From NCBI GenBank assembly GCA_050012255.1, contig JBEKHN010000001.1, positions 160,001 through 224,000 of the forward strand: DNA of 64,000 bases, in the 5' to 3' direction. The notes beneath the pieces are model-generated. The model did no database searches. It saw nothing but the letters and a program-made list of their open reading frames with translations, and was not told the origin of the DNA. The DNA comes from Candidatus Bathyarchaeia archaeon. Its GTDB lineage: Archaea > Thermoproteota > Bathyarchaeia > Bathyarchaeales > Bathycorpusculaceae. A program made the translations under genes and the position numbers. The first letter of the stretch is position 1. Every line of letters starts with the position of its first letter. Shown one piece after another: positions 1-64,000 of this stretch.

Positions 1-264
1 AACAATTTCATCGACCCAGGTGAACCCTCGTCTACTGCATTCTCATCAAGCACCGTCTTCGGGTTTAACGCAACAACGAGCGGAAACTTCACTTACCGAT
101 GCGCTGTACATCCATCCATAATGTACGGTACACTAATAGTGAACCAGACGGTTCCTGAATTCTCACCACTTCTGATTCTGCCCCTATTCATCGTAGCCAC
201 CATCGTCGCAACCTTTGCCTACAGGACGAAACGCTCGGCAAAGAAAATGCCTAATATATCCTGA
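1..264 (+). CDS. C-terminal part of a cupredoxin (blue copper)-like surface protein with PEF-CTERM-type sorting signal (5' end outside window)
   Basis: Frame 1 (not in ORF track) reads ...GNFTYRCAVHPSIMYGTLIVNQTVPEFSPLLILPLFIVATIVATFAYRTKRSAKK..*: Cys-x2-His-x3-Met copper loop, then VPEF + hydrophobic helix + basic tail. Confidence 0.75.
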   Translation, partial: NNFIDPGEPSSTAFSSSTVFGFNATTSGNFTYRCAVHPSIMYGTLIVNQTVPEFSPLLILPLFIVATIVATFAYRTKRSAKKMPNIS

Positions 265-375
265 CAACTGGATAAGACGGACAACACTGACTTCGATTTT
301 AGACACAGTGTGGGGTAGCTGAAAGAGAGGGGAAAATTTTTTAATCAGAAACCATACCCTTCCCAAACGGTCAAT

Positions 376-1077
376 ATGAAATTCGAAACAAAAGTCACCG
401 ACATAATACAGAGGGCCTACAACGTGAAAAGTGTGAGGTTCTCTAGGCCCGCCTCGTTCAATTACAAACCTGGGCAATTCATGTTCATCACGATCAAGAG
501 CGAACAGAACGAACTCCTGAAGAAGCATTTTACGATTTCAAGCAGTCCAACCGAACGAGAGCACATAGAATTTACGAAGAAACTCACGGATCACCCCTTC
601 TCCAGAACGCTAAACGCGTTAAGAGTTGGTGACTGGGCGGCTATAGATGGTCCTTACGGGGATTTTACGTTTGAAGGTGAATTTGAAAAGATTGGCCTCC
701 TCTCAGGCGGGATTGGAATAACCCCTCTGCGAAGCATATGCAAGTATTGTTTGGACACAAGGTCAAGGACAAAGATAGCGCTTCTGTACGGCAACCGCGC
801 AGAAGAAGATATCGTGTTCAGAAAAGAGTTAGAGGACATGCAGAAGCTGAACAGCAACTTTAGAGTCGCGTTTGTAATCGCTGAGGCAAGCGATGGATGG
901 ACTGGTTACGTGGGAAGAATCGACGCTGACATGATAAAAAAGGAAATACCAGACTATATGGAAACGATGTTCTACACGTGCGGGCCCCCAGCGATGGTCG
1001 AAGCTATGGAAAAGTTGCTCAAAGAGCTTGACGTTCCCGAGAAGCAGATCAAGACTGAAGAGTTTCCAGGCTCTTAG
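376..1077 (+). CDS. FAD/NAD(P)-binding oxidoreductase, ferredoxin-NADP reductase-like family
   Basis: KPGQF, FTISSSP, GPYGDF, GGIGITP, YTCGPPAM motifs. Confidence 0.9.
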   Translation: MKFETKVTDIIQRAYNVKSVRFSRPASFNYKPGQFMFITIKSEQNELLKKHFTISSSPTEREHIEFTKKLTDHPFSRTLNALRVGDWAAIDGPYGDFTFEGEFEKIGLLSGGIGITPLRSICKYCLDTRSRTKIALLYGNRAEEDIVFRKELEDMQKLNSNFRVAFVIAEASDGWTGYVGRIDADMIKKEIPDYMETMFYTCGPPAMVEAMEKLLKELDVPEKQIKTEEFPGS

Positions 1078-1144
1078 GATTTGACATTCAAAACGCAAAA
1101 GACCGTAGAACCTGAGTGCCCGGATGGGCCAGTATTGGGAAATG

Positions 1145-2647
1145 TCATTCTGTATCAATCTGTGCCCTTTGCAATTTTCCAGAATAGTCGATGTAGACCG
1201 TCTTGGTCTCAGAGAACTCGTCTATCCCTTCAATGCCGCCTTCCCTTGTTCCTATGCCTGTGTGCTTCACTCCTCCGAAGGGAAGGTGAACTTCGGACCC
1301 AATCGTGCTCGAGTTGATGTAGGTCAACCCTGCCCTGATTTTCGTGATAGCCTCGCATGCCCTGCTTATGTCACGGGTGTAGATCGCGGAGCTCAACCCA
1401 TACTCCACTGAGTTCATCACGTCTATTGCTTCGTCAAAATCCTTCACCGAGATGAGCGAGACAACTGGACCGAATATTTCCTCCTGTGCGATTCTCATCT
1501 CGGCCGTGCAATCCGTAAACAACGTTGGCTCGAAGAAGAAACCATCCGTCTTGGGAATTCTACCTCCAATCACCAGTTTGGCACCCTCATCTTTTCCGAT
1601 TTCAGCGTACTTCGCACTCTTTTCCTGCGCAACCCTGTTTACCAAGGGACCAACGTCTGTTTCAGCTTTCAGTCCATCGCCCAGCCGCAGTTTTCTTATT
1701 CTGCTTACCAGCATCTTCTCAAACTTGCTTCTGACCTTCTCATGAACTACTACCCTAGAAGCTGCGGTGCACCTCTGTCCCGTTGTCCCGTACCCGCCCC
1801 ATATCACTCCCTCCAAGGCAAGGTTCAAGTCAGCGTCGTCCATCACAATGATGCCGTTCTTTCCGCCCATTTCCAGACCAACCTTCTTGACACCTGCTTC
1901 TCTCAGAATCAGAGCGCCAGTGTCTTTGTGCCCCGTGAATGAAATCGCTCCGACTTTCTCATGCCTCACAAGGCTCATGCCCACATCATCACCTGAGCCA
2001 GTAACCATGTTCAAGACACCTCTAGGCAGCCCAGCCTTCTCCAAGATTTCTACGAGTCTCGTTGCACAGAGCGGCGTGTCAGACGAAGGCTTAAAAACCA
2101 CAGTGTTTCCGCAGACCAGTGCAGTCATGATCTTCCACGCCGGGATAGCCATCGGAAAGTTCCAGGGTGTTATCAACCCACAAACGCCAACGGGCATCCT
2201 CACGGTTAAGCAGAGCTTCTTCCTCAATTCTGAAGGCGTGGTAAAACCGAGCAGGCGCCTGCCCTCACCAGCCATATTCTCTGTGGTGTCTATCGCTTCC
2301 TGAACGTCCCCTCTGGATTCTAGGATGACCTTTCCCATCTCCATAGTCATTTCTCTTGCAAACTGTTCCTTGTTCTCTCGCAGCAACTGGGCAGCCTTAA
2401 GAAGAATTGACCCTCTTCTCGGCGCCGGTGTTTCACTCCAGCTTTCAAAGGCTTTTTCAGCAGCCTCCACAGCCTTGTCAACGTCTTCCTTGCAGCCTTT
2501 CTGGAAGATTCCAAGAACCTGCTTTGGCCTAGCAGGGTTGTCGCTTGCAAATGTCTCATGAGAAACAGAATCAACCCACGCACCGTTTATGTAAAGCCTA
2601 TAATTCTCATCGTCTTTCATGTTCTCATTACTGTAATCGCCGTTCAA
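1145..2647 (-). CDS. Aldehyde dehydrogenase family protein
   Basis: ITPWNFP, FTG, LEMGGKN, GQRCTA, EEIFGPV motifs; alternative start at 2620. Confidence 0.95.
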   Translation of the reverse strand: MNGDYSNENMKDDENYRLYINGAWVDSVSHETFASDNPARPKQVLGIFQKGCKEDVDKAVEAAEKAFESWSETPAPRRGSILLKAAQLLRENKEQFAREMTMEMGKVILESRGDVQEAIDTTENMAGEGRRLLGFTTPSELRKKLCLTVRMPVGVCGLITPWNFPMAIPAWKIMTALVCGNTVVFKPSSDTPLCATRLVEILEKAGLPRGVLNMVTGSGDDVGMSLVRHEKVGAISFTGHKDTGALILREAGVKKVGLEMGGKNGIIVMDDADLNLALEGVIWGGYGTTGQRCTAASRVVVHEKVRSKFEKMLVSRIRKLRLGDGLKAETDVGPLVNRVAQEKSAKYAEIGKDEGAKLVIGGRIPKTDGFFFEPTLFTDCTAEMRIAQEEIFGPVVSLISVKDFDEAIDVMNSVEYGLSSAIYTRDISRACEAITKIRAGLTYINSSTIGSEVHLPFGGVKHTGIGTREGGIEGIDEFSETKTVYIDYSGKLQRAQIDTE

Positions 2648-2752
2648 CTTTTTATGACTTACCTCAGCAAGCGCGAGGATGGAAAGGACAAGAAGTCAAG
2701 CAAACCTAAATTGCAGTTTGTGTTCTGATACCTAAAAAGGGGCGGCCAGTGT

Positions 2753-3178
2753 TTGGAAGACTGTGTATTTTGCAGGATAGCAAGAAAAGAAGAGCATGCA
2801 AGTTTTGTTTACGAAGATAAAGATGTCGTAGCGTTCTTGGATTCGACACCGGTTAATGAAGGTCACACGCTTGTAATACCAAGAAAGCATTATGAAAATA
2901 TTTTTGAGGTTCCAGATGAAGAGGTTGCAAATCTCTTCAAGATCGTGAAGAAACTAGCCTGTGGCATTTCGAAGAGCGAGAAAGCTGAGGGAATAAGTAT
3001 AGTCCAGAACAACGGAGAAGCTGCTCATCAAATCGTATTTCACTTTCATGTTCACATAATTCCTAGGCATTGGGGACAGGATTCACACAGACCCCGTGGA
3101 ACTGTTGAACAGAACGAACTGGACAGGGTTGCAGCCAAGATAAGAAAATTCTTAGACGAGAGCAAGATGAATCATTGA
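2753..3178 (+). CDS. HIT family hydrolase
   Basis: CVFC N-terminus, GHTLVIP, HFHVHIIP histidine triad. Confidence 0.95.
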   Translation: MEDCVFCRIARKEEHASFVYEDKDVVAFLDSTPVNEGHTLVIPRKHYENIFEVPDEEVANLFKIVKKLACGISKSEKAEGISIVQNNGEAAHQIVFHFHVHIIPRHWGQDSHRPRGTVEQNELDRVAAKIRKFLDESKMNH

Positions 3179-3247
3179 TAGGCATCTAGACCACCCTTCG
3201 TCAAAAAAAGGGATTTTAAACCTGGCAACACAAATATATAATGATGG

Positions 3248-3658
3248 CTAACGTGTGGATAGCAATGATTTGGCTAGTTCTCTGACTTTGTCTTCAACCT
3301 GTTTGTAGATCTTCTCCGCATCTTTGTGATCTAAATAGTATGGGTCTTCAACACTCCACACAACTGTTCTCTGTTCACATTCTGCACACATGGCTACAAC
3401 GGCGTCCTTGTGACGTTGCTCCATGGCTACGATCAGGTCGTAATCTTTGAGTCGCTTGCTCGTCAGGTTTTCGGGAACTCTTTTAAGATATTTTCCTGCA
3501 TTTTCTTTTGCCAAGTATTCTTTTATCTTTTCTGAGATCGGAATAGAAGTGCTTATTCCGGCTGACTCCACTTCTAAGTCGGGTCTCAGCTTCTTCAGGA
3601 GTGCTTCTGCTAACGGACTGCGGTGAGCGTTGCCAGAGCACACAAACAATACCCTCAT
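3248..3658 (-). CDS. Low-molecular-weight phosphatase / arsenate reductase family
   Basis: VLFVCSGNAHRS P-loop, SAG, VEDPY; start moved to ATG at 3658. Confidence 0.88.
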   Translation of the reverse strand: MRVLFVCSGNAHRSPLAEALLKKLRPDLEVESAGISTSIPISEKIKEYLAKENAGKYLKRVPENLTSKRLKDYDLIVAMEQRHKDAVVAMCAECEQRTVVWSVEDPYYLDHKDAEKIYKQVEDKVRELAKSLLSTR

Positions 3659-3772
3659 GACTTTCACAAGCTTTAGATGGCATACCCGCACCTTATATAG
3701 AGCGTTTTTCAAGTTCGCGCTCATCTATGGCTCGTAGAAACATTTGTATTCGAGAGGTTCGACAGAAGAGCT

Positions 3773-5167
3773 GTGATGTTTATGAAGACCAGAAAAGAAC
3801 GAGACATGCTCGGGGAGATGCCGGTTCCAAAGGCCGCGTACTGGGGAATAAACACTCAGAGAGCGATTCAAAACTTCCAGATAAGCGGCAGAAGGTTCCC
3901 GAAGTCTTTCATCACGTCTTTGGCCAAGGTGAAGAAGGCGTGTGTGAAGGCAAACATTCAACTTGGCGAAATAGACGAACGTAGAGCGAACCCGATAATT
4001 CAAGCGATTGATGAACTCGTAGAGGAAGACAAGTGGTTGGATCAGTTTCCGCTTGACGTTTTTCAAACAGGTTCCGGGACTCAGATAAACATGAACATGA
4101 ACGAAGTCCTGGCGAACAGAGCCAATGAGATCCTGGGGCATCCGTTGGGAAGCAAGTTTCCCGTCCATCCGAACGATCACGTGAACAGGAGTCAGTCGTC
4201 GAATGACGTGATACCAACGGCCATGCATCTGTGTGCCCTAGAGCTTGTGAACTCTAAGCTGCTTCCAGCCCTGGAGACTTTAAAGAAGAGCCTTCGACGA
4301 AAAATAGGGGAATTCAGGGGCGTCGTGAAAGTAGGTAGGACGCACCTTCAAGACGCGGTGCCTATCTACCTGTCCACAGAGTTTGAGGTTTATGAAAGAC
4401 AGGTTGAACTGAGCCAGCTACGCCTGAAAAACGCTTGTGACGAGCTTTGTCTCGTTCCCATCGGGGGAACGGCAGTCGGCACAGGAGTGAACGCTGACAA
4501 GAGCTTCGGCAAGCTGACTGTCTCCCACCTGAAAGAAATCACGGGTCTTCCTTTCAGACTCAACCCAGTCAAGGCTGAAGGAATCGCATCTCACAACTCA
4601 ATCGTAAAAGCAAGCGGCGAACTGCGCCTCCTAGCCCTTTCAACCTTAAAGATGGCCAACGACATCCGCTGGATGGGAAGCGGCCCACGTGCGGGCCTAG
4701 GAGAGCTCACACTTCCCGCAAACGAACCCGGCTCGTCGATGATGCCCGGCAAGGTCAACCCCACGCAGGCCGAAGCATTGATACAGGTTTGCCTGCAAGT
4801 CGTAGGAAACGACACAACCATCTCGTTTGCCGAAGCCTTCGGCAGCACACTCGACCTGAACGTGACCAAACCGTTATTGATCACCAACCTCACCGAGGCG
4901 ATTGAACTTCTCACGAACGGGATTAACTCCTTCGTGAAAAACTGCCTGAACGGACTGAAAGCAAACAAGGAACACATCAAATCCCAGCTTGAAAGGAACC
5001 TGATGATCGCCACAAACCTGGTTCCGATAATAGGCTACGACAAAGCTTCAGAAATAGCCCAGACTGCAGCCAAAACCGGCAAAACCATAAAACAAGTGAT
5101 AGTCGACGCAGACTTAAAGATCAAGGGAGACCTGGACAAGATTCTTGACCCAAGGAAAATGGTCTAG
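3773..5167 (+). CDS. fumC: Class II fumarate hydratase (fumarase/aspartase family)
   Basis: QTGSGTQINMN, HPNDHVN, GRTHLQDA, GSSMMPGKVNP signature. Confidence 0.85.
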   Translation: MMFMKTRKERDMLGEMPVPKAAYWGINTQRAIQNFQISGRRFPKSFITSLAKVKKACVKANIQLGEIDERRANPIIQAIDELVEEDKWLDQFPLDVFQTGSGTQINMNMNEVLANRANEILGHPLGSKFPVHPNDHVNRSQSSNDVIPTAMHLCALELVNSKLLPALETLKKSLRRKIGEFRGVVKVGRTHLQDAVPIYLSTEFEVYERQVELSQLRLKNACDELCLVPIGGTAVGTGVNADKSFGKLTVSHLKEITGLPFRLNPVKAEGIASHNSIVKASGELRLLALSTLKMANDIRWMGSGPRAGLGELTLPANEPGSSMMPGKVNPTQAEALIQVCLQVVGNDTTISFAEAFGSTLDLNVTKPLLITNLTEAIELLTNGINSFVKNCLNGLKANKEHIKSQLERNLMIATNLVPIIGYDKASEIAQTAAKTGKTIKQVIVDADLKIKGDLDKILDPRKMV

Positions 5168-5370
5168 CAAAGCGTGCCATCCTGCTCTCCATGCTGCAAA
5201 CGCGCTCTAGACGCATTGTTGAAAACGAGGACACAACCACGAACAAGGCTCTGAAAGTCTCCACCGAGGAGTCGCCAACAGTACTTGCTAAGAAAAAAAC
5301 CTAGGGAGGTAGGTGTGTTAGACGGGTGAAAACGCGAAACAGGGAATATAATGTCAGCCGAATCACACGT

Positions 5371-7407
5371 TTAAGTCTTCTTCAGGTAGCCCTCCCTGGG
5401 CTCGTAAATCGTGCCCTCCCGCAGCAACTGTCCGAGAAGACGCTCCGCGTCGCCCCTCGAAACCTTGTACTTCTCCTCAAGCTCAGCTTCCAACGCGGCT
5501 CTCTCAACCATCCCCGTTTGCTTCTCCATGTCCATCAGCGTGGTCAGGATCACTTGCAGCCTGTCCCTCATGCTCTTGGACTTTCCTGTCATTATGATGT
5601 CAATGTCTATCTTGTAGGAAGACAAGTCTATCCCAACCTCCTCCAGCGACCTCTTCATAATCGCAACCGCAGCCTCAGCGTCCTCAGCCAGCACCTCCTT
5701 TCTTAGAGCTGCGCGGGCTCTTGCCTCCGCCGTGCGAACAAGCGACTCCAACTGACGCGCGGTGATCGCAACGGGCGAGCCCTCAGTCTCGCTTGCCGAA
5801 CGCATAGCCAGATAGAAATCGTTCAGACGCTTCAGAGCCTCCTCAGTCAACACAGGCTTGACGCTCTTAGCATAACTGATGTACTTCCGCAGCAGCTCCG
5901 CAGAGATCGGCGGCTCAACCGGGCTTGAACCCTTCCTATGAAGCTCAAGGATGTGCAGCGACATCTTGCTGTCCGACTCCTTGTTCGGAACGTCCCTCAG
6001 AACAAAGATCAGGTCAAACCTGGAAAGTATCGTAACCGGCAGAGAGATGTTCTCGGCAACCGTGCGATGCGGCTCGTACCTCCCCAACGCAGGGTTCGCC
6101 GCCGCAAGTATAGCCGCCCTCGCGTTAAGCGTAGCAACGATGCCGCCCTTCGCCACTGAAACGGTGTGCTGCTCCATAGCCTCATGAATGGCCACCCTGT
6201 CATCTGGACGCATCTTATCCATCTCATCGATGCAAGCGATTCCCTTGTCAGCCAGCACCAAAGCCCCAGCCTCAAGACTCATGCCGCCGCCCTTCTCCCT
6301 GATCACCGCAGCAGTCAAGCCCGCAGCGGTCGTGCCACGGCCAGAAGTGTACAACCCGCGCGGCGCGATCCGCGCAACGTACTGCAACAGCTGAGACTTG
6401 GCAGTCCCAGGGTCCCCAACCAACAAGGCGTTCATCTCACCCCGTATCGTGATGTCCGGCAGAGTCTTGGGCACCCCGCCGAAGAGAAGGTACATAATCG
6501 CCTCCTTGATGTGGTCGTAGCCATAGATCGACGGAGCAATCGAACTCACTATCTTTCGATGCACCCAAGGATCCTTCGCAAGCGCAACGATCTTCTCCTC
6601 CTCCTCAGGCGACGGCATAGCAGTCTCAGGCTCCTTGCCCAACACCTCGATCGAGTTAGCTTCCAAGTGAAGAATGAACGTGCGAAGCTTTCCAACCCCG
6701 GGAAGCGTTGACGCCTGAGCACGAACCTGACCCACGGCGGAGACATCGTCACCCGGCCTCGCGACATCAACGATCTCCTCTCCAACAAGCTTGATGCCTA
6801 ACGTTCTGGGCAACTGCCCCGGCGGAAGGTCTTCTGGCCTCTCCTGAATCCGCAGGTCCTGCGAGTCTATGAAGGTAGATTCCTCCTGAACGAACTCGAA
6901 AGGACCCTTAGACCTGCAGTCCGGACTGCTACAAGCAAAAGGCCCCCGGAGGAAGCTGCCTGCTTGGTTCACCGGGTTCATCGTCCTACACCTCTTACAC
7001 CTGAAAACGGCCTGCATAACCATCGGCCGTACCGGTGACGAGCGAACAACGATGCCCTCAACCATGACAAGCTTGCCTATCTGCTCCGAACCTAGTTTGC
7101 GCAGCGGCGCCGCTTCTAAAAGCTTAACAATTCTAACATCTAAGCCCGCTATCTTCTCTGCATACTCAGGGTCCTCGATCTGCAGTTGCGCATAGGCCGC
7201 GTTGTTAGCGTGCTTCAAGTACTCATCAGGCCTTTCCAGAAGCTCTTCAGTCAGCTTCTGGTCAAAAGCCAAGAGGTCTTCAAAATCCACAGTCAAAGAT
7301 GTCTTTCCAGACATCGCCATCTGGGAGATCCTCTGCCTGTACTGCTCAGTCTTCAAGAAATTCTGGAAACGCTCCTGCGGGTCTCCAAGTTCCAGTTCTT
7401 CTACCAC
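5371..7407 (-). CDS. mcm: Replicative helicase MCM
   Basis: Zn finger CKRC..CSSPDC, GDPGTAKSQ Walker A, IDEMDKM, SRFD arginine finger; no intein. Confidence 0.97.
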   Translation of the reverse strand: MVEELELGDPQERFQNFLKTEQYRQRISQMAMSGKTSLTVDFEDLLAFDQKLTEELLERPDEYLKHANNAAYAQLQIEDPEYAEKIAGLDVRIVKLLEAAPLRKLGSEQIGKLVMVEGIVVRSSPVRPMVMQAVFRCKRCRTMNPVNQAGSFLRGPFACSSPDCRSKGPFEFVQEESTFIDSQDLRIQERPEDLPPGQLPRTLGIKLVGEEIVDVARPGDDVSAVGQVRAQASTLPGVGKLRTFILHLEANSIEVLGKEPETAMPSPEEEEKIVALAKDPWVHRKIVSSIAPSIYGYDHIKEAIMYLLFGGVPKTLPDITIRGEMNALLVGDPGTAKSQLLQYVARIAPRGLYTSGRGTTAAGLTAAVIREKGGGMSLEAGALVLADKGIACIDEMDKMRPDDRVAIHEAMEQHTVSVAKGGIVATLNARAAILAAANPALGRYEPHRTVAENISLPVTILSRFDLIFVLRDVPNKESDSKMSLHILELHRKGSSPVEPPISAELLRKYISYAKSVKPVLTEEALKRLNDFYLAMRSASETEGSPVAITARQLESLVRTAEARARAALRKEVLAEDAEAAVAIMKRSLEEVGIDLSSYKIDIDIIMTGKSKSMRDRLQVILTTLMDMEKQTGMVERAALEAELEEKYKVSRGDAERLLGQLLREGTIYEPREGYLKKT

Positions 7408-7974
7408 CTACTCCCCTCCCCTGCGCTCCAATATCTTCGTCTTCCAATGATTGATAACGCTGAAAAGCCGTTCGTACAGAAGCCTCTCCTCTCCAGTGAA
7501 GTCTCGAAGCCTGCTCTCAGTCTGCGCGGGTGCCGACGCGATCGACACGACCTTCTTCAACCTTGAATTAACGATGTCCGTCGCCAACTGATCAGCTCTT
7601 TCATACTCCCTCATCTTCTCCGGGTTGTTGGCCACGCCCTCTCGCAACTCTGCAAGACACCGCCGAAGCCTCGGATAAAAACCCTCAGGAAGCTTAGACA
7701 CCTGCCCAGCCGTTTGGACACGCTCTGTCCACTGAATCTTGCCCAGCTTACCAATGTCAAGCTGGTCTTCCCCGTGAAAGTGAACAATCCCAGACTTTGC
7801 AAGCTCTGAAGCCACCCAAAAACAGACCTCGTACTCGTTTCCTTCCTCGAAGGGTCCAACGCTCAACCCCGCAAGCTTGATCTCTGCACAATTTCTGTTG
7901 GCTACGATCCTCACGGGCGAATTCTCGAATATGAAGTCCAGACTGTCCATTCTCATCGAAGCTGTCTTCGCCAT
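7408..7974 (-). CDS. GINS complex subunit (Gins23-like)
   Basis: B-domain-first layout (GPFEEGNEYEV.FWVA.EL), KLPEGFY, RLKK, EERLLY; directly upstream of mcm as in TACK archaea. Confidence 0.8.
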   Translation of the reverse strand: MAKTASMRMDSLDFIFENSPVRIVANRNCAEIKLAGLSVGPFEEGNEYEVCFWVASELAKSGIVHFHGEDQLDIGKLGKIQWTERVQTAGQVSKLPEGFYPRLRRCLAELREGVANNPEKMREYERADQLATDIVNSRLKKVVSIASAPAQTESRLRDFTGEERLLYERLFSVINHWKTKILERRGGE

Positions 7975-8271
7975 CTCCTGCCCCTTCTCGCGCTTGACTC
8001 TAAAGCAAGTCACTTAGAGCAGATATAAGAAGAGCAGTTTAAAAGTTTAGTTAGGTTTACCGACAAGTAACGTTCTATACGTATAAAACGGTTTAATTTT
8101 AGGGCAGATTTCCCCAGCACTATATTAACTAAGTATAGTAATAGCGAAAAAATAAAAGGTTTCTTCCTTGCTGGCGGCAAACAGCTAGCGCGTGCGAGTT
8201 TTCCCGCGCTAATGACTCATTTTTCGGTCTATTGCGTCTCTTATCCGCTGTCGCCCAAAGAATAAGGGAGG

Positions 8272-11200
8272 CTATGGGTAGTGTTGGTTGAAGTGGCCTG
8301 CAAGTATTATGGCGTCGTAAATGTCAACGGTGAGATCGCCGTTTATGTCAGCATTAGCGTTCCATTTTGGACTGCCAAGATTCGAGTTGAAGGCTCCAGC
8401 AAGTATGATGGCATCATATATGTCGACGACGAAGTCGCCTTGGAGGTCTCCTGGGATCGTGACAATGACCTTTAAGGAAAAACTGTTGTCAGCAGTGTCT
8501 GTTTCGTCCCAAACAGGACCTGCCACAACTGTCAAGTTGTAGTTGCCAAAAGCGCAGTTCTTGGTGTTCCATGTTGTAGCCAAGGTTACAGAGTCTCTCG
8601 TTGACGCGCTCACTAGTTGCTGGGTCACGACTGTTTGGTTGGCGGAGACAGTGAATACGAATGTTTCGTTGCACAAGCCAAGATTTTGGATCTTCACGTT
8701 TGCCGTGAAATTGAAGGATTTCCCAACAACGGTCTTTAACGTGATGAAGCTTGTTATTCCAATACTGTGCAAGCCGAAAGGCTTCAGAAGAGGATAGTTG
8801 TCGACGTTGTTGGTGGCTACGGTATAGGGTATGTCAACGATGCCGTCGCTGCCTGGGATGTTCTGCTGTGGTCCGCTGAAATTGTCCATGCTGATGCCGC
8901 AAGCCCAGTAGTTGCCTCCTGAAGGATAGCCGTCATCCCAAACGTTTCCTGTTGACGTTGAGATAGATAGCGTTATGTTGTTGCTGATGAAGTCGTTGTG
9001 GTAGAATTTGTTGCCATTCGAGTTCTTTATGTCTATTGCAAGCTCGTTTTCAATTATTATGTTTGCATAGACAACGTTCCCGCCGGATTCTACGTCAAGA
9101 CCGACGCTGCCTAGGCTGATGATGTTGCCGGTGATTGTGTTGTTGGATGTTGAAGAGGTCAAGCTGACGGCGATGTTGTCGTTTTCGAATATGTTAGAGT
9201 AGATAAGGTTGTTGGAGGCGTTTGACCCTTGGAGGGTGATTCCGTTTTGTGTTATGAGAGACATTATGTTGTCGTAGATCTTGCAGCCGCTGGCTCCGTT
9301 GACGAGGATGCCTTGATTCCAGCTGGTTATCGTTATTCCAGCAATAGTCGACCCGGATCCACTGGGCACGATCGTTATGGCGATTCCGCTTCCGCCGCCG
9401 TCGAAGGTTGGTTCACTTCCTGGCTTGCCGATAAGCGTTACAGTCTTATTGATGATAATGGACTCATGATAAATTCCCGGAGCGATCCACACCGTGTCTC
9501 CCGCGGTGGCTGCGTTGATTGCTTCCTGTACGGTTTGAAAATCTTCAGGAACCCGAACAGTGTGGCCAAACGCGTACACTTTCTTATCTTCTGAACCCAC
9601 GTAAACTACGCCGTCAGCGACGGCTGGAGAAGAATCCACACTGAAGCCCGTGTGATAGTTCCATATGCAAGCTCCTGTTGAAGCGTTCAAACAATAAACG
9701 TGCGAATCATCCGATCCAACGTAGACTTTTCCATCAGCAACGGCAGGAGCAGAGTACATGATGGATCCTGCTGTGGTGTAGTTCCATACGCAGATACCGG
9801 TCGAAGCGTCCAAACAATAAAGGTTGTTGTCATATGATCCAATGTAGACTTTGCCATCGGCAACGGCAGGAGAAGAACCTACAGTGTCGCCCGTTGTGTA
9901 GTTCCAAACGCTAGCGCCAGTCAAAGCATCCAGACAATAGATATTCTTGTCAAATGATCCGAAATACACTTTGCCATCAACAACAGCGGGAGAGATTCCT
10001 CTCAAGACACCACCTGTGGTGTAGTTCCAAACGCGAATCCCGGTTAGGGCATCCAGACAATAGACGTTGAAGTCTTCCGATCCAACATAGACTTTACCAT
10101 TAACGACTGAAGGAGAAGTATCCACTGTATTACCTGTGGTGTAGTTCCAAACACGAACTCCGGTTAGAGCGTTCAAGCAATAGACGTTGAAGTCCTGCGA
10201 CCCGAAGTACACTTTACCATCAGCAATGGCAGGAGAAGAGCTTACGCCGCCACCTGTGGTATAGTTCCAGATGCGGACTCCCGTCAAAGCATCCAAACAA
10301 TAGACGTTCCTGTCACCGCCCAGCGACCCAACATAGACTTTACCATCGGCAACAGCAGGAGAAGAAAGTACCATGCTGCCTGTGGTGTAGTTCCAAACCA
10401 GAACTCCGGTCAGAGCGTCCAAGCAATAAACGTTATGATCCATTGATCCAATGTAGACTTTGCCGTCAACGACAGCAGGAGAAGAAATGCGTATGTTCAT
10501 TCCGGTAGTGAAGGTCCAGAGTGTCTGGTTTGTGTTGGGTGCTGGGCTTCTGCTCTGTCCAGTGCGTTCCAGGTTGTTATGGAACATGGGCCACGAATAG
10601 CGTGTGGAGTGTGCGCTCCATGGTTGCATGAGTGGATAGTTGTCTCGATTGTTCCCGTCTATTGAGTAGGGTGTGTCTCCTATTCCGTCGCTGGCCGTCT
10701 CATTCTGGTGTGGCCCTCTGTACAAATCCGTTCCGTTGTAGTCGCTCCAATAGTTACCGCCCGAAGGATAGCCGTTATCCCAAGTATTGTTCGAGTTGAA
10801 AGAATAGGCCTGATGAGTGTTGTTCATGAAATTGTTGTGGTACAACGTGGTGTTTGAAGAAGAGCTGAGATAAATACCATAGCTGTTTGCTGTTGCGTTG
10901 TTGCCGCTGACAGTGTTGTTTGAACAATAGTAGAGCCCGATGCCATCAAGGGTGTTTGCTGCTACATTGTTCCCGCTTACAGTGCTCCCTCTAACATGGT
11001 CGTATCCTGGGCCAGAAGAGTAGAGATAAATGCCATAGTTGTTTGCTGTTACGCTGTTACCGCTCACAGTATTGTTGTATGATTCGTTGTCTGGACCTCC
11101 ACTTAGAACGATGCCGTCCTGGGTGTTCGCTGATGCGTTGTTACCAATGATCATAGTTCTGTTCGAATAGTGGAGAACGATGCCATACGAGTTCGCTGTT

Positions 11201-12087
11201 GCGTTGTTGCCGCTCACAGTGTTGTCTGAAGAAATGTCGAGATTGATGCCATTTCCATTTTCCGTTGCACTGTTCCCGCTGATAATGTTGTTTCCATTCG
11301 AAAAAGTCATAACGTCGATTCCAATGCTGTTTGCGGTTACGTTGTTTCCGTTAACGATACTATCGTATGTATGGTACAGGCTGATGCCAGTATGGTTGTT
11401 TGCTTTGGCGTAGTTTCCGAAGACAACGTTCTTTCGATAATAAAGAATGCTGATGCCATCGTCGCCGTTTCCCGTTGCATTGTTCCAGCAAACAGTGTTA
11501 TTGGAAGCGAAGATAAGCCCAATCCCCTTATTGCCATTCGCCATTGCATTGTTATCTGTGATCACAGTTGTGTTCGAAGTGTCGACAATGATACCACAAT
11601 TACTGTTTGCTGATACATTGTTCGAGACAACAGTGTTGTTTATTGAAGACTTGAGGAAGATGCCATCGGTGTTTGCTGTTACATTGTTCCCACTGACGAC
11701 GATGTTTGAACAAAAGTAGAAAATGAAGCCGCGATAAAAGCCTTTGACGTTGACGTTTTTGACTGTCACGTTACTTATAACCATAAACTGCAGGCCATAG
11801 GTAAAGTCGGTCTGGTTCCCTTGCACTGTGTAGCCGTTTCCATCAATCACGGTATTGTTTCTTTGGACAATTATCCCGAAGTATGTTGGGTAGCTGATGT
11901 CGCCAGTGAAGGTGTACGTGACGTTGTCAGAGCTTGAGATAGGCGCAGAAGAAGGAACGACACTTCCATCACTCTTAATGTAAACGGTCACATCTGCTGC
12001 TCTGGCTGGTCTAACGTCAAACGCCAAACTGAATGTGCCCACCAGAAACAGTGTAAGCATTACCCCAGAAACTAGCCTCTTCAACAA
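8272..12087 (-). CDS. Large secreted protein: NosD/parallel beta-helix + PQQ-type beta-propeller + second beta-helix + C-terminal dockerin-like domain
   Basis: Signal peptide, Asn-rich GNNxTAN repeats, two WDxGYPSGGNYW motifs, SSPAVADGKVYVGS repeats, duplicated DxxGDxxVDIYD. Confidence 0.85.
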   Translation of the reverse strand: MLKRLVSGVMLTLFLVGTFSLAFDVRPARAADVTVYIKSDGSVVPSSAPISSSDNVTYTFTGDISYPTYFGIIVQRNNTVIDGNGYTVQGNQTDFTYGLQFMVISNVTVKNVNVKGFYRGFIFYFCSNIVVSGNNVTANTDGIFLKSSINNTVVSNNVSANSNCGIIVDTSNTTVITDNNAMANGNKGIGLIFASNNTVCWNNATGNGDDGISILYYRKNVVFGNYAKANNHTGISLYHTYDSIVNGNNVTANSIGIDVMTFSNGNNIISGNSATENGNGINLDISSDNTVSGNNATANSYGIVLHYSNRTMIIGNNASANTQDGIVLSGGPDNESYNNTVSGNSVTANNYGIYLYSSGPGYDHVRGSTVSGNNVAANTLDGIGLYYCSNNTVSGNNATANSYGIYLSSSSNTTLYHNNFMNNTHQAYSFNSNNTWDNGYPSGGNYWSDYNGTDLYRGPHQNETASDGIGDTPYSIDGNNRDNYPLMQPWSAHSTRYSWPMFHNNLERTGQSRSPAPNTNQTLWTFTTGMNIRISSPAVVDGKVYIGSMDHNVYCLDALTGVLVWNYTTGSMVLSSPAVADGKVYVGSLGGDRNVYCLDALTGVRIWNYTTGGGVSSSPAIADGKVYFGSQDFNVYCLNALTGVRVWNYTTGNTVDTSPSVVNGKVYVGSEDFNVYCLDALTGIRVWNYTTGGVLRGISPAVVDGKVYFGSFDKNIYCLDALTGASVWNYTTGDTVGSSPAVADGKVYIGSYDNNLYCLDASTGICVWNYTTAGSIMYSAPAVADGKVYVGSDDSHVYCLNASTGACIWNYHTGFSVDSSPAVADGVVYVGSEDKKVYAFGHTVRVPEDFQTVQEAINAATAGDTVWIAPGIYHESIIINKTVTLIGKPGSEPTFDGGGSGIAITIVPSGSGSTIAGITITSWNQGILVNGASGCKIYDNIMSLITQNGITLQGSNASNNLIYSNIFENDNIAVSLTSSTSNNTITGNIISLGSVGLDVESGGNVVYANIIIENELAIDIKNSNGNKFYHNDFISNNITLSISTSTGNVWDDGYPSGGNYWACGISMDNFSGPQQNIPGSDGIVDIPYTVATNNVDNYPLLKPFGLHSIGITSFITLKTVVGKSFNFTANVKIQNLGLCNETFVFTVSANQTVVTQQLVSASTRDSVTLATTWNTKNCAFGNYNLTVVAGPVWDETDTADNSFSLKVIVTIPGDLQGDFVVDIYDAIILAGAFNSNLGSPKWNANADINGDLTVDIYDAIILAGHFNQHYP
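9580..10520 (-). repeat. About 8 tandem ~120-bp intragenic repeats encoding beta-propeller blades
   Basis: Recurrent gtagttcca...tagactt motifs at ~120-nt period; protein repeat WNYTTG..SSPAVADGKVYxGSxD.NVYCLDALTG. Confidence 0.85.
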
Positions 12088-12274
12088 CCCTTTCTCCTAC
12101 TAGTAGTTGGTTCAATCACCAAATATCATTTGTGGAGAAATCTTCTATAGCATCGTTTTGTATCCGCATGATTCACTGATTTTAAATAGCGCGCGCTCAG
12201 CTAACTCCTATTCTTCTTCTGTAGGTGTTTGTACGCAGTCGGTTACTGGATAAATGAACGCTTCACGGTTCGAG

Positions 12275-14242
12275 CTATGGAATGTGTTGGTTGAAGTGGC
12301 CTGAGAGTAATATGGCGTCGTAGATGTCCACGGTGCCGTCGCAGTTTATGTCTGCGTTGGCGTTCCACTTTCTCATGCCTGGACTGGAGTTGAAGGCGCC
12401 AGATAGCCTTATGGCGTCATAGATGTCAACAGTGCCATCGCCGTTTATGTCGCCAGAGATGCCAACGTAGATTGTGCCGCCCGTCAGGTTGTTGTCTGAC
12501 GTGTCTGTTTCGTTCAAGACGGACCAAGCATAGACGCTTATCGTGTAGTTGCCATAAGCAAGACCGGCGGTGTTAATTGTGAAGGTGATGGTCGTGGAAT
12601 TTCTGCTCGTCAGGGTTACTTGTGTCTGATTGATTGCAGTTGTGTTAGTGTAGACTGTGACGTTGAAGGTCTCTGACTGTTCGCCATAGTTCAGTATTTT
12701 TGCACTCATGTTCATGCAATATCCTTGACCGACGGTTGGCATTGGCAGGCAACCATTCTTAGAAGTTGCGGCATACGTTATCCCGATGTCATGCGGTCCA
12801 GCATAGGGCTTCATAAGCGGATAATTATCCGTGTTGTTTAGATCGATAACGTATGGAGTGTCACCTATTCCATCGCTGCCAGTCTTATTCTGATAAGTCC
12901 CACTATACAAGTCTGTCCCAATGTAGTCGCTCCAGTAGTTTCCGCCAGAAGGATAACCATCATCCCAAACGTTTATCGATGATGACCCATAGATCCAAGT
13001 TTGTACAGCATTGTCTACGAAGCTGTTATGATAAAGGCTGTTATTGGCAGACCACTCCAAATAGATTCCGCGACGGCCAGATGCTATGTTATTTTCTAAG
13101 ATAATGTTGTAACAGGATTGATAGAGATCGATACCGCTGCCTCCATACCATACAGGAATCCATCCATAATCAGTGTCCGTTATATTGTTTCCAATAATTC
13201 TGTTGTTTGAACAGCCCCAAAGTCCGATACCCCAACCGTTGCGTGCTATATTGTTTTCAATGATGCAATTGGTAGATGCATAGTTCAATGAGATGCCCCT
13301 CCAGTTGTTTGTTATATTGTTTTCAGATATTGTGTTGTTTGAAGAGGAGAGGGCTATGGCATACTCGTTGTTTAGCGCTATGCCACACCCGTTGTTTGTT
13401 ATGTTGTTTCCTGAGATTGTGGTGTTGTTTGTCTCCCATAGTTGAACGCCAATGCTAGTGTTGGATAGGTTGAGGTTTTCCACGGTCACGTTGTTGCATT
13501 TGACGAGTATGACTTGCCCAGCATCCTCAACCGCATAGTCTGACACTTCCTCAAGATAGACTATGGGTTTGCCGTTCACCAAGTTATCAGTCACCACATT
13601 CCCATAGGAATCAGACACTACTAAGCCGCCATTGACAAACGTGTTCCCGCTTACGCTGTTGTTAGAAGAATAATCGAGACAGATGCCATACCCGTTGTTT
13701 GCTGTTATGTTGTTTCCGCTTACGCTATTGTTAGAAGAAGAAGAGAGCCAGATGCAATGCCAGCTGTTTGCTGTTATGTTGTTTCCAGAAATGCTGTTGC
13801 TTGAAGAAGAGTAAAGCATGATGCCATTCCCGTTGTTTGCTGTTATGTTATTTCCACTTATGTTGTTATAGTTTGAAGATCCAAGGAGGTAGATGTCGTA
13901 CCCGAAACCTCTGATGTCCGTGTTTTTGATCGTCACATTGTTTCTTCCAGAAAGATCTATCCCTCTGTACTCCCAACCTCCACCATCTCCTTGTAGCGTG
14001 TAGCCTGCCCCGTCAACCACAATGTTGTCTCTTTCCACGGCAATCTCGTCAAGAATGTTACCCGCAAAAGTGTAGGTGACATTGTCAAACGTTGTTATAG
14101 GTGCATCTGGCGGGTCTATGCTTCCGTCAGCCCTAATGTAAATGGTTCCACTTGCTCTGACGGGTTGAATTCTAAGCGCCAGTGCCAACATGCTCATTAC
14201 AAGCAAAAACAGCATTACTCCAGAAACGGTCTTCCGCAACAA
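12275..14242 (-). CDS. Secreted NosD/beta-helix protein with C-terminal dockerin-like domain
   Basis: TTG start after GGAGG, signal peptide resembling the neighbour (LRKTVSGVM), GNNITAN repeats, WDDGYPSGGNYW, GDINGDGTVDIYD repeat. Confidence 0.85.
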   Translation of the reverse strand: MLRKTVSGVMLFLLVMSMLALALRIQPVRASGTIYIRADGSIDPPDAPITTFDNVTYTFAGNILDEIAVERDNIVVDGAGYTLQGDGGGWEYRGIDLSGRNNVTIKNTDIRGFGYDIYLLGSSNYNNISGNNITANNGNGIMLYSSSSNSISGNNITANSWHCIWLSSSSNNSVSGNNITANNGYGICLDYSSNNSVSGNTFVNGGLVVSDSYGNVVTDNLVNGKPIVYLEEVSDYAVEDAGQVILVKCNNVTVENLNLSNTSIGVQLWETNNTTISGNNITNNGCGIALNNEYAIALSSSNNTISENNITNNWRGISLNYASTNCIIENNIARNGWGIGLWGCSNNRIIGNNITDTDYGWIPVWYGGSGIDLYQSCYNIILENNIASGRRGIYLEWSANNSLYHNSFVDNAVQTWIYGSSSINVWDDGYPSGGNYWSDYIGTDLYSGTYQNKTGSDGIGDTPYVIDLNNTDNYPLMKPYAGPHDIGITYAATSKNGCLPMPTVGQGYCMNMSAKILNYGEQSETFNVTVYTNTTAINQTQVTLTSRNSTTITFTINTAGLAYGNYTISVYAWSVLNETDTSDNNLTGGTIYVGISGDINGDGTVDIYDAIRLSGAFNSSPGMRKWNANADINCDGTVDIYDAILLSGHFNQHIP

Positions 14243-14627
14243 TTCGAACCTCCTTCCTCCAAAGTCTCGATCAACGCGCGTCGATAAAAGAGTTTTGAAT
14301 AGGTCATCCAACATCATCCCGTTCACGGTTTCTATTCGCACCATCTGTAATGCGGACTCAGGTGCGATGCTCTGCTCAAAATATTCAATCAGCCTCAAAC
14401 GACCTTCGCACCTATGCACTCTGTCTAGCTCTCAGCATAGTCTATTGCGTCTTTTCCTCTTGCTGGCTAGAAGAAGGCTCCTCCGCCGTTGTAGCACTTC
14501 CCCATTGAGAGGCGCGAGCTTCTTTCTGCTGGTCAAAGTTTAGATTAAAGAGCATAACAAAGTTGGAAACTGCATCCGATCTCTCGCTCTTCAGAGAAAA
14601 AAGATGACTGAAAGTGTTTCTGCGCCA

Positions 14628-15884
14628 CTACGGCCAGAGACCCAGCGTCCTAATCGCCTCGGCTACTCTTCCCACACCGAGCATCAACGCCCCCGTTCGC
14701 ATGTCACTCTCCTCTTCCCTGGCCGTCTTGTGAACGTCGTTGAAAGCCTTGATCATCTTGCCCTCCAGTTTCCGGTTCACATCCTCCAACGTCCAATGTT
14801 CTCGCGTCAGATTCTGAACCCACTCAAAGTAGCTCGTCGCAACGCCTCCAGAGTTTGCCAAGATGTCTGGAATGAGAACGATTCCCTTCTCGTGAAGAGC
14901 TCTGTCGGCTTCAGGCGTTGTCGGCCCGTTTGCACCCTCGACAACAATTTTGGCTTTGACCTTGTCTGCGTTCGTTTTCTTTATCTGGTTTTCTAAGGCT
15001 GCGGGGATAAGTATGTCGCATCTTGCTTCAAGGACATCCTCGTTCGTTATGTTCTGGCTTCCCTTGTAGTTGATCACCGAACCCGTTTTCGATTTGTGCT
15101 TGTAGACATCGTAAGGGTTCAGACCCCTTGCAGAGTAGATTCCTCCTACTGAATCACTCACTGCAACGACCTTGGAACCAAGGTCATAGGCTATCTTGGC
15201 AGCGTTCCAGCCCACGTTGCCAAAGCCTTGCACCGCGACCGTGGCTCCTCTAAGCTTCAGGCCTAACTGCTTCGCTGCTTCTCTTGCGCATACTACCACG
15301 CCGAGTGAGGTGGCTTCGGCTCTGCCTTCTGAACCGCCGATGCTTATGGGTTTCCCCGTGACACATTCTGGAACGCTGTACCCTTTGATCTGGCTGTAGG
15401 TGTCCATTATCCAAGCCATGGTTTGAGCGTCGGTGTACACGTCCGGTGCGGGCACGTCGCGATACGGCCCAATAAAATCGAAGAGAAGCGTCGTGAATCG
15501 TCTAGTCAGTCGCTCCAGCTCGCCTTTCGACATTTTCTTTGGGTTGCAGCACACTCCACCCTTGGCGCCGCCGTACGGAATGTCCACGACCGCACATTTC
15601 CACGTCATCCAAATCGCTAAGGCAGTGACCTCATCAAACGTGACATTCGGATGATACCTTATTCCACCCTTGAACGGCCCCCTCGCATCCCAATGCTGCA
15701 CTCGGCAACCCGTGAAAACGTTAATGTTGCCATCGTCCATTTTCACCGTGATGGAGACTATAAGGGATCTCTTGGGACGTGCTAACATGCAGTGCAATCC
15801 GGGGTCAAGGTCGAGTTTCTCAGCAGCTATCCTCAACTGCTCCAATGCTACTGCTAACGCTGTCTGCGTCTCTACCATAGACAA
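14628..15884 (-). CDS. gdhA: Glutamate dehydrogenase (Glu/Leu/Phe/Val family)
   Basis: GPFKGGIRYHP, GGAKGG, DVPAPD, QGFGNVG, EGANGP, SYFEWVQN. Confidence 0.93.
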   Translation of the reverse strand: MSMVETQTALAVALEQLRIAAEKLDLDPGLHCMLARPKRSLIVSITVKMDDGNINVFTGCRVQHWDARGPFKGGIRYHPNVTFDEVTALAIWMTWKCAVVDIPYGGAKGGVCCNPKKMSKGELERLTRRFTTLLFDFIGPYRDVPAPDVYTDAQTMAWIMDTYSQIKGYSVPECVTGKPISIGGSEGRAEATSLGVVVCAREAAKQLGLKLRGATVAVQGFGNVGWNAAKIAYDLGSKVVAVSDSVGGIYSARGLNPYDVYKHKSKTGSVINYKGSQNITNEDVLEARCDILIPAALENQIKKTNADKVKAKIVVEGANGPTTPEADRALHEKGIVLIPDILANSGGVATSYFEWVQNLTREHWTLEDVNRKLEGKMIKAFNDVHKTAREEESDMRTGALMLGVGRVAEAIRTLGLWP

Positions 15885-15967
15885 TTACTCCAACGATCCT
15901 CTGTCTGCTTGACGTTATTAATATTACGCGTCGCTTCAGAAATCAAAAAAGAAAAATAGGGTTGGTG

Positions 15968-17575
15968 CTAGCCGAGGATTCTTTCGACTGCATCTTTTTC
16001 TACTTCATCTGGCATCGGTACGCCTGTAACTTTTGCAGCTCTTTCGGACAGGCTCATCAGGTCGTTTCTGCCGATAAGATCCAGCTTCCACTTTCTGTTT
16101 CCAGCCAGCATTTGCTTGAGCCCGACGCCGATTCTGTCTGTTAGGTAGGTGTAGACTCCGACGGCTTCCCATGGTATCTCCTTGAAGCGCGCTCCGTACT
16201 TAGCCTTCAAATCCGGTGCGGCAATGAAGAATTTGTCTGGCGTAGCCCCGAACTTGTCTGCAAATGCCTTTGGCAGCTTCCCTTCTTCAGCTAGCTGCTT
16301 GAAGTAGCTTCCTTTGAAAGCTGCGGTTATCGGCGAGCGTCCGAGAAGTACTGCCTTGATGAACGGGCCTTCTCCGAAGTTGCTCATCGCGATCGCCTTG
16401 AAGATGGATGTCTCTTCTATGAAGCCTCCTGCCATAACCAGGTCTGGAACATAGCGTCCCTTCTTCTTCAGTATCTGTGCACATTTTAGAACCAAAGCTT
16501 CCAAGTAGACTGTCGGTATGCTCATTTCGTCCATCATCGGTACAGGGCTCATGCCTGTTCCGCCGCCTGCGCCGTCGAATGAGACATAATCGATTTTCGC
16601 TTCAGACGCTATCTTCATGGTGTAGGCAACGGCTGAAGGCCTGTAGGCCCCCGTCTTCAGTGTGACATGCTTTGCGCCTTGCTTTCTCAGCCACTCGATG
16701 TCCTCGACAAAGCTTTTCTCCTGTGGAATGCCCACCCTGCTGTGCCTTTCAAAGGACTTGAATACTCCATCCTTGAAAGCTTCTTGAACAGTCTTGTCTT
16801 CCGGATCGGGAATCACGATATAACCTCTCTTTTTCAACAATATGGCTTTTTCCAAGTCTCTGACTCGCACTTCGCCGCCAATTGCCTTTGCACCCTGTCC
16901 CCACTTTCTCTCGATGACGTTCACTTCCAGCTTTGAGATAGCGTAGACATCGACGCCAAGCCTCTGATCTTCCACGTTTGTTTGAACAACCACCTCTCCG
17001 TACTTCTTGTCCCAGAACTTTCGGAACAGATCCACTCTTCGCTTCAACTCTTCCGAATGGGTGACTTTTCCGCCGGTGATCTGGGCCTTAGCGTCCATAC
17101 CACAAACATTCTCTCCAACGATTACGGACGCACCGGAGAGCGCAGCTCCGACAGCCAAGCCTTCCCAGTTCAGTCTTGCAACGTCTGTTGAACCGAATGC
17201 ACCGTTCAGGATCGGCACTTTCAACGGTATGCCACCCACTTTGGTCTCTATGTTCACGTTCGGGAAAACGGTCAGGTCCGAGTTAGGCTCAATGCCCTGC
17301 GCATCGAATAGGCCTGCTTGTATGTTGAAGTGCGACCAGTCCAAACCGAAGTCTTTCAGTGCACCAGCGGTGCTGTAACCAAACTGCACCGGTTCTGGAT
17401 AAAGTGCCTCTCTTCCCCTGAAGGCTGACATGCTTATTTCACACAAGAATGGACAGTCTCGAATGCAAATGGGGCACATTCCGCTCGTCGGGCTTGTATC
17501 TTTGACACGCGTTTGCGTTCCACACGTTGACTTGCCGTTCAGATAAGCACTGTTTTTATGCACACGTTCCGACAT
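15968..17575 (-). CDS. FMN-binding glutamate synthase family protein (stand-alone, N-terminal Cys cluster)
   Basis: CPICIRDCPFLC, ERKWGQGAKAIGGE, KTGAY, DGAGGGTGMSP. Confidence 0.85.
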   Translation of the reverse strand: MSERVHKNSAYLNGKSTCGTQTRVKDTSPTSGMCPICIRDCPFLCEISMSAFRGREALYPEPVQFGYSTAGALKDFGLDWSHFNIQAGLFDAQGIEPNSDLTVFPNVNIETKVGGIPLKVPILNGAFGSTDVARLNWEGLAVGAALSGASVIVGENVCGMDAKAQITGGKVTHSEELKRRVDLFRKFWDKKYGEVVVQTNVEDQRLGVDVYAISKLEVNVIERKWGQGAKAIGGEVRVRDLEKAILLKKRGYIVIPDPEDKTVQEAFKDGVFKSFERHSRVGIPQEKSFVEDIEWLRKQGAKHVTLKTGAYRPSAVAYTMKIASEAKIDYVSFDGAGGGTGMSPVPMMDEMSIPTVYLEALVLKCAQILKKKGRYVPDLVMAGGFIEETSIFKAIAMSNFGEGPFIKAVLLGRSPITAAFKGSYFKQLAEEGKLPKAFADKFGATPDKFFIAAPDLKAKYGARFKEIPWEAVGVYTYLTDRIGVGLKQMLAGNRKWKLDLIGRNDLMSLSERAAKVTGVPMPDEVEKDAVERILG

Positions 17576-17790
17576 CTTTCTCTCTCCCTTCAAATTTTCA
17601 GTTTTTTAGCGCAAAGTGAGTAAAATCAGTCAGCATTTAAGCGTTACTTTGAGCGAGAAAGGAAACATCCTTCAGAACCAACGATTTTTCCAACACAAAG
17701 CCACGAAAATAGAGGAATGCAGGCTTCTCTGCTCAAATATACTTTTATTAGCACATGAAAACTACGTATAAACTAGGAGGATAATTCAGG

Positions 17791-18762
17791 TTGAGTTTTG
17801 AGATGTGGGCTGAAAAGTACAGGCCCAAAAAGTTGAGCGAGATGGTCGATCAAAAGGAGATTGTCGAACGCTTAAAGAGTTTCACTAAGTCAAGAAACGT
17901 GCCGCATTGCATCTTTGCTGGCCCGCCTGGAACAGGGAAGACAACGGCTGCTCTCTGCCTAACAAGAGATCTTTATGGTGATGTGTATAGAGAGCATATT
18001 ATGGAGTTGAACGCGAGTGACGAGAGAGGAATTGATGTTGTTCGGGAAACTGTGAAGACTTTTGCTAGAGTGAAATCTATCGGAGACATCCCGTTTAAGG
18101 TAATGATTCTGGACGAAGCGGACAACATGACCTCAGACGCACAGCAAGCTCTTAGGCGAACGATGGAACGCTTCACGGCAACATGCCGTTTTGTCCTGTG
18201 CGCAAACTATAGCGGAAGAATAATAGAACCCATCCAGTCAAGATGCGCACCCTTCCGTTTCACTCATTTGCCCAGAGAAGAGCAGGACCGCTATTTGAAG
18301 GAGATTGCTGAAAAAGAAAAATTGAAGATCTCATCTGATGGCTTAGACGCTATCTTTGAAGTCTGTGGCGGAGACTTGAGAAGGGCAATCAACACCCTGC
18401 AGTCTGCCGCGTCGTTGAGTAAACCCATAGATGCAAAAATCGTGTATTCAATAACCGGAAGGGCCAGTCCGGCAGACGTGCAAAAAATGATCAAGGTTGC
18501 CGTGGATGGCGATTTTGTGGAAGCGAGAAAGCAGTTGCGCGACATGATTCAGAAATACGGCGTGTCTGGAAGTGACCTGATTCGCCAAATCCACACAGAA
18601 ATCTTCAGATCAGACACGCCTGAAAAGTGGAAGATCAGGCTTGCGGGCATCGTTGGTGAAGTGGACTATAGACTTGTTGAGGGCGCGGATGAAGAGGTGC
18701 AGTTGAGCGCACTGTTGGCTAAGCTTGTTGAAGCAGGTGACGAACTAAAGAACGCAGAATAG
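17791..18762 (+). CDS. rfcS: Replication factor C small subunit
   Basis: WAEKYRP, GPPGTGKT, ELNASDERG, LDEAD, QSRC. Confidence 0.96.
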   Translation: MSFEMWAEKYRPKKLSEMVDQKEIVERLKSFTKSRNVPHCIFAGPPGTGKTTAALCLTRDLYGDVYREHIMELNASDERGIDVVRETVKTFARVKSIGDIPFKVMILDEADNMTSDAQQALRRTMERFTATCRFVLCANYSGRIIEPIQSRCAPFRFTHLPREEQDRYLKEIAEKEKLKISSDGLDAIFEVCGGDLRRAINTLQSAASLSKPIDAKIVYSITGRASPADVQKMIKVAVDGDFVEARKQLRDMIQKYGVSGSDLIRQIHTEIFRSDTPEKWKIRLAGIVGEVDYRLVEGADEEVQLSALLAKLVEAGDELKNAE

Positions 18763-20031
18763 GTGCTAGACTTGTACGGCGTTTGGACCGTTAGACACAA
18801 ACCAAAATCACTGACCGAAATTGTAGGAAACACTGAAGTCATCCAGCAGTTTGTCAACTGGATAAAATCATGGGAAAAAGGCGTACCGAAAAAGAGGTGC
18901 GCATTTCTCTATGGATCGCCAGGCGTCGGAAAAACTGTCACTGTGGAAACTGCCGCAAGCGACTTTAAAATGGAGTTTGTAGAGAAAAACGCCAGCGACC
19001 ACCGAACCGAAGAAGCGATAAACCGCTTTGCTGGCCTTGCCTCGCAGTATGGATCTTTGTTCGGCGGAAAAAGAATCATCCTCCTAGACGAATTAGAGGG
19101 TTTGACTGGAACTGCAGACCGGGGAGGCGTCAAAGCGATAACTGACGTCGTGAAAACGGCACAGTGCCCTATCGTTCTAATCGCCAACAACGCGTACGAC
19201 CCACGTTTTTCTAGTCTTCGCAACTATTGCCTTCTCATGGAGTTCAAGAAACCACCTGCAAGTGAAGTCGCGAAACATCTCAAGAAGATTTGCGAAAAAG
19301 AGGGAATAGAATCAGATGAAAACGCGCTGAAGTTCATAGCTCAACGCTCGGGAGGCGACATACGTTCAGCTGTGAACGACCTTCAGGCTCTCGGGCAGGG
19401 CAGGAAGAGGCTAACCTACGAAGATGTTTCTTGGCTTGGCTACCGCGACCGACAAGACAGCATTTTCAACGTGTTAAGAATGATATTCTACGGTAAAACA
19501 TGCTTCGGAGCAAAGCAAGCGGTGGACATGGCTGACGTTGACGCTGACATGCTTTTTGAATGGGTCTACGAGAACGTTCCAGCGCACTTTACAGACCCAC
19601 ATGACTTGGCTAATGCCATGGACGCATTGGCAGTGGCGGATGTCTACCGTGGCAGAATCCGTACAACTAAAGACTGGAGCTTCATGCGTTATGTAATTGA
19701 CTACATGACAGCCGGCGTGGCGATGGCTAGACAGAGAACCAAAACATCTGGGTGGATACCGTTCAAGTTTCCCCAGCGCATACAGATGTTGTCAAGGTCC
19801 AGGGCTGAGCGTGCGGTTCAGCGCAACATAGGAGCCAAGATCAAGCGAAGATGCCACATTTCAACTGTCAGGGCATCGAAAGAGGTACTTCCCTACTTGA
19901 GAATAATCTTCAAGAACAACGTGGACATGGCAGCTGGACTTGCCAGATGGCTTGACCTAAACCAGGAAATGGTTGAATACATAGCTGGAAGCGAAGAAAA
20001 AGCTGAGGCAATAATCAAATTGACGAGCTAG
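18763..20031 (+). CDS. rfcL: Replication factor C large subunit
   Basis: GSPGVGKT, NASD, GDIRSAVNDLQ; follows rfcS; true start may be a TTG a few codons downstream. Confidence 0.93.
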   Translation: MLDLYGVWTVRHKPKSLTEIVGNTEVIQQFVNWIKSWEKGVPKKRCAFLYGSPGVGKTVTVETAASDFKMEFVEKNASDHRTEEAINRFAGLASQYGSLFGGKRIILLDELEGLTGTADRGGVKAITDVVKTAQCPIVLIANNAYDPRFSSLRNYCLLMEFKKPPASEVAKHLKKICEKEGIESDENALKFIAQRSGGDIRSAVNDLQALGQGRKRLTYEDVSWLGYRDRQDSIFNVLRMIFYGKTCFGAKQAVDMADVDADMLFEWVYENVPAHFTDPHDLANAMDALAVADVYRGRIRTTKDWSFMRYVIDYMTAGVAMARQRTKTSGWIPFKFPQRIQMLSRSRAERAVQRNIGAKIKRRCHISTVRASKEVLPYLRIIFKNNVDMAAGLARWLDLNQEMVEYIAGSEEKAEAIIKLTS

Positions 20032-20047
20032 AAAAGAGCTGTCTAGA

Positions 20048-20374
20048 TTAGTGTACCTTGCTGCCTTCCGCAATATCCTTCTCTGGTTGAAGAATCACAA
20101 CATTACCCTTGTCGTCTTCGGCCGCGAAGATCATGCACTGCGATTCTATTCCCATGAGTTTTCGTCTCTGTAAATTGAGGATGAAGGCGCATTTCTTGCC
20201 CACAAGTTGTTCAGGCTTGTACCATTGCAGCAGCCCTGCAACCGCCTGTCTCTTTTCAGTTCCAAAGTCAACAATCATTCTAATGAGGTTTCGGGAGCCT
20301 GGAATCTGATTCGCTTCCAAGATTTTCCCGACGCGGATGTCAAGCTTCTGAAACTCCTCAAACGATATCTCCAT
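20048..20374 (-). CDS. Stand-alone tRNA-binding OB-fold protein (Trbp111/CsaA/MetRS C-terminal-like)
   Basis: ISFEEFQKLDIRVGKI, NLQRRKLMGIESQCM, GSKV. Confidence 0.9.
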   Translation of the reverse strand: MEISFEEFQKLDIRVGKILEANQIPGSRNLIRMIVDFGTEKRQAVAGLLQWYKPEQLVGKKCAFILNLQRRKLMGIESQCMIFAAEDDKGNVVILQPEKDIAEGSKVH

Positions 20375-20414
20375 CGGCTAATCACCTTTTCGCACTTCTC
20401 ATTTGAGTCAGCTA

Positions 20415-21122
20415 TTAAGGCTTGCGTGCTTTCTTTTTGCGGTTTAACCTTTCTACAGTTCTTGCAACGCCTTCCCAACCTTCGACAGACTTCGAATGGA
20501 CTATTTCGAAAGCTTCCTTCGAAGTCATTCCAAACAGTTCCTGGCCGGCAACTCTTCTCGTCAGGTAGGCCGCCGCGCTCAAGACTTCACCGTTAAGTCG
20601 CGAGTCCGCAAAGTCTGCTAGGTGGCAGATCAAGGCTTCAAGCGTTCGAGGCCTAATCGGGCCATATTCTCCGTGATGCGCGGACACTATGTGAATCAAT
20701 TCCAGCGGGAAACCCCTTCGAACAAGCTCTGAAGTTGCAATCAACAGGTGATCCAGATAATCCGCTAGAGGTGTTGACCCGTAACTTCCGTCCTTGTTCA
20801 CGAAGTATGTTGCCGGCTTGAAAACGTCATGCAGCAACATCCCAGCTATGACGAGGTCATGGTTCACTTTCCCATGGTAGATTTTCTCCGCAGACTCACA
20901 CATCGCTAATGCAATGTTTGTCGCTGAAACAACATGCTCTACGTAACCTCCAGGGTAGGAATGATGGCGGCTTCTCCCAGCCGGCGAGATTTCAAGAGGC
21001 ATTCCCGAGTATGTTTTGCCGTTTGCTTCGAATGTTGGTGCCTCAAGCAAAGTGAAAGTTTTCTTTCGAAGAGACTTGTCACGGATCTTGTTCACCAACT
21101 CTCTCAATTGTCGGTTCAGCAA
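20415..21122 (-). CDS. HD-domain phosphohydrolase, YhaM-like, without the N-terminal OB fold
   Basis: PAGRSRHHSYPGGYVEH, LLHDVFK, HHG, ICHLADFADS. Confidence 0.82.
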   Translation of the reverse strand: MLNRQLRELVNKIRDKSLRKKTFTLLEAPTFEANGKTYSGMPLEISPAGRSRHHSYPGGYVEHVVSATNIALAMCESAEKIYHGKVNHDLVIAGMLLHDVFKPATYFVNKDGSYGSTPLADYLDHLLIATSELVRRGFPLELIHIVSAHHGEYGPIRPRTLEALICHLADFADSRLNGEVLSAAAYLTRRVAGQELFGMTSKEAFEIVHSKSVEGWEGVARTVERLNRKKKARKP

Positions 21123-21129
21123 TTTTCAT

Positions 21130-21852
21130 TCACTCGTTACTTGTTATTGCTGAAGTGGAGATATTGGCTTTTCTTTTTTCAGCTGTGGCTATTCTGTGAG
21201 CTTGTAAGACTGGTTCTGGAACACGGTTGCAGAGTGTGCATCGCTTAACGATCTTTATGGCTGTTCCCAGTGAAATCATGTGCCCAACGCTAACGCAGAT
21301 GGGTTTGAGTCCACGCTTTGAGATGATCTGAGCACCGATTACTTCTCCCTTGTCATGTATGAAGGCGATGTCTCCTTCAACATTCGTGCGCTCAACCTCC
21401 CCAACCAAAATTCCTTTTGCAACTCCTATCGTAGGCTTCCTCATCACGAGCCCGAGATGGCTCGCAAATCCACAGCGATATGGATGAGCAAAACCATGTC
21501 CGTCGACAAGGAATATGTCAGGCTGGACACGCAGCTTTTGAATACACATGAGCGCTGGAGGGATTTCTCTGAAGGCAAGCAACGTTGGAATGTAAGGGAA
21601 ACGTGTCGGGCAGACAGCTGTTTGTGACTCTTTCAGCTTCATGGAACCAAAATCCAAAACTGCCACAGCAGCGATTGAAGCGCCTTCAACATAAGCAACG
21701 TCGACGCCTCCTATCAAACGGATTCTCTGTGGAACCTTGTCGTCAGAAATGATGTGTTCAGATAGGCGCCTCTGAGCTTCATGAGCCTTTTCTGTTGAGA
21801 ATGCGGGTTTCAGTCCGACGCGTGTCATTCTACCCTTCACAATTTGTCTCAA
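21130..21852 (-). CDS. nfi: Endonuclease V
   Basis: GVDVAY, PYIPTLLAFRE, VDGHGFAHP, GVAK, SVGH, PEP..AH. Confidence 0.93.
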   Translation of the reverse strand: MRQIVKGRMTRVGLKPAFSTEKAHEAQRRLSEHIISDDKVPQRIRLIGGVDVAYVEGASIAAVAVLDFGSMKLKESQTAVCPTRFPYIPTLLAFREIPPALMCIQKLRVQPDIFLVDGHGFAHPYRCGFASHLGLVMRKPTIGVAKGILVGEVERTNVEGDIAFIHDKGEVIGAQIISKRGLKPICVSVGHMISLGTAIKIVKRCTLCNRVPEPVLQAHRIATAEKRKANISTSAITSNE

Positions 21853-22493
21853 GTGCTTCTTCGTTTTCTCAGGCTTTTTTCGACTTGTTTCAAGTGTTCT
21901 TCAAGCATGCTTCTTCGAATTTCCTGGGTCACGTCTCCCCGTGTGATCTCAATGAGCTTTCTCGCAACATCACATTTTCTTCTCAAACCAGGAACCAGCA
22001 TGTAAGACTCGTCCATACCCATAAGTTCAATGTAGATTTCGTCCATTGTCTGCAAACAGCTTTCAGCTCTTTCAGTGTTCCCTTCACGCAAGGCGTCGAG
22101 CGCTAGGCGCCTGCACTCGCCTATGACGTCTGCTAACCCCAGGACATAATCTGCTGAGGGCACTTGGATTTCTTTAGGAGTTAAGAACTTAGATTCCTCA
22201 ACCAGCCTCAAAAAAATGTTTGCCTCAGAATACTCCTGAAGCGCAGCGCTAAACATGCCGGTGTAAATGATGTCTGGATGAACAGCCGAAGTATCCCAAA
22301 GCTTCGAAAGAGCCTCGCTTGCTCTCGCGACAAGTTTCTCGGCCTCCTCCAACCGTTTCTGATGAATCAAAAGTATCGCCTGCTTCGAAAGACTCGTCAC
22401 CTTCCTCATGTCTCCTTGAGACTTCTCGCGCAATTCGTCCCTGAGGATGAGTTCCTTTCTCACGGCACTCAAGACAGCTTTTAGGGTAGGCAT
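21849..22493 (-). CDS. Translin/TRAX (archaeal C3PO) family RNase
   Basis: ALQEYSEA, YVLGLADVIGECRR, LRRKCD motifs. Confidence 0.88.
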   Translation of the reverse strand: MPTLKAVLSAVRKELILRDELREKSQGDMRKVTSLSKQAILLIHQKRLEEAEKLVARASEALSKLWDTSAVHPDIIYTGMFSAALQEYSEANIFLRLVEESKFLTPKEIQVPSADYVLGLADVIGECRRLALDALREGNTERAESCLQTMDEIYIELMGMDESYMLVPGLRRKCDVARKLIEITRGDVTQEIRRSMLEEHLKQVEKSLRKRRST

Positions 22494-23011
22494 ACGAACA
22501 ACACCAAGTCACAGTTAACAATGCGAAAATCAGAATATAATGTTTGGTGTCGAAGGGACAATTGAAGACAAACACTCGGCTGTCACACCTCATTCAACAA
22601 TACTTGGCCCATGCGCGCAAACGTATTCCCGAATTTCTCTTTTCAGGTTGAGAGTCAGGTCGCACAGACACGCGCACGGTTTTTGTTGAATCATATTTGG
22701 ATCATATAGTGAACCGGAGGGGTAGGGCGTAAGAGCAAAAGCACACCGAAAACCCGAGAATCATTGAACTGAGTGTACGCATGTCCATAGATTCCTTTCC
22801 TGAAATATAGTAAGGCTGAGTCACGCCCTCTGAACGATGCTCCTCGTTTATCGAGGCACAATATCAGCTGCAGACGAAGCAACTCGAGAAGTACAACCCA
22901 CGTCGCAAACGAATCCAGGAATGAGAATGCGCGCCAATTTCAATTGTTCAACGTGAAATGTCACGTCCCGAAAATGGGGATAGAGAGTCCTCGTTCTCGA
23001 AGGGTTATTAT

Positions 23012-23203
23012 CTATTCGACCGCGGGCTCTTTCCACTTCTCTATCAGCAGCTTGTCGTCCCCAAGCTTGAAGGCTACTTTCACAAACACGGAGTCACAGC
23101 CCTTAAACGGGAACATGCTGTCTTCTGCTAAGTCCTTAGGCAGGTAGATCAGGTACTTACCGTCCTTCCTTCGGAACAAGCGGCCTCTTCCATCACTAAC
23201 CAT
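23012..23203 (-). CDS. Small AbrB/SpoVT-like protein (63 aa)
   Basis: GKYLIYLPKDLA..KLLIEK pattern; SD GAGGTG and an upstream TATA-like element. Confidence 0.6.
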   Translation of the reverse strand: MVSDGRGRLFRRKDGKYLIYLPKDLAEDSMFPFKGCDSVFVKVAFKLGDDKLLIEKWKEPAVE

Positions 23204-23343
23204 TTGTTAACACCTCGATTGAATTTTCAGTTCAAGGACAAGGCTAATGACTGAGGAAATATTTAAGGTTTGTTCTCACTTAATTCAAAGAAACACATTC
23301 AACCACGTAAAGGTTATTTGAACATGAATTGCTTGCAACGCGG

Positions 23344-23838
23344 TTAATCGTTGCAGAATTTTGTTGGTTTTTTACACTTGCTCAGCAGTACAACGCGGCT
23401 TTCTGGCGATTCATCGATGGGGTTGTGGCCTGTTTCGTTCGCCAACTGCGCCGAAAACCGACGTATCTCGCTGTGGCTCGGCATGGCGTCATAATCTAAT
23501 CGAAGTCTGGAGAAGCCTACGTTCATGTAAGCCTTAGCTTCAACGTAGGTCGGGTCTGCTTTTTCGATCAGTCCAGCGTATTCTTTTGGGTTTTTCATGT
23601 TTAGGCCGCGCACTGACGTTATTCGCATTACTGTTGGACATTTGAAGCTGGGCAATAGCGATAGGGTATCGTTCAGTTTTTCCCAGCCTCGCGAGATCTG
23701 GGGACGGCAAGCACGCTTGTATGTTTCTTCGTCTGGAGCATAGACAGAAATGTAAAGCTGAGTGGGCTCTTCGGTTAGTTCTGCCAAAGCGGAAGGCAGA
23801 GTTCCGTTTGAAACTAAGAATCCTGGGAAATTTAGCAA
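23344..23838 (-). pseudogene. taw1: 3' half of 4-demethylwyosine synthase Taw1/TYW1; N-terminal radical-SAM half missing
   Basis: FLVSNGT, PTQLYISV, EAKAYMNVGFSRLRL, MPSH, ESRVVLL; no CxxxCxxC and no room for it before the glyA stop. Confidence 0.8.
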
Positions 23839-23856
23839 TGCGCAAGATAAAGAGTT

Positions 23857-25059
23857 TTACTGGTCAAAACAGTATTCAACTTTCTGGAATTCGCTGCATA
23901 GTTTAGCCACGTCATTCTTGACCGCTTCTGGCGTTTCCTCATCTATGATTACTCTTCTGAGCAATTCAGCTACTCTCAACATATCAGCCTCCTTCATCCC
24001 ACGCCTTGTAACCTCGCAAGTGCCGACCCTGATGACGCAATCGACGATTATGTTTGCACGCTGGAGTTTTTCGGCGACACTTCTTGCTTTTCTTACGTCT
24101 CCATAGTCCAAGATTACCTGGTGTGATTTGGTGAAGCCAAGATGGCTGCAAACAACTGGAAAGCCAAGGTCATGCAAACTCTTGGCCAGAGTCTTTGAGT
24201 TCCGAACGACTTGTAACGCGTAGTCTTTGCCGAAAGTTCTCATCTCAGCCAGAGCCAAGGTCAGTGCAGCGATTCGATTCCAGTGAGCGTTGTCAACGAA
24301 GGCCGGGTATATTTTCTCTTTCAGGAACTCCCCAGTTTCTTTGTTCGCCAAGATTATGCCTCCTTGAGGACCAAAAAAGCTCTTGTGAGTCGATCCAAAA
24401 AGAACTTGTGCGCCTTCTCTTAAGGGGTCCTGAAACTGGTCGCCGGCGATCAATCCCAGAACGTGTGAACCGTCAAACCCTACGATTGCACCATTTTCGC
24501 GCGCAACTTCGGCCAGATCTTTGACGGGATGGGGAAAAGTGATCAAACTTGCACCGAAGATAACGGCTTTTGGCTTTACCTTAGGTATGATTTCTTGGGC
24601 CGCCTGAACTGTTATGTTCATGTCTTTCTTCGAAAACGGGAAAGGTGTCACGTTGAGCTTAAGGAGGCCTGCCAAGCCGTCTCTCCACATTCCAGGGTAC
24701 CCGCCGTCATCCGGAGAAACACAAATCAGCGTTTCATTTTGTTTCGTCAGGTTAGCTAGAACGATCAGGTCGGCAATGTGGCCTGAGAGAGGGCGTAAAT
24801 CCGCAGTTTCAGCCTTGAAGAGTTCCCTTGCAACCTTCTCACCGTACTGCTCGATTTGGTCCGTGAAACGTGTGCCCATGTAGAAACGGTCTCTTGCCGT
24901 GTAACGATGTGCAAGCTCGGATGAGAGCAGGGCTCTGACAGCAGGACTCATGACGTTCTCGGAGGGTATTAGGTTCAAGCATTGCTTTCCACGCCACTCC
25001 TCATGGCTCTGAACGAGTTCTAGAATCTCGTCGATCATGTCTAACAACTCAAAGGTCAA
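23857..25059 (-). CDS. glyA: Serine hydroxymethyltransferase
   Basis: LNLIPSEN, DGSHVLGLIAG, STHKSFFGPQGG, RVGTCEVTRRG. Confidence 0.92.
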   Translation of the reverse strand: MTFELLDMIDEILELVQSHEEWRGKQCLNLIPSENVMSPAVRALLSSELAHRYTARDRFYMGTRFTDQIEQYGEKVARELFKAETADLRPLSGHIADLIVLANLTKQNETLICVSPDDGGYPGMWRDGLAGLLKLNVTPFPFSKKDMNITVQAAQEIIPKVKPKAVIFGASLITFPHPVKDLAEVARENGAIVGFDGSHVLGLIAGDQFQDPLREGAQVLFGSTHKSFFGPQGGIILANKETGEFLKEKIYPAFVDNAHWNRIAALTLALAEMRTFGKDYALQVVRNSKTLAKSLHDLGFPVVCSHLGFTKSHQVILDYGDVRKARSVAEKLQRANIIVDCVIRVGTCEVTRRGMKEADMLRVAELLRRVIIDEETPEAVKNDVAKLCSEFQKVEYCFDQ

Positions 25060-25245
25060 GCGGTACTATCGCCTTGCGAACTTAATTCATCTTTCGGCCA
25101 ACTCTCACAATAACAGCTCAGTAATGTTTGTGCTCGAACCGTTCATGCCATGTGCAGATCGTTCAAGAGACAGAGATAAAGGTAAAGTTTAAAATGGTCT
25201 CGGTGTTAGAGTTGTTCACACGTTTCATTCAAACTGCGAGGTAAA

Positions 25246-27309
25246 ATGCTGATGAAGGCTCGACTTAAAACGATTGAACGATTGACATGTCTAGTTCTTA
25301 TATTAACATCGGGTTTGATCATCCTTTCACTCTTGCCCAAAGCAGTGGCTGGGATGTCGATGGGAATGAACCCTAATACTGGAAACGTTGGAACACTTGT
25401 AGCGATAACTGCAAACGCAACCACGGCGAACGGCAAGTACGAAGTGTATTTTGGTCAAGACCTCACCGCGAGCGGCACGTCTAGCGCAAACAGCGTAAAC
25501 GCAACATTTATTGTCCCTCAAACCACTGCAGGCAACCACACTGTTACAGTTATGGACGTTGCCACTCGCGACAACGCCACTGCAACTTTCACAGTTACGA
25601 CATTATACTCGCTTGTCATACCTGCAATGGCAAAACCGTTACAGGAAAATGACTCGATACCGATTTCTGTCAACATAACTGGCGGCGAATCAGGCAAGAC
25701 TTATGTCGCAAACATCACTGTTCAAGCTCCGACTAACACATCGTACGTGAAAATGCTTGACGTTGGAACCTCGACTTTGGGAAACGGAACTGCAACTGCA
25801 TACTATCCAAGCGATTTCTCAGCCGGCGCCAACACGAGCTTCGTGGGTGACTATACGGCATTGCTTAACACCACGGTGGGTTACCAAACTTTCTCTGTGG
25901 GTTTGACAAACTCGACCCAGTATCACAGGACTCAAACAGTGAACGTCAAGGCTGTCTATGAGCCGAACGAAAATGTCACACTCACGATAGCAGGAAACAA
26001 CATTTACGACTCCGTAAACCTGACAGATCCTTCAGGTTTGATTAACTATAACTGGACTGTGCCTGCAAACGCGTCGATAGGGAACTACACTGTCAGCGTC
26101 TTTTCGTTGTCAGGACACACAGTTAAGAACCCTGTTGACGTCCAGACATTCGCAGTGCCGGGTTTCGCAGTGAACGTCACTGCAAAGAATCTTGCCGAAG
26201 AATCCGTATCAAACGTGAATATCAACGCGCTTGAGAACGGAAACGTTGTGGACAACACAACAACTGATACAACCGGCTTGGGAACTCTGAACCTTGAGGT
26301 TGGAAACTATACGTGTGAAGCGTCCGCCCAAAACGAGAACGTCGGCGAGCTGAAGATAAAGGTTAATGATACTGCCTCGCTGGACCTTGTCTGCAACCTC
26401 ACCAACTTGAAGGTTCAAGTCTTAGCAGGTAACATAAGCATTCCTGATGCTGGAATATACTTAACGCCGCTTGGCGAGACAAAGACTACAGATCTCAATG
26501 GCACCGCCATAATTCACTCTCTGTTGCCCGATTTGACATATGGCTTGAACGTGACCCGTTACGGCACATCGTTCAACTTGACGTCGTTATCGCAACTTTT
26601 AGTGAATGGGACAGCAGTGGCGTGGGTTAACCTGACAGTCAACTGTCCCATTTTGGCGTTACAAGTAATCGCCACCAAGTCAGGCGGACAACTGTTCAAT
26701 AACACGCTAGTAAGGGTTCAAGAAGTGTCTGGTGAACCTCTTTATGAACAGTACACTGACGAAAATGGAAGTGCTACGTTTAACCCTCCTCTAGGCGTGT
26801 ACAGTGTAAGGGTGTACGACAAGAGCGGAATAATACTTAACGAAACAACTGTAACTCTGTTCCAGAACCAGAGCAAAATTGTGCATTGCGACCTCTACGA
26901 CTTGACACTCTCTGTGAAGGTTGTTGATTATTTTGGTCAGGGCATTGGAAACGTGAACGTGAAACTGCAGAGGGAAGGAGAGCCTACAAAGTCTGCACCG
27001 CCGACACAAGCGAACGGAACTGCGACGTTCAACAACGTGATTGGAGGAACCCTCGAAGTTGCCTTGTATCTGGGTGATTCAACCCAGCCAATCGTGACCC
27101 AAGGATTAACCCTCCAGAATTCAATGACGATTCAGGTCAAAATAGACAAGTACATCGTCCTAGGAGGATTGCTAGTTGAAACAAGCGAGTTCGCCACGAT
27201 ACTCGTGATCGCGTTGGCAATCATCTTCGTTCTGGCATTAGAAGTGTACAGGTTTAGACGCTTGAAGACGAAGAAAAGTGAGACTGAGAGTTCAGATAAG
27301 GAGTCTTAG
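25246..27309 (+). CDS. Membrane-anchored surface glycoprotein with Ig/carboxypeptidase-regulatory-like repeats
   Basis: N-terminal signal/TM, many NxT/S sequons, repeated TDxxG.A motifs, C-terminal TM + basic tail. Confidence 0.75.
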   Translation: MLMKARLKTIERLTCLVLILTSGLIILSLLPKAVAGMSMGMNPNTGNVGTLVAITANATTANGKYEVYFGQDLTASGTSSANSVNATFIVPQTTAGNHTVTVMDVATRDNATATFTVTTLYSLVIPAMAKPLQENDSIPISVNITGGESGKTYVANITVQAPTNTSYVKMLDVGTSTLGNGTATAYYPSDFSAGANTSFVGDYTALLNTTVGYQTFSVGLTNSTQYHRTQTVNVKAVYEPNENVTLTIAGNNIYDSVNLTDPSGLINYNWTVPANASIGNYTVSVFSLSGHTVKNPVDVQTFAVPGFAVNVTAKNLAEESVSNVNINALENGNVVDNTTTDTTGLGTLNLEVGNYTCEASAQNENVGELKIKVNDTASLDLVCNLTNLKVQVLAGNISIPDAGIYLTPLGETKTTDLNGTAIIHSLLPDLTYGLNVTRYGTSFNLTSLSQLLVNGTAVAWVNLTVNCPILALQVIATKSGGQLFNNTLVRVQEVSGEPLYEQYTDENGSATFNPPLGVYSVRVYDKSGIILNETTVTLFQNQSKIVHCDLYDLTLSVKVVDYFGQGIGNVNVKLQREGEPTKSAPPTQANGTATFNNVIGGTLEVALYLGDSTQPIVTQGLTLQNSMTIQVKIDKYIVLGGLLVETSEFATILVIALAIIFVLALEVYRFRRLKTKKSETESSDKES

Positions 27310-27402
27310 GGAAAAAAGTTTATATGAAAACTCGGTAGAAGTATTGTTGAGAGAAGCGAGACTCGCAACGGTGAAGTTTTGTTAAAGAACTGATCAAAGG
27401 TT

Positions 27403-27699
27403 GTGCATGTGTTGGCACAGGTCAAAACTTGTTCTCAAAAATGTGAAGCCTTCAAGTGTGCAAAAAACGCGACCGTGCAGCGTCAGGACGGCGTTTGGTG
27501 CAGATGGACTGAAGACGCGTGCAACGTCGCAGACTGCACCTACGCTATCTGCGTGAAAAGACGACTGCTGCCAAGAGGAATCTGCGGAGAGACCATCAAG
27601 AGGAAGACTGTTGAAAAGCATCCGGACGAGGTCATTGGACCGACGATAAAACTCCGCGGCAGAGCTCTCCGCAAGATTGGAGAAAAAGAGATCTTCTAG
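27403..27699 (+). CDS. Small Cys-rich hypothetical protein
   Basis: 8 Cys in the N-terminal part, basic C-terminus, upstream TTTATA; start may be TTG 27412. Confidence 0.7.
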   Translation: MHVLAQVKTCSQKCEAFKCAKNATVQRQDGVWCRWTEDACNVADCTYAICVKRRLLPRGICGETIKRKTVEKHPDEVIGPTIKLRGRALRKIGEKEIF

Positions 27700-27769
27700 C
27701 GGGACCAGCGATATCTTAAGCATTCAAGGCGGAGCCAGCCTCAAGTAGCTCATTTTCTCTTTTTTGTTT

Positions 27770-27937
27770 CTACTTGGCAGGAACGCGTTTGACGACCGGC
27801 GGCTTTACCTTTTTCAGAATCCTGTAGCCGCAGACGATGCATTTTATTTCTCCGCCGCGCATGTCTAACTCGTCCGATGGGACCTTTGCTCCGCATCTAA
27901 CGCATTCGTAGACTATGCCTGTGGTTGTCTTTTCCAA
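27770..27937 (-). CDS. rpo12: DNA-directed RNA polymerase subunit Rpo12 (P)
   Basis: Not in ORF track; MEKTTTGIVYECVRCGAKV..IKCIVCGYRILKKVKPPVVKRVPAK, Zn ribbon. Confidence 0.92.
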   Translation of the reverse strand: MEKTTTGIVYECVRCGAKVPSDELDMRGGEIKCIVCGYRILKKVKPPVVKRVPAK

Positions 27938-28021
27938 GCGTTTCCCTCTTCGTACTGAGGAAAGCCATTTTGCTTTTAAATGTTTCCGGCCAATGTTATC
28001 CTATCCGCGGAATGACGGGCC

Positions 28022-28897
28022 TTGAGGAAACGTTTGAGCAAAACTCTGACGGAGATTCTTTCTCCACAAGATTCTGCGTGCGTCTGTAATTCTTATGATG
28101 TTGTCGGCGACATCGCAATCGTGCGTTTGACAGAAAAATCAAGAAAGCACTCTGAAAAGATTGCAGAGGCCATCATAGCTGTTCACAAGAACGTCAAAAC
28201 CGTGTTGGCGCAGGCAAGCGCTGTTCGCGGAGAGTTTAGGCTTCGCAGCCTAGAGTATGTTGCTGGTGAAAGGAAAACGCGTACTGTTCACAGGGAGTCT
28301 GGATGCCTGTTCAGCGTTGATGTTGACAAGTGCTATTTTTCGCCGAGGCTCTTCTATGAAAGAATACGGATTGCAAGGCTGGCTGAGGAAGGGGAGACGG
28401 TTGTGAACATGTTTGCGGGCGTCGGATGTTTTTCGATAGTGATGGCAAAGCATGCTGAGGTCGAAAAGACGTATTCAATAGACATTAATCCGGACGCGGT
28501 TCAGCAGATGCGAGAAAACATCAGGGTGAACAGAGCATATAGGAGGGTTGTCCCTATGCTTGGCGACGCAAGAGAGGTTGTTGAAAAGAGACTGCGCCGT
28601 GTGGCGGACAGGGTTCTTATGCCTCTGCCTGCGAAAGCCCTTGAGTATCTTCCCTATGCTCTGCTCGCGCTCAGGGAGGAGGGGGGATGGGTGCACTATT
28701 ATGATTTTGAGCATGCCGCGAAGGACGAGGACGCTGTTGACAAGGTTAGGGTGAAAGTGTCTGAGAAACTTCTGGACATTTGCGCCTCATTCGAGATTCC
28801 ATTCGGCCGTGTCGTGAGAGCAACTGGCCCAAACTGGTACCAGATAGTCTTGGACATCAAAGCCAAGCCCAGTAACGCGTGCACATGGCTAGGTTGA
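28022..28897 (+). CDS. Trm5/Taw2 family tRNA-37 modifying SAM-dependent transferase
   Basis: YDVVGDIA, HRESGC, YFSPRL, NMFAGVG, DINP, DRVLMPLP. Confidence 0.88.
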   Translation: MRKRLSKTLTEILSPQDSACVCNSYDVVGDIAIVRLTEKSRKHSEKIAEAIIAVHKNVKTVLAQASAVRGEFRLRSLEYVAGERKTRTVHRESGCLFSVDVDKCYFSPRLFYERIRIARLAEEGETVVNMFAGVGCFSIVMAKHAEVEKTYSIDINPDAVQQMRENIRVNRAYRRVVPMLGDAREVVEKRLRRVADRVLMPLPAKALEYLPYALLALREEGGWVHYYDFEHAAKDEDAVDKVRVKVSEKLLDICASFEIPFGRVVRATGPNWYQIVLDIKAKPSNACTWLG

Positions 28898-29250
28898 GAA
28901 CATTCCCTGCTTCGCGTTTTGACCCGTCTAACACGCTTACTCCCCACCCTCCTAGGTTTTTCTCCAGACGGTACTGTTGATCTAGTCCTTAAGCTGAAGC
29001 TGGCGGGCTCGTCTTGCTTAGTCGTCTTAACCTCAAAATGGGGGGTGGAGGAACTTTGAAGGCTCGTGCACCTGACAACGTTCGGGTACGCGGGTCGCTT
29101 TTTTAGCGTTGAAAAGGAAGAGGGGCGCGTTCGCATTGGATATGAATGATTGACTACCTGAGGCGTTTCGCGGCGCGCGCTATAGACAATCACCACTTTC
29201 ATGAAAAAGCTTTAATGTTTAGGGCAAAAATAGAGTTGGGGAGTGACATT

Positions 29251-29526
29251 ATAAAAAAGAAGCTGATGGACATACTCGCGTGTCCGATTGATAAGTACTA
29301 CCCGCTTGAGCTGCATGTTTTTGAGGAGAAAGAGGAAATCGTTGAAGGCCTGATCGTGTGCCCGAAATGTTTGAGGTGGTATCCGATTCGTGATGAGATT
29401 CCGGAAATGTTGCCCGACGAGTTGCGGAAAGAGAAGGAAGACTTGCCTTTCTTGAAGAAGTGGAAGGAGAAGGTTCCGGGGAAGATTCTTTCAGAGGGAA
29501 GACCCTTCAACCTCGGGAAAAGCTAG
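29251..29526 (+). CDS. Trm112-like methyltransferase activator
   Basis: LMDILACPIDK, CPKCLRWYPIRDEIPEML; start uncertain (ATA after GGGGAGTGA). Confidence 0.85.
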   Translation: MKKKLMDILACPIDKYYPLELHVFEEKEEIVEGLIVCPKCLRWYPIRDEIPEMLPDELRKEKEDLPFLKKWKEKVPGKILSEGRPFNLGKS

Positions 29527-29540
29527 CGTCGGACACGCTT

Positions 29541-30497
29541 CTACTTGAGCTTGATTATTCTGCCTGTTGCTGAAGACTTCAGAGCTGCCTCAGCTATTCT
29601 GAGGGCTCGCAGGCCGTCTAATCCTGTGACCAGAGGTTTCTCCTTTTCCAGAACGCAGTTTGCAAAGTGGCGGAGCTCAAGCTTCAGCGGTTCTTGCATT
29701 GGGTATCTCGGCTGCAGTGTTTCCTTGGCATCCTCGATCCTTAGCTCCTGTGTGATGTAGTCAAGGTTCATTATGGCCTCGCTTCCCGTGGCGATGAGTA
29801 TCCTGGTCTTGTATGGCGTAAGCCAGTTGGATTCGATAAAAGCAGTCTTCTCACCCTCAAATGTGAGCATTATCTGCGCGTAGTCCTCAAACTTCCCTTG
29901 CCTCATGCTTCCGGTTTTCGCGTAAACGGCGATGGGATCCTTGTTGAAGAGGTACAGCATCACGTCGATATCATGGATCGCTGTGTCCTTGACCACGCCC
30001 ACGTCGCCGAGACGCTCAGGCCACTGAGAAACTCTCTTCGCCGTGGCGCACACGAGTTCACCGATTGTCTTGTCCTCAACCGCCTTCTTGATGTGCTGAA
30101 GCCCAGGGATAAACCGCATCAAGAAGCCAACACTTACGTGCACTCGCTTTTTTTTCGCCGCTTCAAGAAGTTTTTCAGCTTGCCTAACGTTTGCAGCCAT
30201 GGGCTTCTCCACTAGAACATGTTTTCCAGCTTTTACAGCCTCGGTCGCCACCTTTGCAAGACTCGTTGACCACGTTGCCACGCTGATAGCTTCGATGTTT
30301 CTGTCCTGAAGCATCTTTCGAAAGCTCGTGTAAGGTTTTGCCCCAAACTGGGCGGCTGCGCTTCTAGCCCTTTCAGCGTCTATGTCGCACACGGCCAGAA
30401 GCTCTGTCTCTTGCAGTTCCTTGTAGACTCTGGCGTGGTTCTTCCCCCAGAAACCAGTCCCGACGACTGCTACGCCCAGTTTTTTCATTTTGTCCAC
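29541..30497 (-). CDS. Gfo/Idh/MocA oxidoreductase (UDP-sugar 3-dehydrogenase-like)
   Basis: GTGFWG, HVLVEKPM, DTAIHDID. Confidence 0.9.
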   Translation of the reverse strand: MDKMKKLGVAVVGTGFWGKNHARVYKELQETELLAVCDIDAERARSAAAQFGAKPYTSFRKMLQDRNIEAISVATWSTSLAKVATEAVKAGKHVLVEKPMAANVRQAEKLLEAAKKKRVHVSVGFLMRFIPGLQHIKKAVEDKTIGELVCATAKRVSQWPERLGDVGVVKDTAIHDIDVMLYLFNKDPIAVYAKTGSMRQGKFEDYAQIMLTFEGEKTAFIESNWLTPYKTRILIATGSEAIMNLDYITQELRIEDAKETLQPRYPMQEPLKLELRHFANCVLEKEKPLVTGLDGLRALRIAEAALKSSATGRIIKLK

Positions 30498-31861
30498 ACC
30501 CCTCTTCCCAAGCCACGGTATATGAAACCTTCCTTTTCTGCCTTCGCCGGTTCTACGATTCTTTCTAAGTCAACGATAGCACTTGGCGTTTTCATCATGA
30601 TCTTCAGTTTGTTAAGACCTAGCCGCTTGAACTGATCGTGGCCTGTGAGTATTACGATGCAGTCTGCGGCCTCAAGGGCTTCTGTTAGGTTTTTCTTGAA
30701 TAGCGGTTTCAAGTCGCCCAGTTCATTCTCCGAGAAGTATGGGTCGTAAAGTCTTATCCTGGCCCCTCTAGCAGTGAGAACCTGTACGACTTGCTTCACG
30801 ATTCTCTTCGGATGGCTTTGGGTGTTGGGCGTCTGCGACAGCCCAAGGAGGGAAACCCTGGATCTTCTAAGCGTTTTTCCACAGCTTCTCAAAGCATCCT
30901 TCACCAAGTTGGCAACGTGCTTTGCTGTCTGTTCGTTTATCTCTCTGGCGGCTGCTGGAATCCGCAACTTCACGTTCTGATTCTCGGCATCCGCCAGCAA
31001 TAGATAGGGTTCCTCTTGGACGTTCTCGTTGGAAAGGACGGGCGGCTCAAGACTACTCACACTTCCAGCCAAGAGCTCGTTTGCCTCAAAATAGTCAACG
31101 CCGATTTTCTCGCAGAAGAGGGCTAGCTCGTTTGCAAGCGCAACGGCGACATCTTTTTGCTGAACTTGGAAGAGGGCAGCCGCCTCTGCTGCTTTCATGT
31201 TTGCAGTCTTTTCTAGACCGCCTCTTGAGACCAGAGCCAACACGGTTGAGGCAGCGTTCAGGCTGTTTCTTTCAGTTGCTGCCACCAGTCGGGGGCGGTC
31301 TGCGGTTGTTGCTGAACCTTGACTGGATAGAACATGGAACGGACTGTATGCTAATCCGAAGTCTGTGCCAACCTTGAACCCGGAACTGTTTTCAAGCGTC
31401 TCTTTAACGGTGCCCTCGACGATGCCTATCCCAATTAGCTTCACGAAGATGACAAGCGACCCGAGTCGAAGACTTGAGCCTATTCGTTTGCACACACCCT
31501 CCACGTTTGAGTAGTCAGGCTTTTTCCTACCGTCAGTTCTCACTGGAATTGTGACCACGATTATGTCACTCGGGGAGACTGCTTTCTTAATGTCGCTTGT
31601 TGCAGTTAAACGGCCTTTCCTCACTTGCTCTTTTATCTTCCCCTCTGTTTCGCTTCGTGAAAACGGAGTTCTTCCTCTGGCAACGTTGTTGACCACGTTC
31701 TGGTCTGCGTCAAAGCACACGACTTTGAAACCAGCTTCGGCGAAAAGTGCAGCGTGGTGAATTCCGACCTGTCCGCAGCCTACTATGCACACAGTGTATT
31801 TTCCGCATTTCTCGACGGTGTTGAGGTCTTCAGGTTTTGCGTTCATTATCGGCAAGGACAT
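30485..31861 (-). CDS. UDP-sugar 6-dehydrogenase (WecC/WbpA-like) homologue with degenerate active site
   Basis: GCGQVG, DFGLAYSP, ALANELA, AAREINE, YDPY, LTGHDQF, GFIYRGLG; catalytic GGHC motif absent. Confidence 0.8.
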   Translation of the reverse strand: MSLPIMNAKPEDLNTVEKCGKYTVCIVGCGQVGIHHAALFAEAGFKVVCFDADQNVVNNVARGRTPFSRSETEGKIKEQVRKGRLTATSDIKKAVSPSDIIVVTIPVRTDGRKKPDYSNVEGVCKRIGSSLRLGSLVIFVKLIGIGIVEGTVKETLENSSGFKVGTDFGLAYSPFHVLSSQGSATTADRPRLVAATERNSLNAASTVLALVSRGGLEKTANMKAAEAAALFQVQQKDVAVALANELALFCEKIGVDYFEANELLAGSVSSLEPPVLSNENVQEEPYLLLADAENQNVKLRIPAAAREINEQTAKHVANLVKDALRSCGKTLRRSRVSLLGLSQTPNTQSHPKRIVKQVVQVLTARGARIRLYDPYFSENELGDLKPLFKKNLTEALEAADCIVILTGHDQFKRLGLNKLKIMMKTPSAIVDLERIVEPAKAEKEGFIYRGLGRGVWTK

Positions 31862-31894
31862 ATGATTCTTCTCTCCCAGAAGGGTATTGGAGGT

Positions 31895-33277
31895 TTAACG
31901 GTTCAGGTTGGCAACTATTTTCCTAAGCCTTAGGGTGTACTCTTTGACAAGCTTTTGGGCTTTTCGCTCCGTCTTGGCCTCTGCGTACAGTCTGTAGATA
32001 GGTTCTGTCCCGCTTGGTCTGATCAGGATGGCTTGTCCGTCTTTGAACCAGATTTTGACGCCGTCGATGGTGTTTATGTTCAATCCTTTCACGTCCGAGA
32101 TCAACTTTTCTAGAACCTTTTCCTTGAGCTCCTCTTTGCATTCGACCTTGTCTTTTTCAATGAAGTACTGTGGCAGTTCTCGGATTAGTTTTGAAAGCTT
32201 CTCCCCAGTTCTGGCCATTATCTGTAATATCAGAGCGGTGGACATCGCCCCGTCTCGAACTGGCTGATGGGGTCCGTAGAAGATTCCTCCGTTTTCTTCT
32301 CCGCCGAGCTTGGCCTTCAACTTCTTCATAGTTTGCGCAACTGTGACGCTTCCCACTTTGGTCCACACGATTTTTCCCTTGTAGGCGTCGGCTATGTCCT
32401 TTATCAAGCTTGAAGAACTCACTGGAGTGACAATCTTTTCATTCGGGTTGTCTTTTAGAAAGTATTTTTCTACGAGAGCGAAGCTCTCATCGCCCATGTG
32501 GATCTGTCCTTTTTCATCGACGAAAATGGACCGATCAGCGTCACCGTCGTATGCTACGCCCAAATCTGCGCGCATGGCTTTCACGGTCAATGCCAAGTCC
32601 CTGAGGTTCTCAGGGCGGGGTTCAGGAGGCCTTCCAGGAAATGTTCCATCAATGTTTGCGTTTATGGTTGTAACCTTGCATTCTAGTTCGCGAAGCAATC
32701 GGGGCGCAGCCAACGCGCCCACGCTGTTTGCTGCATCAACCACAACATGGAAGTGTTTCCTAGATATTGCTGCAGTGTCCACGTGCTTTTCTACAGCCTT
32801 GACATAGTCGTCGATTACTCCTGGCAGGTCGCGCGTCTCTCCGACATCACTCCATTTCGAAAACCTCATCCTTTCGTTGAAGTATACGTCCTCGACTGCA
32901 ATTTCCTGTTCGCGCGAAATCTCCACGCCATCATTCCAAACAACTTTTATCCCGTTGTATTCTGGCGGGTTGTGCGAAGCCGTTATTATTACTCCGCCTC
33001 CGAGCTTGTTGTACTTCACTGCGTACTGCAGCGCTGGAGTAGGTGCCATCCCCGCTAGAAGCACGTTGCATCCTGTTGCGTTCAACCCGGCTACAACAGC
33101 CTTTGCAAGCATCGGCCCGCTTGTCCTAGCATCATAGCCCACCAAAAGAGTTCCATTCTCAAAGAACGTACCTATTGCGCATCCAACTTTCACCGCCATT
33201 TCAGGTGTCAATTCTTCATTGACAAGCCCACGGATGCCGTTCGTGCCGAACAAGCGTCTCGCACTCAACATGTTCAA
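31895..33277 (-). CDS. Phosphoglucosamine mutase / PMM-PGM
   Basis: FGTNGIRG, TASHNP, DGDADR, GEENG, RPSGTEP. Confidence 0.93.
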   Translation of the reverse strand: MNMLSARRLFGTNGIRGLVNEELTPEMAVKVGCAIGTFFENGTLLVGYDARTSGPMLAKAVVAGLNATGCNVLLAGMAPTPALQYAVKYNKLGGGVIITASHNPPEYNGIKVVWNDGVEISREQEIAVEDVYFNERMRFSKWSDVGETRDLPGVIDDYVKAVEKHVDTAAISRKHFHVVVDAANSVGALAAPRLLRELECKVTTINANIDGTFPGRPPEPRPENLRDLALTVKAMRADLGVAYDGDADRSIFVDEKGQIHMGDESFALVEKYFLKDNPNEKIVTPVSSSSLIKDIADAYKGKIVWTKVGSVTVAQTMKKLKAKLGGEENGGIFYGPHQPVRDGAMSTALILQIMARTGEKLSKLIRELPQYFIEKDKVECKEELKEKVLEKLISDVKGLNINTIDGVKIWFKDGQAILIRPSGTEPIYRLYAEAKTERKAQKLVKEYTLRLRKIVANLNR

Positions 33278-33293
33278 ACTTCCTCTATAGTCA

Positions 33294-34379
33294 TCAAGCA
33301 GAATTGGAAATCAACACGCTTTCACTGACTTCCGTTGCTGGGCAGATCGAAGTTCCCGGGGCTAGTGAAACGTCGTCTCTTATTTCAGCGTGATCGCCGA
33401 TTATGCAGCCTTTTGGAATGTAGGCACTTTTTCCAACATGAACGCCCTCGCCAATTATGGCGCCGTCTATTGTGGCAAAATCGGATATCACTGTTCCTGA
33501 CAGAACAATGGAGTCTTGAATGCGAACGTTCTTTCCAACTGCAACTTTGGGTCCTAGAACCGCGTATGGACCGATAACCGACTGTTTTCCTATCAAGACG
33601 TTCTTGCCGAAAGCCACAGCATCCTTGATTTCAACGTTGTCTCCGCCTTTCATTTTTCTTTGACCCCTAGTATGATTGAGCATGACCTTGTTCAGCTCCA
33701 GATAATCCTCTGGCTTGCCTATGTCCGCCCAAAAACCATCAAAAACGTAACCATAGAGCATTTTTTCTTGCGCAAGCCTAGGAAAAACCTCTCGTTCGAT
33801 CGACACCGCTCGCCCTTCCGGAATATAGTCGAAGATCTTCGGGCTGAAAACGTAGACTCCAGCATTGATTAAGGCGGGGGAAACGCTTCCTACAGGGGGC
33901 TTTTCAATGAATCTCGAAATGCGGTCGCCCTCTGACAGCTCTGCAACCCCATACCTACTTGGATCCTGCACTTTGTGAAGCGCTATGGTTGCCACACCTT
34001 TCTTCTTCTCGTGCAGACTCAGGATTTCTCTGTAGTTAACGTCGGCAAATATGTCCCCGTTAAGGACTATGAAGGGGGACTCGTGTCCAACCCGCTTTTC
34101 AGCCTTCTTAATTGAACCGCCAGTTCCGAGGGGCTTTCTCAGCGGATCGTGAGAATAGGTGACGTGCACCCCCGATCTTGGAACCCTGTGATGTTTTATG
34201 TAGACTTCGGTTTGATAGAAGACCGCAAGTGTTACATCTTTAACGTTGTTTAACGCGAGTCTTTCGAAAGTCCACTGGAGCAGTGGCTTGTTGAGTATTG
34301 GAAAAAGAATCTTCGGGCGTGTGCAGCTTAAAGGTCTGAGTCTTGTGCCGAAACCGCCAGCGAGGATCACTGCCTTCAA
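33294..34379 (-). CDS. NDP-sugar pyrophosphorylase (mannose-1-phosphate guanylyltransferase-like) with left-handed beta-helix tail
   Basis: ILAGGFGTRLRP, PK, LGTGG, NGD, EKP, DIGKP; start set at TTG 34379. Confidence 0.9.
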   Translation of the reverse strand: MKAVILAGGFGTRLRPLSCTRPKILFPILNKPLLQWTFERLALNNVKDVTLAVFYQTEVYIKHHRVPRSGVHVTYSHDPLRKPLGTGGSIKKAEKRVGHESPFIVLNGDIFADVNYREILSLHEKKKGVATIALHKVQDPSRYGVAELSEGDRISRFIEKPPVGSVSPALINAGVYVFSPKIFDYIPEGRAVSIEREVFPRLAQEKMLYGYVFDGFWADIGKPEDYLELNKVMLNHTRGQRKMKGGDNVEIKDAVAFGKNVLIGKQSVIGPYAVLGPKVAVGKNVRIQDSIVLSGTVISDFATIDGAIIGEGVHVGKSAYIPKGCIIGDHAEIRDDVSLAPGTSICPATEVSESVLISNSA

Positions 34380-34448
34380 ATCTTTTCCACCGCGTCCAGA
34401 GTGCAGACTTATATTCAGTCGGCTCGTAATAAAACCGTTTCGTGAAAG

Positions 34449-35216
34449 GTGAACGGCTTGAAAGTCTTGCTTCATGAGATGAGTTGGCAGGAAGCCAAGG
34501 AGTATTTTGCTAAGAGCGACATCGCCATCATCCCAGTGGGGTCAAACGAACAGCACGGGCCTCCTAACCCCTTAGGCACGGACCACCTGATTGCCAAAGG
34601 CATTGCTGAGGAAGTGGCCAAACGTACAGGGGTTATGTGCCTCCAAGTCATACCGTTCGGCGTGAGCTCTCATCACAAGCAGTTCTGGGGAACGATTTTT
34701 GTTTCTGCCAGAACCTTCAAGAAGTACGTTAAAGAAACTTGTCTGGCACTCCAATACTACGGAGTACGTAGAATAGTGATCGTCAACGGCCACGGAGGCA
34801 ACCTGGCTGCGCTCACCGAGTTGGCGAGAGAGCTGAGAGAAGACGGAGTCTTCGTGTCTATCTTTCAATGGTGGACGGCCACGGGCAAACTTCTGCCCAG
34901 ACTTTTCGGGAACGACGAGAGAAGGCACGCGGCTGCTGAGGAGACCTCGTTGAACCTTGCCATGCACCCCCATTTGGTCAACGTGAGCAGAGCGGTGGAT
35001 GAAGAACCAGGCAAGCACAAGCTTGAGGCCGCTGGCATAACGCTTCCCCTAGGGACAGTGGATGAAACGAGTTCGGGCGCTTTTGGTAAGACATCAACAG
35101 CCTCTGTCGCGAAGGGGAGAAAGGACTTTGAAGCAGTTGTCAAAGAGCTTGCTAGACACGTTGAACTGTTGAAAGGAACGAAGATGAAAGATTTGCTTGA
35201 GAAACCTAAAGTGTGA
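34449..35216 (+). CDS. Creatininase/amidohydrolase family protein
   Basis: PVGSNEQHG, GTD, NGHGGN, HAA.EETS. Confidence 0.9.
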   Translation: MNGLKVLLHEMSWQEAKEYFAKSDIAIIPVGSNEQHGPPNPLGTDHLIAKGIAEEVAKRTGVMCLQVIPFGVSSHHKQFWGTIFVSARTFKKYVKETCLALQYYGVRRIVIVNGHGGNLAALTELARELREDGVFVSIFQWWTATGKLLPRLFGNDERRHAAAEETSLNLAMHPHLVNVSRAVDEEPGKHKLEAAGITLPLGTVDETSSGAFGKTSTASVAKGRKDFEAVVKELARHVELLKGTKMKDLLEKPKV

Positions 35217-35397
35217 GCATTAACTTGAAGTGATGCCTGGATCGATTAGGCTTAGCACGTGCCATTGGGCCTCCTTGTGAAGCTTATTGAAGAATCGAAG
35301 CCGTCTGTACAAAGATGCGCTTCATTACTGATTTGGGAGGCAAATGTTAAGTGTTTCTTGCAGCAATTGGATAAGTGCACATTGACCGTGATGAAAT

Positions 35398-35841
35398 ATG
35401 CAGTTGGACGAGACAGATGTCAAAATTCTAAGGGCGTTGACCCTGGACTCGAGGCTTTCCTCAAGGCAGATAGCCAAGCAATGTGGCATTTCGGTGGGCA
35501 CAGTGCTGTCAAGAATAAGGAAGATGGAAGACGAAGGCATAATAAAGGGATACGCAGCGCTTCTCGACCAAGAAAAACTCGGCTACGAGCTGACGGTTGT
35601 GACAGAAATAACCGTTTCCAAGGGAAGACTCCTAGAGATGGAAAACGAGATCGCACGCATCCCTAACGTGTGCTGCGTTTACGACCTGACCGGCTTGTCA
35701 GACGCCGCGATAATCGCAAAATTCAAGAACCGCGAAGACCTCAGCAAGTTCACAAAACGTCTCTTGTCACTACCTTACGTGGAACGAACGAACACGCATG
35801 TCGTGTTAACCACGATTAAAGAAGATTTTCGCATAATCTGA
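35398..35841 (+). CDS. Lrp/AsnC transcription regulator
   Basis: LDETDVKIL HTH, EGIIKGY, LTGLSD. Confidence 0.93.
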   Translation: MQLDETDVKILRALTLDSRLSSRQIAKQCGISVGTVLSRIRKMEDEGIIKGYAALLDQEKLGYELTVVTEITVSKGRLLEMENEIARIPNVCCVYDLTGLSDAAIIAKFKNREDLSKFTKRLLSLPYVERTNTHVVLTTIKEDFRII

Positions 35842-35941
35842 AGAGCTAAACGCTCAACTATCCCTTCTTATTGCCCAACGTACAATGGGCAAGATTTAAT
35901 TTAGACCAAAGGTTACGAGATAGAGCGACTACTTCATCAGG

Positions 35942-36029
35942 GCGGGGGTTGCCAAGCATGGCTAAAGGCGTAGGCCTGAGGCGCCTATCCCGCAGGGGTT
36001 CGTGGGTTCAAATCCCACCCCCCGCACCA
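35942..36029 (+). tRNA. tRNA-Leu(GAG), long variable arm, encoded CCA, no intron
   Basis: Acceptor GCGGGGG/CCCCCGC-A-CCA, anticodon arm TAGGC-CTGAGGC-GCCTA, T arm GTGGG-TTCAAAT-CCCAC. Confidence 0.95.
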
Positions 36030-36162
36030 CAATTTCCGCCATTTTGAGCTTATTTCAGCTGAACAAGCTCAATTTATAACGTTGCAGGTGCCCCCGCGGG
36101 GTGTCTTTCGAATCTCTTCATTGACGATTCTTGAAATGACCAACGAATACTAGTTTCTGATG

Positions 36163-37257
36163 CTAGTCTTCTCTCCACTTGAATATTCTCGCTGCAGCTG
36201 CGAAGGCGACGATCGTGATTATCGAGACTACTATCAGGTCTATCGTTGCCTGTGCATAGTTGTTGTATATCATAACCCCGTTGAGTCCGTCGATGATATA
36301 GAAGAGGGGCAGGACATGTGCCAAGTATTGCAGATACGTGGGCATGAGCGAGATTGGGAAAAACGTGCCTGAGAGAAACATCATTGGGAAGGTTACGATG
36401 TTTCCGACGACGCTGGCTGTTTCGGTGCTCTTTGAGATGGTTCCCACCAGCATGCCCAGCGAAGCGAAGAACATCGGTCCAAGTATCAGGAACGGTATGA
36501 GCCACAGTGAGAGCGCAACATGTGCGCCGAAGGCGATGACCCCAACGGCAACCATCAATAGAAATGACGCCACTGACAGGAGAATATAGAAGAGTACTTT
36601 GGAGGCTAGCCACTCGATCTTGGTGAGAGGAGTCAAAGATAACTGTTTGAAAAGCTTTGTTCTCTTGTACTCGGAGGATATGTTCACTAGGGAAAACATC
36701 GGACTGATGAGTATTGAAAAGCCGATCAGGCCCGGAACGAGGAAATCGATGTATTTGGTCACCTGAGAATTGGCTGTAGTCTGAGTTATACCGATGATCG
36801 GTGAACCCCCCGCGCGCGCTAGGTTAAACCCGTTTACCACTCCGTTTACGGTTCCGCTCACGATGGCGCTGGAGCTTTGAGAAGGATTGCCATAGAGTGT
36901 CACGTTGACAGGCTTGCCGGTTGCGTAATTGGCCGAGAAATCTGGTGGAATGATTATCCCGTCGGACGCGGAATGAGCTGAGAGGTATTGAGAGAAGTCT
37001 TCAGAATTATTCACCAATACCAGGCTAACTGTGCCTGTCTTGGTAAGGTTGCCCAGGAAAAAGTTGGAGATTGGACCTGTGTCTTGGTTTTGAACGTAGA
37101 CCGTTATCGTCCCGGAAAAGCCTGACGAGAAAATAGCACCGAAAATAAGTATAAGAATCACTGGGAAAATCAGACCGAAGAACAATCCTGCCGCATTTCT
37201 CAGATATCCCCGGCCGAACAGGCGAAGGTCAGAAACGATTCTTCTTGCACTGGCCAT
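36163..37257 (-). CDS. ABC-2 type transporter permease
   Basis: Multiple TM helices, FLVPGLIG, FLSGTFFP. Confidence 0.9.
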   Translation of the reverse strand: MASARRIVSDLRLFGRGYLRNAAGLFFGLIFPVILILIFGAIFSSGFSGTITVYVQNQDTGPISNFFLGNLTKTGTVSLVLVNNSEDFSQYLSAHSASDGIIIPPDFSANYATGKPVNVTLYGNPSQSSSAIVSGTVNGVVNGFNLARAGGSPIIGITQTTANSQVTKYIDFLVPGLIGFSILISPMFSLVNISSEYKRTKLFKQLSLTPLTKIEWLASKVLFYILLSVASFLLMVAVGVIAFGAHVALSLWLIPFLILGPMFFASLGMLVGTISKSTETASVVGNIVTFPMMFLSGTFFPISLMPTYLQYLAHVLPLFYIIDGLNGVMIYNNYAQATIDLIVVSIITIVAFAAAARIFKWRED

Positions 37258-37262
37258 TCGTC

Positions 37263-38228
37263 CTAGCGCCTCCCCTGATCACGCGAATTTTCACCGGCAT
37301 TCTCAACTCTGATCTCGCCCTTCTCATCGATCCTTCCGCTTACAAGTTTGACAAACACGTCGTCCAAACTGTCACGGCGCGTGTGAAGGTCGCGCCATTC
37401 GAGTCCTGACCGCTCAACAGCTGTCAAGGCCGCTAGCGCATCATGCTTCTGACTGATCGGTATGCTGACCAAACCCTTGCCGTTGTACTCAGCCTTCAGC
37501 TTCGTGTTCGCCCTGACGTAGGCGGCCAACTCCTCTGTTCCATGGATTTCCAACCTTTCCCCCGAACCATGAGTTTCAATGATATCTTCAGAAGTTCCTA
37601 TAGCCACTATGCGCCCATGATCCATGATGGCAACCCTGTCGGAAAGCTGCTCAGCCTCATCGAGATAATGAGTAGTCAGAATCACCGTTCTGCCCTTACT
37701 CCTCAACCCTCTTATCACGTCCCAAATCGCTCTTCTCGCGTTCGGATCAAGCCCCGTGGTCGGTTCATCAAGGAAAAGAAGCTCAGCAGAATTCACGAGT
37801 GCGAGCGCAAGACCCAGCTTCTGCTTCTGCCCTCCTGAAAGATTTTCAAAAAGGGAATGTGCTGAATCGTCCAGTAAAACTTCTTTCAAAATCACATCTG
37901 GGTCGACGCTGACACCGAAAAGATCCGCGTAGTATTTCACCGCCTCTCTAGGGTTTGCTTTGTCAAAGAACGTAAAGTCTTGCGGTATCACTCCAATTCT
38001 CCTGTGAAGCGCGTAGCTGTTTCCCCACGGATCGAGACCGAGCACCTTCATCGTACCGTCGTCTCGTTTCCGCAGACCCTCCAAAATCTCTATCAGCGTT
38101 GTCTTACCAGCGCCGTTTGGGCCGAGAAGAGCGAAAACTTCGCCTTCGTTAACCGAAAAGGAAACTCCATCAACCGCCTTCACGTTGCCATACGATTTTT
38201 TCAGAGAAGAGATTTCAACCGGAATCAT
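37263..38228 (-). CDS. ABC transporter ATP-binding protein
   Basis: GPNGAGKT, LSGGQ, LDEPTTGLD, TTHY. Confidence 0.95.
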   Translation of the reverse strand: MIPVEISSLKKSYGNVKAVDGVSFSVNEGEVFALLGPNGAGKTTLIEILEGLRKRDDGTMKVLGLDPWGNSYALHRRIGVIPQDFTFFDKANPREAVKYYADLFGVSVDPDVILKEVLLDDSAHSLFENLSGGQKQKLGLALALVNSAELLFLDEPTTGLDPNARRAIWDVIRGLRSKGRTVILTTHYLDEAEQLSDRVAIMDHGRIVAIGTSEDIIETHGSGERLEIHGTEELAAYVRANTKLKAEYNGKGLVSIPISQKHDALAALTAVERSGLEWRDLHTRRDSLDDVFVKLVSGRIDEKGEIRVENAGENSRDQGRR

Positions 38229-38370
38229 TCGAAGTACAACCTCACTCAGCCATCCCCTTCACAGAATCTTTCGGAACTAGCATGGCCCATTGTGCGCAAC
38301 TGTTCTGCGTCAGGTTGTGTATTGTTGGAGATATAGTTTTTGGATGGCGGTTGTCAGTTTGTGACTATGT

Positions 38371-39240
38371 TTAGCTTCGATAGAAGTTTCTTGACGGTTT
38401 TACTGCTCTGCCGGTTTTGATGAAGGTGCCTTGATCAAGCTCTTGGAAGGCTTTTGCCAACTCCTCCTGAGTGTTCATAACGATAGGTCCCCCCCAAGCT
38501 ACAGGTTCTTTTAACGGCTTTCCTGATACAAACAAGAAGCGGATGCCACCTTCTGTTGTTATTCTGACGCTGTCGCCCTCACTGAACAAGGCACATTTTT
38601 GGGATTCGATCAGTTTGTCATCGAAATAGCCTGAACCCTTAATTACGTAGGCAAACACGTTGCTGTCCCTTTCCGTTGAGTGTTCGAACGTTTTGGAAGC
38701 AGCTAATTCCACATCGAAATAATCAACATCAACCACAAGATCTTGAACTGGCCCTTTAGTCCCATCGATTGTCCCCGCTATTACCTTGATCTCAGCTCCC
38801 TCTTTTTCCAGCACTGGAATTTGGTTTCCAGTGATTCCGCGGTATCTCGGGTCAATCATCTTTTTCTTTGCGGGCAGATTCACCCAAAGTTGGAATCCCT
38901 GCATCAAGCCCTCATATCTTCTAGGCATTTCCTGATGGATTATCCCTGACCCGGCAGTCATCCATTGAACGTCACCTGTTCTAATCAACCCACTGTTACC
39001 TATGCTGTCACCATGCTCAACTTGTCCACTCAGCATATAAGTGACAGTTTCAATCCCCCTATGAGGGTGCCATGGAAATCCCCTGATGTAGTCCTCAGGG
39101 TTTTCTGAACCAAAATTGTCCAGAAGCAAGAAGGGGTCAAACAGTGGAACCTCATTATAGCCAAAAACTCGCTTGAGTCTGACACCTGCGCCCTCTATCG
39201 TTGCCTTACTCTTCAGAATCTGCTTTACATTTCTTTTCAC
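38371..39240 (-). CDS. Pirin family protein
   Basis: HPHRGIETVT, WMTAGSGIIHQE, QLWVNLP, GPIVMNT. Confidence 0.95.
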   Translation of the reverse strand: MKRNVKQILKSKATIEGAGVRLKRVFGYNEVPLFDPFLLLDNFGSENPEDYIRGFPWHPHRGIETVTYMLSGQVEHGDSIGNSGLIRTGDVQWMTAGSGIIHQEMPRRYEGLMQGFQLWVNLPAKKKMIDPRYRGITGNQIPVLEKEGAEIKVIAGTIDGTKGPVQDLVVDVDYFDVELAASKTFEHSTERDSNVFAYVIKGSGYFDDKLIESQKCALFSEGDSVRITTEGGIRFLFVSGKPLKEPVAWGGPIVMNTQEELAKAFQELDQGTFIKTGRAVKPSRNFYRS

Positions 39241-39469
39241 CGTTTCACCACACAGCTATCCACTCTATTTCTCGCCTGACTCTTAGAGTTAATGCTTCGA
39301 TCCAATCCACTTCTCACAACCTAATAGGAAGAGGCGGTTCCTGCAGGAAGTGCAGATATCACAATTGTGCGCCAGTAATCTCCAATGTTGAGCCACCGAT
39401 GGAAATGTCCAATACGCACGATAGTTCAACAGCATAAACTAGACCGCACACACGGGCAGAGTCAGCTTC

Positions 39470-39684
39470 GGCAGCCAGAGAAATCACGAATGCTAAACAG
39501 AGGATTAAGGTGAGTAAGAATGGTTCTTATCTTGTTTCTGGCGGAATTCCCATGGTCGAACAGATAATCCGTACCGACGCCGAAGGAACTCCCATTGAGT
39601 GGCGTGCTGGAAAGAGATACCCATTACAGGAAAAACCATTACAGGAAAAATGGCCTTTGCCGTTGTGGGCGATAGCGCGCGCGC
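39470..39684 (+). pseudogene. Remnant of a CDGSH iron-sulfur domain protein
   Basis: RIKVSKNGSYLVSGGIP...WRAGKRYPLQEK, then frameshifted LCRCG (39655-39669), ending at (GC)5; 15-bp tandem duplication at 39621-39650. Confidence 0.65.
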
Positions 39685-40058
39685 CAGCGCGTTCCTAAAT
39701 TCTTTCGGGAAGCAGCTTGCGCTACTCATTCTGCTCTTCAACCATATTTGGCTCCAAATATGCATGATACATTGAAACCGAGGAGGGGTACCAAAGGCCG
39801 CCCCACGTTCATGCGCATGAAAAGAAGACTCTGCTGCATCGCGGACAAATACAACGTTGGGTCACATAACATACCCGGGGGGGTGTGAGAGCAAGCAAGC
39901 ACCCAGCCAAACCGTGACGGTAACTATCGAGAAACGTCATGCCTTCCTCTTGAGCGGAATCTAGGAATTCAGGAACAAGCATAGGCGCTTTCCGAAAATG
40001 CTTTAGCGCCCTGAGAAAGCTATTTTTCGCTGTCTCCGCATTGTTATCGTGTCAGCTT

Positions 40059-40355
40059 ATGTCAGAAGCGATCACTGGATTGGCAGCAAGATTCTATGCG
40101 TTTGCATCGAAGAGAATTTCTTTGATCAAAGACTTTCATGACACTGTGGCAGACGAGATTCTTGGACGAATTTCGTCAGGAACAGTACTGGACATCGGAA
40201 CAGGCCCAGGAGATCTTTTAGAGAAGGTTGCTTCACTTAATCGGAACCTGGGCGTTCGGCAGAAGAAAATAGTCTTCACATGGTTTTTCAAAGAGGAAGA
40301 TACCCCAATAGATAAACGAAAACGCTTAAGGCTCAAATCAGCTATTTTGCCATGA
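40059..40355 (+). pseudogene. Truncated class I SAM methyltransferase
   Basis: VLDIGTGPG motif I, but similarity appears to stop near 40250 before later motifs. Confidence 0.6.
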
Positions 40356-40364
40356 GCCATTCAC

Positions 40365-41009
40365 ATGAACCGAGCCCGCTTAAGAAATCCTTACGCCTTA
40401 ACAGCAGTCTACCTAGTCTTGGTATTTCTAATAGGCATATTAGTTGTCTTATTGCCACTCAATGGAATGGAATGCAATATTGTCTTTAACGTACAGAATT
40501 TTGTTCAAAAGACCATAGGATTACAAGCCTTCCAAGTCTTGACATACTTAGGTGACTTCTACTTATGGGTCATTTTTGCTTCTGTCTACTTTTTTTACGC
40601 CTACTTCAAGTCAAGAAAGCATTTTGGTTCCGCAAGTGAACTTGCGATCTTCTTAGTCATAACGACCGGGCTCACCTATTTCATAAAGATGGTTTTTGTC
40701 CGTCCGAGACCCAACTGTTCCAGCATCAGCGTCTATGACGAGGACCTTATTTCTTCGTTTTCATACCCTTCTGGCCATGTTTCCAGAGCCGTCGGCGCAT
40801 TCATAATTCTGTCGAGAGGAAGCGGAACCAGACAATCACTGGCAGCGGTAGCTATATTCTTAGTTTCTTTCAGCAGAATCGTTCTCGGGGCACACTATTT
40901 GACAGATGTTGTCGGCGGAATATTTCTCTCACTTGCAGCACAAGGACTTGCCAACCTTAGCCTGTCGTTTCTGGCACGCTCGAGTGCGAATCGGCGCAGC
41001 TCTATTTAG
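40365..41009 (+). CDS. PAP2 family membrane phosphatase
   Basis: KxxxxRPRP, SYPSGH, SRIVLGAHYLTDV. Confidence 0.92.
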   Translation: MNRARLRNPYALTAVYLVLVFLIGILVVLLPLNGMECNIVFNVQNFVQKTIGLQAFQVLTYLGDFYLWVIFASVYFFYAYFKSRKHFGSASELAIFLVITTGLTYFIKMVFVRPRPNCSSISVYDEDLISSFSYPSGHVSRAVGAFIILSRGSGTRQSLAAVAIFLVSFSRIVLGAHYLTDVVGGIFLSLAAQGLANLSLSFLARSSANRRSSI

Positions 41010-41032
41010 ATAAGAGTCGTACAAAAAAGGAA

Positions 41033-43720
41033 TCAGGTGACGCCCTCTTGCCCCGGGGTCAGATCCTGCCCTGAGCTCTCAGGTGGACTCTCGGGACTCT
41101 TGGGTTCTTCTTGTGCACGTGCAGCTGCTCTCCTGCGCCTGACCATCACAACCGACAGCAACGCACCTGCCGCTGCAACCAGCGTTGAAGCTAGGATGGC
41201 GTACTGCGGTATCGTCCAGTTTCCACGCTCAACCTTCAAACTGGAAACGTCACTCTCAACCTGTCCGATTCCTTGAATTATGATGGTCGCCTTCCCATCC
41301 CTGATTGAAGTCACTGTTCCGTTAACAATGCCCAGAACAGTTTCCATGGTTGCTGTCGTCCCGTTTATCGCCGTGACTTTGAACCCTATCGTTTCCAAGT
41401 CAGACTGAATCGTTCCTAAAGAGGAGTTCAGCGTTACAACGTCTCCCTCAATGCGCGCTAAGGTCACGTTAAGCGCGTCAAGGCGCACGTTCACTAAGCC
41501 CAAATCTGTCCGTATCGTTCCAACACTCTCGTTAACGCTGACGAGCAGGGCGTTCCAGCCTGAGAAGGTTGGGCTCACCAAGAATGATTTGAACGCCGTT
41601 CCCACAGATTGAACCACGCTTGATGAGTAGCCCGCGGTGATAACCAACGCGTAAGAGCCTGTCTCAGCATCGGCGGGCAACGTGTAGGAAACTTTGCAAA
41701 GCCCCTCTGCAACGGGTTGAACCGTCAATGTTTGGTTCGAACCGTCAGGCTTGTACAGCAAGGCGCTTGTAACCGTCGCGTTGGCTGCGGACCCATTGAA
41801 AGCCGTATAAACATGAAACGTGACAACCTCGCCCCTGAATTGAAGCGCGCCAACATCTACCTGAACGTTCAACGGAGTAACATCGACTACGGTGAAGTTG
41901 GTTTCAGAAAAAACGTTAGCATCAAAAGCCTTGACGACCCACGTTTCAGCCGTCGAAAATGGCACGTTGAACGTGAACGTGAAATCGCCAAGAGCATCTG
42001 TGGCCGCATAGCCCAGAAACATGTCGTTAAACGTGATTTCCACTACGCTATTGGGAGTAAACTGCACGCCCGTCACCGTTACGCCCGTTCCCACGGGCCC
42101 TCTTGAAGGACTTAAGGTAACTAAGAACTGCACGTTGACCTGGACTGATATTACATTGTCGCTGACAATGGTTTCACCACTGACTGGCCAAACGTACAAG
42201 GTCACATTGTATGACCCACTTTCAAGAGGATTCCACAGAAACGTGACTGGCGTAGCCAACGAATCACCTGCCAAAGCTTGAACGGACGTTGAATCAACAA
42301 CGCTCCCATCCACCATAAGGCTTACATTAACGTTACTTTCGCTGCTTGATCCAAAATTAAGAACGGTCACGTTGATCGGAACCGTATCTCCAGGCTGAAC
42401 AAGCCTCGGCATATCATATCTATACAGGAACAGATCATGCTGCAACGGTTGCTGTTCAACGGCTTTCCGCGCGTTAACTCTCCCAGCACCGTAAACCACG
42501 TCGAAGCCAGAGTCTCCCAAATCGTCAGAGGTGAAGCTTAGTTGGCCCCTGACCCAGTCTCTCGCCGCGTTGGGAAACCTGCTCCAGATCAGGGCGGCCA
42601 CGCCTGCGGCATGAGGACAGGCCATTGAGGTCCCGCTGAGGTAACCGTAATTCATGCCAAGGCTGGCTGGCGGGTCATTCAGGGTGACATGATAGGCGGG
42701 CGTTGTCGAGAGAATATCGACTCCTGGCGCTGAAACCCCAATCCAGCTTCCCCCGTTTGAGAACGCCGCCTTCGCATCTGACTTGTCTGTGGCAGCAACT
42801 GCCACAACCTCATCGTAGGCCGCGGGGTAAAACTTCGCATCAGTGTTATCGTTGCCGGCGGCAGCGAGGACCAGGACGCCTTGCTGGGACGCGTTCAGGA
42901 TTGCATCATGGATGAGCAGACTGTCGAAGTCACCGCCCCAGCTGTTACTCAATATGCGCGCACCCTGATTCACAGCGTGCATGATGGCCTGGGCCAGATC
43001 AGCCTCAAGACCAAAGCCTGTGGCGTTGAGGGCTTTCTCAACCATGATGCTTACTTGGGCAATCCCTGCGATGCCAACCGCATTGTTTAGCACTGCAGCT
43101 ATTATTCCGGCAACATGCGTCCCATGCCCGTTATCGTCAAGAGTAACATTGTTGTTGTTGACCCAGTTGTAGCCGAGAGGAACATAGTTGCTCTTGAGGT
43201 CAGGATGGTTATAATCAATGCCAGTATCGATGACAGCCACGATTACAGACGAGTTTCCTTTGGTCGTGTTCCAAGCCCAGTCAGCCTGAATCTTCCGGAG
43301 AGCCCACTGATTACCGCATAATGGGTCGTTTGGAACAAACTGTGCCTTAAACACCATGTCGGGTTCCACGTATCTGGCCAGCCCCGTCCCTTGAGCCTCA
43401 TTGATGAGAAGTGACAAGTTGCTGGAGGGCACGTCAACAACCATCGCGATAGCCTGACCTTTAATAGGAACCTTGCTGACACTTTTTCCTCCCGATCTCA
43501 GAACAAGATTTGTCAAATCGTCATAAGCCCGTGGGCTGGTCTGGTTCACACCGATAACCAATCGACATGGATCACCATTGAACGAGGTAAGGAAACTCTC
43601 TCCCTTAGATACAGCTGAGCTTGAATTCTGAACAATGGCAGCGCCAACGCCCAAGACGACACCGTTAACGCTTACCACAACCATCAGCGTTAGGACAAAT
43701 GCCGCAAAACGTTTCAACAT
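41033..43720 (-). CDS. Membrane-anchored subtilase (S8) with CARDB/Ig-like domains and a stalk
   Basis: VIDTG, HGTHVAG, AAGN, GTSMACP triad; C-terminal TM + RRRR. Confidence 0.92.
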   Translation of the reverse strand: MLKRFAAFVLTLMVVVSVNGVVLGVGAAIVQNSSSAVSKGESFLTSFNGDPCRLVIGVNQTSPRAYDDLTNLVLRSGGKSVSKVPIKGQAIAMVVDVPSSNLSLLINEAQGTGLARYVEPDMVFKAQFVPNDPLCGNQWALRKIQADWAWNTTKGNSSVIVAVIDTGIDYNHPDLKSNYVPLGYNWVNNNNVTLDDNGHGTHVAGIIAAVLNNAVGIAGIAQVSIMVEKALNATGFGLEADLAQAIMHAVNQGARILSNSWGGDFDSLLIHDAILNASQQGVLVLAAAGNDNTDAKFYPAAYDEVVAVAATDKSDAKAAFSNGGSWIGVSAPGVDILSTTPAYHVTLNDPPASLGMNYGYLSGTSMACPHAAGVAALIWSRFPNAARDWVRGQLSFTSDDLGDSGFDVVYGAGRVNARKAVEQQPLQHDLFLYRYDMPRLVQPGDTVPINVTVLNFGSSSESNVNVSLMVDGSVVDSTSVQALAGDSLATPVTFLWNPLESGSYNVTLYVWPVSGETIVSDNVISVQVNVQFLVTLSPSRGPVGTGVTVTGVQFTPNSVVEITFNDMFLGYAATDALGDFTFTFNVPFSTAETWVVKAFDANVFSETNFTVVDVTPLNVQVDVGALQFRGEVVTFHVYTAFNGSAANATVTSALLYKPDGSNQTLTVQPVAEGLCKVSYTLPADAETGSYALVITAGYSSSVVQSVGTAFKSFLVSPTFSGWNALLVSVNESVGTIRTDLGLVNVRLDALNVTLARIEGDVVTLNSSLGTIQSDLETIGFKVTAINGTTATMETVLGIVNGTVTSIRDGKATIIIQGIGQVESDVSSLKVERGNWTIPQYAILASTLVAAAGALLSVVMVRRRRAAARAQEEPKSPESPPESSGQDLTPGQEGVT

Positions 43721-44086
43721 AGCCTTTCACAATTCCGTCACTAGACACTTCTTCGAAAATACTGTGAGTTATGGGATATAAGACTTAAGACCTTGTTGAC
43801 AGATGTTTGACCCGCAGCACTCGAGCAACGAGAACAGCTTTCCATCCTTTCATTGTACCTTCACAAAGGGGATGCCGCACGCTCACGTTAACATTGCCAG
43901 GTTGTCCACACGTGGCGCGACTGTTTTCTGAGTTTTGTTCCGAGAAAATGGATTTTAAGGCGCGCGCAGGCAGCGAGTCAAGGATTAAAGGTCAAACCGC
44001 ATTCTCTCAAGCGCGCAGTTGCGCCTCCAGTTGCGACTAATTTAAATAGCACCTACTCCTAAACGCCTAGGCAAGAGGTTAAGAAA

Positions 44087-44314
44087 TTGAACAGCAAAAC
44101 TATAGGTCTAGGCCTCGGTGCTCTACTGATCATCATTGCTCTAATACTCGGCGCGGTCCGCTATTCTGGTGCTTACGACTTCGGGGTAGCCTACGGTTCA
44201 GGCATGGGTTGGTACTTCTACGGTTTAGCCGGGGTCATCGGCTTGGTTGGCATCATAATAGCCGCATGGGTCCTGATGAAAAAGGAAACACCAAAGGCAA
44301 CAACAACCAAGTAG
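44087..44314 (+). CDS. Small two-TM membrane protein
   Basis: TTTAAATA box at 44041, SD GAGGT, two hydrophobic helices. Confidence 0.7.
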   Translation: MNSKTIGLGLGALLIIIALILGAVRYSGAYDFGVAYGSGMGWYFYGLAGVIGLVGIIIAAWVLMKKETPKATTTK

Positions 44315-44545
44315 CTCCTAATAGGTTGACACACATCCTGTCGAAGTAGAAATGTGAATATGAGAACTAGATGAGACCCTCACACTAGTACTAGCGCATC
44401 CTTGAGAAGAATGAGCGCCTGTATGTTGCATCTTTACGTGCTTGGGCGTTTCAAATTCTACGAGCACTTCCACGATCCTGGGCTGACAACTTAGAACGGT
44501 TCTGATTTTGGTCTGCTGACCAAATCAAGTAAGCATCTTTTCTGA

Positions 44546-45562
44546 CTATTTCATAGCGGATGATATGTATTTTAGAACAACTGCAACAGCTCCGTAAACA
44601 CCGACATTTTCGCCCAGAGGGGTAACCATTATCTTCGGAACCCTGTTTATCGCGTAGTCTTTAACGTATTTTTTGATTGGAGAGAGGATCATTTTCTTGT
44701 TCCTCAATGTAACAGTGCCGCCTACCGTGATCAGAGACGGGTCGTAGGCGTTTATCACGCTCGCGAAGCCCATTGCGTTCAGAACTCCGATTTCGTTGAC
44801 GAGTTTGACAGACAGGCTGTCGCCTTTTTTTGCACAGGTGAACAGGTCAGCTGCAACCAACCTCGACAGGTCGCCTTCTACTGTCTTGAACAGCAAACTT
44901 TCCTTCACCGTTTTTGCATGCATTTCTTTGAGTCTCATTCTGACATAGTTCGGAATGTTTCTCCCAGAGCAGTAAGCTTCCCAGTGGCCACGTCTTCCGC
45001 AGCCGCATGTCAGCCTGCCCTGATAGTCTATGACGAAATGACCGACTTCATGGGCGTTCCCATCTTTTCCCAACAGCAAAGTGTCGTTAACAATCGCTCC
45101 GCAGCCTAAGCCGGTGCTTATGGTTATGTAGGCGCAGTTGTCCAGCCCTTTTGCGGCGCCGAACATTTTTTCGCCGAGAACCGCCCCGACGCAATCGTTG
45201 ATCAAACATGCTGGTATGCCCAGCTTTTCTGTAATGGGCTTCGTGATGGGTACACGGTCAAACGGCAGGTTCGGGGGTTTGAAGAGCACGCCCTCTTCTT
45301 GGATCAGAGGGCCCGCTGACACGATCCCTACCCCCTGTAAGGATTTGACGTCAAAGCCATGTTTAGCGCATAAGAAACGGGTAAGCTTGACTATCTGGTC
45401 GGTGATCGCCTCGGCGTTTCTCGTGTCAACCTCTTCGCTTCTCTTCTCAATGAAGTTGCCCTTTTCGTCTGAGAGCACAACTCTTACGCGGGTACCTCCT
45501 AAGTCTACCCCTATCAGGCGTGCACCCACAGTCAAGCCTTTCACTGGCGATACACTCTCCAA
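44546..45562 (-). CDS. ROK family sugar kinase
   Basis: DLGGT, IND, STGLG, EVGH, CGCGRRGHWE. Confidence 0.92.
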   Translation of the reverse strand: MESVSPVKGLTVGARLIGVDLGGTRVRVVLSDEKGNFIEKRSEEVDTRNAEAITDQIVKLTRFLCAKHGFDVKSLQGVGIVSAGPLIQEEGVLFKPPNLPFDRVPITKPITEKLGIPACLINDCVGAVLGEKMFGAAKGLDNCAYITISTGLGCGAIVNDTLLLGKDGNAHEVGHFVIDYQGRLTCGCGRRGHWEAYCSGRNIPNYVRMRLKEMHAKTVKESLLFKTVEGDLSRLVAADLFTCAKKGDSLSVKLVNEIGVLNAMGFASVINAYDPSLITVGGTVTLRNKKMILSPIKKYVKDYAINRVPKIMVTPLGENVGVYGAVAVVLKYISSAMK

Positions 45563-45704
45563 GTCGCAACGTTCAATATTCTCATTCCCACAAGTAACTC
45601 TGCAGAATCGAGATATTGCTTTTTTGGAGTAGCTACGGATTAAGTTCCGCTGCTCGTCTCTTGAGGTCCTTCAGCTTGTCCTTTTTCTGAGAACACAAAT
45701 GTCG

Positions 45705-46220
45705 TTAAGTGGCTCTGTGAATGCTTCTGTTTCCCGGTCTTTTCGGGCAGTTGACGTTTACGGCCTTCGCGAGCCGCCTGAAGTCGTCGTCAGACATCCA
45801 CTCGGTCTTCAAGTACGCACAGATTCTCTTGTCACTCAGCCCCAGTCTTCTTGCCTCCTCAACTGCACATCGGTAGGCCTCAACCTCTGTCGGCCTTTCT
45901 GTGTAGGAGTAGTTGTGGTCGAAAAGCTCCTTCCCTTCCGCAAACTGCTTGACGTGAACTAACTCATGGATTATGTCGAGGTATATTTCGACCCTGTTGC
46001 CTCTGCATAAATAGTCTGCGCTGGCTATGAGGTGCCCATCGACCTCGCTGACGCCCATGTAGCCTCTTCGCCCAATGAACTCAACCCTCAGATTTGACAG
46101 AACCTCACCCGTCTTTTTGCCAAAGATCCTTTTCACGGCCTCAACCTTCTCGAAACCGCTGAAGTAATCTTTGAACGGGTAGGTTGATACTGGAGCCTTG
46201 CGGACAATTCTCACGTGCAA
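45705..46220 (-). CDS. Hypothetical protein with zincin-like HExxH motif
   Basis: IIHELVHVKQ and downstream PTEVEAY. Confidence 0.7.
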   Translation of the reverse strand: MHVRIVRKAPVSTYPFKDYFSGFEKVEAVKRIFGKKTGEVLSNLRVEFIGRRGYMGVSEVDGHLIASADYLCRGNRVEIYLDIIHELVHVKQFAEGKELFDHNYSYTERPTEVEAYRCAVEEARRLGLSDKRICAYLKTEWMSDDDFRRLAKAVNVNCPKRPGNRSIHRAT

Positions 46221-46324
46221 GCATGGCGTTACCGTTGCGTGTCCTTCCTGTGGTCTTCATCATGAACAGAGTGTGTTAGTAAACTTTATCCTCTCGTATA
46301 AGTCTTGAGAATCGTCAATCCATC

Positions 46325-47185
46325 GTGAAGAGGGCTGAGCGTATGGTGTTTCACATAAGGAACATGTCAAGGGCAGATTTCGAGTTCGCCGTCCGCATCA
46401 CCGGCGTGATGGGCTGGGGGTTGGTGGAGCAAGACTTTGAATTCATGATGGAGTTGGAACCAGAGGGGTGTTTTGTGCTTCTTGACGGCTCGGACAGGGT
46501 GGGAATCGCGACTACCGTGAGCTTTGGCAAGGTCGGCTGGTTCGGAAACCTCATCGTTGATGAGCGCAAAAGGCATAGGGGTGCAGGAACACTGCTGGTC
46601 AAGCACGCTCTTAGGTACTTGACAGAAAAAACCGTTGAGACCGTCGGCTTGTACGCGTACATCGAGAAAATCCCGTTCTACAGGAGGCTCAGGTTTGAAT
46701 GCGACTCTGAGTTCATAGTCTTGAAGGGGAAGGGCTTTTCTTCGCCAGTCAGGGCTAATGTGAGGAAAGGTGGAAAACAAGAACTGGCGGAAGTCATCGC
46801 CTTTGACCAGTCTTGTTTCGGCGCATCCCGCAGAAAGATGCTTGAACCGATTCTCATGGACCGTGACAATCTAAGCTTCGTCTCTATCGAAGATGGGCAG
46901 ATCTTGGGGTTCGCGGCTGCAAAAGTGTACAGGGGATTAGCTGAATTGGGGCCCCTGGTGTGTAAGAGGGGACAGGCCAAAACGGCAGTCGATCTGTTGA
47001 GAGCCATTTTAAGCGCGCTTGAGGGTCTCGAAGCCTCTGTGTTTGTTCCGAAAAGGGAAAAGCGGATTGTTTCCATGTTGCTGGAATCTGGCTTTCATGA
47101 AAGCTTCCGCGTTGAAAGGATGTTCCATGGTCCATCGGTCACTGGAGATTGCGTCTACATGGCCGAATCTTTGGAGAGAGGGTGA
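46325..47185 (+). CDS. Tandem GNAT N-acetyltransferase
   Basis: RHRGAG acetyl-CoA loop, FYRRL.F, second domain LGPL..ESGF. Confidence 0.88.
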   Translation: MKRAERMVFHIRNMSRADFEFAVRITGVMGWGLVEQDFEFMMELEPEGCFVLLDGSDRVGIATTVSFGKVGWFGNLIVDERKRHRGAGTLLVKHALRYLTEKTVETVGLYAYIEKIPFYRRLRFECDSEFIVLKGKGFSSPVRANVRKGGKQELAEVIAFDQSCFGASRRKMLEPILMDRDNLSFVSIEDGQILGFAAAKVYRGLAELGPLVCKRGQAKTAVDLLRAILSALEGLEASVFVPKREKRIVSMLLESGFHESFRVERMFHGPSVTGDCVYMAESLERG

Positions 47186-47192
47186 TTATGAG

Positions 47193-48569
47193 TTGTCGTC
47201 CAACCTGTGCAGAATAATCGTTGAAGACTTTCTGAAGAGTTCATGGCCTTGTGTCGAAGCCCTGGTGCGAGAACTCGGCACGTTCAAAGATGATAGAAGA
47301 AAACCCGTCACCCTGTATTACCTCAAGAACGGGCAGAGAAACGACGTCACGCTTGACAGCTCACACTTCTTCCTAAGATGCTCAGTTGAGTACTCAAACC
47401 CGCAGCTCACGGTTGAAGAGGTTCAGGGAATCATAGCCACACGTCTGCTTGAGGTCTGCGGCAACTACTTTCACCAGCGTGGGTTGCATGAGCCGACCAT
47501 GCAGGACACGGAAGAAATATGCGCATTATTGAAAAAGCCTCCTGACGGAGTTGTCGTCTCTTTCCTGCTGAACACCGACGATATCGAGGCGGACAGGTAC
47601 TCGATGAACCCGCTCAAAGAGTCGATAGTAAACAGCGGGCAAAGCGCCTTTCCGGCCGCTGCTGTGAAGACGGAGAAGCTTGAGATAGACCAGCAGTTCG
47701 CACATAAGTATGAAGGGTCACTTTTCTGCAAGGGCGAAGTTGAAAGGATAGACCGCCACCTCAAGTCTTGCAACAACAGCTACGTGAACATGATAGACGC
47801 TGTAAAATATGAACACTTAGAAAAGCTGTCAGAGGCTTTCGGCATCGACCTACTTCTTTACTCGATGCGGTTGCCATTAAGTGTTCTGGAAAAAGAGTCA
47901 TCAGACGGCTTGCTGCACTACATCATAAGAGAGGCTCACAAGGACTATCCGTCGGTTGAGCTAGTTTACAGATGCATGGGCAGAAGCATGAAGAACCTGA
48001 CTACACTTTTGACGGTTCCACATTCGCCGAAGGGCTATGGGTCAAAACGTGCCGTGAGAGGGAGGATCTACTTCGACGGGACTAAGCTTAAAAGCGTCAA
48101 AGTTGATTATCGAACGACACTGCTTTACCCGAATGCGATCGACCCTTCTGACATCAGCCTAGCAAAAGCTGATGACAGTTTCACGGTGGAAGGTGAAAAG
48201 TTGGTGAATTACAACTTCAAGGAAACGCCGTCTTCACCCCAGTTCTTCCTGTACTCTCTGACGTCACCGGAAAACGCTGTTCTGTGGCACGGCATCGGAG
48301 CCTTCGGCGCTTCAGAGTTGTTGAAGAGCTATACTACGACGCGACTGGCATGCTCAACGGGCTCCTTGTTCAAGGATCTGAACGGAAAATACGGCGTTAC
48401 AGTCAGGATTCCCCTACAGTTCAACCTCGTGCCAAAGAACATGTGGTTCCATCCTTTACACCGCAACATTGACGCAAGCGTCGGATGCGTTGGAAACTTG
48501 AAAGACCTGGCTGACCTAGGAATGAAGATGGAGCATCTTCCAACAGAACAATATATTCGGAAAGAATAA
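47193..48569 (+). CDS. Uncharacterised 458-aa soluble protein
   Basis: Long ORF; TTG after GGTGA; tight spacing with both neighbours; no motif recognised. Confidence 0.8.
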   Translation: MSSNLCRIIVEDFLKSSWPCVEALVRELGTFKDDRRKPVTLYYLKNGQRNDVTLDSSHFFLRCSVEYSNPQLTVEEVQGIIATRLLEVCGNYFHQRGLHEPTMQDTEEICALLKKPPDGVVVSFLLNTDDIEADRYSMNPLKESIVNSGQSAFPAAAVKTEKLEIDQQFAHKYEGSLFCKGEVERIDRHLKSCNNSYVNMIDAVKYEHLEKLSEAFGIDLLLYSMRLPLSVLEKESSDGLLHYIIREAHKDYPSVELVYRCMGRSMKNLTTLLTVPHSPKGYGSKRAVRGRIYFDGTKLKSVKVDYRTTLLYPNAIDPSDISLAKADDSFTVEGEKLVNYNFKETPSSPQFFLYSLTSPENAVLWHGIGAFGASELLKSYTTTRLACSTGSLFKDLNGKYGVTVRIPLQFNLVPKNMWFHPLHRNIDASVGCVGNLKDLADLGMKMEHLPTEQYIRKE

Positions 48570-48575
48570 TATAGC

Positions 48576-49202
48576 ATGATGGTGTATACCATGTTTTTCA
48601 AACAGATCAAATACCGAGGCGACAACTTCTCCTACGTCATCGCAGATGAGAACAGCAGAGAAGCCGCGGTCGTTGACCCCAGTTACAACGTCGACGCAAT
48701 AAGCCTTTTGTTGCACGGCCAAAACCTGACGGCTAAGTATGTCATAAACACGCACAGTCACGGGGACCACACTGCGGGCAATGAAGACATCAGGTCAGCC
48801 TTCGGCGCAAAAATCGTCGCCCACAAGCTCTCAAAAGCCAGGAAGGACACAGCAGTGGTTGAAGGCGACATTTTGAAGCTTGGCAAAGTCTTAATCAAGG
48901 TCGTTCACACTCCAGGACACAGCTCAGATAGCATATGCTTACTGGTCGATGGCAAAGTACTCACCGGTGACACTCTCTTCGTAGGCGAGTGCGGAAGGAC
49001 AGATTTGGTCGATGGAAGTTCTGAGGACATGTACCACAGCCTCTTTGACAAGCTGATGAAACTTGACGACAACGTCGAAGTCTATCCGGGCCACGACTAC
49101 GGACCGAAGCCCAACTCAACAATCTGTGAAGAAAGGCGGTCGAACTACACACTTCAAAAGCGTACCCTCGAAGAATTTGTCGCTTTCATGGGACAGCCAT
49201 AG
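48576..49202 (+). CDS. MBL-fold hydrolase (glyoxalase II / persulfide dioxygenase-like)
   Basis: THSHGDH, TPGH, GDTLF, GRTD, PGHDY. Confidence 0.92.
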   Translation: MMVYTMFFKQIKYRGDNFSYVIADENSREAAVVDPSYNVDAISLLLHGQNLTAKYVINTHSHGDHTAGNEDIRSAFGAKIVAHKLSKARKDTAVVEGDILKLGKVLIKVVHTPGHSSDSICLLVDGKVLTGDTLFVGECGRTDLVDGSSEDMYHSLFDKLMKLDDNVEVYPGHDYGPKPNSTICEERRSNYTLQKRTLEEFVAFMGQP

Positions 49203-49301
49203 ATTCCCGACCGCTCCGGCTGTGCCTGTCTAACGGTCAACTTTATTATGAACATGTTGGTAAGAGACTGAAACGTGTACGCGGCTGAAAGAGGAACAGG
49301 A

Positions 49302-50735
49302 ATGTCCAACAAAGCTGTTTCCTTCTCGATTGACATGGAAATTCCCGAAAGCTACATGGGAAACTTGTTGGACTTCATTTATCAAAAATACCTCATGCCC
49401 CATGAACAAAGGTTTGCCAACATCTCAAGAGTCACGGTCGGCGGCCGTTCTTCCCTCACCTTCACAACTCTGGATCAGTCTGGAACACGTGTTCTAGAAG
49501 TGGCGGTCAAGGGTGGGAAGCCGATTGACGTAAACATGACGCCGTTAAGTGAAAACGTCCCGGAAGAAACGATAACCCAAGTTAGGCAGGACCTCGTGAT
49601 CGCAGTTCAATCATTTGAAGAAAAGGTTAGAGAGGGCACACTCTTCTTTGCGTGGCGAGAAGGTGAGAGGATTGTGCCAGAAAAGATTTCTGGCAAAGAA
49701 AAGAAACCGTTGAACCGCATTTTTCTCGAGACGCAAGTTTTCCTCGTCGTCATATTCATCACGCTAGGCTTGTTCCTGTTCTTCCTTATCGGCCCGTACA
49801 CGCCGATTGTCCTGCTGACGTTTCAGTTCATCTTCGTCGTGTATTCACCAAAGATTATTGAAAGAATATCAGACTGGCGAATCACCGAAGAGAACCCGAC
49901 CATACATATTCTTGAATACAGCCTGCCGATTGAAGGACAGGACGATTTCAGGCAGAAGTACCCTCCTGAAAAAGTTGCCGAAATGAAGAAAGAGATCTAT
50001 CAAGAGACAATCGCCAAGAACGGGGAAATCAACTGCGAGACGACTGGGCAGATTTTTAGAAAGTATGGGCTTGAGTGCAGCCCAGAGAATCTGTCTTCAA
50101 CAAAGGTGAACGTTTACGAACTAGTGAAAAAGGTAGCAGACAAATTCCATTTTAAAGTGCCCAAGATCGTGGTGTCCAACACTTTGGCTCCTAACGCAGC
50201 TGCCTCTGGCCCAAGCCCAAGCCGAGGAGTAGTTTTGATTACTACGGGGGCTCTCGTGCAACTTGAGGAAGACGAGCTTCTCAGCATCTTGGGACACGAG
50301 TTTGGACACCTAAAGGGACGTGATCCCTTCTGGCTCTACGGACTATCTGCTGTCCAATACCTTCTATGGTTCTACGTGATCTTCGGATTCTTTCCCACAA
50401 GCTCCTTTGTTCTTCTCCTCATATATTTCTGGGTGCTGTCAACGATCACGTATTTCATCGCCAAATTCTTCGAAGCAAGGGCAGACTTAACGTCAGCGAT
50501 CGTGATGGGACAACCCAACATTCTGGCCAACGCCCTAGAAGAAATAGGGTTCAAAAGACTTCTCTATGAGCGGATCCCCTCGTATCGCGTTCAAGAATGG
50601 GTAAGCTTTGATCCACATCCGCCTATCTACTTCAGAGTCGAAAGACTGAGAAAGTTTGGAGCTCTAACAGAAGTAAAACACCCACTTCTTCAATCCGCGA
50701 GGGACGTTACCAGAGGCTTCCTGAACAGCTTATAG
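49302..50735 (+). CDS. M48/HtpX-like membrane Zn metalloprotease with N-terminal extension
   Basis: PNAAA, GHEFGH, EARAD, HPP. Confidence 0.9.
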   Translation: MSNKAVSFSIDMEIPESYMGNLLDFIYQKYLMPHEQRFANISRVTVGGRSSLTFTTLDQSGTRVLEVAVKGGKPIDVNMTPLSENVPEETITQVRQDLVIAVQSFEEKVREGTLFFAWREGERIVPEKISGKEKKPLNRIFLETQVFLVVIFITLGLFLFFLIGPYTPIVLLTFQFIFVVYSPKIIERISDWRITEENPTIHILEYSLPIEGQDDFRQKYPPEKVAEMKKEIYQETIAKNGEINCETTGQIFRKYGLECSPENLSSTKVNVYELVKKVADKFHFKVPKIVVSNTLAPNAAASGPSPSRGVVLITTGALVQLEEDELLSILGHEFGHLKGRDPFWLYGLSAVQYLLWFYVIFGFFPTSSFVLLLIYFWVLSTITYFIAKFFEARADLTSAIVMGQPNILANALEEIGFKRLLYERIPSYRVQEWVSFDPHPPIYFRVERLRKFGALTEVKHPLLQSARDVTRGFLNSL

Positions 50736-50775
50736 ACTCACTGGGTGTGCTTGCTTAAACGGCGCAGCTGCCCAT

Positions 50776-51093
50776 TCAAACGTCGATTAAGACTTGGTCT
50801 TCTTCTATCCTTACTCTATATGCAGGTTCAGATTTTTGTGCAGGTCCTTTCACCACGGCTCCCGTTAGAACGTTGAAAGCTGAACCGTGACACGGACACG
50901 TTACGTTCTCTCCCCTCAGCGTGCCGTCTGAAAGCAAGCAGCCCATGTGTGTGCAACGATTGCCAATCGCGTAGTACTTGCCTCCTATGTTGGCAACGCA
51001 GATCTCTTTTCCTGCCGCGCCGGCATCGATCATTTCACCTGGTTTCAGGTCCTTTGTCGAAGCTACTTTCACAAACCCCATCCGTGAATTCAC
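50776..51093 (-). CDS. Rieske-type ferredoxin
   Basis: CTH and CPCHGS. Confidence 0.93.
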   Translation of the reverse strand: MNSRMGFVKVASTKDLKPGEMIDAGAAGKEICVANIGGKYYAIGNRCTHMGCLLSDGTLRGENVTCPCHGSAFNVLTGAVVKGPAQKSEPAYRVRIEEDQVLIDV

Positions 51094-51407
51094 CTCTCTC
51101 AGTCAGCTATTATCAGTCGAGTTAGAACATAAGAGATTTGTCATTGTGTTGTGTCCACGAATTTCACAGGAAAAACTAAATTCAGATTATAAACGAGTAA
51201 ATGTGTGGTTACACGGATGGTGGAGCAACCAATTTTGATCATTGACAGCCCTTGAGCAGATTTTGTCTAGAGGAATCGAATAGAAGTTTGTTTTCATCGC
51301 GTTTATAAAGGAGAGTTGCCAATTATTAGGGCGCGGTAGCGTTCTGTTGAGAACATGAGACAGAGACACAACGCAACACACAATTAAAAACAAAAGGAGT
51401 GAAAAAA

Positions 51408-51695
51408 ATGTCGGAGAGTTCGAAGATTGTTTTCATTGGCAGGAAACCAGCAATGAGCTACGTCCTGGCGATCATTACCAGCCTATCGGCATCCAACGGC
51501 AAAGAGATAACACTGAAGGCAAGAGGACAAGCAATCACGACAGCGGTTGACGTTGCTGAGATAACGAGAAGCCGCTTCCTCAAGGACCTGAAGGTTTCAA
51601 AGATCGCCATAGGTACAGAGCAGATGCCCGCCAGGGAAGGCGAAAGCGGTGCAAGAGCGGTTTCTACAATGGAAATAACGCTGGCAAAGGATTAG
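51408..51695 (+). CDS. albA: Chromatin/RNA-binding protein Alba
   Basis: VFIGRKP.MSYV, LKARGQAI..AVDVAE, VSTMEI. Confidence 0.93.
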   Translation: MSESSKIVFIGRKPAMSYVLAIITSLSASNGKEITLKARGQAITTAVDVAEITRSRFLKDLKVSKIAIGTEQMPAREGESGARAVSTMEITLAKD

Positions 51696-51729
51696 AAACA
51701 GAAATCCTAAAAAAACCAAGTACCCATTT

Positions 51730-51760
51730 GGCGAGTACCTCGCCTTTTCTTTCTTTGTAT
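51730..51760 (+). terminator. Putative terminator after alba
   Basis: GGCGAG-TAC-CTCGCC hairpin followed by a T-rich tract. Confidence 0.55.
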
Positions 51761-52037
51761 GACTTCTGTTGCACGTGAATTGGCACACGTTGTGGTCTGC
51801 GCATCATACGGGGCGATAAACCTCAGAACTTCTGTAAGACTAATTATCACTTCAACGTCAAACTGCGCTGGCTAGGCAGCCATGACACAAGTCGGCTTTT
51901 GAGCCTATGTAATTTTCAACCCGAACATGACGCCTTGATCGCCTTCTTCTTTTTTTGCAACGTTGGCTTTGTCCTCGTCAAAGACGGAAAGACAGATATT
52001 CCAGTCTTGAGATTCGAATGGTAGGGGAGAAGGGCGG

Positions 52038-52655
52038 TTGCATAACAAAGTACCCTACTTGCTCTTGGTACTAATGCTGATGCTAACCGTTGGCACATTT
52101 GAATTCCTGCACCTGAGGAACTCTGTTCCCAGCGTTTCTGCAGTCGAGGCTACAGGAAGCATCGGCATCTACTGGGATGCAGGTTGCACCAAGACAGTGT
52201 CTTCAATAGACTGGGGTGTTCTGTCGCCAGGGCAGACAAAGGAAGTTGTAGTTTACGCTCGGAACGAAGGTAATCAATCAATTCTCCTGACAGTCACACC
52301 GATGAATTACAGCCCAGCGAATGCTTCAAAGTATCTGAATTTCACTTGGACCTGTGTGAACACAGGGATTGCGGTAAGCAAAACTGTTCAGGTTACACAA
52401 AGCCTTTATGTTTCTCCGAACGTTGGAGGAATTTCTGATTTTAGTTTCGACATAATTTTCAGTGGGAAAGGGTATATTTTAGGGGACATAAATGGGGATG
52501 GCTTCGTCGACATATATGATGCTTTAGTGCTCGGATCAGCATTCGGATCGACGTCACGAGATAGCAACTGGAATCCGAACGCTGACCTGAATAACGATGG
52601 TGTTGTAGACATTTTTGATTCTATTATATTGGCTCATGCAATGTATCCAGTGTAA
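52038..52655 (+). CDS. Small secreted protein with C-terminal dockerin-like domain
   Basis: Signal peptide; GDINGDGFVDIYD...ADLNNDGVVDIFD. Confidence 0.82.
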   Translation: MHNKVPYLLLVLMLMLTVGTFEFLHLRNSVPSVSAVEATGSIGIYWDAGCTKTVSSIDWGVLSPGQTKEVVVYARNEGNQSILLTVTPMNYSPANASKYLNFTWTCVNTGIAVSKTVQVTQSLYVSPNVGGISDFSFDIIFSGKGYILGDINGDGFVDIYDALVLGSAFGSTSRDSNWNPNADLNNDGVVDIFDSIILAHAMYPV

Positions 52656-52915
52656 CATGCTTAGGTCAGCGCGCACGTCTTCGTGTTAGAAAAAGAAATT
52701 CGACAATGTAGTTCGTTCAAAACCGCAAAGACCAGGCCGTTCCTTTTCTTTGAAATTGTAAAAGGCATGGTAGTGATTTTCTTCAACGCGCCAAGGAAAC
52801 ATCATTCCATAAGATTTCTGATATCTGCGGACCTCTCTTCTCTCTATGATCTCTTGAGATCGACAAAGTCTCCATAAATTATCTTCAGTTCTTTCTCGTT
52901 CGATGATTTTTGCTG

Positions 52916-53584
52916 CTATTCCCTGTTGGAAAGTATAACGATGTAGTCAGCAGTGTCTGCGCACATGTCAGCGGCCTGTTCAATGAACTCGATCAAATCG
53001 TCAAAGATTACCATTGTCCCCGCGTTCATTTGCCCTCCGTATTTGATGAACAATTTCTTTGTCTTAAGATAATCGTCGTCAATTCGATGCTCGATCTCTT
53101 CAACTTTTTTAGAACCTTCTGTCGCTTCTGCCGGGGCCACCGAGATCTTCTCGATGCTGTTATGTAGGGCACGGGCACAATCCACCAGGTCCGATGTCAT
53201 ACACACCGTGTTTTCGCATAGCTCCTTCGGAATCTGAGTGTCTCCGAGCATTTCCATGCACCTTGCAGCGTCTTTCACATCATCAGCCAGAGTGTCGAGC
53301 CTTTTCACAAGATGAAGCAGGTCCTCACGATAGTCAGCAACCAAAGCCGCACCCTTTGACAGCTCCTTGAAAACGTCCATTCGCAGACGGTCCACCTCTT
53401 CCTCAGTCTTGAAGAGAATCTCAATCCGCTGCATCGCTTCCTTTGTCCTCCCTTCTGCAATGCCCTTCGTTGCCTGATGTAACAGCGTTACAGTATCGAT
53501 TGCTTTCGCTATCTGCTCTTGAGCCAAGTCCAAAGCTTTTGTCCTGCGACGCTTTTCAAACCATGCATAGCTTCTTTTTTCCAA
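52916..53584 (-). CDS. DUF47 / PhoU-like phosphate transport regulator
   Basis: EEEVDRLR, REDL, EHRID, ADMCADTAD helical repeats. Confidence 0.85.
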   Translation of the reverse strand: MEKRSYAWFEKRRRTKALDLAQEQIAKAIDTVTLLHQATKGIAEGRTKEAMQRIEILFKTEEEVDRLRMDVFKELSKGAALVADYREDLLHLVKRLDTLADDVKDAARCMEMLGDTQIPKELCENTVCMTSDLVDCARALHNSIEKISVAPAEATEGSKKVEEIEHRIDDDYLKTKKLFIKYGGQMNAGTMVIFDDLIEFIEQAADMCADTADYIVILSNRE

Positions 53585-53658
53585 ATTCTACATCTCCACT
53601 AAAACTACCTTTCCACATGTGCTTATAACCTTTCTCAGGACCAAAACTTCAGCAAGCT

Positions 53659-54306
53659 CTACCTCAGAATTATTTTATCGCCACTTGCGATGTAATAAAT
53701 CGCCTCACCAACATAAGTTGCGTGATCCGCTATTCTCTCAAGGTATCTAACCACCAAAAGGTTGCAGACTATGCATTTTGTGACAGGAGGAGCCTTTGAC
53801 AACTTGTCCAGATAGTTGGAGTATATCTCGTCAACCTCGCTCTCAGTGCTTGCAAGAGACTTGGCCAATTCTCCATCATTAGTTCTTAGGGCTTCTATGC
53901 TCGTCCGAACCATACGCAACGTCATCTCGGTCATCCTTTCCATGGTATCCCATGAGTACGCGCATTTCTCTGAGGCAGCAAATTTTCGGTGGGTAAAAGA
54001 GGTGTCCCAAGCATACCGGCCGTACCTTTCAAAATCGTACGCAATTTTCATGTAGGAATTAATTATCCTCAAGTCCGACGCAACAGGCTGATACTTCACT
54101 ATCAGCTCGAATGCCTTGTCTTCAACACTGACGGTCATCGTAACCAGCATTTCCGACAGTTCTCTGACTTGTTCACTTACGTCCCTGCCATCCATGAACC
54201 CTGCGATAGATGCCCTAACTGCTTTTTCAGCGGCCTCACCCATCTTTAAGACGACAGCCGTTAGTTGTTCTAAACCGATATCTAACAGTCTGCTCAAGGT
54301 TTTCAC
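53659..54306 (-). CDS. phoU: Phosphate signalling protein PhoU
   Basis: QPVASDLR, ERYG, LERIADHA. Confidence 0.9.
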   Translation of the reverse strand: MKTLSRLLDIGLEQLTAVVLKMGEAAEKAVRASIAGFMDGRDVSEQVRELSEMLVTMTVSVEDKAFELIVKYQPVASDLRIINSYMKIAYDFERYGRYAWDTSFTHRKFAASEKCAYSWDTMERMTEMTLRMVRTSIEALRTNDGELAKSLASTESEVDEIYSNYLDKLSKAPPVTKCIVCNLLVVRYLERIADHATYVGEAIYYIASGDKIILR

Positions 54307-54342
54307 CTAACCGAATTTTCCCGTGATGTATTTTTCCGTAAG
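54307..54342 (-). pseudogene. pstB: Last 11 codons of the phosphate ABC ATPase PstB
   Basis: LTEKYITGKFG* matches the PstB C-terminal TExYITG(R/K)FG, abuts the phoU start and begins at (GC)5. Confidence 0.75.
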
Positions 54343-54351
54343 CGCGCGCGC

Positions 54352-54714
54352 AAACAAGCGGAATGAAGAAACGAGAAGACTTCAGCTGACAGGCGGCTCA
54401 ACGTACGTAATCTCTCTACCCAAGAAATGGATAATTCAGAATCAACTGAAGAAGAGCAGTACGATTCTCGTACGTTCAGAAGACGACGGATCATTGTCAA
54501 TAATGCCGTCAGACTTGGCAAAACAAGAACCACTGCAAGAGGCCTACATCATGGTTTCTCCAAAGGACATGCCTGACCCGATAATACGGAAAACAGTTTC
54601 TGCCTACCTAGTCGGTTACAACACAGTGCACATCAAAGCCAAGGACGGACAGCAACTTTCTTCAAAGCAACGGAGTTCATTGAAGAGCTTTACGCGCGAC
54701 CTGCTCATGGGAAC
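54352..54714 (+). pseudogene. N-terminal fragment of archaeal AbrB-PhoU phosphate uptake regulator
   Basis: ETRRLQLTGGSTYVISLPKKW, SAYLVGY, LLMGT; no start codon after the first (GC)n run and homology ends at the second. Confidence 0.8.
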
Positions 54715-54848
54715 CGCGCGCGCTAAATTCGCGAAAACCTTGTTCACTTTTGCACTCATTGAGGACACTTGCGCTCTACTAACAAAGCCTCTTTCTGCCT
54801 TCAGGCGCATTTACGTTCCAGATCCACTCAACAGCATCAGCGCGCTCT

Positions 54849-55171
54849 CTAGTTGACGATCTTCTCAAGTTCTATGAGAAAATGTTCGTATTGCTTAATT
54901 CTGAGTCTCCAAAAGTCTACGTCGGCGATGTCAAGACCGACGATCTTGCCGATCTTCTGTGGAGAGATACTGCTGCCAACTGAAAGAATCCTCTTGAGTT
55001 TGGGAACAAACTCTCTGCCTTCTTCCAGGTATTTCTGATAGAGAGCATAGACGAACAGTTGGGCATAAACGTATGGATAATTGTAGAATCTTCGCGCGCT
55101 GAGGAGTCTGTGGTGCTCGGAAAAATCTCAGACAGGTCCCAGGCAATGTCCCCTTTTGTCACATGAATCAT
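54849..55171 (-). pseudogene. pepF: Oligoendopeptidase F (M3B) remnant with large internal deletion
   Basis: N-terminal IAWDLSEIFP joined out of frame at CGCGCGC (55093-55099) to C-terminal RFYNYPYVYAQLFVYALYQKY..GSS.SP..GLD...FW. Confidence 0.8.
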
Positions 55172-55239
55172 CTTATCTTCAACAGTTAGGCACTGGATGA
55201 TTAAATGTTTTTTTAGGCAGCTAATGTTACATGACAATT

Positions 55240-55713
55240 TTACCGATGGCTCTGTCGTTCTTCCAACCAGTAAGCCCTCTTCTCGCCCTTCACAGTCGTG
55301 ACTAATTCTTTCTTGAAGATAGGTGCATCTTTCTTGTACCTTTCAACTGCCTCTTCCAGAACAGGGAAAACCTCTTCACGATGAGAACCTGCAACCAGAA
55401 CGTAGACAATGTCCTCACCAACGTGAAATTCACCGAGTAGATGGTGGATTTGAACGTCAACTATGCCGGGCTTTCTTTTCAGGTCGTCGCAGATTTTCGT
55501 GAGCACCTCGTCTGCCTTTTCTTGGTATGCCTGCAGCTCCAGCCTCTGGACTTTTTCACCCTCCAAGGTTTCTCCTCGCACGACACCGACAAACACTGCA
55601 ATCGCTCCGGCCTTTCGAAAACCCCGTTTGCCCTTGGTTCTGTTTATTATGTCATCTAGAGAGAACGTTCCCTTTTCATGAACCCCCGCTGTCTTCGTCA
55701 CGCTTGCCACCAC
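55240..55713 (-). CDS. moaE: Molybdopterin synthase catalytic subunit
   Basis: GAIAVFVGVVR, HLLG, HREE, APIFKKE. Confidence 0.9.
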   Translation of the reverse strand: MVASVTKTAGVHEKGTFSLDDIINRTKGKRGFRKAGAIAVFVGVVRGETLEGEKVQRLELQAYQEKADEVLTKICDDLKRKPGIVDVQIHHLLGEFHVGEDIVYVLVAGSHREEVFPVLEEAVERYKKDAPIFKKELVTTVKGEKRAYWLEERQSHR

Positions 55714-55763
55714 GATGAAGAACAGTTACCAGCGAGCTTGTTAAATACTGTAGCTCTGCCGAG

Positions 55764-56798
55764 TCAAACTGTTTTCACGTATTTTCGCATATCTTCGAGT
55801 GCAGCCGACGGAACGGGCAGGTCCTTCATCGTAACCAAGCCGGCAGGCGCGTTGATTACTTTCGGAATCGAGTTGACGATCATCGCAACTGTTCCGAGGT
55901 CGCCATGTACGCATGGACTTATTCTTTGTCTAATTTCTGGCACGCCCTTGATTGTTACTTCGTCGTACTCTTCTTCAGCCCCTATGTAAGCCCTGAAGTC
56001 TAAGACTATGACTTCTTTGTCTTTGGCAATGCCTTTTGCTTTTTGTCTCAGACCCGCCACTTTTCCTGCGCTGACCCTTATGTCTTTGCTCTCGACAGGT
56101 TTCTTTGCGATCACGGCCTCTGCGGGCTGAACGACCACTTTGTCGAGTCTCCATGCTAAAGAGTCAGCGATCATGGCGATGGATTGCGCGAGACCAACAT
56201 GGCCCGTGATCTGTTTCTTCTCGATCCTTCGCGTGAACTCTTGAACTGACAGACCGGCGCCTATCTTCTTCTGGAATGGTAACCGCCTCGTAGCCGCGTT
56301 CATGACTCTGATTGCCTCAATCTTCTCTATCTTCTGACAGGGTGCGGTGAGCGTTATCACGAGAGCATCCATGAGAAAGCCTGGGTTTATACCAGTTCCC
56401 AAGACCGTTACGTCGTGCTTCTTGGCCAGGGCGTCAAGCTTTTTCGCAAGCTTTGGTTCAGAAACGTATGGATACGACAGTTCTTCGCAGGTTGATATGA
56501 CGTTGACTCCGTGTTCTATGATTGAGGCTATCTGTGCAAAGGTGTCCTCCAGGTAGGAAGATGTAGTGTGGACCGCAATGTCAGCTTTGACCGTCGAAAG
56601 GGCTGAATCGATGTTGCCAGAGACTGTTACTCCAACTTTCTTTTTCAGCCCCAGAACTTCGCCCAGGTCCTTGCCGACCTTGTCTTTGGCGACGTCGACT
56701 GCACCGACGACTTGTACTCCTTCTTTTTCAAGCAAGTATTTCGCGATGTAACCGCCGACCACGCCAACGCCGTAGGCTAGGACCTTCACTTTTTCCAC
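55764..56798 (-). CDS. NAD(P)-dependent amine dehydrogenase / 2,4-diaminopentanoate dehydrogenase (Ord)-like
   Basis: YGVGVVG, NVISTCEELSYP, GTGINPGFLMD, GDLGT..VN.IP. Confidence 0.8.
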   Translation of the reverse strand: MEKVKVLAYGVGVVGGYIAKYLLEKEGVQVVGAVDVAKDKVGKDLGEVLGLKKKVGVTVSGNIDSALSTVKADIAVHTTSSYLEDTFAQIASIIEHGVNVISTCEELSYPYVSEPKLAKKLDALAKKHDVTVLGTGINPGFLMDALVITLTAPCQKIEKIEAIRVMNAATRRLPFQKKIGAGLSVQEFTRRIEKKQITGHVGLAQSIAMIADSLAWRLDKVVVQPAEAVIAKKPVESKDIRVSAGKVAGLRQKAKGIAKDKEVIVLDFRAYIGAEEEYDEVTIKGVPEIRQRISPCVHGDLGTVAMIVNSIPKVINAPAGLVTMKDLPVPSAALEDMRKYVKTV

Positions 56799-56930
56799 CG
56801 AAACCTCTCCTTTGGGTCATGCTCTACTATGTCTCATCATATAAATGTGCACTCGAGACAACTCGCGGCTTGTATGTTCATTTAAAACCTTTACGTTTGT
56901 AAACTTTTATATCTCTGGGAACCCCAGTAT

Positions 56931-58385
56931 TTGAGAGGGCCCACGGCCTTGGAAAGCTCAACCTGCATCGCCAAAGAAGTCATAGAAAAAATACTGAATG
57001 CCAAGAAGCTGAAAAACTGCTTTGAATGCGGCATCTGTACAGCCAGCTGTTCTATGGCTGAGATGCTGGGAAACGAGTACAGCCCCAGACGACTTCTCGA
57101 AGACATCTACTCGAACCCTGAAAAAGTCTTGGCCTCTGAGGCAATATGGGTCTGCGCATGGTGTTATCGATGTCACAACCGTTGCCCCCAAGGATTAAAC
57201 CTGCCTGAAATATTCTTGTTCATGCGGTCAACTGCAGCAGCCCAAGGACACACGCAAGCCTTTGACAAGGCGCTACAGAAGATCGTAAGGAATGTTCCTC
57301 TTCCACTTGTGACGACCTTGGTTTGTTTTCATCCAGAACGTGCTGGACTGAAAAAGGAGACTGTCTTGGAGAAAATCGAGCAAATGCGGGAAGAATTGTT
57401 CAAGACGAAGAAAAGAGAGAAAGCAACGAAGTCCTCGAAGGAGAAAGTGGCGGTCATCGGTTCTGGCCCTGCCGGGCTTACGGTTGCCTACGAGTTGGGA
57501 AGAAAAGGATACGCGGTCACAGTTTTTGAAGCTCTTTCAGAACCAGGCGGGATGCTGAGGAAAGGCATACCGCAGCGTCGCTTGCCAAAACAGGTCATTG
57601 CCAAAGAGATTCAGTTCATAAAGAACCTGGGCGTGGAATTCAAAACGGGCATGAAAATTGGCAAGGACGTGGGCTTTGCGGATTTGAAGGAAGAAGGCTA
57701 CAAGACGGTTTTCATAGGCGCAGGAGCCCATAGAAGCCAAAAACTGAAGGCTGAAGGGTCGAACTTGAAAGGGGTAACCAACGCTCTTGATTTTCTGTGG
57801 GACTCGAATCTCGGTAAGAAGGTCGACGTTGGAAAGAACGTCGTTGTGGTAGGCGGGGGAAACGTTGCTGTGGACGCGGCTAGAACAGCGCGCTGCCTTG
57901 GGGCAAACGAAGTAGCTATTCTTTACCGCAGGTCGAAGGATGAGATGCCTGCAAACCCGCGCGAAGTTGAAGAGGCTGAACATGAAGGGGTGAAAATCGA
58001 ATTTCTGGTTTCGCCCAAGAAGATTCTGGGTGAAAACGGCAAAGTCTGTGCAATTGAGTGCGTCCGCATGCAGCTTGGTGAGCCAGATGAAACTGGCCGG
58101 AGAAAGGCGATTCCGGTGGAAGGGTCGGAGTTCAAGCGGGAAACGGACATGGTTATTCTTGCGATAGGCGAATCTCCTGATCTGGAGTTTTTGCCGAAAG
58201 ATGTTGAATTGAACGAAGATGGAACGCTCTGGGTGGACCCGATAACGATGGAAACCAGCCTGCCGGATGTTTTCGGAGGCGGAGACGCTGTTAGCGGACC
58301 GGCTTCCGTGATAGAGGCGATCCGTGATGGAAAACGCGCGGCGGAATCGATTGAGAATCACATGAAATCTTTGCGGGAAGGATAA
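56931..58385 (+). CDS. HdrC-like 2[4Fe-4S] domain fused to GltD/SudA-like FAD-NAD(P) oxidoreductase
   Basis: CFECGICTASC, CAWCYRCHNRCP, then GSGPAG, GGGNVAVD, YRRS, GGD. Confidence 0.85.
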   Translation: MRGPTALESSTCIAKEVIEKILNAKKLKNCFECGICTASCSMAEMLGNEYSPRRLLEDIYSNPEKVLASEAIWVCAWCYRCHNRCPQGLNLPEIFLFMRSTAAAQGHTQAFDKALQKIVRNVPLPLVTTLVCFHPERAGLKKETVLEKIEQMREELFKTKKREKATKSSKEKVAVIGSGPAGLTVAYELGRKGYAVTVFEALSEPGGMLRKGIPQRRLPKQVIAKEIQFIKNLGVEFKTGMKIGKDVGFADLKEEGYKTVFIGAGAHRSQKLKAEGSNLKGVTNALDFLWDSNLGKKVDVGKNVVVVGGGNVAVDAARTARCLGANEVAILYRRSKDEMPANPREVEEAEHEGVKIEFLVSPKKILGENGKVCAIECVRMQLGEPDETGRRKAIPVEGSEFKRETDMVILAIGESPDLEFLPKDVELNEDGTLWVDPITMETSLPDVFGGGDAVSGPASVIEAIRDGKRAAESIENHMKSLREG

Positions 58386-58386
58386 A

Positions 58387-60825
58387 TTGATGCCAGAAGA
58401 CAAGGAACCACAGTCAAAACAGGAAGAGGAACCTCGCATAGGAGTGTACGTTTGCCACTGTGGCTTGAACATCGCTGGCTCCGTGGACTGCGCTGAAGTT
58501 GCAAAGTTTGCGGGCACGTTGCCGCACGTTGTCCTGGCGCAGGATAACCGTTACACGTGTTCAGATCAGGGCCAAGCAGGCATAAAGAAGGACATCAAAG
58601 AGCACAGGCTCAATCGAGTTGTGGTTGCGTCGTGCTCCCCCAGGCTTCACGAACCGACCTTCAGGAAAGCGTGTGAAGAAGCCGGACTGAACAAGTACCT
58701 TTTCGAAATGGCCAACATCCGTGAACACTGCAGTTGGGTTCACCTCCACGACCGCGAGGCAGCTACAGAAAAGGCCAAAGACTTGGTTAAGATGGCCGTG
58801 GCTAAGGCTGCTCTGCTTCAGCCTGCAGAAGAGGCTGAAGTGCCGATCACCCGAAAGGCTTTGGTCATAGGCGGTGGAGTTGCCGGTATCCAAGCTGCTC
58901 TGGACCTTGCAGACACTGGTTACAAAGTGTACGTGGTTGAGAAAGAGCCCAGCATAGGCGGGATGATGGCGCGTATAGACAAGACTTTCCCAACGATGGA
59001 CTGCTCGATCTGCATACTGGCGCCAAAAATGTCCGATGTGGGGCATCACCCAAACATTGAGTTGTTGACCAACAGCGAAGTTACCGAGGTGAAGGGGTAC
59101 ATCGGCAACTTCCACATTAAAGTGCTCAAGAAACCACGCTACGTCACTAAGGACTGCTCAGCCTGCGGAGAATGCGTAAAAGTCTGCCCGATAGTTGCTC
59201 CAAACGAGTTTGACGTAGGATTAGCCACAAGACACGGGATTTACACACCGTTCGCGCAGGCAGTTCCGTCCACGTACATTGTTGACATGAACCTCTGCCT
59301 CAACAAGGAAGGCGTGGTCGTCTGCGACAAGTGCATAAAAGCATGCGAAAGGCAAGCGATAAACTTTGAGATGAAGCCTGAAACCGAAGAGATCGAAGTG
59401 GGCACGATAATAGTCGCAACGGGCGCAGACGTCTTTGACCCTTCAGTGTTGCCTAACTATGGTTACGGCAAGTTTCCAAACGTCATCACCTCACTCGAGT
59501 TCGAGAGGTTAATCAACGCAGGCGGCCCGTCAGGCGGACACCTGATAAGGCTCAGTGACAAACAGATTCCGAAACGCGTAGCGTTCGTCCAGTGCGTGGG
59601 CTCCCGTTCGGACAAGGCTGGAAAGCTTTACTGCAGCAATGTCTGCTGCATGAACACAATCAAGGACAGCTTGCTCATCAAGGAGCACTGGCCGGACACC
59701 GAGATCTACGTGTTCTACGTTGACATAAGAGCCTACGGAAAAGGTTTCGAAGACCTTTACAAACGGGCCAGAGGAGAGGGCGTCGTGTTCATTCGCGGGT
59801 TGCCAGCAGAGATAAAGGAGGACAAGAAAACCCACAATCTTTGGCTCATCGGAGAAAACACGCTGAAAAACGAAGTTTACAAGATAAGAGCTGACATGGC
59901 CATTCTCTCAATAGGCTTAGAAGCCAGAAAGGACAGCGAAATGATCCAGCGTCTGCTGACGCTGTCAAGAAACCAGGATGGCTTCTTCTTGGAAGCACAC
60001 CCCAAGCTGAGACCGGTGGACGCTGCAACAGGGGGCATCTTCTTCGCCGGCTGCGCCGAGTCTCCCAAGGACATAAAGGACAGTGTGACCCAGGCAAGCG
60101 CGGCGGCAGCGCGTGCAGGCATACTGATGGCGAAAGGAAAAGTGACTGTTGAAGCCATCACGCCTATAGTTTTTCCAGAAAAATGCACGGCGTGTGGACT
60201 ATGCGTGAAAGTCTGTCCGTACAACGCAATAATTCTCAACAAGGAAAAGAAACGCATCGAAATAATCGAGGCAGCCTGCGGCGGATGCGGCACATGCGCA
60301 GCAGAATGTGCCTTCGGCGCTCTCACGCAGAGCCACTTCACCGATGACCAGATAATCGGACAGATAGACGCCGTCACGGAGCACGACGCAGACAAGAAGA
60401 TCGTGGCGTTCAACTGCAACTGGTGCTCTTACGCGGGCGCAGACTTCGCAGGAGTCAGCAGAATGCAGTACCCGCCGAACGTGCGCATAATCAGAACCAT
60501 GTGTTCCGGCCGCGTGGCACCCAAGTTTATTGAAAGAGCGTTTGCAAGAGGAGCCGCAACGGTCTTGGTGAGCGGCTGTCACATCGGAGACTGCCACTAC
60601 ATTAACGCCAACTACCAAACGCAAAAGCGGGTGGAACGATTCTGGAAGAAGATGGAGCAGAGTGGACTGAACAAGGAAAGACTACAGCTTTTATGGTGTT
60701 CAGCCGCTGAGGGCGAGAAGTTCGCTTCAAAAATCCGCGAGATGAAGTCGACTGTAGACAACGTTAAGCCAGAGGAAATTGAAAAGGCCAAAGAAGTCTT
60801 TGAGAAAGCTTTGGAAGGAAGTTAG
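58387..60825 (+). CDS. hdrA: Heterodisulfide reductase subunit A fused to MvhD
   Basis: GVYVCHCG, NIREHCSW, GGGVAG, DKTFPT.DC, CSNVCC, ferredoxin motifs, C-terminal CNWCSY/CSGR/GCHIGDCHY. Confidence 0.93.
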   Translation: MMPEDKEPQSKQEEEPRIGVYVCHCGLNIAGSVDCAEVAKFAGTLPHVVLAQDNRYTCSDQGQAGIKKDIKEHRLNRVVVASCSPRLHEPTFRKACEEAGLNKYLFEMANIREHCSWVHLHDREAATEKAKDLVKMAVAKAALLQPAEEAEVPITRKALVIGGGVAGIQAALDLADTGYKVYVVEKEPSIGGMMARIDKTFPTMDCSICILAPKMSDVGHHPNIELLTNSEVTEVKGYIGNFHIKVLKKPRYVTKDCSACGECVKVCPIVAPNEFDVGLATRHGIYTPFAQAVPSTYIVDMNLCLNKEGVVVCDKCIKACERQAINFEMKPETEEIEVGTIIVATGADVFDPSVLPNYGYGKFPNVITSLEFERLINAGGPSGGHLIRLSDKQIPKRVAFVQCVGSRSDKAGKLYCSNVCCMNTIKDSLLIKEHWPDTEIYVFYVDIRAYGKGFEDLYKRARGEGVVFIRGLPAEIKEDKKTHNLWLIGENTLKNEVYKIRADMAILSIGLEARKDSEMIQRLLTLSRNQDGFFLEAHPKLRPVDAATGGIFFAGCAESPKDIKDSVTQASAAAARAGILMAKGKVTVEAITPIVFPEKCTACGLCVKVCPYNAIILNKEKKRIEIIEAACGGCGTCAAECAFGALTQSHFTDDQIIGQIDAVTEHDADKKIVAFNCNWCSYAGADFAGVSRMQYPPNVRIIRTMCSGRVAPKFIERAFARGAATVLVSGCHIGDCHYINANYQTQKRVERFWKKMEQSGLNKERLQLLWCSAAEGEKFASKIREMKSTVDNVKPEEIEKAKEVFEKALEGS

Positions 60826-60828
60826 CAC

Positions 60829-61122
60829 ATGCCTGAAAGAATTCGACATGCCGCGCTCGACAAAGAAACGATAAAACAGGTGAAGACAGAAATCCATCTG
60901 ATCAAGGATGAGTGTAAAGGATGCGGCTACTGCATCGAGTATTGCCCACGGAAAGTCTTGGAAGAATCTGATGAAATAAACGCGAGGGGGGTTCACCCTC
61001 CGAAAGTCGTGGACGAAAGCAAGTGCATGAACTGCGGCTTCTGCACCGCAGTCTGCCCAGACTTCGCGATTTTTGTCGTTGAAAAACCAAACGAGAAGGA
61101 TGTGAAGCATGCTAAAAGCTAA
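60829..61122 (+). CDS. korD: 2-oxoacid:ferredoxin oxidoreductase delta subunit (2[4Fe-4S] ferredoxin)
   Basis: CKGCGYCIEYCP, CMNCGFCTAVCPDFAI. Confidence 0.88.
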   Translation: MPERIRHAALDKETIKQVKTEIHLIKDECKGCGYCIEYCPRKVLEESDEINARGVHPPKVVDESKCMNCGFCTAVCPDFAIFVVEKPNEKDVKHAKS

Positions 61123-62260
61123 GAACATACTCACAGGCGCACATTTCCTGAACGGCGACGTAGCATGCGCCGAGGCCGCGCTTGTTGCGGGCTGCCGGTT
61201 TTTCGCGGGCTACCCGATCACCCCTGCAACGGAGATCGCGGAAACCCTGTCTATGAGGATGCCTGAGCTTGGCGGAATCTACGTACAGATGGAAGACGAG
61301 ATCGCTTCAATTGCGGCGGTTATCGGCGCATCATACTCTGGTTTGAAAGCGATGACGGCCACTTCTGGACCGGGCTTCAGCCTGATGCAGGAAAACATCG
61401 GACTCGCCGTTATGACAGAAGCGCCCTGCGTCATCGTGGACGTTATGCGGGCTGGACCGAGCACTGGACAGCCAACGATACCTGGGCAGCAGGATGTTAT
61501 GCAGGCAAAATGGGGCTCGCATGGAGACTATGGTATAATTGCGTTGACGCCTTCTTCCGTTCAGGAGATGTTCGACCTTACGGTTGAGGCTTTCAACCTT
61601 TCTGAAACGTACAGAGTGCCAACGCTCCTGATGGCCGACGAGATCGTTGGCCACATGTGGGAAAAAGTGGTCATCCCGCCGATGGACAAGGTGAGGATAG
61701 TTAACCGCAAGAAGCCGAGTGTGTCACCTGAAGAGTATAAGCCGTTCTTGCCTGATGACGATTTGGTTCCGCCTATGGCCTGCTTCGGAGAGGGATACCA
61801 TTTCCATGCTACGGGCTTAACGCACAACGAGAGCGGTTATCCTAGAACTTCGAGCGCTGAGGACCAGACAAGGCTGGTCAACAGGCTGTGCGATAAGATA
61901 CAGAAGAACGCTGACAAGATAGTAAGAGTTGAAGAAGTTATGCTCGACGACGCGGATGTCGCAGTTGTAGCGTACGGCATAGTTGCGCGGGCCGCGTTGA
62001 GCGCCATAAAGAAGGCAAGAGAAAAAGGAATCAAGGCAGGATTGCTACGCCTGATCACGCTGTGGCCGTTTCCAGAAGAACACGTGGCAAAAGTCGCACA
62101 GCACGTTCGAGCAATCGCCGTTCCTGAGATGAACTGCGGACAGCTGGTGCGAGAAGTCGAAAGGGCAGCAAAAGAAACGCCTGTGACTTTTCTCTCAAAG
62201 CTGGGGGAAGAACCGCACACTCCGACGGAGATTCTTGACGCAATAAGGAGGGCTGCTTGA
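61109..62260 (+). CDS. korA: 2-oxoacid:ferredoxin oxidoreductase alpha subunit
   Basis: YPITP, QMEDEIAS, TSGPG, RAGPSTG. Confidence 0.92.
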   Translation: MLKAKNILTGAHFLNGDVACAEAALVAGCRFFAGYPITPATEIAETLSMRMPELGGIYVQMEDEIASIAAVIGASYSGLKAMTATSGPGFSLMQENIGLAVMTEAPCVIVDVMRAGPSTGQPTIPGQQDVMQAKWGSHGDYGIIALTPSSVQEMFDLTVEAFNLSETYRVPTLLMADEIVGHMWEKVVIPPMDKVRIVNRKKPSVSPEEYKPFLPDDDLVPPMACFGEGYHFHATGLTHNESGYPRTSSAEDQTRLVNRLCDKIQKNADKIVRVEEVMLDDADVAVVAYGIVARAALSAIKKAREKGIKAGLLRLITLWPFPEEHVAKVAQHVRAIAVPEMNCGQLVREVERAAKETPVTFLSKLGEEPHTPTEILDAIRRAA

Positions 62261-63105
62261 TGGTTCAGGAAATGGCGCATCCGTTTTCAAAGTACCTCCG
62301 AGCCGAGATGATGCCACACATATGGTGCACAGGCTGCGGTAACGGCGTTGTCCTCAACTGCTTCGCTCACGCACTGGACGAGTTGCAGTTCGATCTAGAC
62401 AAGCTCGTAGTGGTATCAGGCATCGGCTGCATCGGCCGAACGGCCGGCTACATAAACGCGGACTCATTTCACACGACACACGGACGCGCTTTGGCCTTTG
62501 GGACAGGAGTAAAACTCGCAAACCCCGAATTAGAGGTCATGGTGATAAGCGGAGACGGTGACCTCTTCGCTATAGGCGGAAACCACTTCATACACGCCGC
62601 CCGAAGAAACATAGGAATAAAGGTCCTCTGCGCCAACAACTTGAACTACGGAATGACAGGCGGGCAGCAGGGTCCGACAACCCCGCTTGAGTCGATAACG
62701 ACCACGAGCCCGTATGGAAACATCGAGCACCCGTTCAACCTCGTGCACTTGGCAGCAGCGTCTGGAGCTACGTACGTCGCCAGATGGACGACCCTGCACG
62801 TGCGCAGGCTGACACAGTCGATTAAGAGGATGCTGCAGAAGAAGGGCTTCTGCTTCATCGAAGTGCTTTCACCCTGTCCTGAGATATACGGCCGCTACAA
62901 CAAGATGCGGTCAGGTCTTGAGATGATGGGATGGTTCAGGAAGGCCTCAGTCATCGACAGCTTCTCAGACCCCTCAAAGGCGGAAATCACGCCTGAAAGA
63001 ATAGCAGTCGGCGAGTTTGTGGACGTTGAGAAGCTCAGTTACGAAAGAATGCTCCACGAGAAAATATCGAAAATAAACGAAGAAGCGATGGAGAAAGTGA
63101 GCTGA
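62257..63105 (+). CDS. korB: 2-oxoacid:ferredoxin oxidoreductase beta subunit
   Basis: WCTGCG, SGIGC, GDGD, YGMTGGQ. Confidence 0.92.
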   Translation: MMVQEMAHPFSKYLRAEMMPHIWCTGCGNGVVLNCFAHALDELQFDLDKLVVVSGIGCIGRTAGYINADSFHTTHGRALAFGTGVKLANPELEVMVISGDGDLFAIGGNHFIHAARRNIGIKVLCANNLNYGMTGGQQGPTTPLESITTTSPYGNIEHPFNLVHLAAASGATYVARWTTLHVRRLTQSIKRMLQKKGFCFIEVLSPCPEIYGRYNKMRSGLEMMGWFRKASVIDSFSDPSKAEITPERIAVGEFVDVEKLSYERMLHEKISKINEEAMEKVS

Positions 63106-63106
63106 C

Positions 63107-63649
63107 GTGCGGGTTGAAGTTAGGTTTGCGGGCTTCGGCGGTCAAGGAATAATCAAGTCAGGCATAATCGTGGCCGCAGCAGCCTGTATACACGCCGGAA
63201 AGAACTCTGTTCAAACTCAGTCTTACGGTCCAGAATCAAGAGGCGGGGCATGCAAGTCTGAAGTCGTGATATCGGAAGAAGAGATAGACTTTCCGAAGGT
63301 GGTTCAGCCCGACGTCTTGATCCTTATGTCGCAACACGCGTATAATGAGTATGCAGCAGACGTCAAGCCTGGCGGCACGGTGATCATAGATCCGGACATG
63401 ATTCCCACGGAGAAGAACCTGGAAAATGCTAGGGTCTTCCGGGTTCCGGTCACCAAAATCGCAGAAGAACTTGGCAGAAGAATAGTCGCAAACATCGTCA
63501 TGCTAGGCGCGCTCGTCGCAATCACAAGACTGCTGGACGAAAACGCTGTCAGAGAATCGATCAAAGAGAACATACCTAAGGGCACCGAAGAACTAAACCT
63601 GACGGCTTTCGAAAAAGGCTACGAATACGGAAAAACACTCGCCGCGTAG
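63107..63649 (+). CDS. korC: 2-oxoacid:ferredoxin oxidoreductase gamma subunit
   Basis: GFGGQG, YGPESRGG, ANIVMLG. Confidence 0.9.
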   Translation: MRVEVRFAGFGGQGIIKSGIIVAAAACIHAGKNSVQTQSYGPESRGGACKSEVVISEEEIDFPKVVQPDVLILMSQHAYNEYAADVKPGGTVIIDPDMIPTEKNLENARVFRVPVTKIAEELGRRIVANIVMLGALVAITRLLDENAVRESIKENIPKGTEELNLTAFEKGYEYGKTLAA

Positions 63650-63652
63650 GGT

Positions 63653-64000
63653 CTACTTAGCCTCTGTCGTCTGCGGCTTGGCTAATTGCGTCACAACTTT
63701 TGAACCCCTGATGCCCACGTGGCGCAACGGAGCAATCTTCTTGGCTTCGTTGTAAATGTCCGAAGCTATCTTTCCCAACACCATCTCCTGCGCAACCTGG
63801 TCCATCGTGAGCGCTGCGGCCTTTTCCTTTATGATCCTGTGCATGATTGCGCGAACGACTTTCTCTTGAGATGTCTTGATTCTTGAAAGCGTAAAAGCGC
63901 TAACAGCCACTCGCAGCGTGTACCCGTCTTTCGTCGTAACACCGAACAAGCCGTCAACTTTGGTCGTCCGTCTTCTCACAAGACTGCGCAAGTAATCTCG
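63653..64000 (-). CDS. rps3ae: 30S ribosomal protein eS1 (S3Ae), 3' part
   Basis: RSLVRRRTTKVD, TKDGY, IYNEAKKIAPLR.V.IR. Confidence 0.92.
   Translation of the reverse strand, partial: RDYLRSLVRRRTTKVDGLFGVTTKDGYTLRVAVSAFTLSRIKTSQEKVVRAIMHRIIKEKAAALTMDQVAQEMVLGKIASDIYNEAKKIAPLRHVGIRGSKVVTQLAKPQTTEAK

Follow-up and report, generated by a model that had tools for sequence, protein, structure and literature searches.

Alternating-GC runs that look like scars of DNA rejoining in a Bathyarchaeia genome

In one Bathyarchaeia genome several damaged genes stop at short alternating runs of G and C, which raises the question of whether these runs provoked the deletions, were already present at the breakpoints or were written when the ends were rejoined. 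The stretch analyzed here (the window, 64 kb) belongs to G000, a 2.35-Mb metagenome-assembled genome of 38 contigs; the host is an uncultured archaeon of sediment and peat. A sequence-only reading had located the runs, all of which are indeed present, and had reported four remnants that end at them (CDGSH, pstB with the start of a regulator, the end of that regulator, and pepF), as homologues confirm. It looks as though an undescribed way of rejoining broken DNA left its junction filler behind, and the alternating-GC runs are probably repair scars of this kind. A literature search found no description of alternating-GC filler at archaeal deletion junctions.

Runs and gene remnants in the window

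The window contains 7 runs of at least 8 nt versus approximately 0.85 expected, a figure scaled from an order-3 Markov model that gives 31.2 copies of GCGCGCGC per 2.35 Mb. The main comparison is with G001, a sister species whose closed single-contig chromosome was assembled independently and of which 51% (1.2 Mb) forms the compared portion; G007, G009 and G004 serve as further relatives at the first of three deletion junctions (J1 to J3). The features are as follows, with the strand given where one applies.

12189..12196: solo GCGCGCGC run flanked by genes for two NosD/dockerin proteins; no collinear mapping in the compared half of G001
22613, 22929, 44011, 52669 and 54840: 6-nt runs, each confirmed at its position
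29173..29180: GCGCGCGC run between a TYW2/Trm5 gene and a Trm112-like gene
36811..36819: CGCGCGCGC run within an intact ABC-2 permease gene, the coding exception that the sequence-only reading had rightly set apart; conserved in G001
39510..39674, + strand: remnant of a CDGSH iron-sulfur protein gene, its frame ending ...CRCGR and then a stop, exactly at the run at 39675
39675..39684: (GC)5 run lying between the truncated CDGSH remnant and the left end of a MITE, contiguous with both
39685..39989, + strand: MITE of an IS5-like family, with left terminal inverted repeat CAGCGCGTTCCTAAATTC and right end GGAACAAGCAT, beyond which lies AGGCGC, a decayed GC tip
43960..43967: solo GCGCGCGC run, within an 825-bp spacer that separates the subtilase gene from the ROK gene; conserved in G001
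54307..54341, - strand: last ~12 codons (36 nt) of pstB, the sole remainder of pstSCAB upstream of phoU, stopping at 54342
54342..54351: J1, a (GC)5 run that replaces 4035 bp (versus G007) or 4089 bp (versus G001)
54367..54716, + strand: fragment of an AbrB-PhoU regulator (residues ~20-135 of 364), 95.7% identical to G007, between the J1 and J2 runs
54715..54723: J2, a CGCGCGCGC run with 8 inserted nt that replaces 1034 bp of G007
54725..55091, - strand: 3' end of pepF (last ~53 codons) and downstream spacer, 83% identical to G007
55093..55099: J3, a CGCGCGC run with 7 inserted nt that replaces 1478 bp of G007
55099..55237, - strand: 5' end of pepF (~first 31 codons), adjoining moaE

The CDGSH remnant carries a 15-nt tandem duplication at 39621-39650 plus a frameshift. 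The fragment itself has no Pfam match; its homologue in G007, which matches zf-CDGSH at 1.7e-17, goes on with ESKNKPFCDGTH. At this locus the whole of 39344-39988 is absent from G001 and G007. The adjoining MITE, within which another small repeat is nested at ~39743-39857, has dozens of copies in G001. The run at 29173..29180 has a G001 counterpart of the same length that has decayed (ACGCCTGC) and is preceded by a different upstream segment.

Genome-wide, GCGCGCGC is the commonest 8-mer of G000, with 434 copies versus ~31 expected (14-fold over-represented). Run lengths peak sharply at 8-10 nt (7 nt, 171 runs; 8 nt, 201; 9 nt, 123; 10 nt, 63; 11 nt, 2), and the consensus is A(GC)4-5T: A precedes 245 and T follows 222 of 393 runs, the flank signal being absent past +/-2. 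At clean junctions such as ev26 (AGCGCGCGCT), the A and T belong to the insert. By crude gene calls (greedy ORFs of at least 70 aa), 258/393 runs lie outside ORFs, and unique DNA makes up 766 of the 786 run flanks. A genome of another family (G120, f26) displays a comparable bump at 8-9 nt, with A before 20/31 runs and T after 25/31; in the run-poor relative G018 both the bump and the A/T signature are absent. Across the class the distribution of the motif is patchy, even inside a genus.

Deletion junctions and homology breakpoints

The DNA lost at J1 comprises the regulator start, pstS, pstC, pstA and most of pstB; at J2, the C-terminal two thirds of the regulator and a spacer; and at J3, residues ~32-524 of pepF, an M3 peptidase. 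Alternating GC of 7-9 nt stands in the window where G007 has these conserved genes. None of the six breakpoints bears a GC run or GCGC in G007 or G001, so the run is inserted filler and not templated microhomology, which answers a question that the sequence-only reading had referred to intact relatives. Since the long allele of J1 is present in all four relatives, this deletion arose in the lineage of the window.

The enrichment at junctions that the same reading predicted is found across the genome. Among 69 indels between G000 and the compared portion of G001 (long allele at least 50 bp, short allele at most 40 bp), a run of at least 6 nt lies at the short-allele junction in 24, with 0.7 expected, and one of at least 8 nt in 18 (chance 0.23). 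Scars occur in both genomes, in 8/28 short alleles of G000 and 16/41 of G001. The long allele has no GC run of at least 6 nt at its ends in 21 of the 24 GC-bearing indels, which, together with the three window junctions, indicates that the run was added rather than being pre-existing microhomology. Thus, of the earlier proposal that a deletion and rejoining process uses or adds (GC)n, the adding is borne out and the use of pre-existing microhomology is not. In 10/24 cases an ORF of at least 100 aa in the long allele crosses a junction, which identifies the short allele as a truncation. Polarity is proven only for J1 (four relatives), J2 and J3 (G007 only) and these 10 events (ORF continuity); in the remaining GC-bearing events, DNA may instead have inserted into a run and destroyed it. 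The other 45 of the 69 indels carry no run, so other joining routes coexist.

In this lineage, broken chromosomal ends that have lost a segment are rejoined without homology, with a stereotyped self-complementary filler at the junction. The core of this filler is (GC)4 or (GC)5, usually as A(GC)nT, at times with 1-5 extra outer bases. The earlier claim that the process drives gene loss goes beyond the data, in which the runs mark sealed breaks and nothing points to the process as the cause of breakage.

Runs also mark homology breakpoints. Among sites of which one or both flanks map in G001, 11/98 intergenic runs are collinear and of equal length versus 250/450 random intergenic sites, and 12/69 runs in ORFs versus 337/404 random ORF sites. 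Within G001, runs are 10 times denser in G001-specific DNA (0.48 per kb) than in shared DNA (0.05 per kb). At orthologous collinear sites, where divergence is ~7%, the run is still at least 8 nt long at ~25, is down to 6-7 nt at 5 and is gone at 13; this loss is about the neutral rate, as expected without selection.

Transposons and other explanations

The best-surviving alternative, although unlikely, regards the runs as transposon traces: an IS or MITE with GC-rich termini would insert, delete neighboring DNA and excise, or two would excise as a composite. As outlined by Kanai et al. (2022, PMC8860574), IS insertion-deletion-excision, in which deletions form beside an element that is then lost, is an experimentally demonstrated deletion route that leaves hardly any IS trace. 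G000 contains a frameshifted 1.08-kb IS5-family element with DDE_Tnp_1, together with its MITEs, and has ~137 matches to the degenerate terminal-inverted-repeat pattern and 67 to a 15-mer at no more than one mismatch. Alternating GC stands directly outside the repeat core at 28/32 5' ends in G000, and IS5-like ends always abut it, in run-poor genomes of family f24 too, which keeps the link alive. Moreover, footprints of inverted-repeat elements are palindromic by nature, and the patchy distribution of the motif resembles that of a mobile agent. However, target-site duplications are not in excess around 618 solo runs (k = 4: 7 observed vs 2.6 +/- 1.7), nearly all run flanks are unique DNA, and the 15-mer core is absent or nearly so in most run-rich genomes of families f26, f35 and f36, scoring 0 in G090, G099, G110, G115 and G251, among others. 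Searches for DDE_Tnp_1 in G004 and G008, both run-rich congeners, found nothing, TAGCGCTA (the expected footprint of annealed GCGC overhangs) is not enriched, with 10 copies, and the J1-J3 breakpoints of relatives offer neither GCGC nor a run as a landing site.

An occupied site has 6+6 nt and an empty one 8 nt, the geometry expected if the elements insert into a run and duplicate 4 bp, GCGC. A third genome was compared at one locus: there G007 has a decayed run (TATCGCGAGCTA) and no MITE, so the run is older than the MITE. TA stands on both sides of 11/22 MITEs with 6+6 flanks versus 28/618 solo runs, at which left TA and right TA occur independently. The IS5-like MITE family uses runs as landing sites, and the evidence is against its being their source. 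Like transposon excision footprints, the runs are a constant short palindrome left at a site; unlike them, they lack target-site duplications, do not co-occur with the only candidate element and predate the MITE where tested.

Slightly less likely still is the view that the runs are old, Z-DNA-prone sites that provoke breaks or recombine, the junction run itself being old. This view is in keeping with the known ability of alternating CG tracts to provoke deletions, with the clustering of runs in variable DNA and with events ev18, ev37 and ev42, whose runs incorporate a few native G/C bases. Against this stand the 21 long alleles and the six J1-J3 breakpoints that bear no run, and recombination between two runs requires ancestral runs at both ends, seen only in 3 MITE cases.

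A selected signal, that is, a functional intergenic palindrome (protein-binding site, terminator or HIP/REP counterpart, for example) that selection maintains, is improbable. It would accommodate the over-representation of the commonest 8-mer, the position of most runs outside ORFs, the conserved A and T flanks and the presence of two C5 methyltransferases in G000. Nevertheless, orthologous runs disappear about as fast as would be predicted in the absence of selection, most runs lie in strain-specific DNA and at homology breakpoints and are not fixed relative to genes, the flanks past +/-2 carry no signal, and three other run-rich genomes yielded no C5 methyltransferase.

Assembly or library chimerism at GC-rich palindromes, the alternative that the sequence-only reading had offered, can practically be dismissed and is refuted for the three window junctions: although G000 is a 38-contig metagenome-assembled genome and one Logan contig (X4, record 23) stops exactly at the J3 run, metagenome contigs from independent studies bridge J1 in 3/3 sequencing runs (X2, X3, X4), J2 in 2/3 (X2, and X3 with G>A at 54716) and J3 in 1/3 (X2; an X3 contig reads through with an extra CG), and orthologous runs are shared with single-contig G001, with decayed copies in G007.

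Proposed mechanism, candidate enzymes and known systems

If the runs are repair scars, GC repeats may extend each 3' end; (GC)n being self-complementary, all ends extended in this way would be mutually cohesive, and ~8-10 bp of pairing may suffice for sealing by a ligase, which would account for the sharply limited run length. The word could be written by a dedicated activity or, alternatively, copied from the hundreds of existing runs in the genome, in which case the process would be self-reinforcing. Once formed, the runs decay by point substitution, slip by CG units and become preferred landing sites for the IS5-like IS/MITE family, with its 4-bp GCGC duplication.

Ku-LigD non-homologous end joining occurs in bacteria and a few archaea (Methanocella type). 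The suggested search for AEP, LigD and PolX genes was partly fruitful: like organisms with this pathway, G000 carries the full set in one operon (C10:11572-14557, outside the window), comprising a LigD-type primase-polymerase, Ku and a ligase fused to a phosphoesterase. However, in the class-wide survey of 301 genomes the polymerase domain (PolDom) does not co-vary with the motif, being present in 7/26 run-rich genomes and 92/275 others (Fisher p = 0.66), so the signature neither requires the operon nor follows from its presence. Searches of G000 and three distant run-rich genomes for PolX, PrimPol, reverse transcriptase and protelomerase found none of them.

As in non-homologous end joining, polymerase-theta end joining and SD-MMEJ, in the last of which newly made DNA creates microhomology that is then used for joining (as outlined by Yu and McVey 2010, PMC2943611), ends without homology are joined after DNA loss with few new bases. 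The fillers of those pathways are random or copied near the break and differ at each junction, whereas here the same self-complementary A(GC)4-5T recurs at hundreds of junctions and across several families of the class.

De novo telomere addition (chromosome healing) likewise writes a fixed repeat onto a broken end whatever flanks it; here, by contrast, both ends are rejoined via the repeat, the tract measures only 8-10 nt and the genomes searched yielded no reverse transcriptase. HIP1 of cyanobacteria spreads by substitution through coding and non-coding DNA. The present word resembles HIP1 and alternate highly iterated palindromes in being a GC-rich 8-nt palindrome, the genome's most over-represented word and lineage-specific, but in G000 most runs lie outside genes, and they are inserted at indel junctions and decay at about the neutral rate. 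Insertion sequences of the IS1397 and IS621 type target repeated extragenic palindromes; the IS5-like IS/MITE family similarly inserts into GC palindromes, preferably TA-flanked ones, but its target is a probable repair scar of 8-12 nt rather than a REP element, and the duplication is GCGC.

Alternating-GC runs and the deletion junctions of the window

The genome that contains the window (G000; 2,351,129 bp in 38 contigs, 48% G+C) holds 434 copies of GCGCGCGC, against 31.2 expected under an order-3 Markov model, a 13.9-fold excess that places this word first among all its 8-mers both in abundance and in the ratio of observed to expected counts. The lengths of maximal alternating-GC tracts (runs) fall geometrically as far as 7 nt (7854, 1735, 517 and 171 runs of 4, 5, 6 and 7 nt), then rise to 201, 123 and 63 runs at 8, 9 and 10 nt; only 2 runs reach 11 nt. 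In this genome an A precedes the run in 245 of 393 cases and a T comes after it in 222 of 393, farther positions being unconserved. Runs of at least 8 nt lie outside ORFs in 258 of 393 cases, compared with 14.6% of 4-nt runs, on a crude gene map of greedy ORFs of at least 70 aa that amounts to 85% of the genome. Every GC run listed for the window in the sequence-only reading is present where it had been placed. The window occupies 160001-224000 of contig C1. Its gene content is archaeal (MCM, GINS, RFC, Alba, ribosomal protein S3Ae and Hdr/MvhD-type redox genes), and the nearest public records are metagenome-assembled Bathyarchaeia genomes recovered from peat, soil and sediment.

Comparison with two congeners, G001 (a single-contig chromosome) and G007, which share 92-96% identity with the window in the junction region, resolves three deletion junctions.

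Deletion junctions of the window (positions to either side of the joint, DNA missing, replacement)
J1, pst/regulator: window 54342/54367; 4035 bp missing (4089 in G001); 7-9 inserted GC bases instead
J2, regulator: window 54716/54725; 1034 bp missing; 7-9 inserted GC bases instead
J3, pepF: window 55091/55099; 1478 bp missing; 7-9 inserted GC bases instead

The G007 DNA absent from the window encodes pstS, pstC and pstA together with the greater part of pstB. Also missing are the beginning of an AbrB-PhoU regulator and the C-terminal two thirds of the same protein, as well as residues ~32-524 of the M3 peptidase (pepF). The question whether such runs are templated microhomology or inserted sequence is answered in favor of insertion, since the undeleted ends of J1-J3 share no homology and none of the six breakpoints carries a GC run in the relatives. 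The undeleted (long) allele of J1 was found in all four relatives examined, two of them only ~72% identical, and the deletion therefore happened in the lineage of the window. Within G001, a CGCGCGCGC run (oriented locus L102, 1147-1155) stands exactly where homology to the window starts (~52915), a position beyond which the G007 alignment reaches farther left than that of G001; this run appears to be a separate scar of the sister species, in the same operon.

Library or assembly chimerism, the alternative raised when the junctions were first noticed, is contradicted by Logan contigs of public metagenomes from three other studies (X2, X3 and X4): J1 is bridged in all three, J2 in X2 and X3, and J3 in X2. 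Not counted as bridging were X4 at J2, where no contig covers 54636-54857, and X3 at J3, where the left side is only 18 nt. A further metagenome, X1, spans all junctions and is possibly the source sample. The X3 contig at J3 reads through the run with an extra CG, which shows that run length is polymorphic, and X3 also carries G>A at 54716.

At the remaining remnant, the CDGSH frame does stop at the 39675 run, as had been proposed, ending in ...CRCGR, and a G007 homologue (zf-CDGSH match, 1.7e-17) goes on into the CDGSH motif. The identity of the window fragment is known only through this homologue, as the fragment itself returned no G000 paralogue in a DNA search, no PDB match and no Pfam hit. 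In both G001 and G007 the entire stretch 39344-39988 is missing from this locus, and neither has a run there. The remnant also contains a perfect 15-nt tandem duplication (CCATTACAGGAAAAA twice, 39621-39650) directly before the frameshift.

DNA loss and rejoining with GC filler

Collinear BLAST matches were chained between G000 and 1.2 of the 2.35 Mb of G001, and indels were defined as sites with one allele of at least 50 bp and the other of at most 40 bp (n = 69). A run of at least 6 nt lies at the short-allele junction in 24 of these indels, with 0.7 expected, and a run of at least 8 nt in 18, with 0.23 expected, both expectations being drawn from random windows of equal sizes; the genome-wide enrichment anticipated by the sequence-only reading is thus borne out. 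GC-bearing short alleles occur in both genomes (8 of 28 in G000, 16 of 41 in G001). In 21 of the 24, the ends of the long allele are free of GC runs, the other three being insertions of small transposon derivatives (MITEs), and in most GC-bearing indels the long allele has no run within 50 nt. Deletion polarity is given in 10 of the 24 by a long-allele ORF of at least 100 aa that crosses the junction; ORFs give no polarity in the other 14. The filler is 2-32 nt long (median about 10) and consists of bases absent from both parental flanks, and a BLAST search of eight longer fillers for ectopic donors returned only the run with a few adjoining nucleotides, as by chance. In three indels (ev18, ev37 and ev42) a few native G/C bases join the run, and the total is still 8-10 nt, as would fit a need for pairing over ~8-10 bp. 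These junctions record DNA loss followed by non-homologous rejoining with a stereotyped GC filler at the joint.

Runs mark homology breakpoints more generally. Sites were compared if at least one of their 200-nt flanks maps in G001: 11 of 98 intergenic runs are collinear and of equal length there, compared with 250 of 450 random intergenic sites; the corresponding counts within ORFs are 12 of 69 runs and 337 of 404 random sites. Run density in G001 is 0.48 per kb in DNA without a G000 counterpart versus 0.05 per kb in shared DNA, and the segment of the other genome is longer by at least 50 bp in 26 of the 79 runs mapped on both sides. At orthologous sites of ~7% divergence, ~25 runs keep at least 8 nt and 5 keep 6-7 nt, while 13 have been lost through substitution, a retention near (0.93)^8, the value predicted for runs that are not under selection. 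Older fillers often hold decayed forms, such as GCGTGTGCGC.

An IS5-like element and the transposon reading

The 39675 run adjoins a repeat (window 39685-39989) that has dozens of copies in G001 and is a MITE of an IS5-family element. This element, 1.08 kb with a frameshifted DDE transposase, lies at G001:C1:389078-390161, has a degenerate copy on contig C24 of G000, and has given rise to many MITE derivatives of 120-300 bp. The terminal-repeat core GCGTGTTCCTAAATT has TA, AT or CA before it, then alternating GC, at 28 of 32 5' ends in G000, and exactly 6+6 nt of GC flank 22 of 48 complete MITE copies. TA occurs on both sides in 11 of these 22, compared with 28 of 618 solo runs, and MITEs thus prefer TA-flanked runs. 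The element apparently inserts into GC palindromes with a 4-bp GCGC duplication, and the comparison of occupied with empty alleles (6+6 versus 8; 6+5 versus 7) fits such an insertion. The window MITE itself contains another small repeat (39743-39857), whose 48-nt core (39743-39790) recurs, with an identity of at least 90%, in all five congeners searched.

This association makes the main competing explanation that runs are footprints of transposon excision, or products of insertion, deletion and excision by insertion sequences (IS) of the kind outlined in PMC8860574. It gains some weight from run-poor genomes of family f24, in which IS ends still adjoin 5-8 nt of GC, a pattern that we read, with some doubt, as target preference. 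The flanks of runs, however, are unique in 766 of 786 cases; target-site duplications around the 618 solo runs show no clear excess at k = 2-5 (the largest, at k = 4, being 7 versus 2.6 +/- 1.7); and left and right TA are independent of each other around solo runs. The run is present in the empty allele at all four polymorphic MITE sites, and where a third genome was consulted, at one locus in G007, the run is decayed and no MITE accompanies it. Only in G000 is the terminal repeat abundant (67 copies), and most run-rich genomes outside its family lack it, in a survey restricted to 15-mers with at most one mismatch. One messy pair of MITE-bearing and virgin alleles (ev52) has a short allele without a run and a degenerate right end. 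Excision is accordingly rejected as the main source of runs, with some doubt retained. Deletion at a fragile or Z-DNA-forming site, which places the tract at the breakpoint before the deletion, is at odds with the alleles seen: 21 of the 24 events have a long allele that lacks the tract, and so do all J1-J3 breakpoints.

A further repeated element of G000 consists of a GC run with a MITE-like end, GCGCGCTGGCTTGTCCCTAAATTCGCTGATA, on one side and two to three tandem copies of TTTTGCATATACG on the other. The word GCATATAC is itself over-represented 5-fold in this genome.

Copies in G000 of the element with GCGCGCTGGCTTGTCCCTAAATTCGCTGATA and TTTTGCATATACG beside a GC run (contig:position)
C12:11219
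C1:159576
C2:95436
C2:160989
C3:116594
C34:2791
C13:34581

Candidate writers, known systems and implications

Genes of the AEP/LigD/PolX type had been suggested as a place to look for the responsible enzyme. G000 does encode a complete Ku-LigD operon, outside the window (C10:11572-14557, locus L236), whose products are a LigD-type primase-polymerase, Ku, and an ATP-dependent ligase fused to a 3'-phosphoesterase, and PolX was not found in a panel of four run-rich genomes (G000 and the distant G099, G115 and G251) and one run-poor genome (G018). In the same five genomes, searches for PrimPol (PF09250), the PolX palm (PF14792), reverse transcriptase (PF00078) and protelomerase (PF16684) returned no match. 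Protein-primed PolB (PF03175) scored above the cut-off in G099 and G251 and not in G000 or G115, with a weak, sub-threshold match in G018. C5 cytosine DNA methyltransferase (PF00145) occurs within the panel only in G000, where two genes were located (C7:4931-5887 and C6:37304-38281), and not in the run-rich G099, G115 or G251.

Among 41 relatives, Ku-LigD looked genus-linked, and the LigD phosphoesterase domain is nearly universal (36 of 41). Of 301 Bathyarchaeia genomes sampled evenly, the LigD polymerase domain (PolDom) was detected in 99. Run-rich genomes, in which AGCGCGCGCT far exceeds its reversed control (threshold: 10 or more copies and 5 or more times the control), number 26 and belong to six families (f1, f26, f27, f29, f35 and f36). 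Ku-LigD was rejected as a correlate of runs: PolDom occurs in 7 of 26 run-rich genomes versus 92 of 275 others (p = 0.66), and 10 of the 19 run-rich genomes without a PolDom match are at least 90% complete, absence from an incomplete genome being no proof. Two genomes, G016 and G040, possess the operon yet contain GCGCGCGC only 7 times and once, respectively. In G120 (f26), a 400-kb sample repeats the length bump and the A/T flanks seen in G000, and a run-poor relative, G018, shows neither.

In the reading that we favor, the filler would be made on 3' ends, and its self-complementarity would supply the pairing that permits ligation; the word itself may be either written by a dedicated activity or copied by the ends from existing runs. 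A broader proposal, which we hold to be doubtful as a whole, is that several Bathyarchaeia families heal breaks independently of Ku/LigD, through a putative activity that would write the fixed, self-complementary word A(GC)4-5T on DNA ends and, like a CCA-adding enzyme or telomerase, would need no local template to do so; the ends would thereby become cohesive and ligatable, and the resulting scars would seed an IS family that targets GC palindromes. To our knowledge, the writing of a fixed palindrome is without precedent as a means of making DNA ends cohesive. No description of the signature was found in the titles and abstract openings of literature on archaeal GC repeats and end-joining junctions.

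The junctions resemble those of end joining with filler in that the undeleted ends lack homology and extra bases appear at the joint; known filler, however, is random or copied from nearby, whereas the same GC word recurs here at 24 of 69 junctions. In SD-MMEJ (PMC2943611), synthesis copies sequence adjacent to the break, and the added bases are therefore not a fixed word. Although G000 encodes the gene set for Ku-LigD NHEJ, the signature does not follow those genes. As with HIP1-like palindromes, a short palindrome is the most over-represented word, but HIP1-like words occupy genes and spacers alike and arise by substitution, whereas the present runs lie mostly outside ORFs and arise at indel junctions. 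A cognate DNA methyltransferase is another mark of such palindromes; of the run-rich genomes searched for the C5 type, G000 gave its two genes and G099, G115 and G251 gave none. REP/BIME elements are imperfect palindromes of 20-40 nt accompanied by a RAYT (Y1) transposase, in contrast to a unit of 8-12 nt with unconserved flanks.

Little is known about homology-free rejoining of broken chromosomes in archaea, and Bathyarchaeia in particular are uncultured. A scar this constant and easily spotted offers a natural archive, genome-wide, of gene loss and of the repair of double-strand breaks; for G000 the archive amounts to hundreds of dated events. The signature suggests an activity that writes a fixed palindrome and so renders DNA ends cohesive, and it indicates that repair scars can turn into the habitat of a transposon family. 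Its patchy spread (26 of 301 genomes in six families) suits phyletic profiling for the responsible gene, and scars that mark the boundaries of pseudogenes and islands can help to annotate Bathyarchaeia metagenome-assembled genomes.

Within the window, one GC run separates two very large secreted-protein genes.

Secreted-protein genes separated by a GC run
Window 8272-14419: proteins of 1271 and 714 aa

These two proteins carry NosD/beta-helix repeats, a PQQ-type beta-propeller and a C-terminal dockerin, and a third dockerin protein of the window is encoded at 52038-52655.
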